From: Prasinococcaceae sp. CCMP 1430 | Lineage: Eukaryota > Plantae > Prasinodermophyta | DNA length: 64,000 bases | Assembly (NCBI GenBank): GCA_013416795.1 | Contig: RQSC01000001.1 | Location: forward strand, 101,378 to 165,377 | Direction of reading: 5' to 3' | Part shown: positions 1-64,000 of the stretch, one piece after another | Position numbering within the stretch: the first letter of the stretch is position 1 | How the letters are laid out: the number at the start of each line of letters is the position of its first letter | Position numbers and translations under genes: made by a program | Notes under the pieces: model-generated | Seen by the model: the letters and a program-made list of their open reading frames with translations, nothing else | Told to the model about the DNA's origin: nothing | The model's database searches: none

Positions 1-1
1 C

Positions 2-94
2 GCGCGGCTGCGGGCGCTCCGCGCGAGCGCCGCCGCGCAGCTCGACGAGCTCCACGAGGGGGCAGCCGGACGGCGCGCGCGCGGCGGCCAATAA
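2..94 (+). CDS. Possible 3' end of a gene entering from the left edge (ARLRALRASAAAQLDELHEG...GQ*)
   Basis: Open frame with GC3-rich codons from base 2 to TAA at 92-94, followed by an AT-richer UTR-like stretch. No recognisable domain. Confidence 0.3.
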   Translation, partial: ARLRALRASAAAQLDELHEGAAGRRARGGQ

Positions 95-217
95 TTCATA
101 ATTCTTGGTATCACGATTCGCATTGCCGTGCGCCCGCGAGCCGGCGCCAACCACCCAACGCCACCTCACATCCACACGCAAATAAGTAAGAGATGAGAAG
201 ACAGTCGCACGGCAAAC

Positions 218-261
218 GCCATGCGAAAGTGACCTGACAGCCATGCCAAAGTGACCTGACA
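218..261. repeat. 22-bp tandem duplication (GCCATGC[G/C]AAAGTGACCTGACA x2)
   Basis: Two adjacent copies at 218-239 and 240-261 differ by one base. Confidence 0.9.
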
Positions 262-1389
262 GCACCGGAACGGTCGCTCGTGTGTGGGACCGCCGAGGCA
301 ATGCGGCGCGACCTCGCGGCGCGACGAGTGGCGAACTTCGGGGCGACCCTCAACGCGTGCACTTCATCGTAGAAATATTCGCATGGGGTTTGATGTGGAT
401 GGGTGCATATGAATGTAGTTTGACCTCTGGCAGCAAAAGCACGGCATCTCGTTCGGTCGCGCACCGCGCGCGGGCCACACATCGCACGCGCCGCGCGGTG
501 GGTGTGGGGGGGGGAGGGGGGAGGGGAAGAGGGAGGCTAAGGGCTGGCGCGGGCGCCGGGGGCGTTCGAAAGGGGTCGCGGCTAGGATCGGCGCGGCGCG
601 GAGGTCTCTCTCGGCCTCCGCGTCCGCCCAGCGGACTCTGAGGGGCGGCGAGGGAGGGGCGCGACGCGGCGGGAGCGAGGAGCGTCTCGGGGCTGTTGGT
701 GGTCACGTAGGTGGCCGCGCGCCCCCGCTGCGCGCCCGGCGCCCCTCGGCGGCGCCGACAATGAGTGCCGCGCGCAAAAAAAAAGGAGCGCGCCGCCGCA
801 GCCGCGCTGCGCAGCAGCGCGTCGGCCCGCCCGCCATCAAATCGCACGGAAACGGCTCGCCGTGCCCCTTGGCAATCAGATCGTCGCGGGCGCATGCAAA
901 GGACCGAGAACTGATGACGCAACTGAACCAAAAATGAACACCGACCAACACCCGTCGACGAGGAATTAGAATTCCCGACAGACTGCGCTTTCGCTTTCGT
1001 CGTCAATTGCACGTTGCTTTGCATACGCGAATTGATTGCATTGGCGCCAGCGTAACCGTAATTTGATGTGCAAGTGTGCACAGGCGAAGGCACCCACGAG
1101 CGGCGGGCGCATGATCGACGTGCCGCGCAACAGCCCACGTGCAGCGCCGCCCCTCTACCTCCGCGGGCTCTCGAGCGCCGAGCCGCTGCCGGCTCGTCCT
1201 CCCGGGCGGGGCCACACGCGCGGCGCACCGCGCCGCGCAGCATCGCCGCGCGCTGCGCGCCGCGCGGCTGCGCGCGGGAGCCGGCCGCTGGCTGCAAAAC
1301 CCCGACAGGGGCCGTGGGTGGGTGCATTGCTTCGCCCGACGAAGCGCGCCTCGCGAGGCGGGTTGTCGCCGTCCTCGCGTCACGGCACC

Positions 1390-3249
1390 ATGGCCCCCTC
1401 CTCCTCGTCAAGCGTGGGGAGGCTGTCGACGCACGGGTACGTGCTGGCGCAGATCACGCCCAGATGCCGGGCCGCGGCCGCGGCTGGAAGTGAGGACGAG
1501 CTCGTCGAGGAGCGGAGCCTCGAGTGCGAGGTGTGCCTGGACGTTCGAGACGCGGGAGACCCCGTCGCGTTCGCGGCCGCGGCGCGAGCGGCGGCCACGC
1601 GTGGCGGACGTGCGGCCGTGGCGGGTGCTGCGACCGCCGCCGCCGCTCGATCGCAAGGCGCCTCCACATCTGCCGCCGGGGACTCGAGCAATTCAGTGTA
1701 CGTCGCGGCGTTGGAAAAGCTGGCGATGCGACTCGCCGAGGACGGCCGAGGAGCGCGGCGCGGCTTCGCCGCAGACGTGCGCACGATTGATGCCGACATG
1801 AAGCGAACGCCCCATCCCCGCGCGGGTGCGCTCGTGGCCGCTGCGAGTGCGATGGCCCCGGAAGATGACGGCGGAAGCAAGGTCTCATCCTCTCCTCTCG
1901 CGCCGGCGGCATTGCTCTCGTCTACGCGCCTGGTGCTGCTGTCGCGCGCACTGCAGAGCAGAGAGGGGTATTGCCAGGGCATGAACCACGTCGCTGCGAT
2001 GCTCCTCGATGCGCTAGACGCGCCCGAGAGCGCGCACCGCGGCGCGAGCGCCGCCAAGCGCGCGTGCGCGCTTGCGGCGCTGGAGGCCCTGTCACGTGCG
2101 CTTCCAGACTACTGGAACAGGAGCATTGCGGGCGTGAACGCGGACCTGCAAGTGCTGCGCGCCCTGTGCCGCATGCTACTGCCGTCAGTTTCCGCGCACC
2201 TGGACGCACTCGGCGTAGAGCTCGCATGGGTAATGCCCTCCATAATCGTCAGCGCCGGTGCTGGCGTGTTGCCGTACAACACCGCGGCGTGGGTCGTGGC
2301 GATGTGCCTGGACAGCGGCCATCGCGCGCCGTTGCTGTACACGACGCTGGCCGTCATAAAGACTGTGGAGGCCGAGCTCCTCCGCGAGTACGACGCCGGG
2401 CGCGCTCTGGTGCTGCTCGGAAGTGCTGCAAGGCGCGCCGACATACGCAGGCCGCAATTCATCCACACCGTTGTCAACTACTTCGCGCTTGGCCTGTCAT
2501 GCCAGGATATCGATGCGTTCACGCCAGTTGCGGAGGAACTCCCCAACCCGCCAGCACTACTTTGCGCGCTGTGCGGGCAGGCGATCGACAGCTGCCTGCA
2601 GGCCCCGCCCCGTGGCGACGCTACCGACGAATCCCCACCGCGCCGCCGAGAAGCCGACAGCGAAGACGTCGCTAGCGCAAGCGCCCGAACGGCGACCCCT
2701 CTGCGTAGGCAGCAGAGCGGCCCGGCCGGACTGCGCGTGCCGACGTCCGAGCCAACACGTAGAACAGCTTCGCGCACGACCTCTCGGAGCAATGGAGCCG
2801 GTGGGCGTGCCCACACTGGCGCCGGATCTGTGAGCGGTGATGACGAGAGAGCCGGCCAAAGCGCCTCGCGCAGCGTCCAGAAGGAGCGCGAGAGGCATAG
2901 CCATTCGCTGAAAAGGAGCAGCAGCAGCAAAAATCTCTCGCAGCAGTCGACATCGGAGTCGCTCGAATACCTCGGGCCTTCCGTCGCGCAACTGAGATCA
3001 CTGGAGGATGACGTGCGCGCCAAAGATGGGCAGATTGCGATGCTGCAGGGCGTGCTGCAAGAGCTTACGCTGCAAGTCGATGCTTTGGAAGACGAGCGCG
3101 AGCTGCAGGTGGCAGCAATGAAGAACACGCTGGTGGCGCTCGAGAATCAGTTGCAGGTCGCGCAAGCAGACGCCGCACAAGGCTGGGCGCGCGCAGTGGC
3201 GCTTGGCGTCGAGAAGAGGGTTAGCGCTTGGCAGCACCCGCCTGCGTGA
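1390..3249 (+). CDS. TBC-domain (Rab-GAP) protein with C-terminal coiled coil
   Basis: TBC motifs IDADMKRT (IxxDxxR finger) and YCQGMNHVAAMLL (YxQ finger); heptad-rich C-terminus. Start taken at ATG 1390; the frame is open from 1036. Confidence 0.85.
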   Translation: MAPSSSSSVGRLSTHGYVLAQITPRCRAAAAAGSEDELVEERSLECEVCLDVRDAGDPVAFAAAARAAATRGGRAAVAGAATAAAARSQGASTSAAGDSSNSVYVAALEKLAMRLAEDGRGARRGFAADVRTIDADMKRTPHPRAGALVAAASAMAPEDDGGSKVSSSPLAPAALLSSTRLVLLSRALQSREGYCQGMNHVAAMLLDALDAPESAHRGASAAKRACALAALEALSRALPDYWNRSIAGVNADLQVLRALCRMLLPSVSAHLDALGVELAWVMPSIIVSAGAGVLPYNTAAWVVAMCLDSGHRAPLLYTTLAVIKTVEAELLREYDAGRALVLLGSAARRADIRRPQFIHTVVNYFALGLSCQDIDAFTPVAEELPNPPALLCALCGQAIDSCLQAPPRGDATDESPPRRREADSEDVASASARTATPLRRQQSGPAGLRVPTSEPTRRTASRTTSRSNGAGGRAHTGAGSVSGDDERAGQSASRSVQKERERHSHSLKRSSSSKNLSQQSTSESLEYLGPSVAQLRSLEDDVRAKDGQIAMLQGVLQELTLQVDALEDERELQVAAMKNTLVALENQLQVAQADAAQGWARAVALGVEKRVSAWQHPPA

Positions 3250-3425
3250 CAGCCAGTGTGCTCAGCATTGGTGCGCTTGCATCTGCCATTCGTTACATGC
3301 ATGAACTCATTCTTGCCGGCAGGTAGTCTAGCTTGACGTTCTGGGGGTGCACACTTGGCGCGCAAGTCTGTCACGGTGCACCGCGCACCCCTCCCTCCGT
3401 GCCTCCCACGCACGGGCTCGCGGGC

Positions 3426-4130
3426 TCACAGGAGGGCCAGTCGCGCCCGCGTCGGTCCTGGCTGCTTGCGAGGACGCCGCCTACGAATGGCGTAGGGGTT
3501 CGCCCTCACCAGCATGCGCTGCGGTCGTTGGCGCACGGCGGCTCCCACGAGCAGGGGTGCGACGACATGCCGGGAGCAGGCATCACAATCCTCCCCATTC
3601 TTGACGCATAGCTCTCGAATGCGAACCTCGCCCATGAGAGTGGTGCTTGGAGCGACGCCGCGGAAGCGTATGCGCGCTCGCATTGGGCGGTTGCGCGGAA
3701 AGCTCGCGTACCGTCGCTTTCGGACCGCTGGCGTGCCATCGCACCCTTCGTTGGGTTCGCTATCGTACTCGCTGTAGTCATCACTGTCCTCGTTGGCATC
3801 GCTTGCCATGCATTGTCCGCTGTCGGAGCCTCGCGAGCTTTCTTCTGTCCCAGCACGCAGGCAGCTATACGGCACGTCGCGCTGTATGCCGTCATCGCAC
3901 AACACGCGGGCGGTGGTGGCGTCGCGCCGAGCACTGCGTGTGCTGCCGACGAAGGGCTCGAGAGAGAGACTCGCGGCCCTCGCTCGCGTGCGCACCGCGT
4001 TGCCATGGGTGGCACGCAAAGGACGAGCAGTGTCGAGCAGGATCCCGCGATGGCCCGCCGCGGCGCGGCTCGCAGCCGTGACATACACCACAGCACCTGC
4101 CGTGAATGGATGCTGTCGATGCGTTGACAT
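3426..4130 (-). CDS. Hypothetical protein (MSTHRQHPFTAGAVVYV...)
   Basis: Protein-like ORF with an acidic patch, a KRKR-like basic patch and a CxxC (CDAC). No family recognised. Confidence 0.45.
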   Translation of the reverse strand: MSTHRQHPFTAGAVVYVTAASRAAAGHRGILLDTARPLRATHGNAVRTRARAASLSLEPFVGSTRSARRDATTARVLCDDGIQRDVPYSCLRAGTEESSRGSDSGQCMASDANEDSDDYSEYDSEPNEGCDGTPAVRKRRYASFPRNRPMRARIRFRGVAPSTTLMGEVRIRELCVKNGEDCDACSRHVVAPLLVGAAVRQRPQRMLVRANPYAIRRRRPRKQPGPTRARLALL

Positions 4131-4430
4131 GGCCGCCGGACGCGAGCACGCGTGGCTTGGGTGGCGCGCGTGCGTGGCCGCGCGCGCAGCCGCGCGCGCA
4201 GCCGCGCGTGCACCTTCGGCACGTACGCTAGCCCGCCCACTCGGCACACCCGCGCCTTTTCTCGCGCGTCGTGTGCCACACGCAGGTCGCCACCCCCACC
4301 CCGCCCATTCCCCCTCCCTGCCCCCACGCCAGCCTGGCGCTCGGCGTTCCGTCCCGGCGATTTCGCAGGTCAAATCCGAAAGGCGCAAAACACGCGGAAA
4401 TTTTCTCATTTGGAACAAAAGCCGCCTCTG

Positions 4431-7400
4431 TTACGCTTTGGGCGTCGGAAGCAGCGCGTCGCCGACGCGCAGCGTGCACGCGCCGCCCTCCCCGGCGAGC
4501 GCCGCTGGCTCGTCGAGGTCCATAAGCACGCCGAAGGTCGCTCCACGCCCGCGCCGCCGCCGCGCGAGTGCGGCCAAGGCACCGCCGCGCGCCGCGCGCA
4601 GAGTGCCGCGCGTGGCGCGGTCGACGCGCACCGCCGAGCAGCGAGTGCACTCACCTACCACGCGCGCGTGCACACGCGCGCCAAGCCATGCAGCCGACCA
4701 CGTCTCTTCCGTCCACGCTGGCACTGAACGACCGCGCGCGTCCCTCGCGCCAACCACGACGTTTGGCCTGAAGTCGAGGGCGTCCATCGGTCGCTCACCG
4801 TCACCGCCGCCTGCCGCCTTGATGAGGCCGTTGAGCACCGCCACAGACGACTCGGTCACAACCAGCAGCTGCGCCTCGTTGGTGAACGCGCGCTGCGACG
4901 CCGGCTTCGGAGTGCCAGCCATGATGACGGGAGAGTGCAAAGCCAACTCGTCCAACGCGTCGCGACGCGCACTTGGAGCACTTGTCCCGTTTGCGCCAGC
5001 CGCGCGCTTGCGCCGAATCACCTCCTCGCGGAACGACGCAGCCACGCCCGCGGACGGCGCTCTCGAGCCAGCGCGCTCCGTCGAATCGAAGCCGAAGCGC
5101 ACCAGCGAACACGGCACCCCGGTGGCATCCATGAGCCACTCGGCCAAGTCATCAGGTGGTGGCAGCGACTCGCGCTGAGCGCACTGCTCCCCCACTGCGT
5201 CACCGCGAGCACCCGCTCGTTCGAGGGGCCGCGCGTGCGCCTGGTCCGGGTCCGCCCAAAAAGGAATCCGGAAGTCCTCGCGCTTGCCACGCAGGTCATG
5301 GCTGAGCACGAGCACGCAGCACTCGGTAGTCTCATCAGCAGGTACCTCCACGGCCGCGCTGATTGCCGCCAGGCGGGGATGGTCACGCAGCGAGAGCACT
5401 CGGCCTGTTGCGTCGTGCACAAGCGCCCACTCGCGGTCGAAGCGCAGGCCGCGCGCGTCCACGCTCCACGCTCGCACGTTCATTCCACACAGGCTCTTCA
5501 CTGGGTACACGAAGAGCGAGGAGATGGTGAGCCCCATCGCCGCAGCACCATTGCACCCCGTCTCTTCGCAGTCGGCGCCTTCGTCACTCTGCACGAGCGC
5601 AGACGGAGCAGGCGCCCTCGGAGAGGGCGCGGTGGCTCGGCGAGAGGCAGGGAAAGAGGCGGCTTTCGCATCGGCGGCGGTGCCCGCGCCTTCGCAGAAG
5701 ACACCGCGGATGCACTCAATCGCCGCGTCGGCGTCCTCAAACGTCGACATATGGCAGAATGACAACCGCACGGCGCCGGTGGGCTGGCCATCCACCAAAC
5801 CGCCCCCTGTGTCGGCGCATGGATTGAGCCCTGCTCTGCCGCGCTCCACAATGAGACTCGATGGCGCGCCGATCGCCTCCTGGCACGCGCCGGGGTTGCA
5901 GAAGCAGCCGGCGCGAAGCACGATCCCGCACGCCTCGGCGGCCCTCCAGACGTCCCAGTGCCCAGTGTGCTCGCCACTGGCACTGAGCACGCTGAATGCG
6001 ACCGTCGCCCCTTGCCTCTCGTTACGCTCGCCGCCGAAGAGCGCCTGCGCCGCTGCATGCGGTCCCGCTGGGTCGGCCGCGAGGGCCGCGGGCGATCCGT
6101 GAAGCACGCACACTGGCGCACCATTCGCGTGCACCATCGCTGCGAGCGAAGCCGCAGCGTGCGCCGCGACCGCGCGCGCGTGCGCATCGCCGCGCGTCCC
6201 CCATCCCTCCAGCGTCGCCAGCACCGGTGCGACGCACGCTATTTCCGCGAATGGTGGCGTGCCGTGCTCGAGCCGGGGGGCGCACAGCGTCGGGGCCGCC
6301 CCCCCGCCGTCGCCCGCGTCCCCGCTTGCGCGCGCGTCTCCGCGCCGCACGACGACGTCCGCATCGACTGCAGCCGCATCGATCGTGCCACCGCCGAAGA
6401 AGCCCGTGCGCAGCACTGCCGCCGCGGTGTGCCGCCGCACGAGCAGCGCGCCCAGAGCGGTCGGGTAGCCCACCATCTTGTAGAGGGAGACCGCGACCAT
6501 GTCGGCCGCGTGCCACGCGCCAAGGTCAAAGGCGCCGCTGCCGGCCGCGCGTGCGGCGTCAACGACGCAGAACGCACGCTCGCACCCTTTCACCCGCGCG
6601 GCAGCGTACGCCTTGCCCGCGGCGGCGGCCTCAGGCGTGTAACGCGTGCCGCTGAAGTTGCACTCGGCCGGTAGCACGAAGACAGCGAGCGACTCGCCCT
6701 TGCCCTCGGCGCCGGCGGTCGGCGGGCGGTCGAGCGCGCGGCGGAAGGCGCCCACCTCACGCGGTGCGGCGCCTTCGGCGGCGTCGATGTCAACGCATAC
6801 GGCCTCCGCGCCCTCGGCGAGCGCGTACTCGCGCATGCCGAGCGCGCTCGTGTGGTTGGAGCGCGAGTGCACGAATGCGGCGGCGCCGCACGCAGCACGC
6901 CACGGCAGCGCCTCAGCGGCGAGACGCAGTGCAGCGGTCGCACCCGAGGTCCACACGACCTCCCACTCAGCCATGCGCGCGGCATCGCGCACGCCCAGCC
7001 GCGCGAGCAGCGCCGCGCGCGCGTGCCCCTCGGCGTCCGCCGCGCCCCGGGCTGCGAGCCCCCCGCTGTGCGGGTTGCCGAGCAATGGAGCGCCACCCCC
7101 GCCGCCGCCGCCGCCGTCCGCAAGCAGGGCTTCCGCAGCCGCGCGCACCGCCGACGCGGCGTACGGCACCGCCCCGCCAGCATCGCAGTACGCCACGCCC
7201 TCCAGGCGCGCGTACTCCTCCCGCCGCAGCGCGTCGACGTCCACCCGCCCGCCCCCGGCGTACGCACCTCCGTGCCGCGCCTCGAACGCCGTGCGCCGCG
7301 CCTCGAACGCCGCGATACCAGCACACAACGAGGAATCGGATCTGAGCCGCGCGTTCCTGTGCGGGTGCGTGCGCCCCACCCACAGCGCGTCCGCGGGAGA

Positions 7401-7566
7401 CGAGAGCGCACGCGCGGCGGTGCGGGTGGTGGTGGTGTGTGCGGGGGGGGGGACGCGGCGGCGCAGGGGCGCGGCGGTGGGCGCTGCGGTGGCAGTCGTA
7501 CCCACGCGCGCGGCGGGATTGCAAGGGCCGGGGCCGCGCTCGATCCGACCCGCGCATGCGCGGGCC
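4431..7566 (-). CDS. ABA3: Molybdenum cofactor sulfurase (NifS-like PLP domain + MOSC_N + MOSC); 5' end uncertain, near gap
   Basis: Motifs GNPHS, TSGATAAL, NHTSALGMRE, AECNFSG, SLYKMVGYPTALGALLV, LRAGCFCNPGAC, GAVRLSF, LFVYPVKS, FDREWAL, FTNEAQLL, FRPNVVV and CTRC. Confidence 0.95.
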
Positions 7567-7644
7567 NNNNNNNNNNNNNNNNNNNNNNNNNNNNNNNNNN
7601 NNNNNNNNNNNNNNNNNNNNNNNNNNNNNNNNNNNNNNNNNNNN

Positions 7645-8492
7645 CGCGGCGCAGCTGCGCGGGATGGGCTTCCCCGTGGGGGGCGGCGGCGGCGGGGCGG
7701 CAGCCGAGTGGGTCGCCACGGCCGCAGCAGCAGCCAGCAGCGGCGGCGGCAGCTGCGACGACGACGCGCTTGCGGCAGCGGCACTCGACTCAGACTTCGG
7801 GGCGGGAGGTGGAGCGGACGGCGCTGACGGTGCGGTCGGCGGCGGCCACGGCGCCGACGCCGGCAACAACATGCTGCCTGCGGGCGTGTCGGGGATGTTG
7901 CAGGGCGTGTTGAGCGTGCGCGTCGTCATGCAGGTGGATGAGGTGGTCGACATCGGCGCTGCCGCACGCGAGCGCTACGTGGGGTGCGACGGCGGCGCGA
8001 CGGGCGGCGCGCCTACGCCCGCCCGCGCTTCGCGCGTGCTGAAGCTGCGGCTCACCGATGGCGCACAGCGCGTGACGGCGGTAGAGTACAAGTGAGAAGC
8101 CGCAGCGACGCGCACAAGCGCGCGCTCATACAAGCGCGTGCGCACGCACTCGCTTCCACTCGCACCGCGTCTTCGCGAGTACGACTGTGTCGTCGAGAGG
8201 GCGCGGGGGAAGGGGGGGAAAGAGAGAGAGGGAAGCTGTCCGGGTGCGGTCGCGAGAGAGGCCGGTACGGACGCCCGTGGTTCGACCGGTATGATGGCGC
8301 GCACGTGCGGCGCGGCTTGCTGCTGCTCACACCAGACGTTGTGCGCGTGCTTGGCGGCCGGGTGAGTTTCCTCGAGGCCGCGCGTGTCGCGGCAGTAGAA
8401 GCGTGGAATGAGCCTGCGCGCGGGCGTGGGGTGCCGCGCGCCGAGAGGGCGAGGCGAGCTGCCGCCAGAGCGATGGGGGCGCCAGCGGGCGC

Positions 8493-8529
<37 letters not shown>

Positions 8530-9222
8530 CAGGAGCAGCAGCAGGAGCAGGAGCAGCAGTACCACCACCACCAGCGAGCGCATCCGCCGACGGAGCTGAC
8601 TGCACCCACGCAGAGGTACACGCAGGGACCGCAGCAACCCCAGCAATATCAGCAGCCACAGCAGCAAATTCGGCAGCAGCAACAGCAGCCATCAGCGCAC
8701 TTCAACACGCAGCAGCAGACGGCGCCGTACAACGCAACCAACACGAGAGATGTGGGGCGGCAGGGTGACGGTGCGGTGACGGTTGCGATGGTGCCCACGG
8801 GCACGTTCGCCTCCCTGGCGCCACCTGCCGTCACCGCGGTGCGCGTGCGCGCCCGCCTGAAGACATCGCATCGGCTGAGCACGAGCAAGGGCATCTACGA
8901 GCTGCGCGTGCTCGCTGAGGACAGCGCGGGCAACGTCACCGAGGCGCTGATCGCCTCTAGCATCATCGAGGAGCACGTGGGCGTGGCGTGCGCTGAGTTT
9001 GACCGCCTCAAGCGCGAGGCGATGGACGAGGCCAAGCGGCGCATCGCGCCGCTCCAGACTTTCTTGCGCGGATTCAAAGGTGCCATGGACGTGCGCGTGT
9101 CGCAGGACCTGCCCGTGCCGCTCATCACACGCATGGCACCGCTGCCCGAACATGAGGCCCCTCGAGGTGACGGCGGAGACGGCGGCCACTCCGACGCAGC
9201 GCACAAGCGCAGGCGCACATGA
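7645..9222 (+). CDS. RMI1: RecQ-mediated genome instability protein 1 (OB1 + polyQ linker + C-terminal OB); 5' in gap; intron 8092-8240 (acceptor visible only after in-place complementation)
   Basis: QVDEVVDIG, LKLRLTDGAQRVTAVEYK and RRGLLLLTPDVVRVLGGRV match the RMI1 N-terminal OB fold; the C-terminal region resembles RMI1_C. Confidence 0.85.
8165..8292. other. Segment complemented in place (not reversed) across the RMI1 intron/exon junction; left edge approximate
   Basis: The base-by-base complement gives GCTGAC (8182-8187), a pyrimidine tract and CAG (8238-8240). It then reads in frame (K)PTPALSPAMPAGTKLAI and joins DGAHVRRG. Confidence 0.9.
8494..8559 (+). repeat. (CAG)n / CAGGAG polyglutamine tract in RMI1 linker
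   Basis: Eleven uninterrupted CAG followed by mixed GAG/CAG units. Confidence 0.95.
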
Positions 9223-9314
9223 GAAGGACGCACATGAGGGCGACAGGCGGAGGACGCGGACAGAGAGTCTGACAATTTTTAATCAATAATGTACAGGAAG
9301 GACTGGTGTCCAGA

Positions 9315-12300
9315 TCACACGATCTCGTAGAGCTTCTTGAGCTTGACGACCAGCCGCCACGACTCCTTGTCCATCTCATCGACGAAATGCTCTTTGAGCA
9401 AGTCGATGCTCTTGCGCGTGATGAGCGACACAAGGTCGTCCGTGTGGTCGAAGTGGCGGCCGTACATGCGCGAGCTCTCGGTGGGGTTGGTGGGCTCGAT
9501 CTTCATGGCGACGCTCTGGCCGCGCGTTGCCCGGTCCACCGCTTTGTGCTCGCGCTCGATGGAGGCGATGCGCCCCAGCGTGATCTGGCCCTGCGACGGC
9601 ACGCAGATGGGCGTGCCGATGCGCGCTATGCCGTCGATGACGTCCACTCCCACCACGATGGGGTCCTTGCGCGTAAAGACACACGAAGGCAGGATGCGCA
9701 GCACGCAGGGGAAGGCCGCGTCACGCAGCGTCTCCTTCTTCTTCTGCGCCTTCACCTCCTTCATGTAGGCCGAAAACTGGTCGAACAGGTGGTAGATGAT
9801 GTCCGCGGTCATGATGCGCACGCCCATCTCCTTTGCCAGCTCGCGCGCGTCCTTCTTCACCTCGATGTCGAACGCCAGGATCACAGCGAACTCCGGCAAG
9901 CCGCGCGTGGCCATCATGCTCGCGCGCATGACGTCCTTCTTCGAGATTGGGCCGATGTTGACGCCGCACACGGGAATCTGCACGTCGTCCGAGCCCAGGA
10001 ACTCCAGAAGTGCCTCCAGCGAGCCAAGCGTCGACGCCTGCACGCACACGCCGTCGGCGGTCTTGTCCACGCCCTCGAGCACGGAGCTCATCTCGTTCTC
10101 GACCGTGTCGCGCAGCTCCTCCTCCGAGTCCTGGGAGCCCAGCACGTACAGCTGCGTGCCCGCGAGCGCGCTCTCCAGGTTGTTGGCCGCGAGCTTGACG
10201 CCGATGGCGCCTTCGATCTGCTTGTGGTGTTGGTAGCTGCCCTTCACGCGCATCTCCTTCATTGGGTGCGGCGTGAGGACGGCGCGCACCTGTGTGACGA
10301 TGGCGCCCTGCAAGCCACACACGAGGTGCCACAGCGGGAGGAACTACGCCGGCAACTGCTCCTACTGCAGTGTCCACCACGGTTCGGGGAGCTACCAGAA
10401 CTGAAGGTCGTGGCATGTGACGTCGCGCCCCCTCATGGTGTCGAAGAGACCAAGCATCTTGTACGTGAGATGCGACAGCATGTAGAGCAGGTCGGGAATG
10501 CCCTCGCCGGTAATAGCCGAGGTAGGCACCACGTTGACATAGCGACGCGAGTCGGGGTTCTCCCAGTACAGCGCAGCGTTGAGGCCCTGCTCGGCCAGCG
10601 CGAGGAAGGCCGCGTCCTTGCGCTTCTCGAACTCGAGCTGTGCGTGCTCCTTCTGGCCCTTGAGGGATTTGCGGAAGGAGCCGTTTGGCACCGCCTCCCA
10701 GTCGAAAATGCGGTCGCACTTGTTGAGCGCGACTACGAAAGGTGTCTTGCGCATCTTGAGCAGGTTGATCGACTCGATGGTCTGCTGCTCGAGGCCATGC
10801 ATGATGTCCACCACCAGCACGGCGATGTCACACAGGCCGCTGCCGCGCGAGCGCAGGTTAGAGAAGCTTTCGTGGCCGGGCGTGTCGATGACCAGCAGGC
10901 CAGGAATCTTGAGCGGTTCGCCCTCGAGGCAATCGGCGGCCTTCTCCTCGAGCGCCTCATGCGGCATGAAGGTAGCGCCGATCTGCTGGGTGATTCCGCC
11001 CGCCTCACCGTCCTGCACGTTGGTGTTGCGGATCTTGTCGAGAATTTTGGTCTTGCCGGTATCGACGTGGCCCAGGATGCAGCAAATGGGCGAGCGCAGG
11101 CGGTCGGCGCTCTTCAGCTTGCGCTGCTTGGCCTCCCGCGCCTCGCGGGCGGCGCGCGCCTCCGCTATCCGCTCCTCGCGTTCCTCCTCACTGTCTGTGC
11201 TGTAGTCGTCGCTGTCGGTGTCGCTGTAGTCATCGTCGCTGTCGCTGTCCGAGTCACTGTCCGAGTCGTCGCTGCCGGAGTCCGAGTCGGAGCCCGAGCC
11301 TGACTCTGAGCCCGATTCGGAGTCGGAGTCTCCCGACGCATCCTCGTCGGAGCCCTCATCTGAGGCCGCCTTGGCCTCCTCCTTGGCCTTCTCAGGCTCC
11401 TCGGGCGCCACGGTTTTGACCTCAGCGGTCTCCCAGTCCTCATCCTCCCAGTCGTCAGCTGCCTCCTCGGCCGCCTTGGCAGCCTCTGCCTCTGCCTCTG
11501 CTTTGGCCTTGGCCTCCGCCTCCGCCTTCGCCTCGGCCTCCTCGGCCTGCTTCTTCTCCTCGGCAGCCTTCTGCGCAGCGGCAATCTCCTCGGGCGACTT
11601 CTTCTTCTTCTTGCCGTACACGACCTTCTTGGGCTTGTCGGCGGCGGCCTCGACCTTGGCGCCCGCCTGTGCGAGCAGCGCCTCGCGCTGAGCGGCGAGT
11701 CGGCGCGCCTCCTCCTTCTGTTTGGCAGTCACAGCCACGCCCGCCTTGCGCTTGGCCTCGAGCTTCTCCTTCTCGCGCTGTTTCTTCGCCAAGCGCTTCT
11801 CCTCCGCCCGGCGCGCCTCCTCAGCTAGGCGCGCCTCCTCGGCCTCGGCGGCGAGGCGAGCCTCTTCCTCGGCGCGCTTGGCGGCCTCCTCGGCCGCCTG
11901 CTGCTTGGCAATGCGCTCGCGCATCTCGAGCACTGCCTTGCTCACCTTCTTCTCGGGCTTCTTGCCACTTGCAGCCGCACCCTCGTCGCCACCCTCAGCC
12001 GCCTTGGCCTTGGCCTCCTTCTCCTTCTGCTTCTTCTTGAGGCGCTTCTTCTGCGCGGCAGTGAGCTCCTTGGGCTCCTCGCTCTCCGCCGGCGCCTCGT
12101 CGCCGGCGCCGGCGTCCGCTTTGGCCGCCTCAGCAGTGCCCCCGGCGGCCTTGTCCTCCGCCTTGGCTTTGTCGTCGAGCTTCACACCATCGAGGTCAGC
12201 GAGCAGCGCATCAATGTCATCATCGTCGGCCTTCTTCGCCTCCTTCTTCTGCTTCTGCTTGAGCTTCTTCTTCTGCGCCTTGGAAAGCTTCGCGGACGGC

Positions 12301-13919
12301 TCGGGCTCCTTGGGGGCATCCAGGCTCGCCAGCAGGGCGTCGAGCTCCGCGTCCTCCTCCTCTTTCTTCGAAGACTTCTTCTTGCTTGACTTGGGCTCGG
12401 GCGTCGGCTCAGGCTCCGGGATCGGCTCGGGCCCAGGCGCCGTTGCCTTCTTGCCCTTCTTGCCTTTCTTTGCAAACACGCTCGACACCGCGGGCGTGTC
12501 CTCCTCGCTGCTGCTGCTGCTTTCAGCCGCCTGGGGAGGAGGGGCGGCCTTCTTTTTGCCTTTCTTGGCGAACACGCTCGCAGGGGCTGGCTCGTCGTCC
12601 TCGCTGCTGCTGCTGTCCGCTTTAGGCGCCGGCGCGCTCTTCTTCTTCTTCTTCTTGGCGAACACACTCGACGCCGCGGGCTTGTCGTCGTCACTGCTGC
12701 TGCTGCTGGTCTCGGCCACGGGCGCCTTCTTGCTCTTCTTCTTGCCGAAGACGGACGGCACCGCCGGCGCCGGCTCGGCCGCGTCCCCGCCCTTCTTCGA
12801 CTTTTTCTTCTTGAGCGCGCTCGCGGGCACGGTGGTGGGAGGTGCGCTGCCCACTTTCGCGTCCTCTGGCAGAATGGTTACGCCCGAGTAGTCGGCGTCC
12901 CAGCCCATCTCCGCGGCGCCGCAGAACATGCCGAAGCTGGCGACCCCCCGCAGATCGACCTTCTCGACGCGCAGGCCGGTGCCCGGCACAGTAGAGCCGA
13001 TGGGCGCGTATATAGTCTTCACGCCCTTCTTGGCATTGCCGGCGCTGGTGACCACCTGAAACCACGTGTCGGGCCCCACGACGGCTTTGCACACGCGCAG
13101 CTTGTCGGCGCCGGGGTGACGCTTGGCGGATGCGATCTCGCACACGACGAGCTTTGGAACGTACACTTCGTCCTCCTCGTCCTCCTCCGACTCCTCCGAC
13201 TCCTCCGACTCGTCGTCGGCGTCGTCGCCCATGAGCGCCGCGAAACCCGACTTGACTGGTGCGGGCTCCTCCTCCGACTCATCTTCCTCGTCGTCGTCGC
13301 CATCGTCGCCCATGAGGGCCGCAAATCCGCTCTTCGCGGGCGGGGCGGCGTCCTCCTCTTCCTCCTCCTCGTCGTCATCGTCGTCGTCATCGCCCATGAG
13401 CGCGGCGAAGCCCGACTTGGCCGCAGGGGGCTCGTCCTCCTCCTCCTCCTCTTCCTCGTCGTCTTCATCGCCATCGCCGCCGAGTGCGCCAAAGCCCGCC
13501 GGGAAGCCGCCCGCCTTAGGCGGAGGCGCCTCCTCCTCCTCCGACTCGGCGTCTTCCATGGCCTCGTCACTGCCATCCCCACCCATCAGTGCCGCGAAGC
13601 CGCCCGCCTGGGCCTTGGCGGGCTCGTCGTCGCTGCTGAAGCCCGCCGCGGCCTTGCCCTTCTTGCCCTTCTTCTTGGCGCGCTTGTCCTTCTTGGCTTG
13701 CGACTTGGACATGACGGGAGCGTCATCCTCCTCGCCGTCGCTGCCTTTGGAGGCGGGCGGCATCGGCACGTCGTCATCGCTGTCGTCGCCACCGCGCCCC
13801 TTCTTCCCCTTCTTGCCCGCCTTCTTCGCCGCGCGCTTCTCCTTGCGCGCCTGCGCCTTGGACTTCTCGGGCGCGCCGTCGCCGTCGCCGTCGCCGCCGC
13901 CGCCGGCGGGCGCGTCCGC
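9315..13919 (-). CDS. eIF5B: Eukaryotic translation initiation factor 5B; start in gap; 42 codons (10326-10451) readable only after in-place complementation
   Basis: G domain [46 protein letters not shown]; domains II-IV ([36 protein letters not shown]); long Lys/Glu/Asp-rich N-terminus. Confidence 0.97.
10326..10451. other. 126-nt segment complemented in place inside eIF5B domain II
   Basis: Reading the + strand backwards without complementing gives [42 protein letters not shown], in frame with both flanks. Confidence 0.97.
12838..13166 (-). other. tRNA-binding OB domain (bacterial PheT B2 / YtpR type) embedded in the eIF5B N-terminal region
   Basis: [23 protein letters not shown]...QVVTSAGN...[32 protein letters not shown] parallels the consensus HPNADKLxVC...GxKIKKxKLRGVxSxGMLCSxxELG. 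Confidence 0.9.
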
Positions 13920-14660
13920 NNNNNNNNNNNNNNNNNNNNNNNNNNNNNNNNNNNNNNNNNNNNNNNNNNNNNNNNNNNNNNNNNNNNNNNNNNNNNNNNN
14001 NNNNNNNNNNNNNNNNNNNNNNNACCGGCCGGCCGCCGCGCGAAACGCGATTTCGCGCCGCGCCGCCCTTTTCGGTCCGGCCTCGGCGCCACCGCCCTTT
14101 TTCCGCCGACCGCGCGTTTCGTCCGCCGTTCCGCCGAACGAAACAACCAATAATCAATCGCCCAGCCCAGGGTGGGTGGGTGGGTGCTCACCGACCGAGA
14201 GAAAGACAGAAGGGAGGGTGGGGGTGAGAGCCACCCACAGCCGGCCGCCGCACGCGATCCCAGCCAATTTCTCCGTTCCTTCCTTCCGCTTTCCCGCAGC
14301 CGATCGAGGCTCTTCGCCGTGCCCTCGGTCGACCGGCCGTGGCTGGCTGGCTGGCTGGGAGGAGATCTCGTCGTGCTTTCTTGCTTGACAGACAGACACA
14401 TCTTCCTCTGACTCTGCAGAGGCTGTGGCGCGGCGAGATCGCCGCCGCCGCCAGGGCAAGGAGTGGCCGGAGCTCCCCTGCTGCAGCAGCAGGAGCGGAT
14501 GGCAGCGGGCGAAGGGCCGTCATCAGGCCAGCAGGGGCCTCAGCACCCCCATCCAGCGGGATCGCGTATCAAACAAGGAGCAGCGTGCATGGAGTACTAC
14601 GACGGGACTACACTTCAGTGGCGTGGTGCACTGGCATGTCATTGGCTAGGGCTTGGATGG

Positions 14661-14697
14661 ACCCTAACCCTAAACATGCACCTGAATTCCAACCCTA
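14661..14697. promoter_or_regulatory. Telomere-like / telo-box motifs upstream of PheRS-alpha
   Basis: ACCCTAACCCTAAA at 14661-14674 and AACCCTA at 14691-14697. Confidence 0.4.
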
Positions 14698-14760
14698 GCC
14701 GGCGCTCGCGCCTGCGTTTTGGCCTGCGGCCGCGGCTGGCGGGCGCGCGCGCGCGGCCGG

Positions 14761-16248
14761 GCTGAGGCGGCGCTCCTGCGGGCGATCGACGCCGCCGGCG
14801 ACGGAGGCGGGGTCGACTCGCAGGCCTTCGCCGCCGCCGGCGGCTACGCGCACGGCGATGTGCTCGGCCTCGTGCGCTCGCTCGTCGCCGCGGAGATGGT
14901 GGCTGCGACGGACGTCGAGATCGTCACTTGGGGCCTCACCGCCGAGGGGCAGGAGTTCGTGGAAAAGGGCTCCGCGGAGGCGCGCGTGCACGCGGCGGTG
15001 CCCGCGGACGGCATCGAGCTCGCCAAGCTCAAGGCCGAGCTGGGCAAGCTGGCCGACGTCGGCCTGGCCAAGGCCATGCAGGCGAAGTGGCTGCAGATGC
15101 AGAAGGGCGAGGTGCCCATGGTACTGCGAAAGACGGACGAGATCGTTGACACCGCTCGCGAGCAGCTCCGTGCCGTCGCCGGCGGCGCCGAGCATGACAA
15201 GAAGACCATGGACCTGCTGAAGAAGCGCAAGCTCATCGCGGTCACCAAGTCGCGCAAGTTCGTGGCCAAGAAGGGCCCCGCGTTCGCGCTCGAGCGCGTC
15301 AAGTTCGCCACCGATCTGACCGCCGAGATGCTGCAGAGCGGCGCGTGGAAGGACGCCAAGTTCAAGGCGTACAACCTCGACACGCTCGGAGCGGCGCCCG
15401 ACAGCGGCGCGTTTCACCCGCTGATGAAGGTGCGCGCCGAGTTCCGCCAGATCTTCCTCGAGATGGGCTTTGCGGAGATGCCCACCAACAACTTCGTCGA
15501 GTCGAGCTTTTGGAACTTCGACGCGCTCTTCCAGCCGCAGCAGCACCCGGCGCGCGACGCGCACGACACCTTCTTTCTGAACGCGCCCGAGAAGGCCACC
15601 TCCTTCCCGGAGGAATACCTCGAGCGCGTGCGCAAGGTGCACGAGAGCGGCGGCTACGGCTCCTTCGGCTACAACTACTACTGGAAGCGCTCCGAGGCCG
15701 AGAAGAATCTGCTGCGCACGCACACCACGGCCGTGTCGAGCCGCATGCTGTACAAGCTGGCGCAGGAGGGCTTCCGGCCGCAGAAGTACTTCTCCATCGA
15801 CCGCGTCTTCCGCAACGAGGCCGTGGATCGCACGCACCTGGCCGAGTTCCACCAGGTGGAGGGTGTGGTGTGCGACCGGAACCTCAGCCTGGGCCACCTG
15901 ATGGGCCAGATTCGCTCCTTCTTCGAGCGCATCGGCATGCCCAGCGTGCGCTTCAAGCCCGCCTACAACCCCTACACCGAGCCCTCGATGGAGATCTTCG
16001 CCTTTCACCAGGGGCTGGGCAAGTGGGTGGAGGTGGGCAACTCGGGCGTCTTCCGGCCCGAGATGCTGCGTCCCATGGGGCTGCCGGAGGACGTGACGGT
16101 CATTGCGTGGGGGCTGAGCCTCGAGAGGCCCACCATGATCCTGTACGGTATCGACAACATCCGGGACCTCTTCGGCCACAAGACGGACCTGGACATGATC
16201 CAGAGCAACCCCATTTGCAGGCTGGGCATGGACGACGTGCAGGGCTGA
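14761..16248 (+). CDS. FARSA: Cytosolic phenylalanyl-tRNA synthetase alpha subunit; initiator ATG not visible
   Basis: [87 protein letters not shown]. Confidence 0.97.
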
Positions 16249-16370
16249 GCGGAGCCACTCACCCCCAAACTGTAAACATCGAGCGACTCATTATTACTAC
16301 CGCAATCTGCCTCTTCTAGCTATGAGCGCGATCTGAGACAGCTGCGAGCTGCGAGTGCTTGGTCTCCTCA

Positions 16371-17739
16371 TCAGTAGCCGACCGCCTCCGAGATCACTCC
16401 GATGCACCCGCCGAAAACGGATCCCCAAACGACGAGCCAGGACAAGTGCGCGCGCAGCACGTCCTCCACCATGGACTTCACCTTGTTGGGCGTGAGCTCC
16501 TCCAGCCGCTCTTCCATGAGGCGGTCTACCTCGCGAACGATCGCGTTGACGGGCGGATTGGCCGCCTTGTCCGCAACGATCTCGCTCAGGTGCGGCGCAA
16601 CGTCATCGGCCAGCTATTATGTGGGGCAAAGACGCCGCGCGCGAGGGCCGGGCCCGGTCAGCTGGCTGTGTGCACGCCTGGGCACGTGCGCAGCCGTGCG
16701 AGCGCACAGCGCCGTAGGGGAAATGCCCTGCCCCCGGTGACCGCGCTTTGCAAGCGAGAGCGCACCTTGCCGATGAAACCCTTGACGAGAGCCTTGAGCT
16801 GCTCCCCGCCGATGCCCATCGTCTTCAGGATGAGCCCTGCAGGGCGCGTCGAGATCTTCTCCAACTTCCTCTCGAGCGCCGTGTTGAACTCCTCGTCGGA
16901 CAGGATCGAACGGAGCTTGTCCTCGACACCCCACTGGCATGTGGAGGGCGCGCACCGCGTGTGTGGGAGCGAGCAGAGCGTCAGCGGAAGTCGGAGCGCG
17001 GCATTGGGGCGAGCGGCGCTGTGCCACATCTCCGCTTTGCTGCTCCGCGCGCGCACCTGTGTGCTGTAAGGCCCGAACTTCTTCTTGAGCTGCTTGGTGA
17101 GGAACGTGGGCTCGAAAAAGGTATCCATGATCATGTTCTTCATGGTCGCGCGGATGGCTGCGGGATAGAGCAGCAGCGCGTGCCCAGCGGTCAGCCTCGG
17201 GAGCTCACACGGCCAACAGGCGCATAGGCTCGCGCACGAGCGCGCCACGCTGCCGCATCCGCCCCGCGCCCCACCCAGCGCGTGCCTCACCCTTGAACTG
17301 CTTCGGAATAATACCGCTGCCGAAGACGCCGGGTATCTCGTCGAAGAGCATGACGATGGCGATCCAGTTGGTCGCACCCCCTGCGAAGCCGAACAACCCG
17401 AACGCCATGATGTAGGCGCCGGCGGTGGATGCAGCGTCGTCGTCCTTGAGCGCGGTGCGCAGCGCCACGCCAATGCACTGCGTCGGTTTCGTGAGGTGAT
17501 AAGGCATGGTGTGGGGAGTATAGCAGGGTTGGAGGGCGGGTGGCGAGTGCATGAGCGAGCGAGCGAGAAGGTGGCACTCACGCGTGAGCATGCCGGGCGA
17601 CCGCAATCGCGCGCTCTCTAAGGCACGCGCCGCGGGTGCCATCGCCGCGGCCGCAGCGAGCGCGCGCGTGCGCGCGCGTTGAGCGCACCATCATCGCGAT
17701 GGTGCAGAGGTTGGCGACATCGCCGCGGTTGAGGCCCAT
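16371..17739 (-). CDS. DUF445-like membrane protein, 5 exons (17689-17739, 17291-17477, 17057-17157, 16766-16933, 16371-16613)
   Basis: All four GT-AG junctions keep frame. GFAGGATNWIAIVMLF...GSGIIP and the C-terminal LSWLVVWGSVFGGCIGVI are typical of DUF445 proteins. Confidence 0.8.
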
Positions 17740-17984
17740 GGCACGCGTTCGCGCGCGGGCGCGCCGAGCGGCGGCGCCGAGCGGTTGAACGGGCGCCGAA
17801 CCGCAGGCGGGCGCTGCCCCACGCGNNNNNNNNNNNNNNNNNNNNNNNNNNNNNNNNNNNNNNNNNNNNNNNNNNNNNNNNNNNNNNNNNNNNNNNNNNN
17901 NNNNNNNNNNNNNNNNNNNNNNNNNNNNNNNNNNNNNNNNNNNNNNNNNNNNNNNNNNNNNNNNNNNNNNNNNNNNNNNNNNNG

Positions 17985-18749
17985 TGCGGCGCGGCGCCGT
18001 CGGGCGCTGACTTCTGGGCGCTCCTGGCCGCTCCGGCAGCGGCCGGCGTCGCGGGCGCGTACTGGCTGGCGTCCCAGCAGCCGCCGGTGCGCGCGGGCGA
18101 CATTCGCGATCGCATGGTCGAGGAGGAGCGTGCGCGAAAGGAGGAGGCGCGAGCAGCGGCAGAGGCGGAGGAGGCCGAGAGCGCACCCGCCGAGGAGGGC
18201 GCGTCGTCGCCGGTGTTCGCAGCGGATGCAGGCGAGTTCGGCGCTGAGACCGAGTACTCGCTGGGCGAGCCCGTGCGCGTGCTGATGGGGGCCATCGACA
18301 GCTCGGGGAGTGGCGAGGGGGGCGGTGAAGGCATGCAGCGCGCGACGGTGAGGGTGCGACGCAGGCTGCAGCAGCCGTCGGCGCTGGTCGTTGCTGAGCT
18401 GCCGCGAAAGGTCGGGCAGCTGCTTGACCTTGCGCCCTGCGGCCCAAGCGGTGAGTTCGCTGTCGTGCGCGGGGTCGACGAGCGCTTGACCGCGGCCGCC
18501 CTCGCGGCTGGCAGCGGCGACGCGTCGTCGCAGCTGCCCCGCGCGGGGGACGTGCTCCTCGCTGCGACCACGCCTGCGCTCGCTTGGTCGGCCGCGTCGC
18601 GAGCGTCCGTGCGCGCGCCGCGCCGCGTGCTCACGCTCCACGCCGCGCCCGAGGGCGGTTTCGACGCCATGCTCGAGGCGGTGCGCGCCCCAGGCGCCGC
18701 GGCGGACGGACCGCTCACGCTCGTGCTCGAACGCCAGCCCCAGCCCTGA
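17985..18749 (+). CDS. Hypothetical protein with a hydrophobic segment and a possible degenerate PDZ-like C-terminal domain; 5' in gap
   Basis: Frame open from the gap: FWALLAAPAAAGVAGAYWLA (hydrophobic), then RAGDVLLAA...FDAMLEAVR...PLTLVLER. Confidence 0.55.
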   Translation, partial: CGAAPSGADFWALLAAPAAAGVAGAYWLASQQPPVRAGDIRDRMVEEERARKEEARAAAEAEEAESAPAEEGASSPVFAADAGEFGAETEYSLGEPVRVLMGAIDSSGSGEGGGEGMQRATVRVRRRLQQPSALVVAELPRKVGQLLDLAPCGPSGEFAVVRGVDERLTAAALAAGSGDASSQLPRAGDVLLAATTPALAWSAASRASVRAPRRVLTLHAAPEGGFDAMLEAVRAPGAAADGPLTLVLERQPQP

Positions 18750-20016
18750 CAGCCCACAGCTCATGCGGCGTCGGGCCACCAACCTCCTGTACCAGTAAAT
18801 CCTCACTCATTCCTCGCGCGCGTCAGTCGCGTACGGCGCGCCGCCGACCTCCTTCCCCCCCCGACACACACGGCACCCTTGGGGGCACATCCGCGCGCCC
18901 CCGCCGCGCCGTCGGCTTCCGCACAGCCCCGCCCCCTTTGGCTTGCCTCCTCCCACCCCTCATCTCGCGCGCGGCCGGCCGCCCGAGGGCCCTCCGTCCG
19001 AGGGCCTCCATGCACCGCTCGGGGTGCCTTTCGATGGGTCGGCCGCGCCTCTGCACGACAGCCTGTGTCTGTCGATGCGACGCCTCCGATACGTCGGGTT
19101 TGCCACCCCGAGCGCCTTTCGCGGCGATTGATGGTGGGTAGCACACCGCGCGCGAGGAGCGCGCCGCCCCCCTCGCAGGCTCGCGCCCGTCTCTGCTGCT
19201 GCACGGCTGCTCCCGCCGCCGTCGATCGAGCGTCGAGCGTCGAGCGACGATGGCCTTCGCACTCGGTGGGTGCAACGGCCCGACGCCGTGCTTGCTCGGG
19301 GCCGCACGGCGTCGCTGTTGTCGTCGTCGCTTCCTCCGTCACCTCGCCCACGCACCTGCACCGCCCTCGCCAAAAACATAGATGGGCTCGACGCGAACGA
19401 AACCGATGCTGGCAATCCAATCCAATCCATCCCGAGCGGATCTCATCACCAGCTACCGGCTGGTTCGCTCCGGCGGCTTCAGTCAGTCGGCGGCTTGGCC
19501 TGCCTGGGACGGCGCGATTAATCGGGTGTCGCGGGGGGGGGTCAATTGGCAATTGGCGCGGATGGCATTGGCCCGCGAGGTGTTTGTGTGTCGTTGTCGT
19601 GTCAGACATTCAGCTTTTTTTTTTTTTTTTTCGGCGCGCCCTTCCGATCGCGCGCCTTTCCTGATCCGGATCCGGATCCCGCCGCGCGCCGCGCGCGCGC
19701 GGCGGCGGCGCGCGCGTTCCGGAGCGCGGAAACGATCCGAGTTCCGGCGTTGATTGGCTTGGTTGGTAGGCTGCTATCTATTGGTTGGTGGGGAGGGGTG
19801 TGGGGCGGCGCGAGCGCACATGCCGGCGATGAGTGCGGAAGTCGGCGGATGTGCGGCGCGGCGGCGCTCCCGAGGGCGCTCCACAACCGATCCCTAAGCC
19901 AAAAAACCCACCTCGAATAATGGTTTCAAAACTTTGATTAAGTTGTGTTATATTCATATTAGNGTGGGCGGGCGGCCGCGGCGTGGCCCGCGGCGGCAGA
20001 GGCAGCGGCGGGCGCG

Positions 20017-23000
20017 ATGGCGCGCGCCGCCCATCCCTTCATGGCGGTGATCCTCGTGCGCCCCGCAGCGCGCGCGCCTGAGAGGACACAGGCGGGCACT
20101 CATCGCAGCGACAGCAGCAGCCTCGAGAGGAGGAGGCGGAGGAGGGGGGGGCGCAGCAGCAGGGCGCCACCGCGCGGCAGGTGGCTGGCGAGGCTGGTGG
20201 CGAGGCTGTTCGCGCTGATGTGCGCAGTGACGGCCCTTGTAGCCATGCCCCGTGCCCTCGCGCAGGCGAACGGCACCGGTGCGGAGCAACCCGCCCCCGC
20301 GCCCGCTCTCGCGCCTGTGCCAGCCCCGGGACCAGCACCCTTGCCTGCGCCAGCGCCCTCGTCGGGCCCGAGGCCCGCAGACGACAGCGACGGCGGAGGA
20401 CAAGGGACGGCTGCAGAACCACAGCCAGCTCCTGCCCCCGAGCCAGCACATCAGTCGGCTGGGGACGAAGAACATGGAAATGAGAATGGAGGCAACGCCG
20501 CAATGCCTCCTGTGCCTGCGCCTGGCCCTGCCGTGCCGGCATCGGGGCCGGCGCCTGCACAAGGACCGGCGCCTGCACAAGGACCGGCGCCTGCACAAGG
20601 ACCGGCGCCTGCACAAGGACCGGCGCCTGCACAAGGACCGGCGCCTGCACAAGGACCGGCGCCTGCACAAGGACCGGCGCCTGCACCGGGGCCTGGCCCT
20701 GCACAAGGACCGGCGCCTGCACAAGGACCGGCGCCTGCACAAGGACCGGCGCCTGCACAGGGACCTGCGCCTGCACCGGGGCCTGGCCCTGCCACAACGC
20801 CGCCGGCGCCGGCACCACGGCCGGCCCCCGAAGAGCCAGCGACGCCCGCGCCGGCGCCCGGTGCGGCTCCAGGACCTGCACCTGGTCCTGCGACGGACGA
20901 AGGCGTCGACATCGAGGTCACATACGAGCTGCCCCAGCCGGCGCCTGCCCCAGAACCGGGTGTGCCAACGCCCGCTGCTGCCGAACCGGCGCCCGGGCCG
21001 GCGCCTGGGCCCGCACCTCGGCCAGGCTACGAGTACGCCTACGGCGACGACGGCTTGGACGTGGAATTGGCAGCGCCAGAGCCGGCGCCCGCGCCCAAGC
21101 CAATGCCCGAGCCTTCACCCAAGCCCGCGCCCGCGCCCGCACCCGAGCCTTCGCCCGCGCCCAAGCCGGCGCCACTCACGCCGCCGCCTGCGCCGCCGCC
21201 GCCGCCCGACATCGCGGCCGTGCCCCGGTGGGACGGCGAGAGCGTCGTAGGTGCCGACCAGGCCGTGGTGGAGTTCAACGTGGACATGGGATGCGCGGGG
21301 CTCAACTTTACAGAGGTGTGGGTCACTGGCGCCTTCTGTGAGTGGTGCAGCCCGTACGGTGGTCCCTACGGTGGTGCCCTTCAGCTATTCAAGACAGGCG
21401 AGGACGCCAGCAGCGCCATCTTCTCGGGCAGCTTCGTCTTCGACGCTGACTCCATGAGCCTCAATGACGATGGCGAGCCGGCGGTGTTCTACAGGTATCT
21501 CGCTGACGGCTGGCAGCAACCCGAAGCACTCAACGCAATCGGCGGCGGCGGCAGCAGCGTCGAGATCGCTGGCAGCACCGTTGGGCCCACCAAGCGCCAG
21601 CAAGAGCAAACAGAGCAGTTTCCGACATCGGCGGCCGTCACCGAATGCCCATCGACGTCTGGCTCGGCCATATTCCCGCACAGGTCGGCGCTCGTTCAGT
21701 TCGCCGACAGCGTAAGCACGTCGGACACCTTCGGACGCTGTGCGCCTTGCGGCGACGACGGAGGGGCGGGGCCGCAGGTGCCCTCGCCCCCACCGCCGCC
21801 GTCAACTCCCCCCCCAACAAGCCCGCCTACCAGCTCACCCACAGTCGGCAGCAACAGTAGCAACGGTAGTAGCCCAGGCGGCAACAGCAGCAGCGGCGGG
21901 GGCACCGATCCCCCCATTGTGTACTACGAGGACGACGAGGCCCTGCCAGGCGCACCGATCGCTTCACCGACCGACGCGAGCGTGCAGCACCCGCACCCTC
22001 CTCCGAGCCCCCCGCTGCCGCCCGGCGATGGCGGCAGCTCCTCGGGCGTGCTGATTGGCGCAATCGCTGGCGCCGTCGCCGCAGTCGTTGCATTGGTCGG
22101 CGTCCTCGCGGCAGTGTTCGTGAGCAGGCGGCGCGCGCGCGCGCGCATGCTGGATGGTGCTGTTCCAGACATTGAGACTGGCGGTGGCAACGGTGCGCAC
22201 AGCAGCGGCGGCGGTGGCGCTCCGGTGACGCAGGGCAGGAGCCCCAAAGCAACGAAGTCGAGCCACCACACGCAGACCGGCGAAGGCATGAGCAGCGCGA
22301 AGGGCGCCAAAAACCACAGCAGGAGCGACGACAACAGCAGGCATCTCGGAGCAATGGTGGGCAGCTTCCTCAGCGGCCTTCTCGGCAGGAGCAAGGGCGA
22401 CGACGCCTTCCATTCCGCGGGCGAGATCACGCTGGGCAGTCGCGTGCTTGATATCCCCAACCACAAGATTGGCCCAGGCTCGCCCGGCGGTCACGGCGTG
22501 AGCCCGCGACCGCTCCGTCGCCATTGGGCCATCGACTACTCGCAGCTCGACTTCGGCGAGGGTGAGCCACGGCGGCTGGGACGTGGCGCGTACGGCGAAG
22601 TCCTGTGCGCGCGCCTCAACGGCACGCGCGTCGCTGTCAAGCGCTATCACATGTGGGAGCACGAGGAGCTCGTGGGGCTCTCGGACGACCCCGCGCAGCC
22701 CCATCACCACAGCGGCGCCGAAGGGAGGGATCTCAGCAGCGCCGCTGCGGGGCAAGGGGCCTCGGTGTCTCTGAGCGCGCAGGGGGAGCGCGGCAGCACG
22801 CAGCGCGACGGGAGTCCAGGCGAGGCGGTGCGCGAAGTGGAGCCGTCGTTCGCCTTCGAGGAACTCCACGCCGATGCGATGCAAGCGCGCGCGGAGGAGC
22901 GCCACGTGGCTGACGTTCGCGCCTTCGAGCAGGAGATGGAAACGCTGGCGCGGTTGCGCCATCCGAACATAGTCATGTTCATCGGGGCGTGCGTGGCGCC

Positions 23001-23643
23001 CCCCAACGTGTCCATCGTCATGGAGCTGGCCAGCGGCTCGCTCGAGACGCTGCTGCACCACTCAGTGGCGCCGCTGCCGCGCGCGGCGCGCCTGCGGATG
23101 CTGGTGGGCGCCGCGCGCGGGATGGCCTACCTGCACGCGCAGAGCCCTGTCATTCTGCACATGGACTTGAAGCCCAGCAATCTGCTCCTGGGGCGCGGCT
23201 ACGAGGTCAAGATAGCCGACTTTGGCCTGAGCCGTTTCATGGGCAAGGGCAAGACGCACGTCACCGGAGTCGGCAACGGGCCCTGCGGCACCCCCGGGTA
23301 CATAGCGCCCGAGCTGATGCGCGGTGAGAACTTTGCGCAGGCGGTCGACCTCTGGTCTTTCGGCATGTGCATTTACGAAACGTGGACGCGGAAGAGACCG
23401 TATGAGAAGGAGATGCGCGAGGGCCTCGCCATGCAGGTGATGGCCAACGTGATGCTCCACTCATCCAAGCCCGAGCTGCCGCCGGCCGAGGATCCCGTTG
23501 ACGATACCATTGCCGCGCTCTACGAACGCTGCTGCGCAAAGAAGCCCGGGGATCGCCCGAGCTTCGAGGACGTGCTCGTGTCGCTGGAGGAGGCCTACAA
23601 GCAGCTGCAGTCGCAAGGGGGAGACAGGTCCCCGGGCGCGTGA
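20017..23643 (+). CDS. Receptor-like TKL Ser/Thr kinase: signal-like segment, Pro/Ala-rich repeats, CBM-like ectodomain, TM helix, non-RD kinase
   Basis: TM GVLIGAIAGAVAAVVALVGVLAAVFV followed by SRRRAR; kinase motifs GRGAYGEV, VAVK, HPNIV, HMDLKPSN, DFG, GTPGYIAPE, DLWSFG. Confidence 0.92.
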   Translation: MARAAHPFMAVILVRPAARAPERTQAGTHRSDSSSLERRRRRRGGRSSRAPPRGRWLARLVARLFALMCAVTALVAMPRALAQANGTGAEQPAPAPALAPVPAPGPAPLPAPAPSSGPRPADDSDGGGQGTAAEPQPAPAPEPAHQSAGDEEHGNENGGNAAMPPVPAPGPAVPASGPAPAQGPAPAQGPAPAQGPAPAQGPAPAQGPAPAQGPAPAQGPAPAPGPGPAQGPAPAQGPAPAQGPAPAQGPAPAPGPGPATTPPAPAPRPAPEEPATPAPAPGAAPGPAPGPATDEGVDIEVTYELPQPAPAPEPGVPTPAAAEPAPGPAPGPAPRPGYEYAYGDDGLDVELAAPEPAPAPKPMPEPSPKPAPAPAPEPSPAPKPAPLTPPPAPPPPPDIAAVPRWDGESVVGADQAVVEFNVDMGCAGLNFTEVWVTGAFCEWCSPYGGPYGGALQLFKTGEDASSAIFSGSFVFDADSMSLNDDGEPAVFYRYLADGWQQPEALNAIGGGGSSVEIAGSTVGPTKRQQEQTEQFPTSAAVTECPSTSGSAIFPHRSALVQFADSVSTSDTFGRCAPCGDDGGAGPQVPSPPPPPSTPPPTSPPTSSPTVGSNSSNGSSPGGNSSSGGGTDPPIVYYEDDEALPGAPIASPTDASVQHPHPPPSPPLPPGDGGSSSGVLIGAIAGAVAAVVALVGVLAAVFVSRRRARARMLDGAVPDIETGGGNGAHSSGGGGAPVTQGRSPKATKSSHHTQTGEGMSSAKGAKNHSRSDDNSRHLGAMVGSFLSGLLGRSKGDDAFHSAGEITLGSRVLDIPNHKIGPGSPGGHGVSPRPLRRHWAIDYSQLDFGEGEPRRLGRGAYGEVLCARLNGTRVAVKRYHMWEHEELVGLSDDPAQPHHHSGAEGRDLSSAAAGQGASVSLSAQGERGSTQRDGSPGEAVREVEPSFAFEELHADAMQARAEERHVADVRAFEQEMETLARLRHPNIVMFIGACVAPPNVSIVMELASGSLETLLHHSVAPLPRAARLRMLVGAARGMAYLHAQSPVILHMDLKPSNLLLGRGYEVKIADFGLSRFMGKGKTHVTGVGNGPCGTPGYIAPELMRGENFAQAVDLWSFGMCIYETWTRKRPYEKEMREGLAMQVMANVMLHSSKPELPPAEDPVDDTIAALYERCCAKKPGDRPSFEDVLVSLEEAYKQLQSQGGDRSPGA
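20545..20790 (+). repeat. 18-bp coding minisatellite (GGACCGGCGCCTGCACAA; GPAPAQ)n, about 13 units
   Basis: Near-identical units with two CCGGGGCCTGGCCCT variants. Confidence 0.95.
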
Positions 23644-25475
23644 CGCATGGGAGCGCACTTCAAACAACTTTTGTATGTATTTCGACGATTTGCATGAGGA
23701 CCACTGCTGTGCACGGCGCGGAGATGTCAAGCAGCAGAGCGGACTGGCTGCGACGAGCAGGTGGTGTAACATTGCGAAGCCAAATTATTTATCTGCGGTA
23801 TGCCCACTCATCCCCGCAGCACGCCTGCGGCGCTAGCAGCTCCGAGTCAGGAGGACCCGCTCACTTTGGTACGCATGTTCGCTTGCCGGAGCGCTCGCGA
23901 GCTCCCCAGGTCGCGGCCGCGCGGGCGCAGGGCCTAGTGCGCGCGCGCGCGTTCGGGCGCTCGCTCGCTCGCTGCATGGGGAGTGCGTGACACCCCGGCC
24001 CTACCCCCTGCAGCGCCCCAGCGTTGCTGCCCCAACGATGTGCCACCCCCGTCGCCGCGACGCACTTTTCAAAGGATTCGAGGCGGTGCGCGCCCTCACG
24101 TCAAAACGCATTAGAACGTGTTGACGAAAAGGACAAGACAAAACGCTCCAGTCTGCGTCCTGGTTGAGCAGTTCCCCACGGTGCTTTGACAGCTTCTGTG
24201 GCCTTTGTCGTCGCTGCCGGGGAATCCTCATGTCAAGTTGACATGGACATGTCGTTCGTTCGCCCCACCACAAACCTGCGCGGCAGCCAGCACGCGACAC
24301 TCTCGCTTCCCTGCGTGGACAGCGGTCGGTGCCGCCTCGCCACAGCTCACCCCGCTCGTCTACTTCCCCCCGGTCCCCCCCCCCTCGGTCGGTCGGGCCC
24401 CCCACGTCGCCTCGCGCCGCTTGGTCCCACGGCGTGCACACTCGACGCGACGCGCAGGCTGCCGACCGAGGAGCTCGGTCGTTGCCCCCTGCTGGCGCCG
24501 CGCGCGCGCGCGCGCGCGCGCGCGCGCTCCCGCCGNNNNNNNNNNNNNNNNNNNNNNNNNNNNNNNNNNNNNNNNNNNNNNNNNNNNNNNNNNNNNNNNN
24601 NNNNNNNNNNNNNNNNNNNNNNNNNNNNNNNNNNNNNNNNNNNNNNNNNNNNNNNNNNNNNNNNNNNNNNNNNNNNNNNNNNNNNNNNNNNNNNNNNNNN
24701 NNNNNNNNNNNNNNNNNNNNNNNNNNNNNNNNNNNNNNNNNNNNNNNNNNNNNNNNNNNNNNNNNNNNNNNNNNNNNNNNNNNNNNNNNNNNNNNNNNNN
24801 NNNNNNNNNNNNNNNNNNNNNNNNNNNNNNNNNNNNNNNNNNNNNNNNNNNNNNNNNNNNNNNNNNNNNNNNNNNNNNNNNNNNNNNNNNNNNNNNNNNN
24901 NNNNNNNNNNNNNNNNNNNNNNNNNNNNNNNNNNNNNNNNNNNNNNNNNNNNNNNNNNNNNNNNNNNNNNNNNNNNNNNNNNNNNNNNNNNNNNNNNNNN
25001 NNNNNNNNCGCTCGCGCGCGCCAGCGTGGCGCACGCGCCGCGGCCCGCGACGCGAAAAAACGCCCCCCGAAATCGCCCCGGCGAACGCCCCCCGGCGCCC
25101 TCGGAAAACCCTCCGCCCGCGCGCACGCTCGCGGGGTTCTCGCGCGCGCACGTCCGCGCTTTTACCGTCGCCGCACTTTTTCGCGCTCTCCGCCCGTTCG
25201 CGTTCGCGTTCGGTTCCCGCCGACGCGACGCCGACGCCGGCGCGACGAATTGGCGCCGCGGGGGGGCGAAACGGACGGGCGTTCCGAGGGACGGGGGGGC
25301 GAGGCGCGACCGGAGCGGGCACGCGCGGGCGGGATCTCCCCGCGTTTCGCGGGGATGAAATGGGGGAAACGGGCCGCGCGCGCGCGCGCGCGCGCGCGTG
25401 CGCTTCCTCCGCCTGCTGCCCCTGGCGNNNNNNNNNNNNNNNNNNNNNNNNNNNNNNNNNNNNNNNNNNNNNNNN

Positions 25476-27451
25476 CGGAGCGCCCCGCGGCGGGGGCTGT
25501 GGCGGGGGTCCGCAACAGGCGGGCGGGCGCGCGCGCGGCCGCCGAGGATGCGGGGCGCGAGTCGGCGGGTGAGGGACGCGACGAGCTGCGCGTGCACCAC
25601 GCGGACAACGAGCCCATGCCCGAGGCGCTGCAGTTCAATGCGCTCGCGCGCAGCTTCTTCACCGGCGTGGCCGCCGCGCTGGGCTTCGAGGGCGCGCACC
25701 AGCTCAGCGTCCTCGCGCAGCGGGCCGCGGCGAGCAACGTCGGCCTGCGCGACGCTCTCGCGGACGCCGCCACGCAGCTCATGCACGGCGGCGAGCTCGC
25801 CGCCGCGCAGCTCGAGGCCTTTCGACCCATGCTGCTGGCCGATCACGCGGTGGGCGGCTTCGCCGCGGTTGTGCTCTACTCGCTCGAGGCTGCGATCATC
25901 GCGAAGATGGTGGCGCGCATGACCGAGTTCCCAGCGGACGGCAAAGACTCGTCGAACGCATACGCGGCGAACTCGGCGGTGCACACCGAGCGCCTGCCCG
26001 CGCGCGACCCGGCGCGGACGGCGGCGGGCGGAGGCAAGTGCGAGGACTCGACGTGCGCGACGGCGCCCACGAGCGCGGGCGGCGCGGTGGCCGCCAGCGC
26101 GCGGGACGGCCTGTGGAGCCCCAGCGCAGCCGAGCTGAAGCGCGTCGAGCGGGCGCGGCGCCGCGCGATGTTTTTGGACAACTTTTGGTACTGCGTGGCG
26201 CTCTCAGCGGACGTGCCAGCCGACCAGCCGGTGGCCGCCGAGCTCATGGGCGAGCGGCTGGTGCTCTTCCGCTCGGAGGACGGTCGCATCAACGCGCTCA
26301 ACGACATCTGCCCGCACAGGGGGGCGCCGCTGTCGGGCGGCTGGCTCGCCAAGGGTAACGAGGGGCTGTCGGCCGCAGCAGCGTCGAGAGGGGGCGGCTG
26401 CGCGCCCGACGTGCGCGTGGTGTGCCCGTATCACGGCTGGCAGTTCGACGGCGACGGCGCGCTGCTGCAGGTGCCTGCCAACGCGAGGGGCCAGGCGATG
26501 CCCCGCCGGCCCATCGTCTCGGCATACGATTGCGAGGAGCGCGATGGCTTCGTGTGGCTCTTCCGCGGGCCGCGCACGCTGCCCGCGGGCGCGCGACCGC
26601 CCATCCCTTCGGTGCCAGAGTTCTCGGCGCCAGGATGGCGTGCGGCGTACGGCGAGTTCGCCTTTGACGCGCCGTACATGAGCGTCTTCGAGAACGCCCT
26701 CGACGTGGCGCACATCCACTACCTGCACAGCGACTCCTTCGGCAACGACGCCCTCCCCGAGATCCGAGACATGACCGTGAACACCGACGCCTTCAGCGCC
26801 ACGGCCACCTTCACGCTCAACAACCGCGTTGTGTCGCCCATGTGGGAGTTCACACGCGTGCCCGAGGTGCACGTCACCGCGAAGGCGCTCCTGCCCTCGA
26901 CGAGCGTCATCAGTTTCACGCTGGGTGCGGGCGTGAGCATGATCACCTTCGTGAACACCACACCGCTCGACGGCGGCCGCGCCATCAACCGCTTCAGCCT
27001 GCTGAGGAACTTCGCGCAGGACGCCAACCTCGATCGATTCGCCACAGCCGCAATGACCAAGATCCTCAGCGAGGTGCGTGCAGAGCGCGCCGCGCGTGCG
27101 CTGACTCTGTAGCCGCGCCCGACCGTGAGATCCGCGTGCTCGATCGTGCATGCCGCTCACGCCAGTCCATGCGCGCCCTCGGCGCCCGGGGTGCGGTCGC
27201 TGCGCCTTCAGGACAAGGCTATGGTCGAGAAGTGCCTGCCAAACCTCATAAACAAGGAGCTCAACGTCAATGCCGACCTCCTGCAGCTCGCGTACCGCAA
27301 GCTCAAGAACGAGTACATCGACCTCGGCTACGGCCTTCTGCCGGCGTCTGTCTCGCAGGATGGCTCAGTCGCCATCGCGGAGGGCCTCGGCGGGGTCGGT
27401 GCGGGCGCGTTCGGCGCCCCGCCGCCGCCGCCCCAGGAGCTCACCGATTGA
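25476..27451 (+). CDS. Rieske [2Fe-2S] non-heme iron oxygenase (PAO/CAO/TIC55-like family); intron 27074-27211; 5' in gap
   Basis: CPHRGAPLS and CPYHGWQFDG (Rieske ligands); ENALDVAHIHYLH (mononuclear Fe site); spliced EDKAMVE. Confidence 0.92.
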
Positions 27452-27934
27452 GGCCGCTGCTGCCTGGCCACCATCACACTTGCGGCCCAGCAATCGACTT
27501 GTGGCCACGACAGAGAGAGAGATTGAGCGATATTGGAGAGAGGGACAAAGAGGGAGCGCGCACAGCGTGCGCACAGACCATCCATCTCCGGGAACCAATA
27601 CGACGGCACGCACCAAGTACTTCGTCCCACGCACCTCTTTTCATTTTCTTGTGCACTGTACCTGCATTTCCGGCGCCACAACATTCCATGGCCGCGGACG
27701 ACACGCATGCATGCGCACACGTGCACCCATTGTGAACTACGAACGGCGGCGAGTGAGCAACGAGACGCAGAGACCGTCTGCCCACATGCCCAGATGGCAC
27801 CTACGCGCCCTGTATAGAGAATAGCAATTGAGGTCCTGCTGAGACCTTCAGTAAAATGAGAGCGACCAATTACGTACTACTACCGCGCAACGGGTGCGAT
27901 GGTACAAGCGCATTCCCGGTCTTGCACAAGAGCC

Positions 27935-28561
27935 TCAGCCTTGCGCCTGGCCCGCCTCCTTGTCCCTCTCGCGCCTCAGGTTTTCCGCGAGCTCTCTCGC
28001 ACCACTTGCGCCGGCTACCCAAGCGGGGGGCGCGCCGATGTCGATGCCAGCCATCAACCGCATCACGCTGCCAGTGTCTACGACCTCGATGTCGCGCTGC
28101 GGAGCGGGTGGCCGTAGGACCTCGCCAGTCTGTGCGAGAGAACGCGCTTCAACGTCGCCCACGTGCGTCGCCTCCGTCTCCTCAGGAAACTCGAACGCGT
28201 CGCCGCTCCTCACAGCGTCGTCGTCGTCAAGGCTGTCGCCAGAGAGCTCCAGGGGGACATATGCCGCTGCGTATCCGTTCGTGTCGCCGTTGCCGTCGTC
28301 TTCGCTGTCATTCTCCTCGTCGCCGACGAGCGTGTGGCCATCGAGCGGCTGATACGGCGCCCCGTACGCACTCAGCGACCCGCCATTCACGCCGTGGTCG
28401 TTTCCTTCATCGCTGCTCGACGACGATTCTGAGCTGTACCCGTCGTCCTGCTCATTCGTCGCAGCAGCTGCGGCGGTGGAGGCAGGAGCGCTGCCGCCGC
28501 TGTCCACTGCGTGCATGTCCCCGCGATCGGTCGCGGCCTCTGTGGTCTCAAGCGGTGACAT
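27935..28561 (-). CDS. Acidic protein with a MEA1 (male-enhanced antigen 1)-like C-terminal motif
   Basis: Acidic N-terminal half, then RDIEVVDTGSVMRLMAGIDIGAPPAWV, resembling the MEA1 VKxxMAGxxLP..P.WA motif. Confidence 0.55.
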   Translation of the reverse strand: MSPLETTEAATDRGDMHAVDSGGSAPASTAAAAATNEQDDGYSSESSSSSDEGNDHGVNGGSLSAYGAPYQPLDGHTLVGDEENDSEDDGNGDTNGYAAAYVPLELSGDSLDDDDAVRSGDAFEFPEETEATHVGDVEARSLAQTGEVLRPPAPQRDIEVVDTGSVMRLMAGIDIGAPPAWVAGASGARELAENLRRERDKEAGQAQG

Positions 28562-28921
28562 GACCGCACCACGTGCGAGCGACGCAGGTCGGGGTTGGCG
28601 GGGTCGCACACTGCGCGCGCCTCTGCGCTCGTCGGCGAGGACGGTGCGCCCCGCGCGCAGTTTGTGGTGCCCGACGAAGACCTCGTGCGCTGCCTCCCCC
28701 CCTCCTTCCCCCGCGCGCTCGCTCCTCTCGAGGAAGCGACGCAACTCGCACGCGCGGCGCGCGTGAGGCAGAGGCGAGCTGGCACGCCAGCCGACCTCCC
28801 GCCCGCGGCCCCCCAGGTGCGCCCGCCTCCCGCCCGCGCACGCGCTCTGGCGCCGACGCCGCGCGACGCGCGTTTGATGGCGTTTGATGGCGGTCTTTTT
28901 GTGGCCTCGCGCGAGTTCGAA

Positions 28922-29008
28922 CCAGTGATGCTTCACATGATACAAATGCATGTCTTTTGATAGTTGGATAAACCACGGGATACTGCTCATCACAATGCCT
29001 CCTGATGG
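28922..29008 (+). ncRNA. Candidate box C/D snoRNA
   Basis: CCA-GTGATGC (box C-like, 28925-28931) ... CTGA (box D, 29002-29005)-TGG; terminal CCA/TGG stem; about 87 nt; AT-rich island in GC-rich intergenic DNA. Confidence 0.45.
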
Positions 29009-29320
29009 CGGTCGATTCCCCAGCCGCGTCCCCGAGCGCACGGGTTTTCGGACGAGGCGACACGGCGAGCTGGCGAGGTGACAGCGACTGTTAGCAGCGG
29101 TCGGTTCCCAGCGAGTGTGCCAGGTTGGTAGCAGTGACGGCGGTTGGAGCCCCCGCGCGCGCGAGCGCGCGCGCACGCGCAGGCGCGGCCGAACGACGGA
29201 GGCGGCACACGCCGCGGGGGGAGCACGAGACCGTGGCAGGTCGCCGTGTCGCCTGCGCATAAGGCGACGATGACAGGCACGCGCGGAGAGCACCCAGCAC
29301 GCGTCGGGCGCCGTAGCGCG

Positions 29321-30541
29321 ATGGCAGAGCTGTTGATCGCCGGCTCGCTCGCGATCGGGACCTCCATTTGCTTCGGCTCCCGCGTAGCAGGCGCAACATG
29401 GGTGCTTGGGGAGCCCGCGCGGAGCTGCGAGGTCGTCTGCGCAGCGTCTGGCCTTGGCCAGTGCAACGCTGATGTCACGAGTTCCGCGCTGAGCGCCGAA
29501 GGAGTGCGCGCTGCCGCAGCAGCGGCGGGAACGAAGTGCTCTGCCGTCATTGGATGGGCGTATGACTCGAATCCTAGCGTGTGCTCCCACGAGCAGTGCT
29601 GCGGCGGCGCATGCGTCGGCGCTTGCACCTACGGAGTAGCCCCAGCCAGCGAGGGGATCTGCACGGCAACGTACGCCCACCATTCTCGCCTTTGCTTCTG
29701 CGGGGATGCCAGTCCGCCCCCACTTCCTCCTCCCAGTCCCCCGCCCGCCCCACCACCCATCCCCCCGCCTCCGAGCTCGCCACCGAGCCCGCCACCGCCG
29801 GTGCCGATCCCGCCACCGCCCGTGGTGCCAAACCCGCCACCGCCAGTGGTACAGCCCCCGCCGCCGCCGCCAACGCAAGACCAGTACGGTACGCCCCCGC
29901 CACCGCCGGTGGTACCTCCCCCGCCGCCCCCGCCGGCGCCGGCGGCATACCCGGCAGACGGCGCGCCGACGTACACCGCGACGCCGTGGGCGACGCCGAC
30001 CGAAAGCAGCGCCGACGGCCCCACCACAGGAGACTGCACGCTGCTCGGGTGGATGCGAGAGTCGGGCAACTTCACAAAGTACCTGGAGGTGCTCGACGCG
30101 ATCAACCAACGTGGCGCCACGACTGGCTTCCTCTCGAGTGACCCGCTGGAGTTCACCTTCTTCGCGCCGACGGACGACGCATACACGACGCTGGAGATCG
30201 AGCGCCTGCAAATACCGATCGAGCAGGCGCTGCAGATACCCGTGCTGGCCGAGCTGATCGAGGAGAGCGGCAGGCGGCAGGTCACGTACGGCCAGTGGGA
30301 CAGCACCGTCCTCGCGAATGCCAACGGGCAGCTCTCGCTCACCAGCATCAATGAGGACCAGCTCTTCGTGAGCACGGCGGCGGCGGACGTTACCGTCGCG
30401 GAGAAGAGCTCGGCGACGCTGTGGGACATTCCCGTGGTGATCACCGTTTCTGACGGCATCAACTACGCGACCACCGTGTCCATCGAGGAAGGATTCTGCG
30501 GCGGGGGGGTGGTGTATGTGATTGACAGGGTGCTGTTTTAG
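29321..30541 (+). CDS. Secreted fasciclin (FAS1) protein with N-terminal Cys-rich domain and Pro-rich stalk
   Basis: Signal-like MAELLIAGSLAIGTSICF; FAS1 H1 FTFFAPTDDAY and H2 VVYVIDRVLF; poly-Pro linker. Confidence 0.85.
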   Translation: MAELLIAGSLAIGTSICFGSRVAGATWVLGEPARSCEVVCAASGLGQCNADVTSSALSAEGVRAAAAAAGTKCSAVIGWAYDSNPSVCSHEQCCGGACVGACTYGVAPASEGICTATYAHHSRLCFCGDASPPPLPPPSPPPAPPPIPPPPSSPPSPPPPVPIPPPPVVPNPPPPVVQPPPPPPTQDQYGTPPPPPVVPPPPPPPAPAAYPADGAPTYTATPWATPTESSADGPTTGDCTLLGWMRESGNFTKYLEVLDAINQRGATTGFLSSDPLEFTFFAPTDDAYTTLEIERLQIPIEQALQIPVLAELIEESGRRQVTYGQWDSTVLANANGQLSLTSINEDQLFVSTAAADVTVAEKSSATLWDIPVVITVSDGINYATTVSIEEGFCGGGVVYVIDRVLF

Positions 30542-30857
30542 AGGAGATTGATTGGACGCCTGAGGAGAAGGAGCCGCGCGTAGCGCACTCGAGAGCGTGC
30601 CAGCGGCGGCACACAAAGCAGTGTAAACGATAGGACAGCATCCATCCTTTTGTCGACAGGGAGTGGGCCACGGCTCCACCGGCTACGCTGGCGGCGCCCG
30701 TTTGCACCTGCACCCGCATGACCCTCGCGCGGCAGAGGCGCTCGCGCGCTGCTTGGCGAGCCTGAGCGAGGTGCACGCGCGAGCTCCGGAGCGCCAGAGT
30801 GCCGCGTGCGGAGTTCGGAGTACAAAAATGGTACATGCGCGTCGCCACGCGCCTTTG

Positions 30858-31573
30858 CTATGCGCGCTTCGCCTCGTAGACGTCCGAGTCGAGCACCATT
30901 CGATGTGCGTCCCGTCCAGGCGCGTAGTAGTCCTTCACAGCGCCGTCGACCCGCCAGCCAAGCTTGGCGTACAGCGCCGCGGCTGGCTGCCGCGCAGGGT
31001 CGACGTGCAGGTTGATGCACATGACGCGGCGGGCGCCAAACAGGTGCTCGACCGACGCGCGCAGGACGGCCTCGCCGATGCCCTTGCGGCGCGCATGCTC
31101 AGCGACAACCAGCTTCGCCACGGAACCGGCCAGGCTGCGCCACTCGATGACCGCGTAGCCGAGCACGTCGGGGCCCGCGCGGCCGCAGTCGTCGGCCGCC
31201 GCGCCACCCCCGAGGGAAGTGGCGAGAACGAGAGCTGCATTCGGCTGCCGGCGCGCGAGAGCGGCGCGGGGGCATCGCGCATGACCGACTGTCAGCAACG
31301 CGGCGAGGCAGACGGCTGGGCGGTCGAAGGACTGACGCGTGCCGGGGCATGTGGTCCGTCGTACGGCAGCGCGCCTGGCGCCCCGCGCCCTCCGACCTTG
31401 GCCGCAGCCGACGCCACCCCGCCAACCGCGCTGAGCGCCTCGTGCTTTGGGAACGAGCGCCGTTCGATGGCGTCGCACTCTCTCAGGGCGGCCGCGTGCC
31501 GCGCGCCGGCCTTGCCGCGCAGCGCGGCGCCCTCGACGAGCGCAACCGCGTACGCCGCCCCGTCGATGCCGCC
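30858..31573 (-). CDS. GNAT family (RimI-like) N-acetyltransferase; intron 31245-31396; 5' in gap
   Basis: Exon 1 DAIERRSFPKHE; exon 2 VLGYAV, KLVVAEHARRKGIGEAVL (motif A), LHVDPARQPAAALYAKLGW, DYYAPGRDAHRM. Confidence 0.9.
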
Positions 31574-31708
31574 NNNNNNNNNNNNNNNNNNNNNNNNNNN
31601 NNNNNNNNNNNNNNNNNNNNNNNNNNNNNNNNNNNNNNNNNNNNNNNNNNNNNNNNNNNNNNNNNNNNNNNNNNNNNNNNNNNNNNNNNNNNNNNNNNNN
31701 NNNNNNNN

Positions 31709-33834
31709 CGGCAGCGCGCCGCGGACGGAGGCGGGGAGGCGGGGGAGCGCTTCGCGTTCGAGGGCGTGGCGCGCGCGTACGGTGCCGAGGGCGCCGCCGC
31801 GCTGCGCCGCGCACGCGTCGCCGTCGTGGGCGTTGGTGGCGTGGGCTCGTGGGCCGCTGAGGCGCTCGCCCGCACGGGCGTGGGCTCCATCACGCTCGTC
31901 GACCTCGACGAGGTGTGCGTGTCCAACGTCAACCGCCAGGCGTACGCACTCACCTCGACGGTGGGCAGGCCCAAGGTGGACGTGGCCGCGCAGCGCATTG
32001 CCGACATTAACGCCGAGTGCGACGTGCGGTGCGTGCACGACTTCGTGAGCGTTGAGAACGTGAGCGAGCTGCTCGCGCCGCCTCTCGACTGTGTGGTGGA
32101 CTGCGTCGACGACTTCCGCGTCAAGGCGGCCATCGTCGCGCACTGCCGTCGCGTGGGCGTGCGCGTGGTCACCACCGGCGGCGCGGCAGGCGCCGACAAC
32201 GCCGCGGCGGTGCGCACGGACGACCTCGCGCGCGCGCAGCAGAACCCGCTGCTCGCCAAGACGCGCAAGGAGCTTCGCGCGCGCTACCGGTTCCCTGCGG
32301 CGCGCGGCGGTGGCAAGACGCCCAAGAAGTGGGGCGTGCCCGCCGTATATCCGCCGCAGGACGCGAACTCCGTCGCCACCGCGCACAAGGGCGGGCGGGC
32401 GGGCGGCGGGCGCATGTCCTGCGACGCGCTCGGGGGCTCGTTGTGCTTCGTCACTGGCGCACAGGGATTCGTCGCCGCTGGCGAGGCCGTCAACGCCATC
32501 GTGAGCGGGGCGGCGCAGGCGCGCGGCGTGGAGCGCGGGTCGGAGGCGGCGCCGGCGGCCGCAGGGGAGGCAAGCGCCAGGCGCGAGGCCGCGCCCGGCG
32601 CGCAGCCGGCGACTGAGGAATTGCGACTCGCGCGGCAGGGACAGCAGGGAGCTGGCGGCATGGACCCTTCCGGAACTGCGCAGGGCGCTCGCGTGCAGGC
32701 GGAGGCGGAGGTCTCGGATCTGCGCGCGGACCCGGCGCTGGTGGCGGCGTCGTACGACGCGCACTGCCACGCGCACCTCGACGACACTCACGAGGGCGTG
32801 GCGGCAATGGAGTCGCTGTTCGAGAGGGTGTCTGGCGTCGCGCTGATGTCCACTGGCGAGGGCGACTGGGACAGGATACAGGCCGCCGCGGCGAAGGCGC
32901 GCGCGGGCGGGAGTGCGGGCAGCGTGCGATGCCTGCTCGGTGTACACCCGTGGTTTGCCCACAGGTACGCCGGGGAGGGCGACGGCTGGCTCGAGGACCT
33001 GCGCGCTCGCTTAGTGGGAACGCCTGGTGCGTGCATCGGCGAGATCGGCCTCGACAAGCAGTGGGTGACCCCTGACACAGGGCGCGTAGAGTACGACGCT
33101 CAGCTCGAGGTCTTCAAGGCGCAGCTCGAGCTCGCCGCGGAGCTTCGCCTTCCGGTGAGCGTGCACTGCGTGCGGGCGCAGGGAGACCTGCAGGCGATAC
33201 TGTCGGCGGCAAAAGCATTGCCGCCGACCATCTACCTGCACGCGTTCGGTGGGGCGGTGGGCACCGTCCAGCAGCTCTGCAAGTCGAAGAAGTTCGGCGA
33301 CAGGTGCGCGCGCGCGCGCGCGCGCGCGCGCACTGAGGCGGCACGTTGCGCGCGCGTTGTGCGCTGCTCGTCTGACGGCGCCTGCGCGATGCGATGCCAG
33401 GCTGTACTTTGGTTTCGCGCACTGCGTCAACATGCGCTCGAAGAAGACGCCGGCTGTGATCGCCGCTGTGCCACCCGACAGGCTGCTGCTCGAGAGCGAC
33501 CGCGGCTCGGCGGCGGAAAAGACCGCGTGCGGCGACGCCGAGGTCGATGCGGAGCTCGATGCCATGCTCAGGGTATACGCCGAGGTGAGGCGCGCACAGC
33601 GGCGCCCGTAGCTGCTGCGGCACGTGCAACGCAACGCACCGCACGCAATGCGCTGACCTCTTTCTGTTTGTTTGTGCCCGCGCACCGTGCGCGCCCGCCG
33701 CCCCCCGTTGCGCGCAGGCCACGGGAACGCAGCCCGAGGAGGTCGCGCGGCGGACAGCCGCCAACGCCGTGAGCATGTACGCCCCGGCGGACGAGGCCGA
33801 CGCGACGCTCGGGCGAGCGCACGCGGCAGCGTAG
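31709..33834 (+). CDS. Fusion of a TcdA/CsdL-like ThiF (E1-like) domain and a TatD-family nuclease; introns 33304-33400 and 33585-33717; 5' in gap
   Basis: ThiF: VVGVGGVGSWAAEALARTGVG, DLDEVCVSNVNRQ. TatD: DAHCH, GVHPW, IGEIGLD, LPVSVHC, LHAFGG, LLLESD. The two domains share one uninterrupted exon. Confidence 0.9.
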
Positions 33835-34425
33835 CGCGACGCAAGCTCGTAACCACTCGCATCGCTCGGAGACTCTCTCTCGTACGCGCACAATGACAGC
33901 ACTGCGCTTCCGCGCCCCACCGTCCCGCTCCTTTTCCCCCACCCCCACCCCCACCCACGCCGCTCCCTGGCCCACCCACTGCCGCTTTCGGCACACGCGA
34001 GCGCGCCGCCGGCTCCTTGGCGACGGCCCTCGCCTCGCATTCTCCCCCCCGGCGCCCGCCGTGTGGGCGGCCTCGTCGATGGCGTCCTCTCAGCCTGTGC
34101 TGCCCGCCAGACACCGGACACACACACACACGCGTGCGTGTACAGTGTACTGTACTGCACGCATTCATTTTGATATATATAGGGTACATTCGTCGATCAG
34201 GGTTCATGTTTGATATGGGTTTGCTTGTCGCAACATAGTTGCGGTACAGGTAGCAAAGAGTTTCGACATTTTCCGGCAGCGCCAACACAAGCACCACGTA
34301 TGACACTCGCTGACAATGTGACCATCCGCAGGCTGTTGGCGGGGAGGTGCCGAGGGGCCCACACCGAGCGCGCCGTGCGCCCGCCCGCTCCGCCCGCACA
34401 CCTCGCGCGCCCCGTCGCGCGCAGG

Positions 34426-36117
34426 CGCGTCCCCCTCCCCTATTACTCTGAGCTCGAGCAGACGTGCCAGTCCATCCTCGGCCTGCTCAACGACCACCTC
34501 GTCCGCGGCGGCGGCGCGGCGGCGATGTCGAAGCATCGCATCAGGCTGCGCGTGCAGAATGCGGTGGCGGGCGGCGTCGACGCGCTGCACGACGCGCCGC
34601 CCTTTGAGACCAACCGCGCGGCGGCGGAGGAGCTCTTCGCGCTGTGCGCGGCGCTGGAGGCGGACGCAGGCAGGGCGCAGGCGGCAGCCACCAAGGCGGC
34701 CGAGGCGCTCGCCAGGCTCGCCAGCACCGCCACGGCGGTGGACGACGCACTCGGCTCGTTGGTGCTGTGCCCTGACAGCAACGTCGCCAGCGGCGGGCCC
34801 GCAGGGAGCCCTGCCGCTGGTGCTGGCGCCGGCGCAGGCGGCGGCGCCTCCGCGGCGTCGCCGGGCAAATTCTGCTGCGGAGAGGGCGCGCTGGGAGTCA
34901 AGGAGGGTGGCAGCTCCCCCGCGACGCCTCAGGTGTCCTCGCACGCAGGAGAGAGCGCTACACGGAGCACGACGGGCGTGCTGCACTCGCTGGCGTCCGA
35001 GCTGGCGAGCTACGCGGAAGATCTGGCTGTGTGCGTGGTCGACCCGTGCGCAGCGGCGAAACTCGATCAGCAGTCAATCCGCGCGCTTCACGCCGCATTC
35101 ACCGACCGCAAGCTGGACGTGACGCACTACGAGACCAAGGTGGTCGGCCTCACTGCGACGCGAGACGAGCTGGTGAACAACCCGGACCCGAAGATTGCCG
35201 TTGGATCAAAGGCCGCTGCGGCGAAAGAGAAGCTCGCCGCGAACGAGCAGAAACTGGCCGCCGCCCGCGCAGCGCTGCAGGTCGCCGAGGCGGAGGCGAT
35301 GGACGCCACGGAATCGGCTGCCTCCGGCGTACCCAAGGGCCTCGCGGCCTGCGTGGGCGCCATGCTCGCGCGCCAGGCGCAGCTGGGCGCGCGCGTTGCC
35401 AACGCGGCCGGGGCGCTGGTGGAGCAGGGCGCGTGGCAGCTGCAGAAGATCGCAGCGGCGGTGCATGCGGGCCCCGCCCAGCCGGCCGCGCAGCGTATCT
35501 TGGAGGTTCTGGACGAGCAGCAGGAGGATGAAGCTCGCCGCGCCATGGCGCAATCCAAGGCCATGCGCGAGGCCCTTGGTAGCCCCGCCGCCGGTGGAGG
35601 CGCCCAAGAGTTGGTCGCCGCCGCCGAAGCGCGCGCCGACGATGCCGAAAAGCGTGCTGAGGATTTGCGGTCGCGCGTCGAGGCGCTGACGCTCCAGCTC
35701 GCCGACGCACACGCTGTGGGGGCGGGGAAGGCGGTAGCGGGTTCCGTCCACTCGATGCGCAGCGGGGGCGGCGACGGGAGCGCTACGGGCAGTGTGATCG
35801 AGTGGCCTGGTCCGCAGCAGCCGGCACCGAACCCCTTTGAGGCGCGCGACGTGGCGGCGTCCAGCCCCGGGTCTGAGGGCTCGCCGCCGCAGGCGCAGCC
35901 GCAGCCGCAGGCCAGTAGTCCGTCCTACGCAGAGGAGAGGCCCGCCTCCTCGTTACACGCGGCGCAAGAGATCGAGCCTGCGCCGCGCAACGACGGCGAT
36001 GATGCCAACCCTTTCAGTGAGCCCCAGCAGGACGACGCCAATCCCTTCGCAGACGACAGCAACCCGTTTGCGGCCGGCGTGGACGAGCAGGAGTGGAGAG
36101 GGCCGAAGTCTTTCTGA
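34426..36117 (+). CDS. BAR-like coiled-coil protein with C-terminal NPF motifs; 5' structure uncertain (ATG 34525 possible)
   Basis: Helical region DRKLDVTHYETKV...KEKLAANEQKL resembling BAR helix 2/3; four NPF tripeptides in an acidic tail. Confidence 0.6.
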   Translation, partial: RVPLPYYSELEQTCQSILGLLNDHLVRGGGAAAMSKHRIRLRVQNAVAGGVDALHDAPPFETNRAAAEELFALCAALEADAGRAQAAATKAAEALARLASTATAVDDALGSLVLCPDSNVASGGPAGSPAAGAGAGAGGGASAASPGKFCCGEGALGVKEGGSSPATPQVSSHAGESATRSTTGVLHSLASELASYAEDLAVCVVDPCAAAKLDQQSIRALHAAFTDRKLDVTHYETKVVGLTATRDELVNNPDPKIAVGSKAAAAKEKLAANEQKLAAARAALQVAEAEAMDATESAASGVPKGLAACVGAMLARQAQLGARVANAAGALVEQGAWQLQKIAAAVHAGPAQPAAQRILEVLDEQQEDEARRAMAQSKAMREALGSPAAGGGAQELVAAAEARADDAEKRAEDLRSRVEALTLQLADAHAVGAGKAVAGSVHSMRSGGGDGSATGSVIEWPGPQQPAPNPFEARDVAASSPGSEGSPPQAQPQPQASSPSYAEERPASSLHAAQEIEPAPRNDGDDANPFSEPQQDDANPFADDSNPFAAGVDEQEWRGPKSF

Positions 36118-36517
36118 GCCAAAAGCAGATCAGAGACGTCGTTTGCATTCGTTGCCCAGCAACAGCACTGCTCTAGTGCGTGCCAACGTTTGGCGAGTCG
36201 CGGCGGCGGATCTCCCTTTTAGGATGGGTCGTGACCGGCACTGAACTGAAAAAGTTTTCTCTCTCTACACGTCTGTGCGTACACAGATGAGGCCGGAAGT
36301 GTCCGGGGGTAGTGGCTAGTGGCAGTGGTACGGTGGTACGCAATAGTAGCTAGCATTTTCCTCTAGACACGCCCGGCCGCGTCGCAACCCAGTCTCTTGC
36401 CTGTCCCTCGTTCCATCCATGGCGCGAAGGGCGTGTGGCGCTGAGCGGGCGATACGCCCCGCCCGCTCGGCTGCCTGCCCTCCGCCTGCCCTCTCCAACA
36501 CTGCGCCCTTGCGTCGA

Positions 36518-38673
36518 TCAAGGCGACTTCACGACCTGTGCGTCGAGCACGCCATCCGCATCGCAGTACTTGGGAGCCTGCGGGTGGTGCGTGTCGAGCC
36601 ACATCTGCATCTGCTGGATCTGGTGACTCTGCGTGACGATGATCTCACGCAACAAGTTCTCCACGTTCAAGGCCTCGCTGTCCCATCCGGCGGCGACCTG
36701 ACCGAACTGCGGGGCCGGGGCGCGCGCGAATGCAGCAGTCACACGGCGAAGCGAGTGGATGGGGGCGTCGCACACCGCTCGCGTGCATTAGCATCACCGC
36801 GCAGAGGCATCGGGCGCGCGGGCGACGCGGAAAGAAACGCTAATAGGCACCATGCGGGGCGATGTGACCAGGGAGCTTGAGGGAGGGCGAAGGGCGTCGC
36901 GCTGCGCACCTTGAGCGCGATCTTGCTCATCTCGATGGCGTTCAGGTGGTGTGGTATCATCTGGTGCATGAAGAGGGTCAGGGTGTTGTCGGTCTCCTCG
37001 ACGCGCATCTCGTAGTTCATCTTGCAGCCTATGGCCTGCATGCAGTTGCTGAAGATGTCGTCTTGGGGGTCGCACAGGAACTTCTGGTCGGGACAAAACT
37101 CGTCGGCGCGGTAGTGGAAGTCCGAGATGTTGCCGGTTCCGCACGCCTGGTCGAAGTCGCTCTGGGGCGGCCCGTAGTACTCCGCGGGGTCCCAGGGCTC
37201 CGTCAGCTCGTTGGCGAACGGGGGCGGATCGGCGACGTTGATGGCGCCGGTCATGCCCGAGTGGACGTGGCAGTAGTAGAAAAGCTGTTTCGTGAGCGAG
37301 CCCAGCGGAATGGTCAGCTTGGTCGAATACTGGTTCTTCTCCCACTCCTCGAAGGGTTGCTTGAACGAAGGTACGTAGTTGTCCAGCCGGCTGATGATGT
37401 CGTTGGCCACGGTTTCGAGGGTCTGGCACACGCCGTTGACGCAGTGCAGCGGCACCTGCACGATGCCCACCCCCGGGTCGCACATCCATTCCGAGGCCGT
37501 GCAATCGGCGGCCGCCTTGGGAGCGCAGGGGTCGCTCGCGTTGGTGCCGGCAGCGCTGGAATGCTGCTCGCCGCCGGCGCCATGAGCGCCGCCGGTTGCG
37601 TCCCCGCCGTGCATGCTGTGGTCCTGCTGCAGGCGGCGCCTGTGCCCGAACGTGGCGAAGTCATCGTTGTGGTCGTGGGTGTGGTCCTGTGCGTCGGCGG
37701 ACGCCTCCTGCTGCTGCTGCGGGCCGCCAAGCGCCGCGCACGCGGCCGGGTCCTTCACGGACGAGCCGTGGGTGTGGTGCGCGTGGCCGGACGCCCCAGG
37801 CACCGTGAGCTCGGGGGCGCCGATGTACGCAGCGTCGGGATAATAACCGAAGGCCAGCGGATGCATCCAGTTGTTGGGCGCGCTCTGCACGAACTCGTAC
37901 TCGACGCCGCGCACCATCACGAGCGCGGGGCTCACGCCCTCGCAGCCGATCACGCGATAGGCGCCCGACATGGACGTCGTTCGCGCGAAGTCCACGTCGA
38001 ACCAGAATCGGTTGTTGCTGTCGGCGTTGCACGGCAGGCCCGTGTTGGACGGCGGCTCTTCCGCATCCGCGCTCGCGGCCTGCTCCGCCGTGCTCGCCGC
38101 GGAGGAGTGGCCCGCTCCGGAGGCGCCGTGCTGCTGCTCGTGCACCATCGGAGCGGGCTTTGGCGCCTGCGCGGAGTGCGTCATGTCGCCGTGGTCCATC
38201 GTCGCGCCGTGGTCCATCGTCCCCGGCTCCGTCATGTCGCCGTGGTCCATCATCGCGCCGTGGTCCATCGTTCCATTCCCCTCCTCCTTCGTCTCCGGCT
38301 CGTTCATGTCGCCGTGGTCCATCATCGCGCCGTGGTCCATCGTCCCATTCTCCTCCTCCTTCGTCTCCGGCTCGTTCATGCTGCCGTGGTCCATCATCGC
38401 GCCGTGGTCCATCGTCCCATTCTCCTCCTCCTTCGTCTCCGGCTCGTTCATGCTGCCGTGGTCCATCATCGCGCCGTGGTCCATCGTCCCATTCTCCTCC
38501 TCCTTCATCTCCGGTTCTTTCATCTCACCTTGGTCCATCATCGCGCCGTGGTCCATCCCCCCGTGGTCCATCTCCGTTCCTGGAGCCATCGACTCGGCGG
38601 AGGTGCGCACGGCCGCGCCGAGCACCAGCAGTACAGCGGCGCAGCTCGCCGCGCGGCGCATGCCCGCGGCCAT
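36518..38673 (-). CDS. Secreted Met/His-rich protein with a cupredoxin-like copper motif and C-terminal DUF305 domain; intron 36707-36909
   Basis: Signal peptide; MDHG repeats; NNWMHPL and FYYCHVHSGMTGAINV; DUF305 FMHQMIPHHLNAIEMS and IIVTQSHQIQQM. Confidence 0.85.
38170..38575 (-). repeat. 72-bp coding tandem repeat (EENGTMDHGAMMDHGSMNEPETKE) with internal 18-bp MDHG subrepeats
   Basis: Unit recurs at 38281, 38353 and 38425, with truncated copies at both ends. Confidence 0.95.
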
Positions 38674-38694
38674 TGCCGTCGCCCCGCCCCTCCC

Positions 38695-38820
38695 CTCCCT
38701 CGCCGCCAGTGGTCCGCCGCCGGCGCTCGCCCCTCGGGCGCTCACGAACGGGCCGCGCCCGCTGACTTTTTCGCCCTTTTTTTTCGACGGACGGCGCAGA
38801 TACCGATCGCCGCGTCGCTC
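38695..38820. other. Probable third in-place complemented segment covering the RPN3 start codon; left edge not determinable
   Basis: In-frame TACCGATCGCCGCGTCGC at 38801-38818 complements to ATG GCT AGC GGC GCA GCG (MASGAA), which runs into SLRAAAALV. No other ATG lies in the intergenic space. Confidence 0.6.
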
Positions 38821-40423
38821 GCTGCGCGCCGCCGCCGCGCTCGTGCGGCGCTCGATCGCCGCCAAGGAGGCGTTCCTCGTGCAGCGCGCGCTGCGCGCGA
38901 CCGCCGCGGCGAGGCGCAAGGGGCTGCTCAAGGAGGACGAGGTGGGGGCGTTCGCGGGGAAGGCCATCGGCGACGGATCGCCGCTGAAGGCCTCGCTCGA
39001 CGCCGCGCTGCCGCAGGTGAGCGCCGCGGCGCTCCCCGCGTGCCCCCGTTGGCGCGCACGCGCTTGCGCGCGCGAATAGATCCTGCCGCGAAAGATCTCC
39101 GCTCGCGCGCGCCAGCGCAGCCGGCCGCGCGACCGCCCGTGCCCTTCGCCGTGGCCGTGCCCTAGCCCATGCCTGCGCCCGTACCCACCCCTGCCAGCAT
39201 GCAGCGCTCGTGAGATCTGACGGAGCGCGCGCCACCAGGGGGATGCGTCCATGGGCGAGGATGGCGGTGAGGCCGCCGAGGCCGCCGAGCCCGCCGAGGC
39301 GCTGCCCGAGGTCGACGCGTACGTCGCGCTGTGCGGCGTGACCGCGCTGATCGACGCGGGCAAGGTCGAGCAGGCGCGCTCGCTGGTGACGGACGTGGTG
39401 CAGTGGCTGCAATCATCGGTGAATCGGCGCACGATGGACGTGCTCGCTTCCCGCCTGTACTTCTACTACAGCCTCGCGCACGAGAAGCTGGGCCGCCTCG
39501 CTGAGATCCGGCCGACGCTGCTCGCGTTGCATCGCTCCGCCGCGGTGCGGCACGACGAGTCGGGCCAGGAGATGCTGGTCAACCTGCTGCTGCGCAACTA
39601 CCTGCACTACTCGCTCTACGACCAAGCGGAGAAGCTGCGCGCGCAGGTGGAGCAGGGGAGCGGCGGCCAGGGCAGCAACCAGCAGCTCTGTCGCTACATG
39701 TTCTACATGGGGCGCGTGCGCGCGGTCGCGCTCGAGTACTCCGAGGCGAAGGAGTGCCTACAGCAGGCGCTGCGCAAGGCGCCGCAGGCAGGCGCGCTCG
39801 GCTTCCGCGCGGCATGCAATAAGTGGCTGGTGGTGGTGCAGCTGCTGCTGGGCGAGGTGCCCGAGCGCTCCGTCTTCCGCCAGGAGGGGCTGCAGGCGGC
39901 GCTCGAGCCCTACTACCGCCTGGCGTTCGCCGTGCGCCAGGGCGACGTGCAGGAGTTCGAGGCCGCCGCGGCGGCCAACGTGCGCGTCTTCCAGCGCGAT
40001 CGCGTGCACAACCTCATCGTGCGACTGCACCGCACCGTGCTGCGCACGGGCCTGCGCAACCTCAGCCTGGCGTACTCGCGCATCTCCATTGCGGACGCCG
40101 CGGCCAAGCTTGGCCTCTCCGACGCCGACGCGGAAGACGCCGAGTTCATTGTCGCAAAGGTGATCCGCGACGGCGGCATCGACGCGCGCATCGATCGCGC
40201 GACGGGCACGATTATCAGCAGCGAAACGGCGGGCGTGTACGACACCGCCGAGCCCCAGGCGGCTTTCCACAGCCGCATCGCCTTCTGCCTCAACCTCCAC
40301 AACGACGCAGTCAAGGCGATGCGCTATCCGCCCGACGCCTACAAGGCAAAGCTCAAGGAGCTCGAGAGCCGCAATATGCTCGACATGAGCGAGCTCGAGG
40401 ACGAGCTCGACGACGATTTCTGA
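38801..40423 (+). CDS. RPN3: 26S proteasome non-ATPase regulatory subunit 3 (PCI domain); intron 39017-39238
   Basis: NRRTMDVLASRLYFYYS, NLLLRNYLHYSLYDQAEKL, SNQQLCRYMFYMGR, LAYSRISIAD, EPQAAFHSRIAFCLNLHNDAVKAMRYP. Confidence 0.97.
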
Positions 40424-40983
40424 GTGGCGGTTCGGCGCGTGATGCCAGCCCGGCGGTGTGGTGTGGCCGCCGCGCGGCGCCGACGCTGCCCAGCAGGTAA
40501 TTGTCACGTTCGAAACAGACGCCCGTGCGCCGTCGGAGGGGCGGCCGACGCACTTGTGGCCGAGCAGCCATGGAGCGCGCCCACAGCAGCGCAGCACGCG
40601 CTCCCTCTCTCTCTCTCTCACACTGCGCGCTCGCACCCGCTGCAGAAATTTGGTGCGGATTTCAGACGTGTCCGGCGCGCCACATGCGCCGCGCGCGCCG
40701 CGCGCGCCGGGGACTACCCGCGCGGCGGCGCTGCGCCGACCGCCCTGCTCACGCACGCTCGTGTGCGAAGTCCCCCTTCCCCCCCCCCCGCTCTGTCCCT
40801 CCCTCCATTCGCGCGCGCCCTTGCCGCGCGCTCTAGCGTTCGCGCGGGACGCGCAACCGGCGCTGCGCGGGGTGGCACAGGCGCCTGGTGGCGCTGCGTG
40901 GGCGACTTCCCTCTTCCCCCGTGCCCCTACACGCACGCCCCAACCTGCACACCTTGTGACGCGCTTGTAGTGCCGGCGGGAGG

Positions 40984-41550
40984 ATGATGCGCGGCGCAGC
41001 GAGCGGCGCGGCGGCGCGGGTCGGAGGCCTGGCGCGGCGGCGGGGGCTGAGCGACGGCAGCGGCGGTGGCTCACGCACAGGTGCAGGGGGCGGGTGGGAC
41101 CGCAGCAACCTCGACCACACCCTTTTCTTCTTCGCGCGCCTGCCACGCGAGCAACACACGAGGGCCATGTGGTTCGAGGAGGCAGTGCTGTGGGGTACGT
41201 GCTGCCAGCGCGCTCGGGCCGCCGATGCTGTGCGGCGCTCTATTCGCGGGTGCACAGCGCTGACGAGATTTGCCACGCCAACCGTCTCGGCACGAGCTCA
41301 AAAAGGAGTGTTTGCGGCGACCGGCTCGAGCGCCTCGCGGCTCGCGAAGCACGTGTGCTCCGACGCGTTTGGCCTGGAGGGATCGCTGCGAGACGGGCCG
41401 TGGTCCTATCGCGGCGCGTATGCCATCACCACGCTCCCCCTGTACACAGCCATGCTCGTGGGTTTCGGCACCGCGGCGCGTCGAGGGGCCTTCTTCCGGC
41501 GGTTTGCGCACAAGATGTGGGCGCGCATGCTGCCCGGCGGTGCCGCGTAG
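40984..41550 (+). CDS. Small conserved membrane protein (DUF6787-like), probably mitochondrial; intron 41195-41305 and possibly another upstream
   Basis: Arg/Ala-rich presequence-like start; VFAATGSSA...LEGSLRDGPWSYRGAY...PLYTAMLVGFGT...FFRRFAHKMWARML. Confidence 0.6.
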   Translation: MMRGAASGAAARVGGLARRRGLSDGSGGGSRTGAGGGWDRSNLDHTLFFFARLPREQHTRAMWFEEAVLWGTCCQRARAADAVRRSIRGCTALTRFATPTVSARAQKGVFAATGSSASRLAKHVCSDAFGLEGSLRDGPWSYRGAYAITTLPLYTAMLVGFGTAARRGAFFRRFAHKMWARMLPGGAA

Positions 41551-41815
41551 TCCTCCGAGGGCGCGCCACCTGCGCGCTTGCCTTCAAGCCATCGCGCCCC
41601 TGCGGGCGCCGCGCCGCGCCTCGCGACCGCCTGTGCGTACTCTCGGTGTTAACAATCGAGGCTGTGACGTGCCTATTCTCAATGTTACCGCTGCCATGCA
41701 ATGGGCCGTGCTTGGCCCCATCCGCGCCCCCAGCGCGACAGCCGGTGGCGCCCGGGCCGGTGCACGCGCGCGCGCGAATACGGACACGCACGTGGGCACC
41801 CCCCGCGCCGCGTGT

Positions 41816-44059
41816 TTACCAACCGAGCTCGATCCCCGCCTTGCCGGCGGCCTCGGCGCCCGCCTTGGTTGCCTTCGACAGCACGACCACGTCGTCCTCG
41901 AACAGCTCGTCCCCCAGCGCCACGACCTTCTCCTTGAGCCACGCCTCCTCCACAACACCGTTTGCGAGCGCCTCGCCCAGCACAGGGCCGAACCACTTGG
42001 TCGCGTTCGGAGCGTCCATCACCGCGTCCGGCAGCGCGATGATCGCCTCTCCCATGCCCTCCAGCCATGCCTCCTTCGCGACAGCCGCATCCCCGCCCAC
42101 GCCGGCCAGGCGCATCAGCAGTTTCGAAAGCGCCGCTCGCTTGTCCTCCTTGGACGTGTCGAGGACGAGCTTGAGGCCCATGCCCACCACCATGGCGTGG
42201 TCCTTCTTTTCCAGCTCCTCCACGCACAGCAGCGCCTCCTTGAGGTCCCCCACACCGAGGTACTCCTCGAACAGGTTCTTGGCCTTGCGCGCGAGCTTCT
42301 CCTCCTCGGTCTCCTTGGGCTTGTCGCCGCCCGCCTTCGCCGCCCCCCCCGGCGCGCCCGCGCCTGCGGCCGCCGCGGGCTCTCCGCCGACCAGCGCGCT
42401 GTGGCCGCCGTTGGCCATGCTGGACTGGCTGCCCCTGTTCGCCTCCTGCATCTGGTAGAGCCTCGCCGCCTCCTCGTACTGCTGCCTCTGCTTCCTGGCC
42501 TCGCGCCCGGCCTTGCCCGACATCTCCCAGCCGTCGTCGTCCAGCACGGGCGGCGGCGGCGGCATGAGGCCCGAGGGCCCCGTGGGGAACAGCGGCAGGT
42601 CGTTCGCCGAGTTGGACTGCGCCTGGCCGTGCGCGAGCAGCGCGTTGCCCTTGATGTTGACACCCAGCTTGGCAGCGGCCTCCTGGTGCACCTCCGAGAT
42701 CTTCTTCGCCTTGAGCTCCTCGCGGCGCGGGATCCACTTGTTGTCGCGGAGCTCCACGACCTGCTGCAGCAGGAAGCGGATGCGGCTCTGCAGCTTTTGG
42801 TTGCGGCTCAGGATCGCGACGCGCGACATGTATCCATCGAGCAGCGGCTTGGACTTGGCGCTCTTCTCGAGCGTCTTGCCCACCGTGCGCAGCTGCATGC
42901 AGAGCGCCTCCACCTTGTCCTCGTCGAGGCTCTCGGCGTCCGTGAGCAGCGCCTGCACGCAGAAGTGGGTGATCTTCTCGGGCACCATCGACTTGTTGCC
43001 GAGCTCGCCGATGAGCTTCATGGTGCCGAGGAAGAGGCTCTTCATTTTCTTCTCCCAGTCCGCCTCCGTGCCCGCGTAGGACTCCGGCGGGCCCTCCTTG
43101 CTGCTGGCGCGCACGAACTCCTCCTGGCAGGTGTTGAGCAGCACGCGCTTGAACGTCACGGGCTTCTTCTGCCCCTCGACGTCAAACTCCTGCACCTTCT
43201 GCGACAGCGTCACGCACAGGTCCGCGTAGGTGGAGCAGTAGCCCTGCTCCTGGACCGACTTTCCGAAGATCTCGGTGATGAGCTTGCGGAGCTTCTCCTG
43301 CGAGTCGATGCCGAGGTCCACCATCTGCATCGTCAGGCGCTCGAAGTTCTCCGGCGTGATCTTGTTGAGAATGCCCTTGATCTTCTTGATGAACTTGGCG
43401 TCGTCGTCCAGCTGCGCGCCGGCGACCCACGGGTTGGCCGCCTTGGCAATCTTCGAGGTCGGGCCGTCGTTGAGGATCGACACGCCGCCGTGGCCCACGC
43501 TGCTCTTGCTGCGCGACCAGTTGTCGTCGGTCTTGCCGCCCTTGCCGGCGCCTCCGGCGGTGGGGGCGCCGGGGACCGCCTTCTTGTCCATCCAGTCGCG
43601 GTTGTCAACCGAGCCGCCGCCCTGGTGGATGATGATCTCGATCGTCGACGACGCGAGCGTCTTCGGCAGGTCCTTGCAGTGCTGCACTCGCGCGCGCCGC
43701 GGCGAGCGGCACGCGGCGAGCGGGCGACGGGCGCAGGGGGCAGGCGCGGGGGGCGGGCGTGCGGGCGCGCGGCGGCGGCCGCGGCGCGCGCGCACCTCCT
43801 GGAACTTCCTGAGGAAGGGCACGGTGTACTTGATCCTCTCCCACTCGGGCTTGGCCGGCTTGGCCTCCACCGGCGGCGCCTTGGGCTTGAGCCCCGCGCC
43901 CGCGCCCTTGGCGAACGAGCTGAGCGCCGACGCGCCGCCGGGCTTGAGCGACATCGCGCCGCCGCCGCCGCCCGGGCGGAGGCTCATCCCCGAGAGCATC
44001 GACGCCATCGTCGCGCTCGACCCGCCCGGCCGCAGCGACACCTTCTCCTCGCCCGCCAT
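41816..44059 (-). CDS. eIF(iso)4G: Translation initiation factor eIF4G, plant eIF(iso)4G-like (MIF4G + MA3); in-frame intron 43682-43795
   Basis: N-terminal SLRPGG repeats; KYTVPFL (eIF4E-binding-like); KIKGILNKITPENF, TFKRVLLNTCQEEF, SRIRFLLQQVVELRDNKWIPRR; MA3 LFEEYLGVGDLKEALLCVEEL. Confidence 0.93.
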   Translation of the reverse strand: MAGEEKVSLRPGGSSATMASMLSGMSLRPGGGGGAMSLKPGGASALSSFAKGAGAGLKPKAPPVEAKPAKPEWERIKYTVPFLRKFQEVRARRGRRRAPARPPPAPAPCARRPLAACRSPRRARVQHCKDLPKTLASSTIEIIIHQGGGSVDNRDWMDKKAVPGAPTAGGAGKGGKTDDNWSRSKSSVGHGGVSILNDGPTSKIAKAANPWVAGAQLDDDAKFIKKIKGILNKITPENFERLTMQMVDLGIDSQEKLRKLITEIFGKSVQEQGYCSTYADLCVTLSQKVQEFDVEGQKKPVTFKRVLLNTCQEEFVRASSKEGPPESYAGTEADWEKKMKSLFLGTMKLIGELGNKSMVPEKITHFCVQALLTDAESLDEDKVEALCMQLRTVGKTLEKSAKSKPLLDGYMSRVAILSRNQKLQSRIRFLLQQVVELRDNKWIPRREELKAKKISEVHQEAAAKLGVNIKGNALLAHGQAQSNSANDLPLFPTGPSGLMPPPPPVLDDDGWEMSGKAGREARKQRQQYEEAARLYQMQEANRGSQSSMANGGHSALVGGEPAAAAGAGAPGGAAKAGGDKPKETEEEKLARKAKNLFEEYLGVGDLKEALLCVEELEKKDHAMVVGMGLKLVLDTSKEDKRAALSKLLMRLAGVGGDAAVAKEAWLEGMGEAIIALPDAVMDAPNATKWFGPVLGEALANGVVEEAWLKEKVVALGDELFEDDVVVLSKATKAGAEAAGKAGIELGW

Positions 44060-45820
44060 CGTCGCCGATCTATACACACCCCGGGACACCCTCGGCCTCC
44101 GCCTGCGCCAGGCGGGAGCGGAGGAAGGGGGGGTGTCGGGGGGGGGGGGCCACACCCGCTGCGCCTCTGGCGCGCGCTGTGGCGGCCGCCGCTCCAAAGC
44201 TCCGGAACCCCAATCGCACATCCCCCGCATAACACCCCAAAACGGAATCCACATCATCCATATAAATACATTAATAGAACTGCTTTGGATTCCATATGGG
44301 TTTTGGGTTCCATCCGTGGGTGCGCGCGCCGCAGCGCGGCCTCGCGCGCGGAGCGCGCGCGCGCGCGCGCTCCGCGGGTTCGCTCCGCGCTCATTTTCGG
44401 CCTGAAAACGGGCGAAAAATGCGCCGTTTAAAAAAGATGGTCATCATAGTGCATGGATATTGTCCCCCGTCCCGCGCCTCGCCCCCCGCCAAAAAGCCGC
44501 ACCAAAACCGGCAAAAAAAAACGAAAGGGCGGAGACGCCGAACGAATCCGAATCGATCCGTTTTTTTTCGATCCGGTGGCTCCCACCCTGCCGCCGCCAG
44601 CCGCCGCCCGGCCGCTGCGCTGCCCCCGTCGATGCCTTTTGACGCGCCGCGCCAAAGGCGCGCGACCTCGGTCCGTTTTGACATAATCAAGAAAACCTGA
44701 TTTTATACCGTAAACATCAAAATCCTGTGTCTGTACCGTGATGGTACGCGTGCACGTCGTGCAACCGCACTTTTGTATGTATGTGTGTGTGTATATCATT
44801 CCTGGACTCTAACCCAAACCTCGCAGCCTCGATGACCTATGGACGCGAAAAAAAAATCCATTTTTCTTTTGAAAAGGAAAAAAGATCTTTTCTTTTGACG
44901 TTATCTTTTTCTTTTTCTTTTTCTTTTGACGTGTTTTGTGAGGCTTTTTTCCGCTCCGACGAGCGTCCGCACGACAGGCACGCCACTCCCTGGTGCATTG
45001 TACTACGAAGTTGAGTAAAACCTGATATTTTACCCTAAATACCAATGTTTGTGTTTGGCGTCCCAAAACTCGCTCGGGAGTTCCTGGCGACCCACCGCCC
45101 GGAATACCCGGATTTCCGCGCACAGCGTGCGCGGGAACACGGCCCGGATGGCGCCGCAAGCCTCCCACAGATCCGCGCGGCGAGACCGAGCCGCTTCCGC
45201 AGCGACGTACGGGGGTGCCGGGTCCCAGCCCCGGTTGGGACCTCCCGGATGTGTTGGGGCTGACTGCGTTGTACGCTGATATTCTCATTCCAATTCCGGA
45301 CTGCTACCGGTCTAACCCAACCCAAAGCTCTGCCACCTCGATGCGAACCCCAAAGCGCAGCGAAATAAAATATCGCACTCGTCTTTTCCCCCCCCCCCTT
45401 CGTTTCGCGGAGCGGCGCGCGCGTTCGCGCGCGTCCCGCGGGATCGGCCGGGGCGGCGCGGCGCGCGGCGCCGACCACGTCGAGTGACGTCCTCCAATCG
45501 CCACGATGCGCGTCACGTCATGAGCGTTTTCGAATGCTATCTGACCTCTATCTCATTCATGTCACTTTCAAATTCAAGATGACTTATTGGAGATGTTTGA
45601 TATACAAGTTTAACCCTATATGTGTTTGGGTTGTAACCTCAAAGGGGTAGATTTCGGGACCGCGGTTTGGCGGGGTCTGCTGCGGTGCGCCACAGCGCGC
45701 GCGCGGCGGCGCACCTCGCGGCGGGCCGCCCCCTCGGCGCTCCCCCTTCCCGACCGCTTCCCCGCTCCGTCCCTTGCCGCGGGGGCGTGCCGTGCGAGGC
45801 GAGGGCGCGCGCTGGGACAT

Positions 45821-46194
45821 AATTTAAATTAATTCATTGAATTATAAACAACTTGCTCATTTTCTTGTTGAACAACATTATCAATTAAACCATATTGACG
45901 AGCATCAGCTGCTGATAAATAACGGTCACGGTCCATATCACGAGCTACAACTGCTAGTGATTGCCCTGTACGTTTTGCATATAGACGACCTACTTGTTGA
46001 CGTAAACGTAATACTTCTAAGGCTTCTAACTTTACATTACTTGCTTGCCCTTGTGAACCACCTAATGGCTGGTGAATCATAATACGTGCATGTTGTAGGG
46101 CAATACGTTGACCTAATGTTCCACCAACTAATACAAAGGAAGCCATTGAAGAAGCACAACCAACACAAATGGTTGTAACATTTGCTTGAATATG
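45821..46194 (-). pseudogene. clpP: 3' half of a chloroplast-type clpP gene inserted in nuclear DNA (NUPT or chimeric join)
   Basis: About 37% GC by hand count against very GC-rich flanks. Reads [22 protein letters not shown]...ARIMIHQP...RDMDRDRYLSA...YGLID with stop at 45829-45831; plastid-like codons (CGT, TTA, CAA). Confidence 0.93.
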
Positions 46195-47582
46195 TTCCGG
46201 CGGCCGCGCCCGCGCGGCTCGCGCGGCTCGCCGCGCCGTTCTCCGCGGCGCCCGTCGCCGACTTCTCCGGGCTGCTCTCGACGATCGCCGCCAAGGTGCC
46301 GGAGGAGCGCGAGAAGCTGCGGGCGCTCAAGGCCGAGCTCGGCGACAAGGTCCTGGGCGAGGTGACGCTCAACATGGCCATCGGTGGCATGCGCGGCGTC
46401 AAGGGCATGATCTGGGAGACGTCGCTGCTGGACGAGGCGGAGGGCATCCGCTTCCGCGGCCACACCATTGAGGACCTGCAGAAGTCGCTGCCGACCGCCA
46501 TCGAGGGCGGAGAGCCCATGCCGGAGGGCCTGCTGTGGCTCCTGCTCACCGGCGACATCCCGACCGCCGAGCAGGCCGACAGCCTGCGGGCGGAGCTCGC
46601 GGCGCGCGCGCTGCGCCAGGAGGGCCTGGTGCGCGACATGCTGGAGAAGTACCCCATCAAGACGATGCACCCCATGACGCAGCTCTCCACGCGCGTGCTG
46701 GCGCTCCAGCCGCGCAGCGCCTTCGCGGCGGCGTACGCGAGCGGCAGCGTGCACAAGACCGAGCTGTGGCGGCAGATCTACGAGGACGCGCTCGACCTGA
46801 TCGCCGTGCTGCCCATGGTCGCGGGCCACATCTACCGCGAGTCGTCGGGCAAGAGCGACATCGGCTGGGTGCGCCACGACGTCGGCCTCGACTGGTCGGC
46901 CAACTACGCGCGCATGATGGGCTACGAGTCGCCCGAGTTCGACGAGCTCCTGCGCCTGTACCTCACCATCCACGCCGACCACGAGGGCGGCTGCGTGAGC
47001 GCGCACACCACGCGGCTGGTGGGATCGGCGCTCTCCGACCCCTACCTGTCGTACGCCGCGGGCATGAACGGCCTCGCGGGACCGCTGCACGGCCTCGCCA
47101 ACCAGGAGGTGCTGCTGTGGCTGCGCTCCGTGCAGGCGGAGCTGGGCGCCAACCCCACCAAGGAGCAGCTCACCGACTTCGTGTGGGCGACGCTGAAGTC
47201 AGGCAAGGTCGTGCCGGGCTACGGCCACGCGGTCCTCCGCAAGACCGACCCGCGCTACACGTGCCAGCGCGAGTTCGCGCTGAAGCACCTGCCGGACGAC
47301 GAGGGCTTCAAGCTGGTGTCGGCGCTGTACGAGGTGGTGCCCAAGGTGCTCGCGGAGACCGGCAAGGTGAAGAACCCCTGGCCCAACGTGGACGCGCACT
47401 CGGGCGTGCTGCTGCAGCACTACGGCATGACCGAGGCCGACTACTACACGGTGCTCTTCGGCGTGTCGCGCGCGCAGGGCGTGCTGGCGCAGCTCGTGTG
47501 GGACCGCGCGCTCGGCCTGCCCATCGAGCGGCTCAAGTCGCTCACCATGGACGCCGCCAGGGCGCAGCTCGGCGGTCAGTAG
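46192..47582 (+). CDS. CS: Mitochondrial-type citrate synthase; candidate ATG 46192 is one base out of frame with the body
   Basis: [73 protein letters not shown]. Confidence 0.95.
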
Positions 47583-47901
47583 GCGCCGGCGATCGCGATC
47601 GCATTGATCGCCGCCCGCCCGCGCGTGCGTCCGCGCGCGCTCCCGCGAGCGCTCCACCGAGTGCTCGCGCGAGGGCCCCGCTCTCGCCGCGGCTCGCTGC
47701 GCTCGGCGCCGCCGCTGTGCGGCCCGCCCTCTGCTTAAATTCGGTCAATGGCAACTCGCGACGCACGCAACAACACACACACGCGCGAACACACACAGCA
47801 CACACGACAGACACCATTGCGGTCACGTGACGCACCGCCCCAGTTTAAGGTTTTGGGCGGCGCTGACATGCATTTTGACCCGCGCTTCACCCGCCACCTC
47901 A

Positions 47902-47942
47902 TTAGGGTCTTTCACAGGGTTTTGAGTAGGGTTTAGGGTTTT
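47902..47942. repeat. Interstitial telomere-like repeats (TTAGGG; TAGGGTTTAGGGTTTT)
   Basis: TTAGGGT at 47902 and TAGGGTTTAGGGTTTT at 47927-47942. Confidence 0.7.
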
Positions 47943-48068
47943 GGTGCCATGCGATTGATAGTGGGTGTCTGAATGACTGTGCGTGCGCGCGCGTGTGCGT
48001 GCCTGCGGGGAGTGAGCGCGCAGGGGCGCGCCACAGCCGCTCGTGAGGGCGCCCTGCACGCGCGTGCG

Positions 48069-49333
48069 ATGTCTTCTGTGGCGCGCGCCAGCCGCGCGCG
48101 CGCGCACGCGGCCGTCCGTGCGCGCCGCGGCGTCGGCGTCGCCGGCCGCGGGCGACCTCGCCGGCCGCGAGGCCATCCCCATCTTCGCGGACGACGGCGC
48201 CGTCAACGAGCTGCCCGACATTCCGGGCGTCTACGCCGTGTACAACGCCGAAGACGAGCTGCAGTACGTCGGCCTCAGCCGCAAGATCGGCACGAGCGTG
48301 AGCAGCCATGCGGACGAGGTGCCGCAGCTGTGCGCCACCGTCAAGATCGCCACCGTGCCCAGCGGCGACAAGGAGGAGCTGCAGGGCAAGTGGAAGGTGT
48401 GTGTGTGTGTGTGTGTGCGTGTGTGTGTGTTTACGTGTGTGCACGTGCGTGCGGCCCCGCGCGCGCGCGCTGCCCCCTAACGCCCGTACCCCGCGCGCCC
48501 CGGTAGGAGTGGATGCAGGAGCACGTGGTCGCCGTGGGCGCCATTCCGCCGGGCAACGCCAAGGGCAACCCCGACTTCGCTGGCGCGCGCCCGGTGGTGC
48601 GACAGGACATCCGCCTCACGCCGGGCGGCAACAAGGAGCTCACGATGCCCATCCAGGACCTCATCGGCCTGCTGGTGAAGGACTACCCCATCCTGCTCTT
48701 CATGAAGGGCACCCGCTCGGCGCCGCAGTGCGGCTTCTCGTACAACACGGTGGAGCTGCTCAACCAGACCAAGGTACGCGACCGCGTGGCCGCGCGACCG
48801 CGACCGCGCACGTACGCACGCACGATGCGCGCGCGCGCGCGAACATACATGTAGAAGCGCGCACACGCGTGCACACCGTCGACGCACACGCACGCGCGCA
48901 CGCACACGCACACGCACACGCACACGCACACGCACAAGCACAAGCGCACACACACGCGCGCGCAAACGCGCGCAGGCACGCACACACGCATGCACACGTG
49001 TACACGCGCATGCCCGCCCGCGCCCGCGCGCGCCCATGCTGACGCCTGTACGCGCCGCCGCCGCCGCCGCCTTCGACCCCCCTCCCCCCTCCCCCCTCCC
49101 CCCCTCCCGGACCGCCCCCTTTAAAGGCGGACTACGACGTGGTCAACTGCCTCGACGAGGAGTACAACCCGGGTCTGCGCGAGGCCATCAAGGAGTTCTC
49201 CACGTGGCCCACCATCCCGCAGCTGTACATCGAGGGCGAGTTCGTGGGCGGCGCGGACATCGTGCAGGAGATGGCGCTCAGCGGCGAGCTCAAGACGATG
49301 TGCGACGCCGCGATGGCCAGCAAGAAGAAGTAA
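48069..49333 (+). CDS. GRXS16: Chloroplast GIY-YIG-like + monothiol glutaredoxin; introns 48397-48506 and 48774-49126; frameshift in the 5' (GC)n run
   Basis: PGVYAVY...LQYVGLSR (GIY-YIG-like); [14 protein letters not shown]; [20 protein letters not shown]. Confidence 0.92.
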
Positions 49334-49603
49334 GAGACGAACGCGGGCTCCAGGGCGGGGTCGTACGTACGATCAAATCGATCAAATGCCAGCGAGCTCC
49401 ATGACGTCGCGGTGGCTGCAGGTGGTTTTTATATCGACTGCGCGTGTATGCGCGCGCGCGCGTGCGTGTGCTGGGCGCGCGTGTCTCTGTGTAGACGCGC
49501 GCACGCGTATATGCGGCGCGTGCGCGCGCCCATTTTCACACGCGGTACACGCGCGGCACATGCGGGCGCGCGCGTCCACACGGACGCGCGTGCCTCGCGA
49601 GTC

Positions 49604-50201
49604 TCACTTGGACTTCTTGGGCTCCTTCTTGGCGCGGCCGGTCTTCTTTGCGGCGCCCTTGGCGTTCTTCTTGTCCGCGTCGGCGGCGGAGGCGGCGGCC
49701 TTGCCCCTGCGCCGCGCACCGCCGGCGGCGCCCTTCGCGGCGCCCATCGCTGGTGCCCCTTCCTTCTCCTCGGCCCCCTCATCCTCGGCCTCTGCCTGCG
49801 CTCGCTCGCGCTCTTCGAAGTGCCGCGGGCGGACCTTCGACCAGAAGAACTGGTTTGAGATGCGCCGCGGGCGCGCGTTTGTGCATCAGTGTGTGCGCAC
49901 GTGTGCATGTGCACGTGCTTTGGTGCGCGCGCACGTGCGCGCACGTGCGTGCGCGCGTGCGCATGCGTGAGCTGCGACCTACCTCCCAGAACTCGGGGTC
50001 GGCGAAGCCTTCGTTTATGACGAGGGCGACGACAGACATGGCGAAGCCCGCGTAGATGCCCCAGGACGCTGGAATGGCGTCGATAAAGTAGCCCGAGAGC
50101 AACGTGGGGAGGCTCACCGCCACGAGCCCCAGCTTGAGGTAGGTGGCCCACGTCCAGTCATCCATCACCTCCCAGCGGACGCGGAAAGGGTGCTGCACCA
50201 T
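49604..50201 (-). CDS. Small two-TM hypothetical protein with Lys-rich tail; intron 49850-49982
   Basis: Two hydrophobic segments; GT-AG junction keeps frame (FWE|FFWSKVRP); KKSK* C-terminus. Confidence 0.65.
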
Positions 50202-50317
50202 CGTGCGCGCGGGCCTGCTGCTGGCTGGCTGGCTGGCGCGCGTGCGTGCGTGTACTGCCGGCGCGCGCGCGCGCGAATGTGGCCGTGCGTGCGCGTCCGC
50301 GACGGCGCGACTCGCAC

Positions 50318-50319
<2 letters not shown>

Positions 50320-50374
<55 letters not shown>
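50320..50374. repeat. (CA)n microsatellite
   Basis: About 27 perfect CA units, flanked by degenerate CACG repeats. Confidence 0.95.
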
Positions 50375-50376
<2 letters not shown>

Positions 50377-51112
50377 GCACACACACACACGACGCAGCAC
50401 ACACGCGCACGCACGCACGCACGCACGCACACGCCGCACACACACACACAATTGTACGTAGTACATGTCCAAGTAGTGTAAATGTACCCACGGGAGAGCA
50501 TCACCCCATCGGATCACATCACATCACATCGCATTCGCCGTTCCGAGGCGGCCGGCGACGGCCACGCTCCGAAAAACGCCATATCATTTCCAGTGTAACT
50601 CATCAACACATTATTATTCCGCTCATCATTGGTATCGCGATTCGCGGGCGCCGGGCCGGGCGCCTCCGGCCTCCGGGCCGGGCGTCGCGCGCGCGCGCTC
50701 TGTGCCAACAGCCAACAGCCGCACACTTTTTTTCAGTGCCATTTCGTGAACCCTATACCCTAAACATTTCTGCACCCCGCGTTCGAAATGACGCCGAGGT
50801 CTCCCAAAGTATCGCACGGGTCGCCAGGCGGATTCGCGCTCGGCCAAAAATCGTTCCAGCGCGCGCCGCTCGGCCGGGGCGCCCAGCTTTTAACCACGCT
50901 ACTCATCGAGACTTGCGTACGGCGCCGTCTGTGGCCGTCGCGTCAGTTTCCCACCCGAACCGCCTCCACACCCCGCGTGCAAAGTGATGGGGCGGTGCCG
51001 CCCCGACCCCGCGTTCAAAACACCGATAATAGCGTCAAAAACAAAAAGAATTGATAGGTCAGAATGCGTGGAGGGGGACCCTCAAATCTTTTTGTTGTTT
51101 TTGGCTGCGACA

Positions 51113-51316
51113 TTAGGGTTTTAGGGTTCGCGTTTAATGCATTTATATGTATCATTTTGGTTCTCAAAATGACACGGCCGCGCGCGCGCGCGCGCACAGC
51201 CCCGCTGAGTCAGCGCCCGCCGGGGCCGGATGGAGCCGACCTCCGGAATATTTGAGGTTGAAGCGTATTAGGGTTTATATATAGATGCTTTGTGACGTGT
51301 GGTCGTGTTAGGGTTC
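51113..51316. repeat. Telomere-like motifs in an AT-rich intergenic island
   Basis: TTAGGGTTTTAGGGTT at 51113-51128; TTAGGGTT near 51269 and 51309. Confidence 0.65.
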
Positions 51317-51979
51317 GATCGGCGGTCGCGCCCGCGCGCGCGCGCTCTTTTTTCGCGCGCGCCAGCCCCTGCCGGGCGCTCTTCCGCGGGCGGGCGCTTT
51401 CGCGCGCGCGGTGCGCGGGTTGGGCGCATAATAAGGGGTTTTAGATGACAGGGTTATGTATGAGTGTAATATGAAGACGTGAGGTGCGAGGTGGAGGTTT
51501 GGGTTGGAGAAGGCAGGGCGTGGGATTCACGGAATGGAATTTCGGGGGTGCGTTCCGGAAGACCCAACCGACGCGCGCCGCGCTGCCCGCGCGCGCGCGC
51601 TGCCACACCGCGCGCGGGTGGCCCCCTCGCGCTCCCCCCTCGCGCGCCTTCCCGCGGGATCGCTGGCTCGCAGGCTCGCTCTTTCGTTCGCGCGCCCGCG
51701 CGACGGTGCTGGGACCTGCCGCGCCCCCCTCCAGCAGGCACGGCTCGCCGGCGCCGCACGAGGGCGTCGAGATGAACGTGGGCGATGCGGCGCTGATCAA
51801 GACGCTTGCGGCTGGCGCGGCGTGCGCCGCGCTGCGCTGCGTGCCCCCGCGCGAGCGGTCCATTGGCTGGCACGCGCGGGCGCGAGGCCGGCACAAGCAC
51901 GCACGAGGGGTGAGCAGGGAGGAGAGACGCAAGGGGTAGGAGGGAGGCGCTGGCCGGGGCCCACCGCTAGCGCAGCGCG

Positions 51980-52579
51980 ATGGCGAGCCTGCTAAAGGAC
52001 TTGTTCACGCGGGCGGAGGTCGCCGGCGAGAAGGCGTCGGCCATCAGCGAGAAGAGCGCGCGCAAGCGGCGCGACATTGAGCGCATGCTGCCGCACGTTG
52101 GCAGCATGTCGGCCATTGGCCTCACAGATGACACGTATTGGCACGACGACCGCGACCGGGCCCGCGATCCCGCACAGGGCGGGGGATTTGCGGCGGGCAG
52201 CGGCGGCGCCGGGGGAGGGGCCGCCACCTCGGCGCCGCTGGGCGTGCCGGGCGCCGTCGAACGGACCAGCTCCCACGAGTCGGAGACGTCGTCCGACGCG
52301 GGGAGTCCGACGAGTGTGAGTGACACGCTGGCCTTCCTGCGCGACTACGAGGGGCTGCGCTCCTACGTGGAACAGAGCGCCGAAATGGCAGGCTCGTGGC
52401 TGCACCTGAGCGACGAGGATCGCGCGCGCCACGCGCCCAAGGCGCGCAGCAGCGTCGGCGGGGGAGCAGGGGGCGGGCCGCACCTGTGGCCGAGTGCAGA
52501 GGTGCTTTCGGCAAGCGCGCCCGCGGCAAGCTGGGTCCGCCACTCGGGCGAGACTTGGCACTCGAGCTACGACGAGTGA
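51980..52579 (+). CDS. Hypothetical protein; may have an upstream exon near 51775-51910
   Basis: GCGATGG start context, GC3-rich codons, protein-like sequence. No family recognised. Confidence 0.5.
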   Translation: MASLLKDLFTRAEVAGEKASAISEKSARKRRDIERMLPHVGSMSAIGLTDDTYWHDDRDRARDPAQGGGFAAGSGGAGGGAATSAPLGVPGAVERTSSHESETSSDAGSPTSVSDTLAFLRDYEGLRSYVEQSAEMAGSWLHLSDEDRARHAPKARSSVGGGAGGGPHLWPSAEVLSASAPAASWVRHSGETWHSSYDE

Positions 52580-52947
52580 GTCCAAGGCCCCCCGCGCGAG
52601 CGAACGCCGGCGGGCGGGCGGGAGGGACGCTTTCCAATGCCACGAAGTCCGAAGCGGGAGATGCATCGAGCCCCACCCAACGAAGGCGACAACGCTGCTG
52701 GCCTCGCGCAGCGGCTGGCCCTATTGTACCCTACAAGCCCTAGCACGGCGCAATGACTACGCGCGTGCCGCGCGAGAGCCGGCACACACACGCGCACCCA
52801 AGCGCGCGTGCGCATCCGTTGAACGACGCGCAGTCACATGTACGAACATTCTCCGACGTGCGCCGGCGCGCTCCACGGCCGCCTGCGACCGTCAGTGCGA
52901 GGGTGCAATCCTGAGCGTTCCGCGCAGGGCGCACGAAAGTCCCTGCT

Positions 52948-53958
52948 TTACTTCGGCAGCATGCGCTCAATGATGGCCGACACGCGCTTTGCGCCGTCCA
53001 TCACTCCGCCGCGCTCGCGCTTGGCGTAGTACTGCTCGAGGATGCGCGAGTTGAGGGCGGGGTCACCCTCGTGCTTGAGCGCATACAGCTCGCGTGAGGA
53101 GAGCGTGCCACCCTCGTGCGCGCGCGAACCCGAGCCCTTCGCCTTGCGGCGCCTTGCCAGGTTGAAGTAGTTCGTGCGAAAGATCCGACCGAGCTCAATC
53201 TCGACGTCGTGCACCTTCCTTTGCCCGGCGAACGCCTCCTGCAGCACGAGGTTGGTGGCCTCATAGAGCGACTCAAAGAAGAGCTTATCCTGCTGCGTGT
53301 GCTCGTAGTCGGAGCATGTCATGATTATCCGAGCGTACACGGGCGAGATGTCGGCGAGGCGCGCCTCGCAGGCTGCCTCGGCTTCAGCAACGGATGCCTG
53401 TGCCGCAGCGCCCCCCGCGGTGCGAAAGGGGCTAAACGCGCCCGTCGCATCGCCGTCAGCGTTGGTGGTCTCGGCTTCTCTCGCTCCATCCCCTGCGCCA
53501 GCCCCAGTTTCATCGTCCCCCTCGTGCGCGCCCCTGTCATCGCCTACGTCGTCGCCAGCGCCGCCACCACCAGCCTCGTTCCCGCCCACGCTCGCCGCCG
53601 CCGCCGCTGCCGCCGCGCGGCGTGCTGCAAAGTACGCGACGAAGTACGCGATCGTCGTGTGCAGGAAGTCGTCCATCAGCTCGCTCTTGAAGAAAGAACG
53701 GAACTTGGAGGGCGTCGCCGCGTCCTCGAACGCCCGGGAGACGCGCGCCTTGGCCTCGACGAAGTCGAAGCGCCTGCTCGTGAACATCACGCGCGGCTTG
53801 CCCTGCGCGCCGCCGCCCGCCCCCGCGGCCTCGCCCTCGCCGCCGCCGCCGCCCGCAGCGTCTCTGCCCCTGGCCCCGAGCCGCGCACGGCCCACGCGCG
53901 CCCGCGCCTCGGGGAACGCACGCACCGCTTCGGGCGGAGGCAGCGCGCCGCGCGCCAT
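52948..53958 (-). CDS. PPP1R36-like (protein phosphatase 1 inhibitor family) protein
   Basis: KFRSFFKSELMDDFLHTTIAYF...YARIIM...DKLFFESLYE...VEIELGRIFRT resembles the PPP1R36 family signature. Confidence 0.65.
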   Translation of the reverse strand: MARGALPPPEAVRAFPEARARVGRARLGARGRDAAGGGGGEGEAAGAGGGAQGKPRVMFTSRRFDFVEAKARVSRAFEDAATPSKFRSFFKSELMDDFLHTTIAYFVAYFAARRAAAAAAAASVGGNEAGGGGAGDDVGDDRGAHEGDDETGAGAGDGAREAETTNADGDATGAFSPFRTAGGAAAQASVAEAEAACEARLADISPVYARIIMTCSDYEHTQQDKLFFESLYEATNLVLQEAFAGQRKVHDVEIELGRIFRTNYFNLARRRKAKGSGSRAHEGGTLSSRELYALKHEGDPALNSRILEQYYAKRERGGVMDGAKRVSAIIERMLPK

Positions 53959-54215
53959 CGCCAATCTATGCATGTGAAAGTACGTCAAATGTGCCAACGG
54001 CGGCCGACTGTGATCCACAAAGACAAACAAAGACTGCTCGGTTTGCAAAAATCCGAAAGTCGGAGGGGGTGGAGAGGGAGGGGGGGAGAAGTCGTGTGTA
54101 GTCCACTGGAGTGTGTATGTGTGTGATGGAGGACGCGGCGTGGCGGTGGGGGTGGCGGTGGGGGCGAGGGAGGAGGCTCCCGGCGCCAGCGCACCGCGGC
54201 TGCGCGCCGAGCGTT

Positions 54216-55749
54216 TCAAATCCAGTCGCCCTCCTGCAGCTTGAGAGGGAGGTAGACCTCGGTGAGGAACTGGAAGCCAAAGCTGGACAGGGACTGGATC
54301 TCGGCCTTGGTCTTGGTGCGCATCATTATCTCCAGCTCCTTCACCCACTCCGGGTTCCTGCGTTGCGCGGGGTCAGCGTCGGCACCGCAGCGCAGCGCTC
54401 TCAGCCGAGGGGCGGCGCCCGACGACGGGCCGCGCGGCTGGCCTCTCTTCTGCGCGCGCGCGCCGAGGCTCACACACTTGGGCGCACGCACTTTGTGATG
54501 AAGTCCTCGGTCAGCAGCTTCTTTCCGGTTTCCAAATCCGACGCGGTCATGTCCAGGCGGCACTCGTCCGGGATGGCATACTTGTCGAGGTCCGATGGGC
54601 GCACGCCGAGCCAATGGATGTTCTGCGTCGTGAGGTTTGCAGAGTCATAGGACATGTTCTTGGAGCCAGACATGTACACCGAGAGGATTTTCAGGCCGTA
54701 CGGGTCAGAGTCAACGAGACCGAGCACCGGCAGGTTGAGCGTGCGCTGCAGCTTCGACAGGAAGAGGCGGGTCGACACGTCCGGCTGGCCTTTGCCTGTG
54801 ATGATCACGCAAGGGTACTTGTTGTAAAACCTGTCCTCGGCGAGCCGCATGAAGGCGGCGTCCTTCTCCACCAGCAGGATGAACTTGGCGTCGGAGCGCA
54901 TGTTGGTGACCTTGTCCATGTTGGAGGGGATCGCCTTGCCGCCGATGCCCATCTTGGTGCAGTCGATCTCGTCTCCGTCCTCGAGGTACTGCAGGCGCCC
55001 CACAACGACGCCCTTCTCCGAGGCCACGACGTGCAGCGATGTGCGCGTGCATCCAAGCATGCAGCTGACGTCGTCCAGCACGGCGTCGGAGTCGTTCTGG
55101 GAGTTGAAGAGCTTGACATCCTGTTGGGCGGGCTCACGGCGCCGGGCGGGCACGCGGGCGGTCAGCGGCTGCGCGTCGAAGCCGCAGCGCCTAGGGCGCA
55201 GCGCTTGGCGCTTGGCGCGCGGCACGCGGCACGCGGCGGGCGCACCGTGTAGAAGAGGTCGCGCTTGGTCACGTGGATGCCTTTGGCGCACACGTTGTAC
55301 ACCAGCTGCATGATGCGCGTCATGATGGTCGTCTTGCGCACAGCGTTGAGGTCTGCGAACTTCCTCAGAGTCGATTTGTCGCGCAGCACAATTCGATCGA
55401 GCTCGGGCACGTACAGCTGGTTGTTCGACGTGCGCGACGGCACGTTGAAGGCGTAGCCATCGCCAGCCTGCACCGCCTGCGCTGCCGCACACATCACGCG
55501 CTCGATGCCCCGCAGCACGCCCTCGGTGTGCATGTCGGTCACCTCCCGCAGCGGGCCGGGGTCCTTGTCGCCAAAGTCCACCTCAGCCAGCGTGAGTTTC
55601 TTGGCGCCGCCGCCCGCGGCCCCATGCTGCAGCTGCCGGCGCAGCGCCGCCACCTTCTGCAGGACGACCGCCGCGTCGGACGACAGCCGCTGCTTCTTGC
55701 GCTCGGCCGCCGCCGACAGGCCGCCCGTGCCGCCCTTGCGCTTCGCCAT
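54216..55749 (-). CDS. TOP6A: DNA topoisomerase VI subunit A (SPO11-3/RHL2); exons 55246-55749, 54492-55120, 54216-54357
   Basis: TKRDLFYTD (catalytic Tyr), [31 protein letters not shown]. Confidence 0.97.
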
Positions 55750-56398
55750 CGCCGCCCGGCGCGCGTGATGGGAGACGCGCGCGAGCCGCGGAGGGGGTCA
55801 CGAACCCCTGGAACTCCCCCTGCCCCGCCTCGCTCGCTCGCTCGCTCCCTGCCCAGGGGCGGCCCCCGCGGCCGCAGCCGTTGTCTCCCCGCCGTTTTCG
55901 AAAACCGGCGCAGGCGCACCCGCCGCGCGCCTCGCCCGACCGCGCACAGCGGCGGCGACGGGCGGGGCCGCGCGGCCCGAGTGCNNNNNNNNNNNNNNNN
56001 NNNNNNNNNNNNNNNNNNNNNNNNNNNNNNNNNNNNNNNNNNNNNNNNNNNNNNNNNNNNNNNNNNNNNNNNNNNNNNNNNNNNNNNNNNNNNNNNNNNN
56101 NNNNNNNNNNNNNNNNNNNNNNNNNNNNNNNNNNNNNNNNNNNNNNNNNNNNNNNNNNNNNNNNNNNNNNNNNNNNNNNNNNNNNNNNNNNNNNNNNNNN
56201 NNNNNNNNNNNNNNNNNNNNNNNNNNNNNNNNNNNNNNNNNNNNNNNNNNNNNNNNNNNNNNNNNNNNNNNNNNNNNNNNNNNNNNNNNNNNNNNNNNNN
56301 NNNNNNNNNNNNNNNNNNNNNNNNNNNNNNNNNNNNNNNNNNNNNNNNNNNNNNNNNNNNNNNNNNNNNNNNNNNNNNNNNNNNNNNNNNNNNNNNNN

Positions 56399-57712
56399 GC
56401 GCGGCTCGCAGCTGCGGCAGACGCCGCCGGCTGCGGGCCGGCGCTCGGTGGCAAGGAGGGCGTCGCCGCCGGCGCGCGCACACCGCTACGTGCAGCGCTG
56501 CACGGCACGGCCGCCGACAGGCGAGCGCTTCCCACCATCGTCGCAGCCTACGAGCGGCGCGGGCTCGGCCTGCGCAAGAGGCCGAGGGAAGAACCGCCGC
56601 CGCGGTCGACACCCTCGCACCAGGTTGCGTCCGCGTCCGCAGCTACCCCGACCACCTCCTCGGCACCCTCGGGCAACTCGCTCGCCGCGCGGCGGCGCCG
56701 GGCCCTCGAGCGCAAGCAGCAGCGCGAGCGTGAGGCCGCCGCCGCCGCCGCGGGCACGGCTGCCGCGGACACGGGCGAAGGGGCGGGCGCCGCACTCGCA
56801 GCCGCAGGCCCCGTGACGAGTGCCGGAGCCGGAGCGTCCCAGGTCGACTTGGAGTGCGCGCTCATCGAGGATGTCCTGGCGAGCGCGGATGCCGCCGACG
56901 CCGAGGCGGTGGCCGCGGCGGCGCTTGCGGCTGCCGTGGAGGATGCGACCGCACGGCAGCAGAGCTGCTCGAGCCTCGCGGACCGCTGCCGCAACACGGC
57001 CGCGCGCTACCTGCTTCGGCAAGAGACGGTGCGCGCGGCCGCGGCCGCCCGCCTGCTCTTTCGATGCGCGAGGAGGGACGCGAGCACCGTCGCGAAGGCC
57101 GATGCCCCCAGGCGAGAGCCTTGGAGGCTGGCCCTGTCAGCGTGCGCCGACTCGAGCCGAGCGGGCGCGGTCTCGGCGCTCGAGCTGTGCTGCCTCCGGG
57201 CCATGGCGGGCAGCGGATGGGATGACGCGCTCGCCCGCGCGTTCGCCGCGCCTCCCCGGCGTGCACGTGGCTACAACGCGAGGCACTGCGCGGCGCACGC
57301 CGATGGGCTTGCGCCCGTTCAGCTCGTGGGCGCGCTCGCGCTGGAGATCGCTTCGCCCGGGGCTGCTGGGCAGGAGGTCGGCGAGACGCTCTGGTGGCAC
57401 GTCAACCCGTGCGCGTGCGCCGAGCTGGCTGCGCTCGACGAGGACGTCGCTGAAGCGTATGTCGGCGAGCTCGCGGCGGTGCTGCGAGCGGGGCGGACGC
57501 ACCGCCTGCGCGGCGAGGCGGTGCGCCGCCTGGCGGCGCTCGCCCTGCGCGGGGCGTGGCTGCGTGATCTCGTGTGTGCGAAGGTCGTCGGCTGCGACTC
57601 GTTGGAGGTTGCTGCGGGGGTGGATGGTGGCGGCAGCGGCGAGGGCGAGGGCGAGGGCGAAGCTGCTGTTCCCGCGCAGCTGCGCGACCTCCTGGAGGCG
57701 CTGCGGACGTGA
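56399..57712 (+). CDS. Hypothetical alpha-helical protein; 5' in gap
   Basis: Frame open from the gap to TGA 57710-57712; Ala/Leu-rich helical character. No family recognised. Confidence 0.6.
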   Translation, partial: ARLAAAADAAGCGPALGGKEGVAAGARTPLRAALHGTAADRRALPTIVAAYERRGLGLRKRPREEPPPRSTPSHQVASASAATPTTSSAPSGNSLAARRRRALERKQQREREAAAAAAGTAAADTGEGAGAALAAAGPVTSAGAGASQVDLECALIEDVLASADAADAEAVAAAALAAAVEDATARQQSCSSLADRCRNTAARYLLRQETVRAAAAARLLFRCARRDASTVAKADAPRREPWRLALSACADSSRAGAVSALELCCLRAMAGSGWDDALARAFAAPPRRARGYNARHCAAHADGLAPVQLVGALALEIASPGAAGQEVGETLWWHVNPCACAELAALDEDVAEAYVGELAAVLRAGRTHRLRGEAVRRLAALALRGAWLRDLVCAKVVGCDSLEVAAGVDGGGSGEGEGEGEAAVPAQLRDLLEALRT

Positions 57713-57804
57713 GGGACCGTGGTGGTCGTTCTCACGTCTGAAGCGCCTCCAGGGGCTTGTAACATGTGTATGTAGCAATTAAGTTTTACCACTGCACCAA
57801 GCGC

Positions 57805-58080
57805 TTACTTCTCCGCGCTCTCGCGCAGGCGGCGGATGGAGCTGCGCAGCGCGATGGAGGACGCGGTGTGGTACACGTAGGCACCGCCCGCGGACTTCTT
57901 GCCGCACGTCTTGCACTCCCAGATGCCCGCCGCCACGCGCTTCACGCTCGTCTTGCCGCAGTGCTCGCAGAAGTACTTCGAGTGCTGGGCGACCTCGATC
58001 TTCCTGATGCGCTTCCTGAGCATGGCACCATAGCGGGTGCCGAACTTGCCGGTGATGCCCACCTTCTTGGTCCTCTTGGC
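57805..58080 (-). CDS. RPL37A: 60S ribosomal protein L37a (eL43); ATG on a separate upstream exon, probably in the gap
   Basis: [19 protein letters not shown]; zinc finger CEHC...CKTC; GGAY; CAG acceptor at 58081-58083 with GCTGAC branch point. Confidence 0.97.
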
Positions 58081-59120
58081 CTGCACGTGGACGAGGCGGG
58101 GGAGGCGAGCGTCGCGTCAGCGCCGGCGAGAGAGGGGGGCGGATGCGCAACATATGCGGCATGCCGGCGGCGAACGCCCGGCGAGAAGAGCGCACGCGGG
58201 CACGCGCCCCCGCCCGCGCTCGCAGCGTCGCGGGGCTACGCCCCACGCGACGCCGCGGGGCGACATGCACGCGGGACGCGCACACACGCGCGGGGGCGGG
58301 AGGGCGATCACAGGAGCCATTCGCAGGCGGCACGGCACACCCGCTGCCACCCAATCGCAGGGGCACGCAGACCAAGCGATTGCCGCGGCAGCGCTCCTCG
58401 CGCGTCCCGCGCGGCGGCGGTCCCCCCTCGCACACAAGATCTGCGCGTGCGCGCGCGCGCTTGCATGCCGGCATCGCGCCGCCCACGGCATCGGACGCGC
58501 GGCAGCCCGCCGCTCGTCGCGCCGCGCCCCNNNNNNNNNNNNNNNNNNNNNNNNNNNNNNNNNNNNNNNNNNNNNNNNNNNNNNNNNNNNNNNNNNNNNN
58601 NNNNNNNNNNNNNNNNNNNNNNNNNNNNNNNNNNNNNNNNNNGCCCGCCCTCAAAAAAAAAAGATTTATTGAAACTTTTCATCCGGAAATTTCAACATAC
58701 ATTTTGATTCACTTTTCGGTATCCCCCGTCCGAAATCCGTCGCCGGCGGAGGACGACGCGCCGTCCGAACGCAGGCGTTTTTTTCCGCGGGCGTTTTCCG
58801 CCGCATTTTTCCCGAACCCAAAAAAAAAAGCGGCGCGCTGCGGCGGCGCGGCGAGCGGCGGGGCGCGCTCCGATGCGTTCTTTTGATGGCGTCGAATTTT
58901 TCGAAATATGTGAAGTTTTTGAAGTTGGTATTTATGCATTTTCAATTAGCGCTAAAGAGCACATTTGGATGGGATTTCCGTTTGTTTTGGCCGGGGCGCG
59001 GGACGGCATGCACGCGCGCGCGGCGTCGCGGCCGCCACAGTGCGCACGCCCGGCAGCACACGTCCTCCCTCGAGCGAGACCAAGGCGTGGCTGTGCGGGT
59101 AGCACTCCCAGTCGGCAACC

Positions 59121-60199
59121 ATGGGCCGCATGCACAGCAAGGGGTGCGTGCGCGCGCGCGCGCGCGCGGCGCGCGCGCGGAGCGGGCGGGNNNNNNNNNN
59201 NNNNNNNNNNNNNNNNNNNNNNNNNNNNNNNNNNNNNNNNNNNNNNNNNNNNNNNNNNNNNNNNNNNNNNNNNNNNNNNNNNNNNNNNNNNNNNNNNNNN
59301 NNNNNNNNNNNNNNNNNNNNNNNNNNNNNNNNNNNNNNNNNNNNNNNNNNNNNNNNNNNNNNNNNNNNNNNNNNNNNNNNNNNNNNNNNNNNNNNNNNNN
59401 NNNGCGGATCGCGGGGGCCTCGTGCGTGCTCGAGCATGCGGTGCGGCGGCGCGGCGACCGCGCGCGTCGTCGCCCCCGCGGCTTGCTCCGCGCGCAGAAT
59501 GCATTGTCGCCCCTGCGGCGCGCCGAGCTGGGCGCCGGGCACTGCAGCTGTCGCGCACCGCGGGGCCGCGGCGTCTGTCCCTGCGGGCGCGTGGCGATCG
59601 GGCGCCGCGCGCGCCGCCGCCATCGATGCCCCCCCCCTCCTTGCCGCTGCCAGCACGCTCTCTCCCCAGCGTCTCGCTTCCGTTGCTGACGGTCCGCTCC
59701 GCCGCGCCTCGTGGGCACCCGCTCCTACGCATCCCCTGCGCGCGCGCTCGCCCCGGTCCCGAGCAGGAAGGGCATCAGCAAGTCGGCGCGCCCGTACAAG
59801 CGCACGCCGCCGGGCTGGCTCAAGGTGACCGCCCAGGAGGTGACCGACCACATGTGCAAGCTGGCGAAGAAGGGCATGACCCCCTCGCAGATCGGCGTGG
59901 TGCTCCGTGACTCGCACGGCATCGCGCAGGTGCGCTCGGTGACCGGCAACAAGATCCTGCGCATCCTCAAGGGCAACGGCCTCGCCCCGGACCTCCCGGA
60001 GGACCTGTACCACCTCATCAAGAAGGCCGTGTCGATCCGCAAGCACCTGGAGCGCAACCGCAAGGACACCGATGCCAAGTTCCACCTCATTCTCGTGGAG
60101 TCGCGCATCCACCGCCTCGCGCGCTACTACAAGCAGACGCGCAAGGTCCCGCCGACCTTCAAGTACGAGTCCGCGACCGCCAGTACCCTGGTGGCCTAA
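59121..60199 (+). CDS. RPS13: 40S ribosomal protein S13 (uS15); exons 59121-59143 and 59767-60199
   Basis: MGRMHSKG|[10 protein letters not shown]...[13 protein letters not shown]...[17 protein letters not shown]. Confidence 0.98.
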
Positions 60200-60342
60200 G
60201 CGTCGACCACCGCTGCTGCGCTGCCGGTGAGCTTTAATACCTTTCTCACCCCACACCCGCCCACGCGTCCGCCCAGCGCCCTACCGCATGTGCTCCGCAC
60301 ACGTCGCAGGAACCAGAAAGCGGCCGGTCGAGGCGGGTACTG

Positions 60343-62202
60343 TTACGTCTGCGCGGCGGCGCGCGGCGCCCACAGGCGCGAGAGCTGTCCTCTCAAAAGC
60401 GCGTTCATGCCGCGCGGCGGTTGCGGCTGCGCCTCGGAGTCCTGCTCCCCGCTGTTGTCCCTCGCGCCCCCTGCTCCGGTCGGGGGCGTCGCCTCCGTGG
60501 CCGGCGCGCCTTCTGCGGCCCTCCGCGCTCCCTCGCCCGCCTCCTGTCGGTCGCCGTCTGCGTCGACCGCGTGCGCCTCCGGCGCAACATCCTTCGCCCG
60601 CCCCGCCGCGGGCGCGGGCGACGGCCGCCACTGCTGCTGCTGCTGCAGCGCCTGCAGCGCCTGCTCGGACCTGGTCGGCTTGAGCATCTTCATGAAGCCG
60701 CGCAGCTGCTGCCCCCCCTGGCCGAGCCACAGCCTCGGGCCCTTCACCTCCGCCCCCACGAGGCTCTCGATCTGTACCCTGTAGGCCGCCTTCATATCCA
60801 CCATCTGGTCGGCGAGATCGTCGGCTCGCTCGGTGGCCTCGCCGAGCAGTTCGAGCGCGGTGTCGTGGCGCGCCCGCAGCACCTCGAGGTCGCGACGCGC
60901 GGCGGCCGCGGCAGCCTCAGCGTCGCGCGCCTCCTCCTGCGCCTTGAGCGCCGCCTCCATGGCCGCGTCCGCTGCGCGGCCGGCGGACGCCGCTGTCGCC
61001 TCGAGCACCTGCTGCTGCTGCTGGTCGGCCTGCGCCGCGGGCGCGATCGGCTGTGCGGGCTCCTGCTGCCGCGCCGGCCTCGCGGCGAGCTGCTCGCGCA
61101 GGTCCTGGCAGCGCGCGTCGGCCGCCGCAGCGGCGTCGGTGGCAGCGTCGCGCTCCTCCTTGAGCCGCGCCGCCTTCGTGAGCAGCTCCGCGGCAGCGGT
61201 TTTCGCCTCGTTGGCCTCGCGGCGCGCCGCCGTGCGCTCGGATCGAGCGGCCGCGAGCGCCGCTGCGGCGCGCTCGGCCACGGAGCACGCGTCCTCGAGG
61301 CGGAAGCGCACCGACTCGAGGTCGCGCTCGGCAGCGCCGCGCGCGGCGAGCGCAGTCGACAGCTTCTCGCGTAGCGCGCGCTGGCGCTCGGCGCCCTCGG
61401 ACGCCTCGCGCGCGGCGCGGCTGCGCGCCTGGGCGAGCTGCATGCGCAGCGCCTCCGCCTCCATCAGTCCCGGCGCGGCGTCGGTCTGGTGCTCCGCCTG
61501 CGTCTGTCGCAGCGCGCCCTCCGCCGCGCGCGCGCGCTCCTCCGCCGCGCGCACCTCACCGCGTAGCGCCTCATCCGCCGCGCCCCTTCGGGTGTCGGCC
61601 GCTGCCGCCTCGGCCTCGAGCGCCGCGAGCTGGCGCGACAGCGCGTGCTCGCGCGCCTCGGTCTCGCGAAGCGCCGCGGAAAACTTGGAGGCGCGCTCCC
61701 GGTCTGCCTCGGCGGCGGCATCGGCGCGCTCGGCGCGCGCGCGGTGCGACTCGCACTCCTCCTTGAGCGCCGCGAATGCCGCCTGGGCGCCCGTGCCGCT
61801 CGCGCCCCCGCTGCCGCCTCCGCCCCCGCCGCCGCCCTCCGCTCGCGCGATCTTCACATCGAGCTCGAGCTCGGCCACTCGCGTCTTGAGCGCGTCGCAT
61901 GCGTCGCGGGCAGCTCGCGCGTCCGCGTTGGCGGCCTCGAGCGCGTCCCCGAGGTCGTCTGCGGCGTCCCTTGCCTCGTCACGCGCGGCACGCGCCGTGT
62001 TTGTCGCCGCCTCGGCCTCCTGCAGCCGCTCGCGGAACTCGTCGCGCAGCGCGGCCAGCTGCTCGCGCGCGGAGCCCTCCCCGTCGCCGTCGGCCCCGCC
62101 GCCGCGCGCGCGCGCGCGCAGCGCCGCGTTCTCCTCGAGCGCGGTCGCGTGCGCCGCCTGCAGCGCGAGAAGTTTTCGCTCGAGCTCGTCGTCGGCCGCC
62201 AT
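60343..62202 (-). CDS. Long coiled-coil golgin with TMF/ARA160-type C-terminal domain
   Basis: Extended heptads ending in RHDTALELLGEATERADDLADQMVDMKAAYRVQIESL (TMF_TATA_bd-like). Confidence 0.8.
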   Translation of the reverse strand: MAADDELERKLLALQAAHATALEENAALRARARGGGADGDGEGSAREQLAALRDEFRERLQEAEAATNTARAARDEARDAADDLGDALEAANADARAARDACDALKTRVAELELDVKIARAEGGGGGGGGSGGASGTGAQAAFAALKEECESHRARAERADAAAEADRERASKFSAALRETEAREHALSRQLAALEAEAAAADTRRGAADEALRGEVRAAEERARAAEGALRQTQAEHQTDAAPGLMEAEALRMQLAQARSRAAREASEGAERQRALREKLSTALAARGAAERDLESVRFRLEDACSVAERAAAALAAARSERTAARREANEAKTAAAELLTKAARLKEERDAATDAAAAADARCQDLREQLAARPARQQEPAQPIAPAAQADQQQQQVLEATAASAGRAADAAMEAALKAQEEARDAEAAAAAARRDLEVLRARHDTALELLGEATERADDLADQMVDMKAAYRVQIESLVGAEVKGPRLWLGQGGQQLRGFMKMLKPTRSEQALQALQQQQQWRPSPAPAAGRAKDVAPEAHAVDADGDRQEAGEGARRAAEGAPATEATPPTGAGGARDNSGEQDSEAQPQPPRGMNALLRGQLSRLWAPRAAAQT

Positions 62203-62840
62203 CGCCTCCCCTCGCGACCAGCGGCTCCCACACACACACCGCCACCTGCAGCCCGCACGTTTTTTTCCCCTCGCTCGCTCCCGCTCTGCAACGGCCCGGC
62301 GCGCCCGCGCACCGAGGGTCCGTAGAGGGGAGTGGGCCTGGCGAGGGAAGGCGACGCGGAGGCTGCGCTACGCGATGGCGCACCGGAGGACGGGCGAACA
62401 CCCCCCTGCCGCCTCGTCCGCTCCCAGCCCGGCCCCGCAGCGCCGCGCGGCGGCGGGCCGCGCGCGCGCTCTGGCGCCCGGCGCATGCTCGCTGCGCGTC
62501 GCACTCAAACGTGTGAAAAATGCAATGCCGCGAATACAATGTGACGACCATTCAGGAAGGCGCCAGTGCACGGTGGCATGAGCTTGCGTGGCGTGGCGCT
62601 GGCGGCGGCGGACACGGTGGCAGTCGCCGTAGCGGCAGCGATGGGGGTGGCGGTGGCGACCGCGGCGGCGCAGGTGGCGGCGGTGGCGGCGTCCCGGCGT
62701 GCGGGGCGTGCGACGGCACGGCCAGCAAGCGGTTTATGCGAGCTTCGCACAGCGTGGCGCAGCGCCGCCCCGAATGCGCCTGCCATATACCCTCTCCTTT
62801 ACACGGCGCGCGCAGTGTACACCTCAACGCGAAGGCTATT

Positions 62841-63809
62841 TCAGGCGTCGACAAGGGCCTCGGATGCTTCCCAGACAGCTGCGGCAAGCGCGTCGTCGCG
62901 CGAGAGATCGCTGGGGTCCGCGGGCGCGCAGTCGACGAAGTAGCCGCCGCTCTCGCCCTCGACCTCGTCGGAGGAGGCGAGATATATGTGCGTCAGCGCC
63001 CCCTCCTCAACGGTCTTCGCCCGAGCCATCGTGAACCAGAGCAAAGCGCGCTTGAATGGACGCTCGTACCACGCCACCCCGTCCGTGATGTATCGACCGA
63101 GGTCCGTCGCAACGAGCCCGGGACAGAGGGCGTTGGCCGTCACGTGCGCGCCCTCGGCCTCGAGCCGACGCGCGAGCTCGCGCGTGAACAGTACGTTGGC
63201 CGCTTTCGAGTTGGCGTACGCGCCGAACGGGGTGTACTCCTCCATGGGCTCGCCCAGCTTCGCAGGGTCCAGTTCCTTGCACGATGCGTGGATCGCCGAG
63301 GAGACCACCACCACGCGCGCTGGCGACTCGGGCGTGCCCGCCGCGCGCAGCGCCGGCAGCAGCTCGCGCACCAGCAGGTGGTGTCCGAGATGATTGACCC
63401 CCATCTGGGCGTCGAAGCCATCCTTCGTGAGCCGCCCTTGAGGCGTCGCCATGATGCCCGCGTTGTTTACCAGCACGTCCACAGGTGCCGCGCCCACGCG
63501 CTGCGCAAACGCCCGAACGGATGCGAGGTCGCTGAGGTCGAGCTCCTCGACATCGACCGAGACGTTTGTCGCCGCCCCGGCAGCCGCTACGGCGGCCCGC
63601 GCCTCGGCACCCTTGGCGGCGTCTCGGCAGCCCAACACGACGTCGTAGCCGCGCTCCGCCAGCACGACGGCCGTGCGCAGACCCAGACCGCCGCTGCCGC
63701 CCGTGATCACCGCGCGCTTCTTCTGCCCCTCGCCCCCGCTCGCGCTTGCTGCGCCCGCCGCACGCCCGCGCGGCGCCGCTCGTTGCGACCGGCGCGCAAG
63801 CGATCGCAC
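62841..63809 (-). CDS. Classical short-chain dehydrogenase/reductase (retinol dehydrogenase/TIC32-like); true start not resolved
   Basis: ITGGSGGLG, DLSDLASVRAF, LVNNAGIM, VNHLGH, YANSK, CPGLVAT. Confidence 0.93.
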   Translation of the reverse strand: MRSLARRSQRAAPRGRAAGAASASGGEGQKKRAVITGGSGGLGLRTAVVLAERGYDVVLGCRDAAKGAEARAAVAAAGAATNVSVDVEELDLSDLASVRAFAQRVGAAPVDVLVNNAGIMATPQGRLTKDGFDAQMGVNHLGHHLLVRELLPALRAAGTPESPARVVVVSSAIHASCKELDPAKLGEPMEEYTPFGAYANSKAANVLFTRELARRLEAEGAHVTANALCPGLVATDLGRYITDGVAWYERPFKRALLWFTMARAKTVEEGALTHIYLASSDEVEGESGGYFVDCAPADPSDLSRDDALAAAVWEASEALVDA

Positions 63810-64000
63810 GATCGCTCGCGCCCGCAGGCGCAGGCGCGCGCGATGCCGTCGCTGCCGGTGTTCGCGTACGGCGGCGCCTCGGTGGACGCCGCGCCGACGG
63901 TGAAGGAGGCGGGCGGGCGTGAGCGACAGCAGCAGCGCCCGCCGCAGCGTCGAGTCGGAGGCGGCGATTCAGGCAGTGGCAGTGGCGGGGACGCAGGCGG

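Follow-up and report, generated by a model that had tools for sequence, protein, structure and literature searches.

The two strands of DNA are antiparallel and the known polymerases and repair pathways copy from 5' to 3', so that a rearrangement yields reverse complements only. A natural DNA inversion resembles the blocks described here in being a sharply bounded segment unlike the ancestral arrangement, but it gives a reverse complement, whereas in these blocks the order of the bases is kept and the bases are complemented only. A second point of comparison comes from the chiral "sequins", reverse-order synthetic DNA that serves as a sequencing control (PMC6430799); a natural sequence written in reverse order is, on the other strand, its in-place complement. 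Our literature search for such patches inside a published eukaryotic assembly found none, only synthetic mirror-order controls.

Here we examine a 64,000-nt stretch (hereafter the window) of contig RQSC01000001.1 from the prasinodermophyte alga Prasinococcaceae sp. CCMP 1430. An initial annotation, made from the sequence alone, had proposed that three conserved genes, eIF5B, RMI1 and RPN3, each carry a segment of about 126 nt that is correct only when every base is replaced by its complement and the order is kept. Comparison with DNA of the same species from independent sources upholds the first two segments and replaces the third by a different kind of fault. The two upheld blocks are almost certainly errors of the written sequence, produced by a wrong strand operation on a short correct piece, and not biology.

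Methods

Two contigs served as the main reference for the eIF5B and RMI1 region: L001, an ENA metagenome contig (ERZ842040), and L002, a Tara scaffold of 6951 nt (ERZ28654620) that spans the whole stretch between two N gaps, 7645-13919. They come from different projects and represent wild populations about 1% away from the window, to which they are ~99% identical in the flanks of the blocks. Contigs of the same species from the Tara and Logan collections were found with the main RPN3 exon, and L025, from the neighboring locus, via a His-rich DUF305-like gene on the minus strand. Altogether, 23.3 kb of the window is covered by same-species contigs, at 7645-13919, 31709-44351 and 59404-63779. 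The RPS13 contigs L026-L031 were left out as reference because they belong to a sister species (89% identity). As a detector free of any reference, we computed for each 100-nt stretch the log-likelihood under a strand-symmetric Markov model (orders 2-5) against that of the reversed order. Mirrored reading frames, in register, were also scanned for codon usage.

Results

The first block lies in eIF5B (Table 1). A base-by-base comparison shows that both L001 and L002 are the same-direction complement of the window here, at 125/125 positions, and that the flanks are identical to these contigs, with the register unchanged, up to the very bases that adjoin the block. In the alignment of L001 with the window, both sides of the block align at 99.1-99.7% and exactly 125 nt are left unaligned. 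L003, a contig from a relative (86% identity), matches this block only once the window is complemented (86.7% complementary). The minus-strand eIF5B frame is broken as written, and complementing the block in place makes it continuous, with a typical domain II. A protein search with the piece of eIF5B upstream of the block found P0001, a 98%-identical protein from an ENA metagenome whose cluster also includes sequences from Tara Oceans and JGI samples; P0001 continues across the block without interruption and agrees with the complemented translation at 660/668 residues. The initial annotation had recognized the complement correctly but had placed it at 10326-10451, with a length of 126 nt (+/-2); its borders were wrong by 1-2 nt, which accounts for the sole mismatches to P0001 near the block, two border codons.

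Table 1. Position of the complemented blocks, the genes concerned, the N gaps and the false join in the window
Feature	Position	Strand	Remarks
Complement-only block 1	10325-10449 (125 nt)	-	eIF5B domain II; three in-frame stops as written
Complement-only block 2	8166-8291 (126 nt)	+	RMI1; complement of L002 at 124/126
RMI1 gene region	7645-9222	+	N-terminal exon ends near 8092; intron continues into block 2
eIF5B gene	9315-13919	-	Essentially one exon; from ORFs, homologues, Pfam domains and alignment with the L002 gene
N gap hiding the eIF5B start	13920-14023		L002 1-163 unmatched beyond the gap
Other N gaps	31574-31708, 17826-17983, 24536-25008, 25428-25475
False join or deletion	38803-38840		Short GC-rich repeat; switch within 38821-38840; not a complement block
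RPN3 gene	38822-40423	+	5' end truncated in the assembly; Pfam families for RPN3

The second block lies in RMI1, for which RMI1_N and RMI1_C calls adjoin eIF5B on L002 and L001. The in-place complement of window positions 8166-8291 matches the Tara scaffold L002 at 124 of 126 positions and both flanks are in register, so that the segment proposed at ~8165-8292 stands, with slightly corrected borders. It consists of ~75 nt of the 3' end of an intron, with its pyrimidine tract and acceptor, followed by 51 nt of exon (17 codons) that belong to the OB-fold exon of RMI1. The gene as written thus loses its splice acceptor and these 17 codons. The change spans intron and exon and is not confined to the coding message, as it would be under RNA-level recoding or editing; a block that runs across an intron-exon border cannot reflect a process of decoding or one at the RNA level.

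Once complemented, the blocks depart from the contigs at 0/125 and 2/126 positions, like their flanks (~1%), which implies that they hold the strain's own sequence in the wrong sense. Chance would match 25% of the bases, so that the complement match of block 2 is not fortuitous. The exact register with the flanks, already described in the initial annotation, is confirmed for both blocks by a constant offset against L001 and L002. Contaminating mirror-image spike-in DNA would be an exceedingly improbable source: although such reverse-order molecules are in use as controls, sequins mirror chosen human or reference sequences, not the eIF5B and RMI1 of an alga, and a spike-in would not sit in perfect register within a native locus and its flanks. 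The probability that the blocks are ordinary DNA inversions, that is, reverse complements, is practically nil. Inversion would account for the sharp borders only; the contigs match the complemented window position by position in the same register, where an inverted segment would match only after reversal, and when the contigs are compared by BLAST with both strands of the unmodified window, the 125 and 126 nt of the blocks stay unaligned.

Both sites are normal in independent DNA: L001, L002 and the less closely related L003 show this for eIF5B, each from its own assembly, and one assembly does so for RMI1. This bears on the idea that the blocks are real in the sequenced strain, as same-direction complements generated by an undescribed process and perhaps read in some special way. 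If true, it would imply a new way of making such DNA and of reading through it in eIF5B and RMI1. We consider it extremely improbable, since a same-direction complement cannot arise given the polarity of DNA synthesis, the normal sequence is present in wild DNA both of this species and of a sister species, and the strain would have to live with three stops in eIF5B and with an RMI1 devoid of its splice acceptor, in a block that crosses an intron-exon border. Moreover, plain errors occur elsewhere in the same assembly. The preference of the initial annotation for a software transformation over biology therefore gains support: natural same-species DNA is normal at both blocks and, as written, essential genes are destroyed.

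In the 23.3 kb covered by contigs, no further complement block was found beyond these two. Exact look-up of five further ORFs of the window in the protein collection retrieved none, and the stretches at 14-31.5 kb and 44.4-59.4 kb stay without reference cover; a scan of JGI metagenomes with PheRS gave best matches that were 51-64% identical and no same-species contig. The reversal-likelihood scan placed the two blocks in ranks two and five. The other minima, at 36294, 44113 and 60249, were rejected as blocks because Tara contigs show the normal sequence there; the method is hence not specific enough for non-coding DNA. Positions 45941-46041 are a strong outlier in the same scan. The codon-usage scan, after tuning, recovered only block 1; its other hits were low-complexity repeats, namely a CAG run (8474-8613) and a PAPAQG repeat (20505-20791). 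Truncated Pfam matches in Spo11 and in a kinase had looked like possible hidden blocks and turned out to be an ordinary intron and a kinase insert, respectively.

The start of eIF5B falls into an N gap. On L002 the gene occupies positions 86-4777 and the alignment with the window begins at position 164, which places the start codon and the first 26 codons inside the gap at 13920-14023. The 163 nt by which L002 extends past the edge of this gap find no match on the far side in any orientation, nor do the 495 nt by which it extends past the edge of the gap at 7567-7644. Both gaps must then exceed their written length, unless the sequences on either side are not collinear. Under the former reading, more than 104 nt are missing at 13920-14023. 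The end of L025 lies 40 nt inside the gap at 31574-31708. No N run touches any of the three sites in eIF5B, RMI1 and RPN3. The eIF5B gene also encodes a PF01588 tRNA-binding domain (12838-13166), a domain listed for most of its top homologues, the named ones being green algae. The initial annotation had called the domain bacterial-like; PF01588 appears to belong to the usual green-algal architecture of eIF5B and not to be peculiar to this gene.

The third site, in RPN3, has a different structure. A complement block had been proposed at about 38695-38821; complementing this segment gives few matches to the contigs, and no local alignment is obtained in any of four orientations. The ATG seen in the complemented segment was a chance match of seven codons. 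A protein from same-species contigs (P0247) is identical to the main RPN3 exon of the window. Eight contigs (L004, L010, L011, L014, L017, L020, L021 and L022) align in normal orientation from exactly 38803 onward, and for the 77-823 nt that they carry upstream the window has no counterpart in any of the four orientations. The true N-terminus, MEVDAPEKK..., is encoded on these contigs and matches that of an 81%-identical full-length relative (P0127). From the other side, L025 aligns normally over 31709-38840 and then runs on for 185 nt that are missing from the window. The window accordingly switches from one locus to another across a GC-rich string of ~20 nt at 38821-38840, and RPN3 loses its start codon along with ~95 nt of coding sequence. 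On this evidence the site is a false join, or the collapse of at least about 1 kb.

A comparable breakpoint is found at 63779/63780, where L032 and L033, two independent contigs of the same species, align normally from ~59500 to 63779 and then diverge completely. It lies in a GC-rich stretch just upstream of an ATG at ~63843 and is probably another false join without Ns at the 5' end of a gene. Such joins bear on a further alternative, namely that the public assembly is correct and the complement blocks entered the sequence only after deposition, either when files were handled or as synthetic edits made on purpose as a test. A one-line script would give exactly such an edit, and the eIF5B protein search returned no annotated protein of the window's own genome. 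Yet false joins nearby are typical assembly faults and would be odd companions for planted controls. In addition, the EukProt protein P0246, identical to the RPN3 of the window, begins only at an internal Met, as would be expected if public gene models had been built on an assembly already lacking the RPN3 5' end. We therefore judge an edit after deposition to be quite unlikely and continue to favor an error in the assembly itself.

Several other irregularities were noted along the way. The local identity profile along the contig alignments revealed one other odd place, 34423-34503, where ~80 nt differ from L025 (which has ~69 other bases there) and are neither the same nor complementary; it lies just upstream of an ATG at ~34515, the window version looks coding, and either a polymorphism or an incorrect fill could account for it. 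At 43737-43771, two pieces of the L020 alignment overlap in the window but are separated on L020 by ~313 nt (its positions 4983-5294), an indication of repeat collapse, or of an indel, in the 5' part of an eIF4G-like gene. The minus-strand gene at 36742-38676 encodes a secreted His-rich protein with MDHG-type repeats that has no Pfam match at E 0.001, has homologues with DUF305 (PF03713) and, at 645 aa in the window against 596 aa in the Tara copy, varies in repeat number. In the sister species (L026, 89%), Spo11 is located downstream of RPS13, 3 kb away and on the same strand; in the window (54216-60199) it is ~4 kb upstream of RPS13, on the opposite strand, with three N gaps in between. This may reflect either a real rearrangement between species or an error of scaffold orientation.

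The RPS13 exon of the window is identical (115/115) to the EukProt Prasinoderma coloniale protein PRCOL_00005655 and distinct from the sister species with the 89%-identical contigs; the genome is thus apparently that of P. coloniale. The window differs from the Tara contigs by ~1%, the contigs among themselves by 0.05-0.8%, and in the one exon tested both differences between window and contig (2/2) fall on third codon positions. The window is a normal member of the species, with base calls that are otherwise sound. Its N gaps vary in length, joins run across strings of ~20 nt, and its appearance is that of a scaffold assembly from short reads or of a heavily patched version. The published genome of P. 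coloniale is described as gap-free, assembled from PacBio reads with NextDenovo, polished with Arrow and NextPolish, and resolved into 22 chromosomes (PMC7455551). Such a genome does not obviously fit an origin by gap closing, and the window may therefore stem from another assembly or version.

Discussion

The two blocks in eIF5B and RMI1 are best explained by a post-assembly step that put a short correct piece into the scaffold reversed or complemented instead of reverse-complemented. A reverse-complement piece that is merely reversed, or a forward piece that is merely complemented, gives an in-place complement with exact length and register, as observed here. Candidate steps would include gap filling, a local re-assembly or polishing patch, and the placement of a small contig in minus orientation. 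As for the program or step, we infer, with a leaning, gap closing or patching of a short-read scaffold assembly, because N gaps of varied length together with false joins free of Ns are typical products of aggressive gap closure; the other faults of the window, its gaps and false joins, would point the same way. Against a model in which the lengths of gaps set those of the blocks, the two are nearly equal (125 and 126 nt), which hints at a fixed unit such as a read length. The initial annotation had tied a length of 126 nt to a common Illumina read length; the measured lengths come close to it, and the tie to read length is not established.

The consequences concern data quality only, and more precisely assembly quality control. 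With eIF5B, RMI1 and RPN3 broken in the assembly, gene models, orthology assignments, selection tests and claims of absent genes are all affected. The signature can be searched for mechanically, by aligning the in-place complement of an assembly to transcripts, related genomes or metagenome contigs, and a genome-wide list of blocks obtained in this way would make it possible to correct the record.

Compared with known systems, the blocks differ from sequins (PMC6430799), which are designed, free-standing molecules, in being embedded in register in a native locus. They occur in company with faults that resemble gap-closure and overlap-merge misassemblies, namely the GC-rich join of ~20 nt that deletes the RPN3 5' end, the breakpoint at 63779/63780 and the N gaps that are too short; such misassemblies, however, are classically deletions, duplications or foreign inserts, not complemented sequence. 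Strand-handling errors in sequence processing are the process whose signature is the same as that of blocks 1 and 2: conserved length and register, every base swapped, borders that are sharp, and a sequence that complementing puts right.

Follow-up and report, generated by a model that had tools for sequence, protein, structure and literature searches.

The plus strand of the window (the whole stretch of 64,000 nucleotides of DNA that was analysed) carries an RMI1 gene, as a first-pass annotation made from the sequence alone had proposed. The Pfam domains RMI1_N_C (PF08585) and RMI1_C (PF16099) are both found above their curated cut-offs. RMI1 is RecQ-mediated genome instability protein 1, the protein of the human structures 3NBI and 4CGY, and from its membership in this family the encoded protein is predicted to bind topoisomerase III alpha and a RecQ helicase. 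The features of the gene and of a second affected gene about 2 kb away, encoding eIF5B, are as follows.

7646-8091, plus strand: upstream exon of RMI1, recognised by Pfam RMI1_N_C, its 5' end lost in the N run 7567-7644
8092-8240, plus strand: 149-nt RMI1 intron with a donor, GTGAG (8092-8096), that is legible as deposited and a 3' half that is legible only after complementing
about 8165-8292, no strand assigned: probable block in which the bases are complemented but not reversed, indicated by a gain of about 40 bits against the family HMM and by a 4-mer orientation statistic
8183-8187, plus strand: branch-point-like CTGAC, present only after complementing (deposited letters GACTG)
8188-8240, plus strand: pyrimidine tract and CAG acceptor after complementing (deposited as a purine tract ending in GTC)
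8241-8292, plus strand: final base of the Lys codon divided by the intron, followed by 17 codons (PTPALSPAMPAGTKLAI), readable only as the complement
8293-9222, plus strand: remaining RMI1 coding sequence as deposited, in which OB-fold 1 ends and a poly-Gln linker and RMI1_C follow, from the ORF listing and Pfam
10326-10451, no strand assigned: complemented block of 126–128 nt in the minus-strand eIF5B gene, with 42 codons of domain II and three in-frame stops as deposited

The open frame leaving the N gap 7567-7644 on the plus strand runs through 8091 and ends in ...RVLKLRLTDGAQRVTAVEYK, with its final Lys codon split after AA; the letters in front of the donor are ...GTA GAG TAC AA, followed by GT at 8092. 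This exon alone matches RMI1_N_C with 27.8 bits (cut-off 23) over profile positions 4-93 of 146. From 8293 a second open frame, displaced by one base, reads DGAHVRRGLLLLTPDVVRVLGGRVSFLEAARVAAVEAW... and continues to a stop at 9220-9222. As deposited, this downstream part covers RMI1_N_C positions 113-142, and residues 182-286 of the 8293-9219 translation (about 8836-9150) form the RMI1_C OB-fold with 33.4 bits (cut-off 27). The two frames differ (position mod 3 is 2 upstream and 1 downstream), which calls for an intron or a shift between them. Positions 94-113 of RMI1_N_C, about 20 in total, are left uncovered by the deposited letters and map between 8092 and 8292, which agrees with the earlier claim that the conserved xPxPxLxxxxPxGTK segment of the OB fold is missing there. 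At the other end of the gene the N run 7567-7644 takes out the 5' coding part, where the start presumably lay along with some of the N-terminal helical domain, and the N-terminus truncated by this gap shows by eye a weak likeness to that of a metagenomic relative (P0001, see below). A scan of 7600-9400 against Rfam found no RNA family.

All intron calls used here, those in the window including RPN3 as well as those in the relative, were derived from reading frames and not from transcripts. In the deposited letters the region 8181-8240 is 77% purine and ends in ...GCTGTC. It had been described as a purine tract with no usable acceptor; the purine tract is there, but in-frame AGs do exist, with exon starts at 8223, 8229 and 8259. 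These acceptors lie within the purine tract and their products reach 69–70 bits against an HMM of the RMI1 family. When 8165-8292 is complemented without reversal, ...GCGCTCATGCTGACACAGCAGC is followed by a pyrimidine tract and then by TTCGACAG/G CCC ACG ... GCC ATA (the slash marks the start of the exon), so that a branch-point-like CTGAC, a pyrimidine tract and the acceptor CAG/G all appear, as the first-pass annotation had stated. In the complemented intron CTGAC stands 52 nt upstream of CAG/G. The same motif is found about 20 nt upstream of the CAG acceptor in an RPN3 intron of the same window, and CTGAC followed by CAG/G is also present in two introns of the RMI1 gene of the relative.

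The complemented codons read G CCC ACG CCA GCG CTC TCT CCG GCC ATG CCT GCG GGC ACC AAG CTG GCC ATA. They join in frame to GAT GGC GCG CAC at 8293, giving AVEYKPTPALSPAMPAGTKLAIDGAHVRRGLLLL, and both the arithmetic and the coordinates given earlier for the acceptor and these 17 codons proved correct. RMI1_N_C is covered continuously, including positions 94-113 (the strand region with PxPxL...PxGTK), only after 8241-8292 has been complemented in place. The 17 codons close the gap in the domain without insertion or deletion, and the register is kept across both junctions in the alignment to the relative and in the family HMM. Human RMI1 (PDB 4CGY, 3NBI) bears the xPxPxLxxxxPxGTK motif at the aligned place, and the relative P0001, which comes from JGI metagenomes (loci L001 and L002), reads LTDGARRVVGFEHAALPWLRHDTPAGAKVAVTHAHVRRGLLLLTP and aligns to the complemented window protein without a gap. 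The claim that complementing brings back the missing RMI1 segment is thus borne out by P0001, the family HMM, Pfam and human RMI1 alike, with the in-place complement being the only reading that fills the gap. Using the domain of P0001 as query, an exhaustive search collected 279 members of the RMI1 family. All of them share at most about 50% identity with the window protein, and hence none of the 279 stems from this genome.

In order to quantify the gain we used a family HMM built from 154 independent rows of the RMI1 homologue alignment, all passing E <= 1e-8. The complemented version scores 108.6–110.4 bits, compared to 67.9 bits for the deposited letters spliced at the same acceptor and 66.7 bits if the segment is skipped; the corrected peptide, aligned to the RMI1 domain, therefore beats the deposited one by about 40 bits. 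Reversing the segment gave 72.5 bits and its reverse complement 69.1 bits. Among all 31 frame-keeping GT/GC..AG introns on the deposited letters the best reached 70.4 bits. When 3000 random 52-mers, taken from the window with all four orientations allowed, were put at the same spot, they scored 75.7 +/- 3.8 bits with a maximum of 91.2, which places the observed 110.4 bits about nine standard deviations above the random inserts, with none of the 3000 coming within 19 bits. The 34-residue peptide across the complemented codons is by itself recognised by Pfam as RMI1_N_C positions 90-123 (30.5 bits, E = 3.5e-7) and matches no other family.

These numbers bear directly on the idea that the deposited letters are genuine, in which case RMI1 would be degenerate or oddly spliced and the match of the complement a product of chance. 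The in-frame AGs mentioned above do permit a spliced open reading frame, but such splice models stay at 69–70 bits against 110 for the complement, a value that all 3000 random inserts miss by more than 19 bits. Moreover, chance would have to create a branch motif together with a pyrimidine tract and a CAG at once, and eIF5B would likewise keep three in-frame stops. We find this explanation hardly credible. A true chromosomal rearrangement of the segment, such as an inversion, is the least probable origin of all that we considered. Nothing beyond the local break of the gene speaks for it; an inversion yields the reverse complement, which shows no gain over the deposited text, and the known DNA transactions do not yield a same-direction complement. 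In addition, the correct-sense sequence of 8241-8292 is absent elsewhere in the window on both strands, allowing up to 3 mismatches (<=3). An in-place complement is the reading that accounts for the RMI1 segment.

A second block of the same kind lies in the eIF5B gene on the minus strand, which is split as deposited into two ORFs at 10322-10392. Complementing 10326-10451 turns 39 deposited residues into 42, exactly 42 codons in register, and four eIF5B proteins from green algae then align with scores higher by about 170–186 points. As eIF5B is an essential gene, it is implausible that the genome itself carries a copy interrupted by three stops in domain II. The closest relatives of the window eIF5B in the protein collection are from trebouxiophyte and other green algae, the best being 76% identical. 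Apart from the block, the gene carries an embedded tRNA-binding domain (10392-14150, minus strand). This domain (PF01588) is also seen in many green-algal eIF5B relatives, namely from Trebouxia, Myrmecia, Elliptochloris, Botryococcus, Volvox, Auxenochlorella and Parachlorella, and being so common it is a lineage-wide feature and not specific to this genome.

Support that needs no protein homology came from a k-mer orientation statistic. Strand-symmetric Markov models were trained on the window and each 127-nt tile was compared with its own complemented form, where under a strand-symmetric model the same-direction complement is equivalent to the reversed sequence. With the order-4 model the tile 8165-8291, corresponding to the RMI1 block, ranks second and the tile 10325-10451, corresponding to the eIF5B block, third of about 64,000 tiles. 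False positives occur in A+T-richer untranslated regions, and the k-mer statistic is for this reason used as supporting evidence only.

The right edge of the RMI1 block can be placed at 8291-8293. The codon 8290-8292 must encode a hydrophobic residue, which is ATT if the edge is at 8291 and ATA if it is at 8292. Since ATT is used 25 times and ATA 3 times in the training genes of the window, codon usage makes 8291 somewhat more likely than 8292, with 8293 being possible as well. The right edge of about 8292 given by the first-pass annotation thus falls inside the range, but it is not the position that codon usage prefers. Its placement of the left edge within the intron, at a point that cannot be fixed exactly, fits the k-mer likelihood, which puts this edge within 8127-8186 at 2 bits; the strand-symmetric Markov estimate has a resolution of +/- 20–40 nt. 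With CTGAC as the branch site, the left edge would have to fall between the donor and 8183 (<=8183). It would be at 8164-8167 if the RMI1 block equals the eIF5B block (126–128 nt) in size, in agreement with the start at 8165 in the first-pass annotation. A fixed block size or a 16-, 60- or 128-base grid was also considered, and the coordinate arithmetic gave nothing consistent.

Taken from the sequence, these results make it very probable that about 127 bases, from around 8165 to 8291/8292, hold the complement of the plus strand written in the same direction, and that this is an error of sequence handling and not biology. The true RMI1 sequence follows here from homology and splice signals and was not observed in reads. 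We know of no DNA transaction that makes a same-direction complement. We infer that the error arose during assembly or finishing, and the faulty step is inferred likewise: a minus-strand read or patch could have been reversed and left uncomplemented during consensus calling, gap closure or finishing, or else the consensus step could have complemented reverse-strand reads that were already kept in forward orientation. The real gene would then consist of the exon ending in ...AVEYK, the 149-nt intron with GTGAG, CTGAC, pyrimidine tract and CAG, and the following PTPALSPAMPAGTKLAI-DGAHVRRGLLLL..., which would complete the N-terminal OB fold. The sequence evidence supports the view that the RMI1 of this organism is an ordinary, intact gene once the block is read as complement. 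The window has about 69% G+C and contains ten N runs of 1–473 nt, which measure 48–473 nt apart from one single-N run. Blocks in perfect register and sized like the remaining N gaps would fit patched gaps or a thin coverage by single reads.

The error might also have been introduced after the public deposit, in a copied sequence, because a file was corrupted or the letters were deliberately altered as a test. Two blocks of very similar inferred size within one 64-kb window (126–128 nt in eIF5B and a compatible length in RMI1), both in perfect register and free of insertions and deletions, would suit such an alteration, and the protein collection holds no protein of this genome for a comparison with the public record. 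The draft is, on the other hand, so rich in gaps, with its ten N runs, that errors of patching are plausible, and we regard a change after deposit as unlikely. In the same collection neither an RMI1 nor an eIF5B gene model or transcript-derived protein from this genome was found. DNA of the same species was also sought in metagenomes for the true intron and the left edge, where 600 pattern matches yielded none that was confirmed. Our literature search found nothing describing assembly errors by complement without reversal or internal blocks of this type.

A technical origin of another kind would be a decoding error in colour space (SOLiD-type), where a miscalled colour leaves the decoded bases exchanged according to one of three fixed letter swaps. 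Complementation is among these swaps and preserves the G+C content, as is the case here. The other two, A<->C with G<->T and A<->G with C<->T, were looked for throughout the window, but only stretches rich in A+T by nature stood out, and colour-space decoding is in our opinion a very improbable source. It is exceedingly improbable that the DNA of the alga physically contains these same-direction complements through an unknown process, leaving RMI1 and eIF5B truly disrupted or unconventionally decoded. A mishandled strand in assembly or finishing is the explanation that we prefer.

Compared with human RMI1 and the green-algal relatives, the complemented window encodes a continuous N-terminal OB fold, LTDG...EY.P.P.L....P.GTK...G....RGLLLL......VLGG, that aligns ungapped and is followed by RMI1_C. 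Within the RMI1 family the window protein itself would be unexceptional, with a linker rich in poly-Gln between both OB folds; it differs in that its N-terminal helical part is cut short by an N gap and that 17 codons of OB fold 1 are illegible as deposited. The RMI1 block resembles strand-handling errors in sequence records in being an exact in-register transform that keeps G+C content, length and the flanking frames and that recurs in eIF5B. Unlike such errors, which concern whole records, the blocks described here are internal, roughly 100 nt long and located within scaffolds. With inversions or misoriented draft contigs they share the local break of a gene in a gap-rich draft, but those are reverse complements, and in the window the reverse complement restores nothing (69 vs 109 bits).

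Complemented blocks preserve both G+C content and length, and ordinary quality checks will miss them for this reason. They still wreck reading frames, start codons and splice sites, and gene models, orthology tables and calls of 'gene loss' or 'pseudogene' derived from the assembly would be wrong at such places. With two blocks, in RMI1 and eIF5B, verified at the level of sequence in a 64-kb window from the draft of a GC-rich green alga, the RMI1 anomaly would be a matter of annotation and data quality only. It is worth reporting to the curators of the assembly together with that in eIF5B, while its scientific interest is low.

The k-mer orientation statistic points to a cheap screen for further blocks, albeit one with false positives and one that misses a candidate in RPN3. 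When 38695-38821 is complemented, it reads ATG GCT AGC... and provides an open N-terminus for an RPN3-like gene, so that a third complemented block is plausible there from the sequence; the k-mer orientation gives no support for this candidate (z about 0). The top-ranked tile of the order-4 scan, ahead of the RMI1 and eIF5B blocks, is the non-coding 36288-36414 with 15.8 bits, which could be a further complemented block or else a false positive caused by its composition. A codon-usage scan for further complemented coding blocks in the window recovered the eIF5B block only, its false positives being the poly-Gln tract at 8500-8615 and a Pro-rich repeat at 20.5–20.9 kb. In the latter region a plus-strand ORF contains a tandem Pro/Ala-rich repeat (20560-20830) of GPAPAQ units with an 18-nt period. 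The window also includes an A+T-rich island at 45500-46200, which has 35–40% G+C within a sequence of 69% G+C and is conspicuous in every composition scan.

Follow-up and report, generated by a model that had tools for sequence, protein, structure and literature searches.

The window analysed here, a 64,000-nt stretch of DNA from Prasinococcaceae sp. CCMP 1430, has a GC content of 68.8% and contains ten N-runs. The published genome of Prasinoderma coloniale is similar in composition, at 69.8% GC, but is free of gaps, having been assembled from PacBio data and polished with Arrow and NextPolish (PMC7455551). Its minus strand carries the gene for eIF5B, a general translation initiation factor, and an RMI1 gene lies beside it on the plus strand. 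Each of the two genes is interrupted by one block in which the deposited bases are the complement, in place and without reversal, of the sequence that the gene should hold (Table 1).

Table 1. Features of the eIF5B and RMI1 genes in the window
Feature	Positions	Length	Strand	Evidence
Complemented-in-place block, RMI1	8166..8291	126 nt	+	Complement match to scaffolds L094-L096; splice signals; human RMI1 alignment
eIF5B gene	9315..14012		-	Pfam domains; called genes and translations on independent scaffolds; single ORF after complementing the block
Complemented-in-place block, eIF5B	10325..10449	125 nt	-	Scaffold match; homologue alignment; PDB match

The eIF5B gene as deposited and as decoded

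In the deposited record the eIF5B gene is in two pieces. A minus-strand ORF of 1252 codons (10392..14150) makes up the upstream piece, and the same frame continues in a second ORF at 9315..10322. Three in-frame stops occur in the deposited gene, at 10392-94, 10362-64 and 10344-46. The N-run at 13920-14023 contains or borders the true start codon (MAPRKKGKKGRNEDDF...), and the upper coordinate of the gene in Table 1 is for that reason approximate.

The encoded protein begins with a Lys/Glu-rich region, followed by a tRNA_bind domain, a G domain and domains II-IV. Pfam searches of the two deposited pieces returned PF01588, PF00009, PF11987 and PF14578. The upstream piece carries the translational GTPase G domain (PF00009, E 8e-33) at residues 1021-1227, and the downstream piece provides domains III and IV through matches to IF-2 (PF11987, E 4e-22) and GTP_EFTU_D4 (PF14578, E 3e-15). 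The domain II barrel, present in all homologues, is missing between the pieces. The tRNA_bind match (PF01588) falls within the N-terminal region, at residues 334-435, which corresponds to about 12850-13150 on the minus strand.

The missing segment can be read directly from the deposited letters. Reading the plus strand from 10451 to 10326 without complementing it yields a 42-residue peptide, and the only PDB chains that this peptide matches are those of eIF5B and aIF5B, at domain II (E 7e-9). Aligned with 14 homologues by MAFFT, the peptide closes the gap without indels and is identical to them at 22-28 of 42 residues, as against 4-8 of 41 for the deposited reading. The flanks of the block are 44-70% identical to the homologues in the same alignment, placing the peptide at the level of its surroundings. 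The earlier note had taken the segment for the conserved start of domain II, and both the PDB match and the gap-free alignment support that assignment.

The same reading is favored at the nucleotide level. Five metagenomic relatives agree with the complemented stretch at 81-86 of 126 positions, a level equal to that of the flanks, and with the deposited stretch at 16-20 of 126. When the entire window, in complement-only form, was searched by tblastn with four eIF5B homologues, the single match was at the block (E about 1e-10). The decoded segment had also been described as host-like in codon usage, which holds true: under a codon log-odds model trained on the window's own genes the uncomplemented reading scores +21.6 bits and the other 11 readings are all negative, and the third codon position is G or C in 37 of the 42 codons. 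Complementing the block merges the two pieces into a single ORF, in which domain II follows the G domain without a gap, as it also does in the intact genes of the environmental scaffolds discussed below.

A true inversion of the segment, giving its reverse complement, or a misread mirror repeat has no place among the explanations. The forward reading of the plus strand is negative by codon log-odds in all frames, eIF5B homologues match only the complement-only window and do so in the gene's own direction, and the independent scaffolds likewise match the complement in the same direction, not the reverse complement.

The interrupted stretch might also be viewed as an intron, or as a segment that is removed or recoded at the RNA level. 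The earlier note had argued that no GT-AG pair fits. Formally this is incorrect, since all three stops can be taken out by in-frame GT...AG pairs, of which 10421..10344 (78 nt) is one. The donors of such pairs are poor (GTCACA, compared with GTGAGA in the neighboring RMI1 intron), and a polypyrimidine tract is absent. Splicing would also delete the CTVLEVK...GTT...NG segment, which is conserved in every homologue; on this point, the loss of an essential segment, the original argument against an intron was sound. Relatives have no intron at this position, and the ORF runs continuously through it on all six of the environmental scaffolds. The chance that processing or recoding of the transcript explains the stretch is, in our judgment, negligible.

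Intact versions of both genes in ocean metagenomes

An exact-protein look-up with the 144-residue ORF at the 3' end of RMI1 (8788-9219, plus strand) identified eight contigs. Six of these (L094-L099) are Tara Oceans metagenome scaffolds of 5.3-7 kb, each from a different sample. They represent environmental populations that have diverged from the window by 0.4-1.5%, and are not the sequenced isolate's own reads. Three of the scaffolds (L097-L099) begin at 8494, and L099 stops at 13825. More broadly, loci L084-L105 include contigs 98.4-99.6% identical to the window, drawn from more than 12 assemblies of ocean metagenomes and SRA data. The alga's natural populations are widespread and supply an independent reference against which the record can be checked.

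The six scaffolds are colinear with the window across 7645-13919, at 98.5-99.6% identity, with the exception of the two blocks. At the eIF5B block, five of them (L094-L098) equal the base-wise complement of the window at 125 of 125 positions and L099 does so at 124 of 125, in the same direction and with zero offset. On either side of the block the scaffolds match the normal window, again with no offset. Thus the central claim of the earlier note, that this stretch is the in-place complement of true coding sequence, is borne out base for base. The exact boundaries lie within the margin of 2 nt that had been allowed for them. The accompanying statement that exactly 42 codons (126 nt) are affected was off by one: the block is 125 nt long. 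Its length is therefore not divisible by three, and both its ends fall within codons. The residues at its true boundaries are ...KML-G-EKL... and ...DTV-V-VCG....

On the scaffolds the gene is intact. The eIF5B ORF is continuous on all six, and on three (L094, L096 and L097) it is called as a single gene of 1560-1565 residues. Across the block, the translated scaffold sequence is identical to that of the window with the block complemented. Scaffold L098, the closest, has 0 mismatches within the block and 25 differences, mostly transitions, in the surrounding 5.4 kb; natural populations of one organism would be expected to differ by such scattered transitions.

The second block lies 2.2 kb away. 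There, three scaffolds (L094-L096) agree with the complement-only window at 126 of 126 positions, in the same orientation and without any shift. The eIF5B block sits in the middle of an exon on the minus strand, whereas the RMI1 block straddles an intron-exon junction on the plus strand, taking in the 3' end of an intron together with 17 codons at the start of the exon behind it. Once it is complemented, a polypyrimidine tract and a CAG acceptor replace the purine-rich letters of the record, and PTPALSPAMPAGTKLAIDG is obtained. The 17 codons of the complemented block (PTPALSPAMPAGTKLAI...) then link exon to exon, and the joined peptide aligns to the OB-fold of human RMI1 through the patched part (E 4e-11). 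Between 7645 and 13919, no complement-type exception other than these two separates the window from the scaffolds.

Independent sequence data from six scaffolds and six samples therefore lack the feature, as expected of an artefact at the level of the record. By the earlier note's own criterion, the stretch would be an artefact if reads agreed with the corrected sequence. In substance this is what was found, as six scaffolds carry the corrected sequence; the part that does not carry over is the source, since these data come from populations other than the isolate.

Further searches and other discrepancies in the record

Homology-free scans of the window, by windowed codon log-odds, by fixed length and by a three-state Viterbi model, singled out only the eIF5B block. 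The other candidates raised by these scans were rejected as antisense or low-complexity false positives. No parallel-complement or mirror repeat of at least 18 nt was found within the window. Comparison with independent contigs showed that 59404-63779 and 38822-40790 are also free of complement blocks. Exact-protein look-ups of six other ORFs of the window found no record. A scan of JGI metagenomes yielded only relatives of at most 75% identity, and one contig (P0121) of a relative at 89% identity ends short of the eIF5B block.

Three patches of about 127 nt had suggested a fixed block size of 127 nt, a k-mer size, which was abandoned once the exact lengths proved to be 125 and 126 nt. One further candidate, 38695-38821 at the start codon of RPN3, was rejected as a complement patch. 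Complementing it does yield an in-frame ATG. Colinearity between the window and ten independent contigs begins only at about 38822; upstream of that point the contigs agree with one another and carry the true RPN3 N-terminus, MEVDAPEKK... (MEVDAPEKKAEAAEE...; about 26 codons), together with a promoter. This N-terminus, which a related full-length RPN3 supports, occurs nowhere in the window in any orientation. The position is thus a breakpoint in colinearity, at which the window lacks the true 5' end of RPN3. There is no N-run there, and the breakpoint is either a misjoin or a strain rearrangement.

Other joins show similar behavior. The Tara scaffolds stop being colinear with the window precisely at the N-runs at 7567-7644 and 13920-14023, and the scaffold sequence beyond these N-runs was not found in the window. 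Toward the end of the window, two contigs (L102 and L103) agree with each other and cease to match at about 63779, where there is no N-run. The discrepancy over about 63779-64000 is possibly another misjoin, or a structural difference.

Several stretches of unusual composition were also observed. Two low-GC islands (44661-45071 and 45791-46201), with 20-22% GC against a background of 69%, have sharp edges and lie just upstream of a citrate synthase ORF; neither decodes under any base transform. A stretch of 27% GC at 19881-19963 adjoins a single N at 19963 and has the look of junk left where a scaffold gap was closed or almost closed. Finally, the minus-strand gene at 36739-38690 has a product that looks secreted. 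Its N-terminus is signal-like, and repeats rich in His and Met are numerous (TMDHGAMMDHG...). Toward the C-terminus it shows what looks like a DUF305-type motif (MIPHH..AIEM). The product may be a metal-binding protein.

Origin of the complemented blocks

Six independent ocean-metagenome assemblies carry a normal, intact eIF5B, and because of this the block at 10325-10449 almost certainly reflects a mistake in the sequence record, with no counterpart in the organism's DNA. The most plausible course of events is that pieces of roughly read length (125-126 nt) entered the consensus after complementation without reversal. The reverse-complement operation would have been only half applied when the piece was pasted, pointing to a fault of strand handling in software. 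Assembly, gap filling, polishing and later file handling are all candidate stages for such a fault. Phrase searches of the literature found no description of complement-only errors of this kind in an assembler, gap closer or polisher.

Two properties of the blocks fit this origin. First, both are blind to codon frame, to exon and to gene strand, and they occur in two unrelated genes on opposite strands. Second, the sequence beneath both shows no decay, without a single difference from the closest scaffold, a state in which a disabled gene would not be kept.

This bears directly on the possibility that the block is genuine in the isolate and that its eIF5B copy is a recent pseudogene of the sequenced strain. 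Such a reading draws what support it has from the scaffolds with the intact gene, which derive from wild relatives and not from the isolate's reads. It would require the same event twice within 2.2 kb, over 125 and 126 nt, with no other change, and it would inactivate a general initiation factor for which tblastn detected no second copy within the window. Beneath the block the gene also looks functional: there are 0 differences from the closest scaffold, and the codon score and GC3 resemble those of intact genes. The event itself has no recognized mechanism. When DNA is inverted by breakage and rejoining the product is the reverse complement, and a segment whose base order is unchanged while every base is swapped for its partner cannot be produced this way. 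We know of no mutational process that yields an unreversed complement, which would need 5'-5' and 3'-3' joins or synthesis de novo. A strain-specific pseudogene is accordingly very unlikely.

A more radical version of the same idea is that the isolate's DNA truly holds segments of unreversed complement, produced by some process such as a form of parallel-strand copying, and that cells tolerate or decode them. Its sole opening is the source of the intact versions, which were seen in wild populations that differ from the window by 0.4-1.5% and not in reads of the isolate; we find the idea hardly credible.

If the record is in error, the fault might also lie in the sequencing chemistry. A SOLiD colour-space decoding error, caused by a wrong anchor base or by two type-3 colour errors, deserves attention here, as a sequence and its complement share one colour string under two-base encoding, making in-place complementation a natural failure mode. 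To our knowledge, colour space is the one sequencing chemistry in which such complementation comes naturally. The many N-runs of the window, including the single N at 19963, would fit a short-read scaffold. Literature searches for a green alga sequenced by SOLiD gave no useful result. However, colour-space errors should produce A<>C/G<>T and A<>G/C<>T blocks as well, visible as islands of about 31% GC in a genome of 69% GC. Of the window's 22 low-GC islands, none gives coding sequence when either companion transform is applied, and in the one window examined the only in-place transform seen is of the complement type. The 12.6 kb compared with independent contigs likewise contains solely complement-type blocks. 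The nearly equal lengths of 125 and 126 nt suit pasted reads better than random pairs of errors. A colour-space origin is improbable, though less so than any of the readings that make the block genuine.

With the block attributed to an error of the record, little of biological importance is left at the locus, and the value of the finding is as a warning about data quality in this assembly. The complemented blocks place false stops and ruined splice signals in conserved genes (eIF5B and RMI1), and any gene models, protein sets, pseudogene counts or inferences of gene loss based on the record will be wrong at such sites. Each patch could pass for an exotic discovery when the raw sequence is read. 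The record also carries joins at odds with independent assemblies. All such blocks genome-wide would come to light if the record, and a complement-only copy of it, were compared with conserved proteins or independent contigs.

The blocks can be set beside three close parallels. Like strand-handling errors in sequence processing, they are in place, preserve length, ignore codons, exons and strand, are of read size and recur in unrelated genes, and the underlying sequence is likewise perfectly kept. A chromosomal inversion also changes strand sense between fixed flanks, but the alga's block differs in keeping its base order. In SOLiD colour-space errors complementation in place follows from the symmetry of the encoding, and the companion transforms that the mechanism also predicts were not found in the window.

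The gene itself compares closely with its known relatives. We have little doubt that the alga's eIF5B is ordinary, intact and intron-less, with the stops and the loss of the start of domain II confined to the deposited record. The closest named homologues, those of green algae, are about 54-70% identical to it in the 100-residue flanks of the block. The N-terminal tRNA_bind domain (PF01588) is likewise listed for many chlorophyte eIF5Bs in precomputed Pfam lists, making it a trait of the lineage and not of this record. Finally, the G domain and domains II, III and IV are common to eukaryotic eIF5B and to the alga's gene, which, correctly read, has nothing unusual about it.
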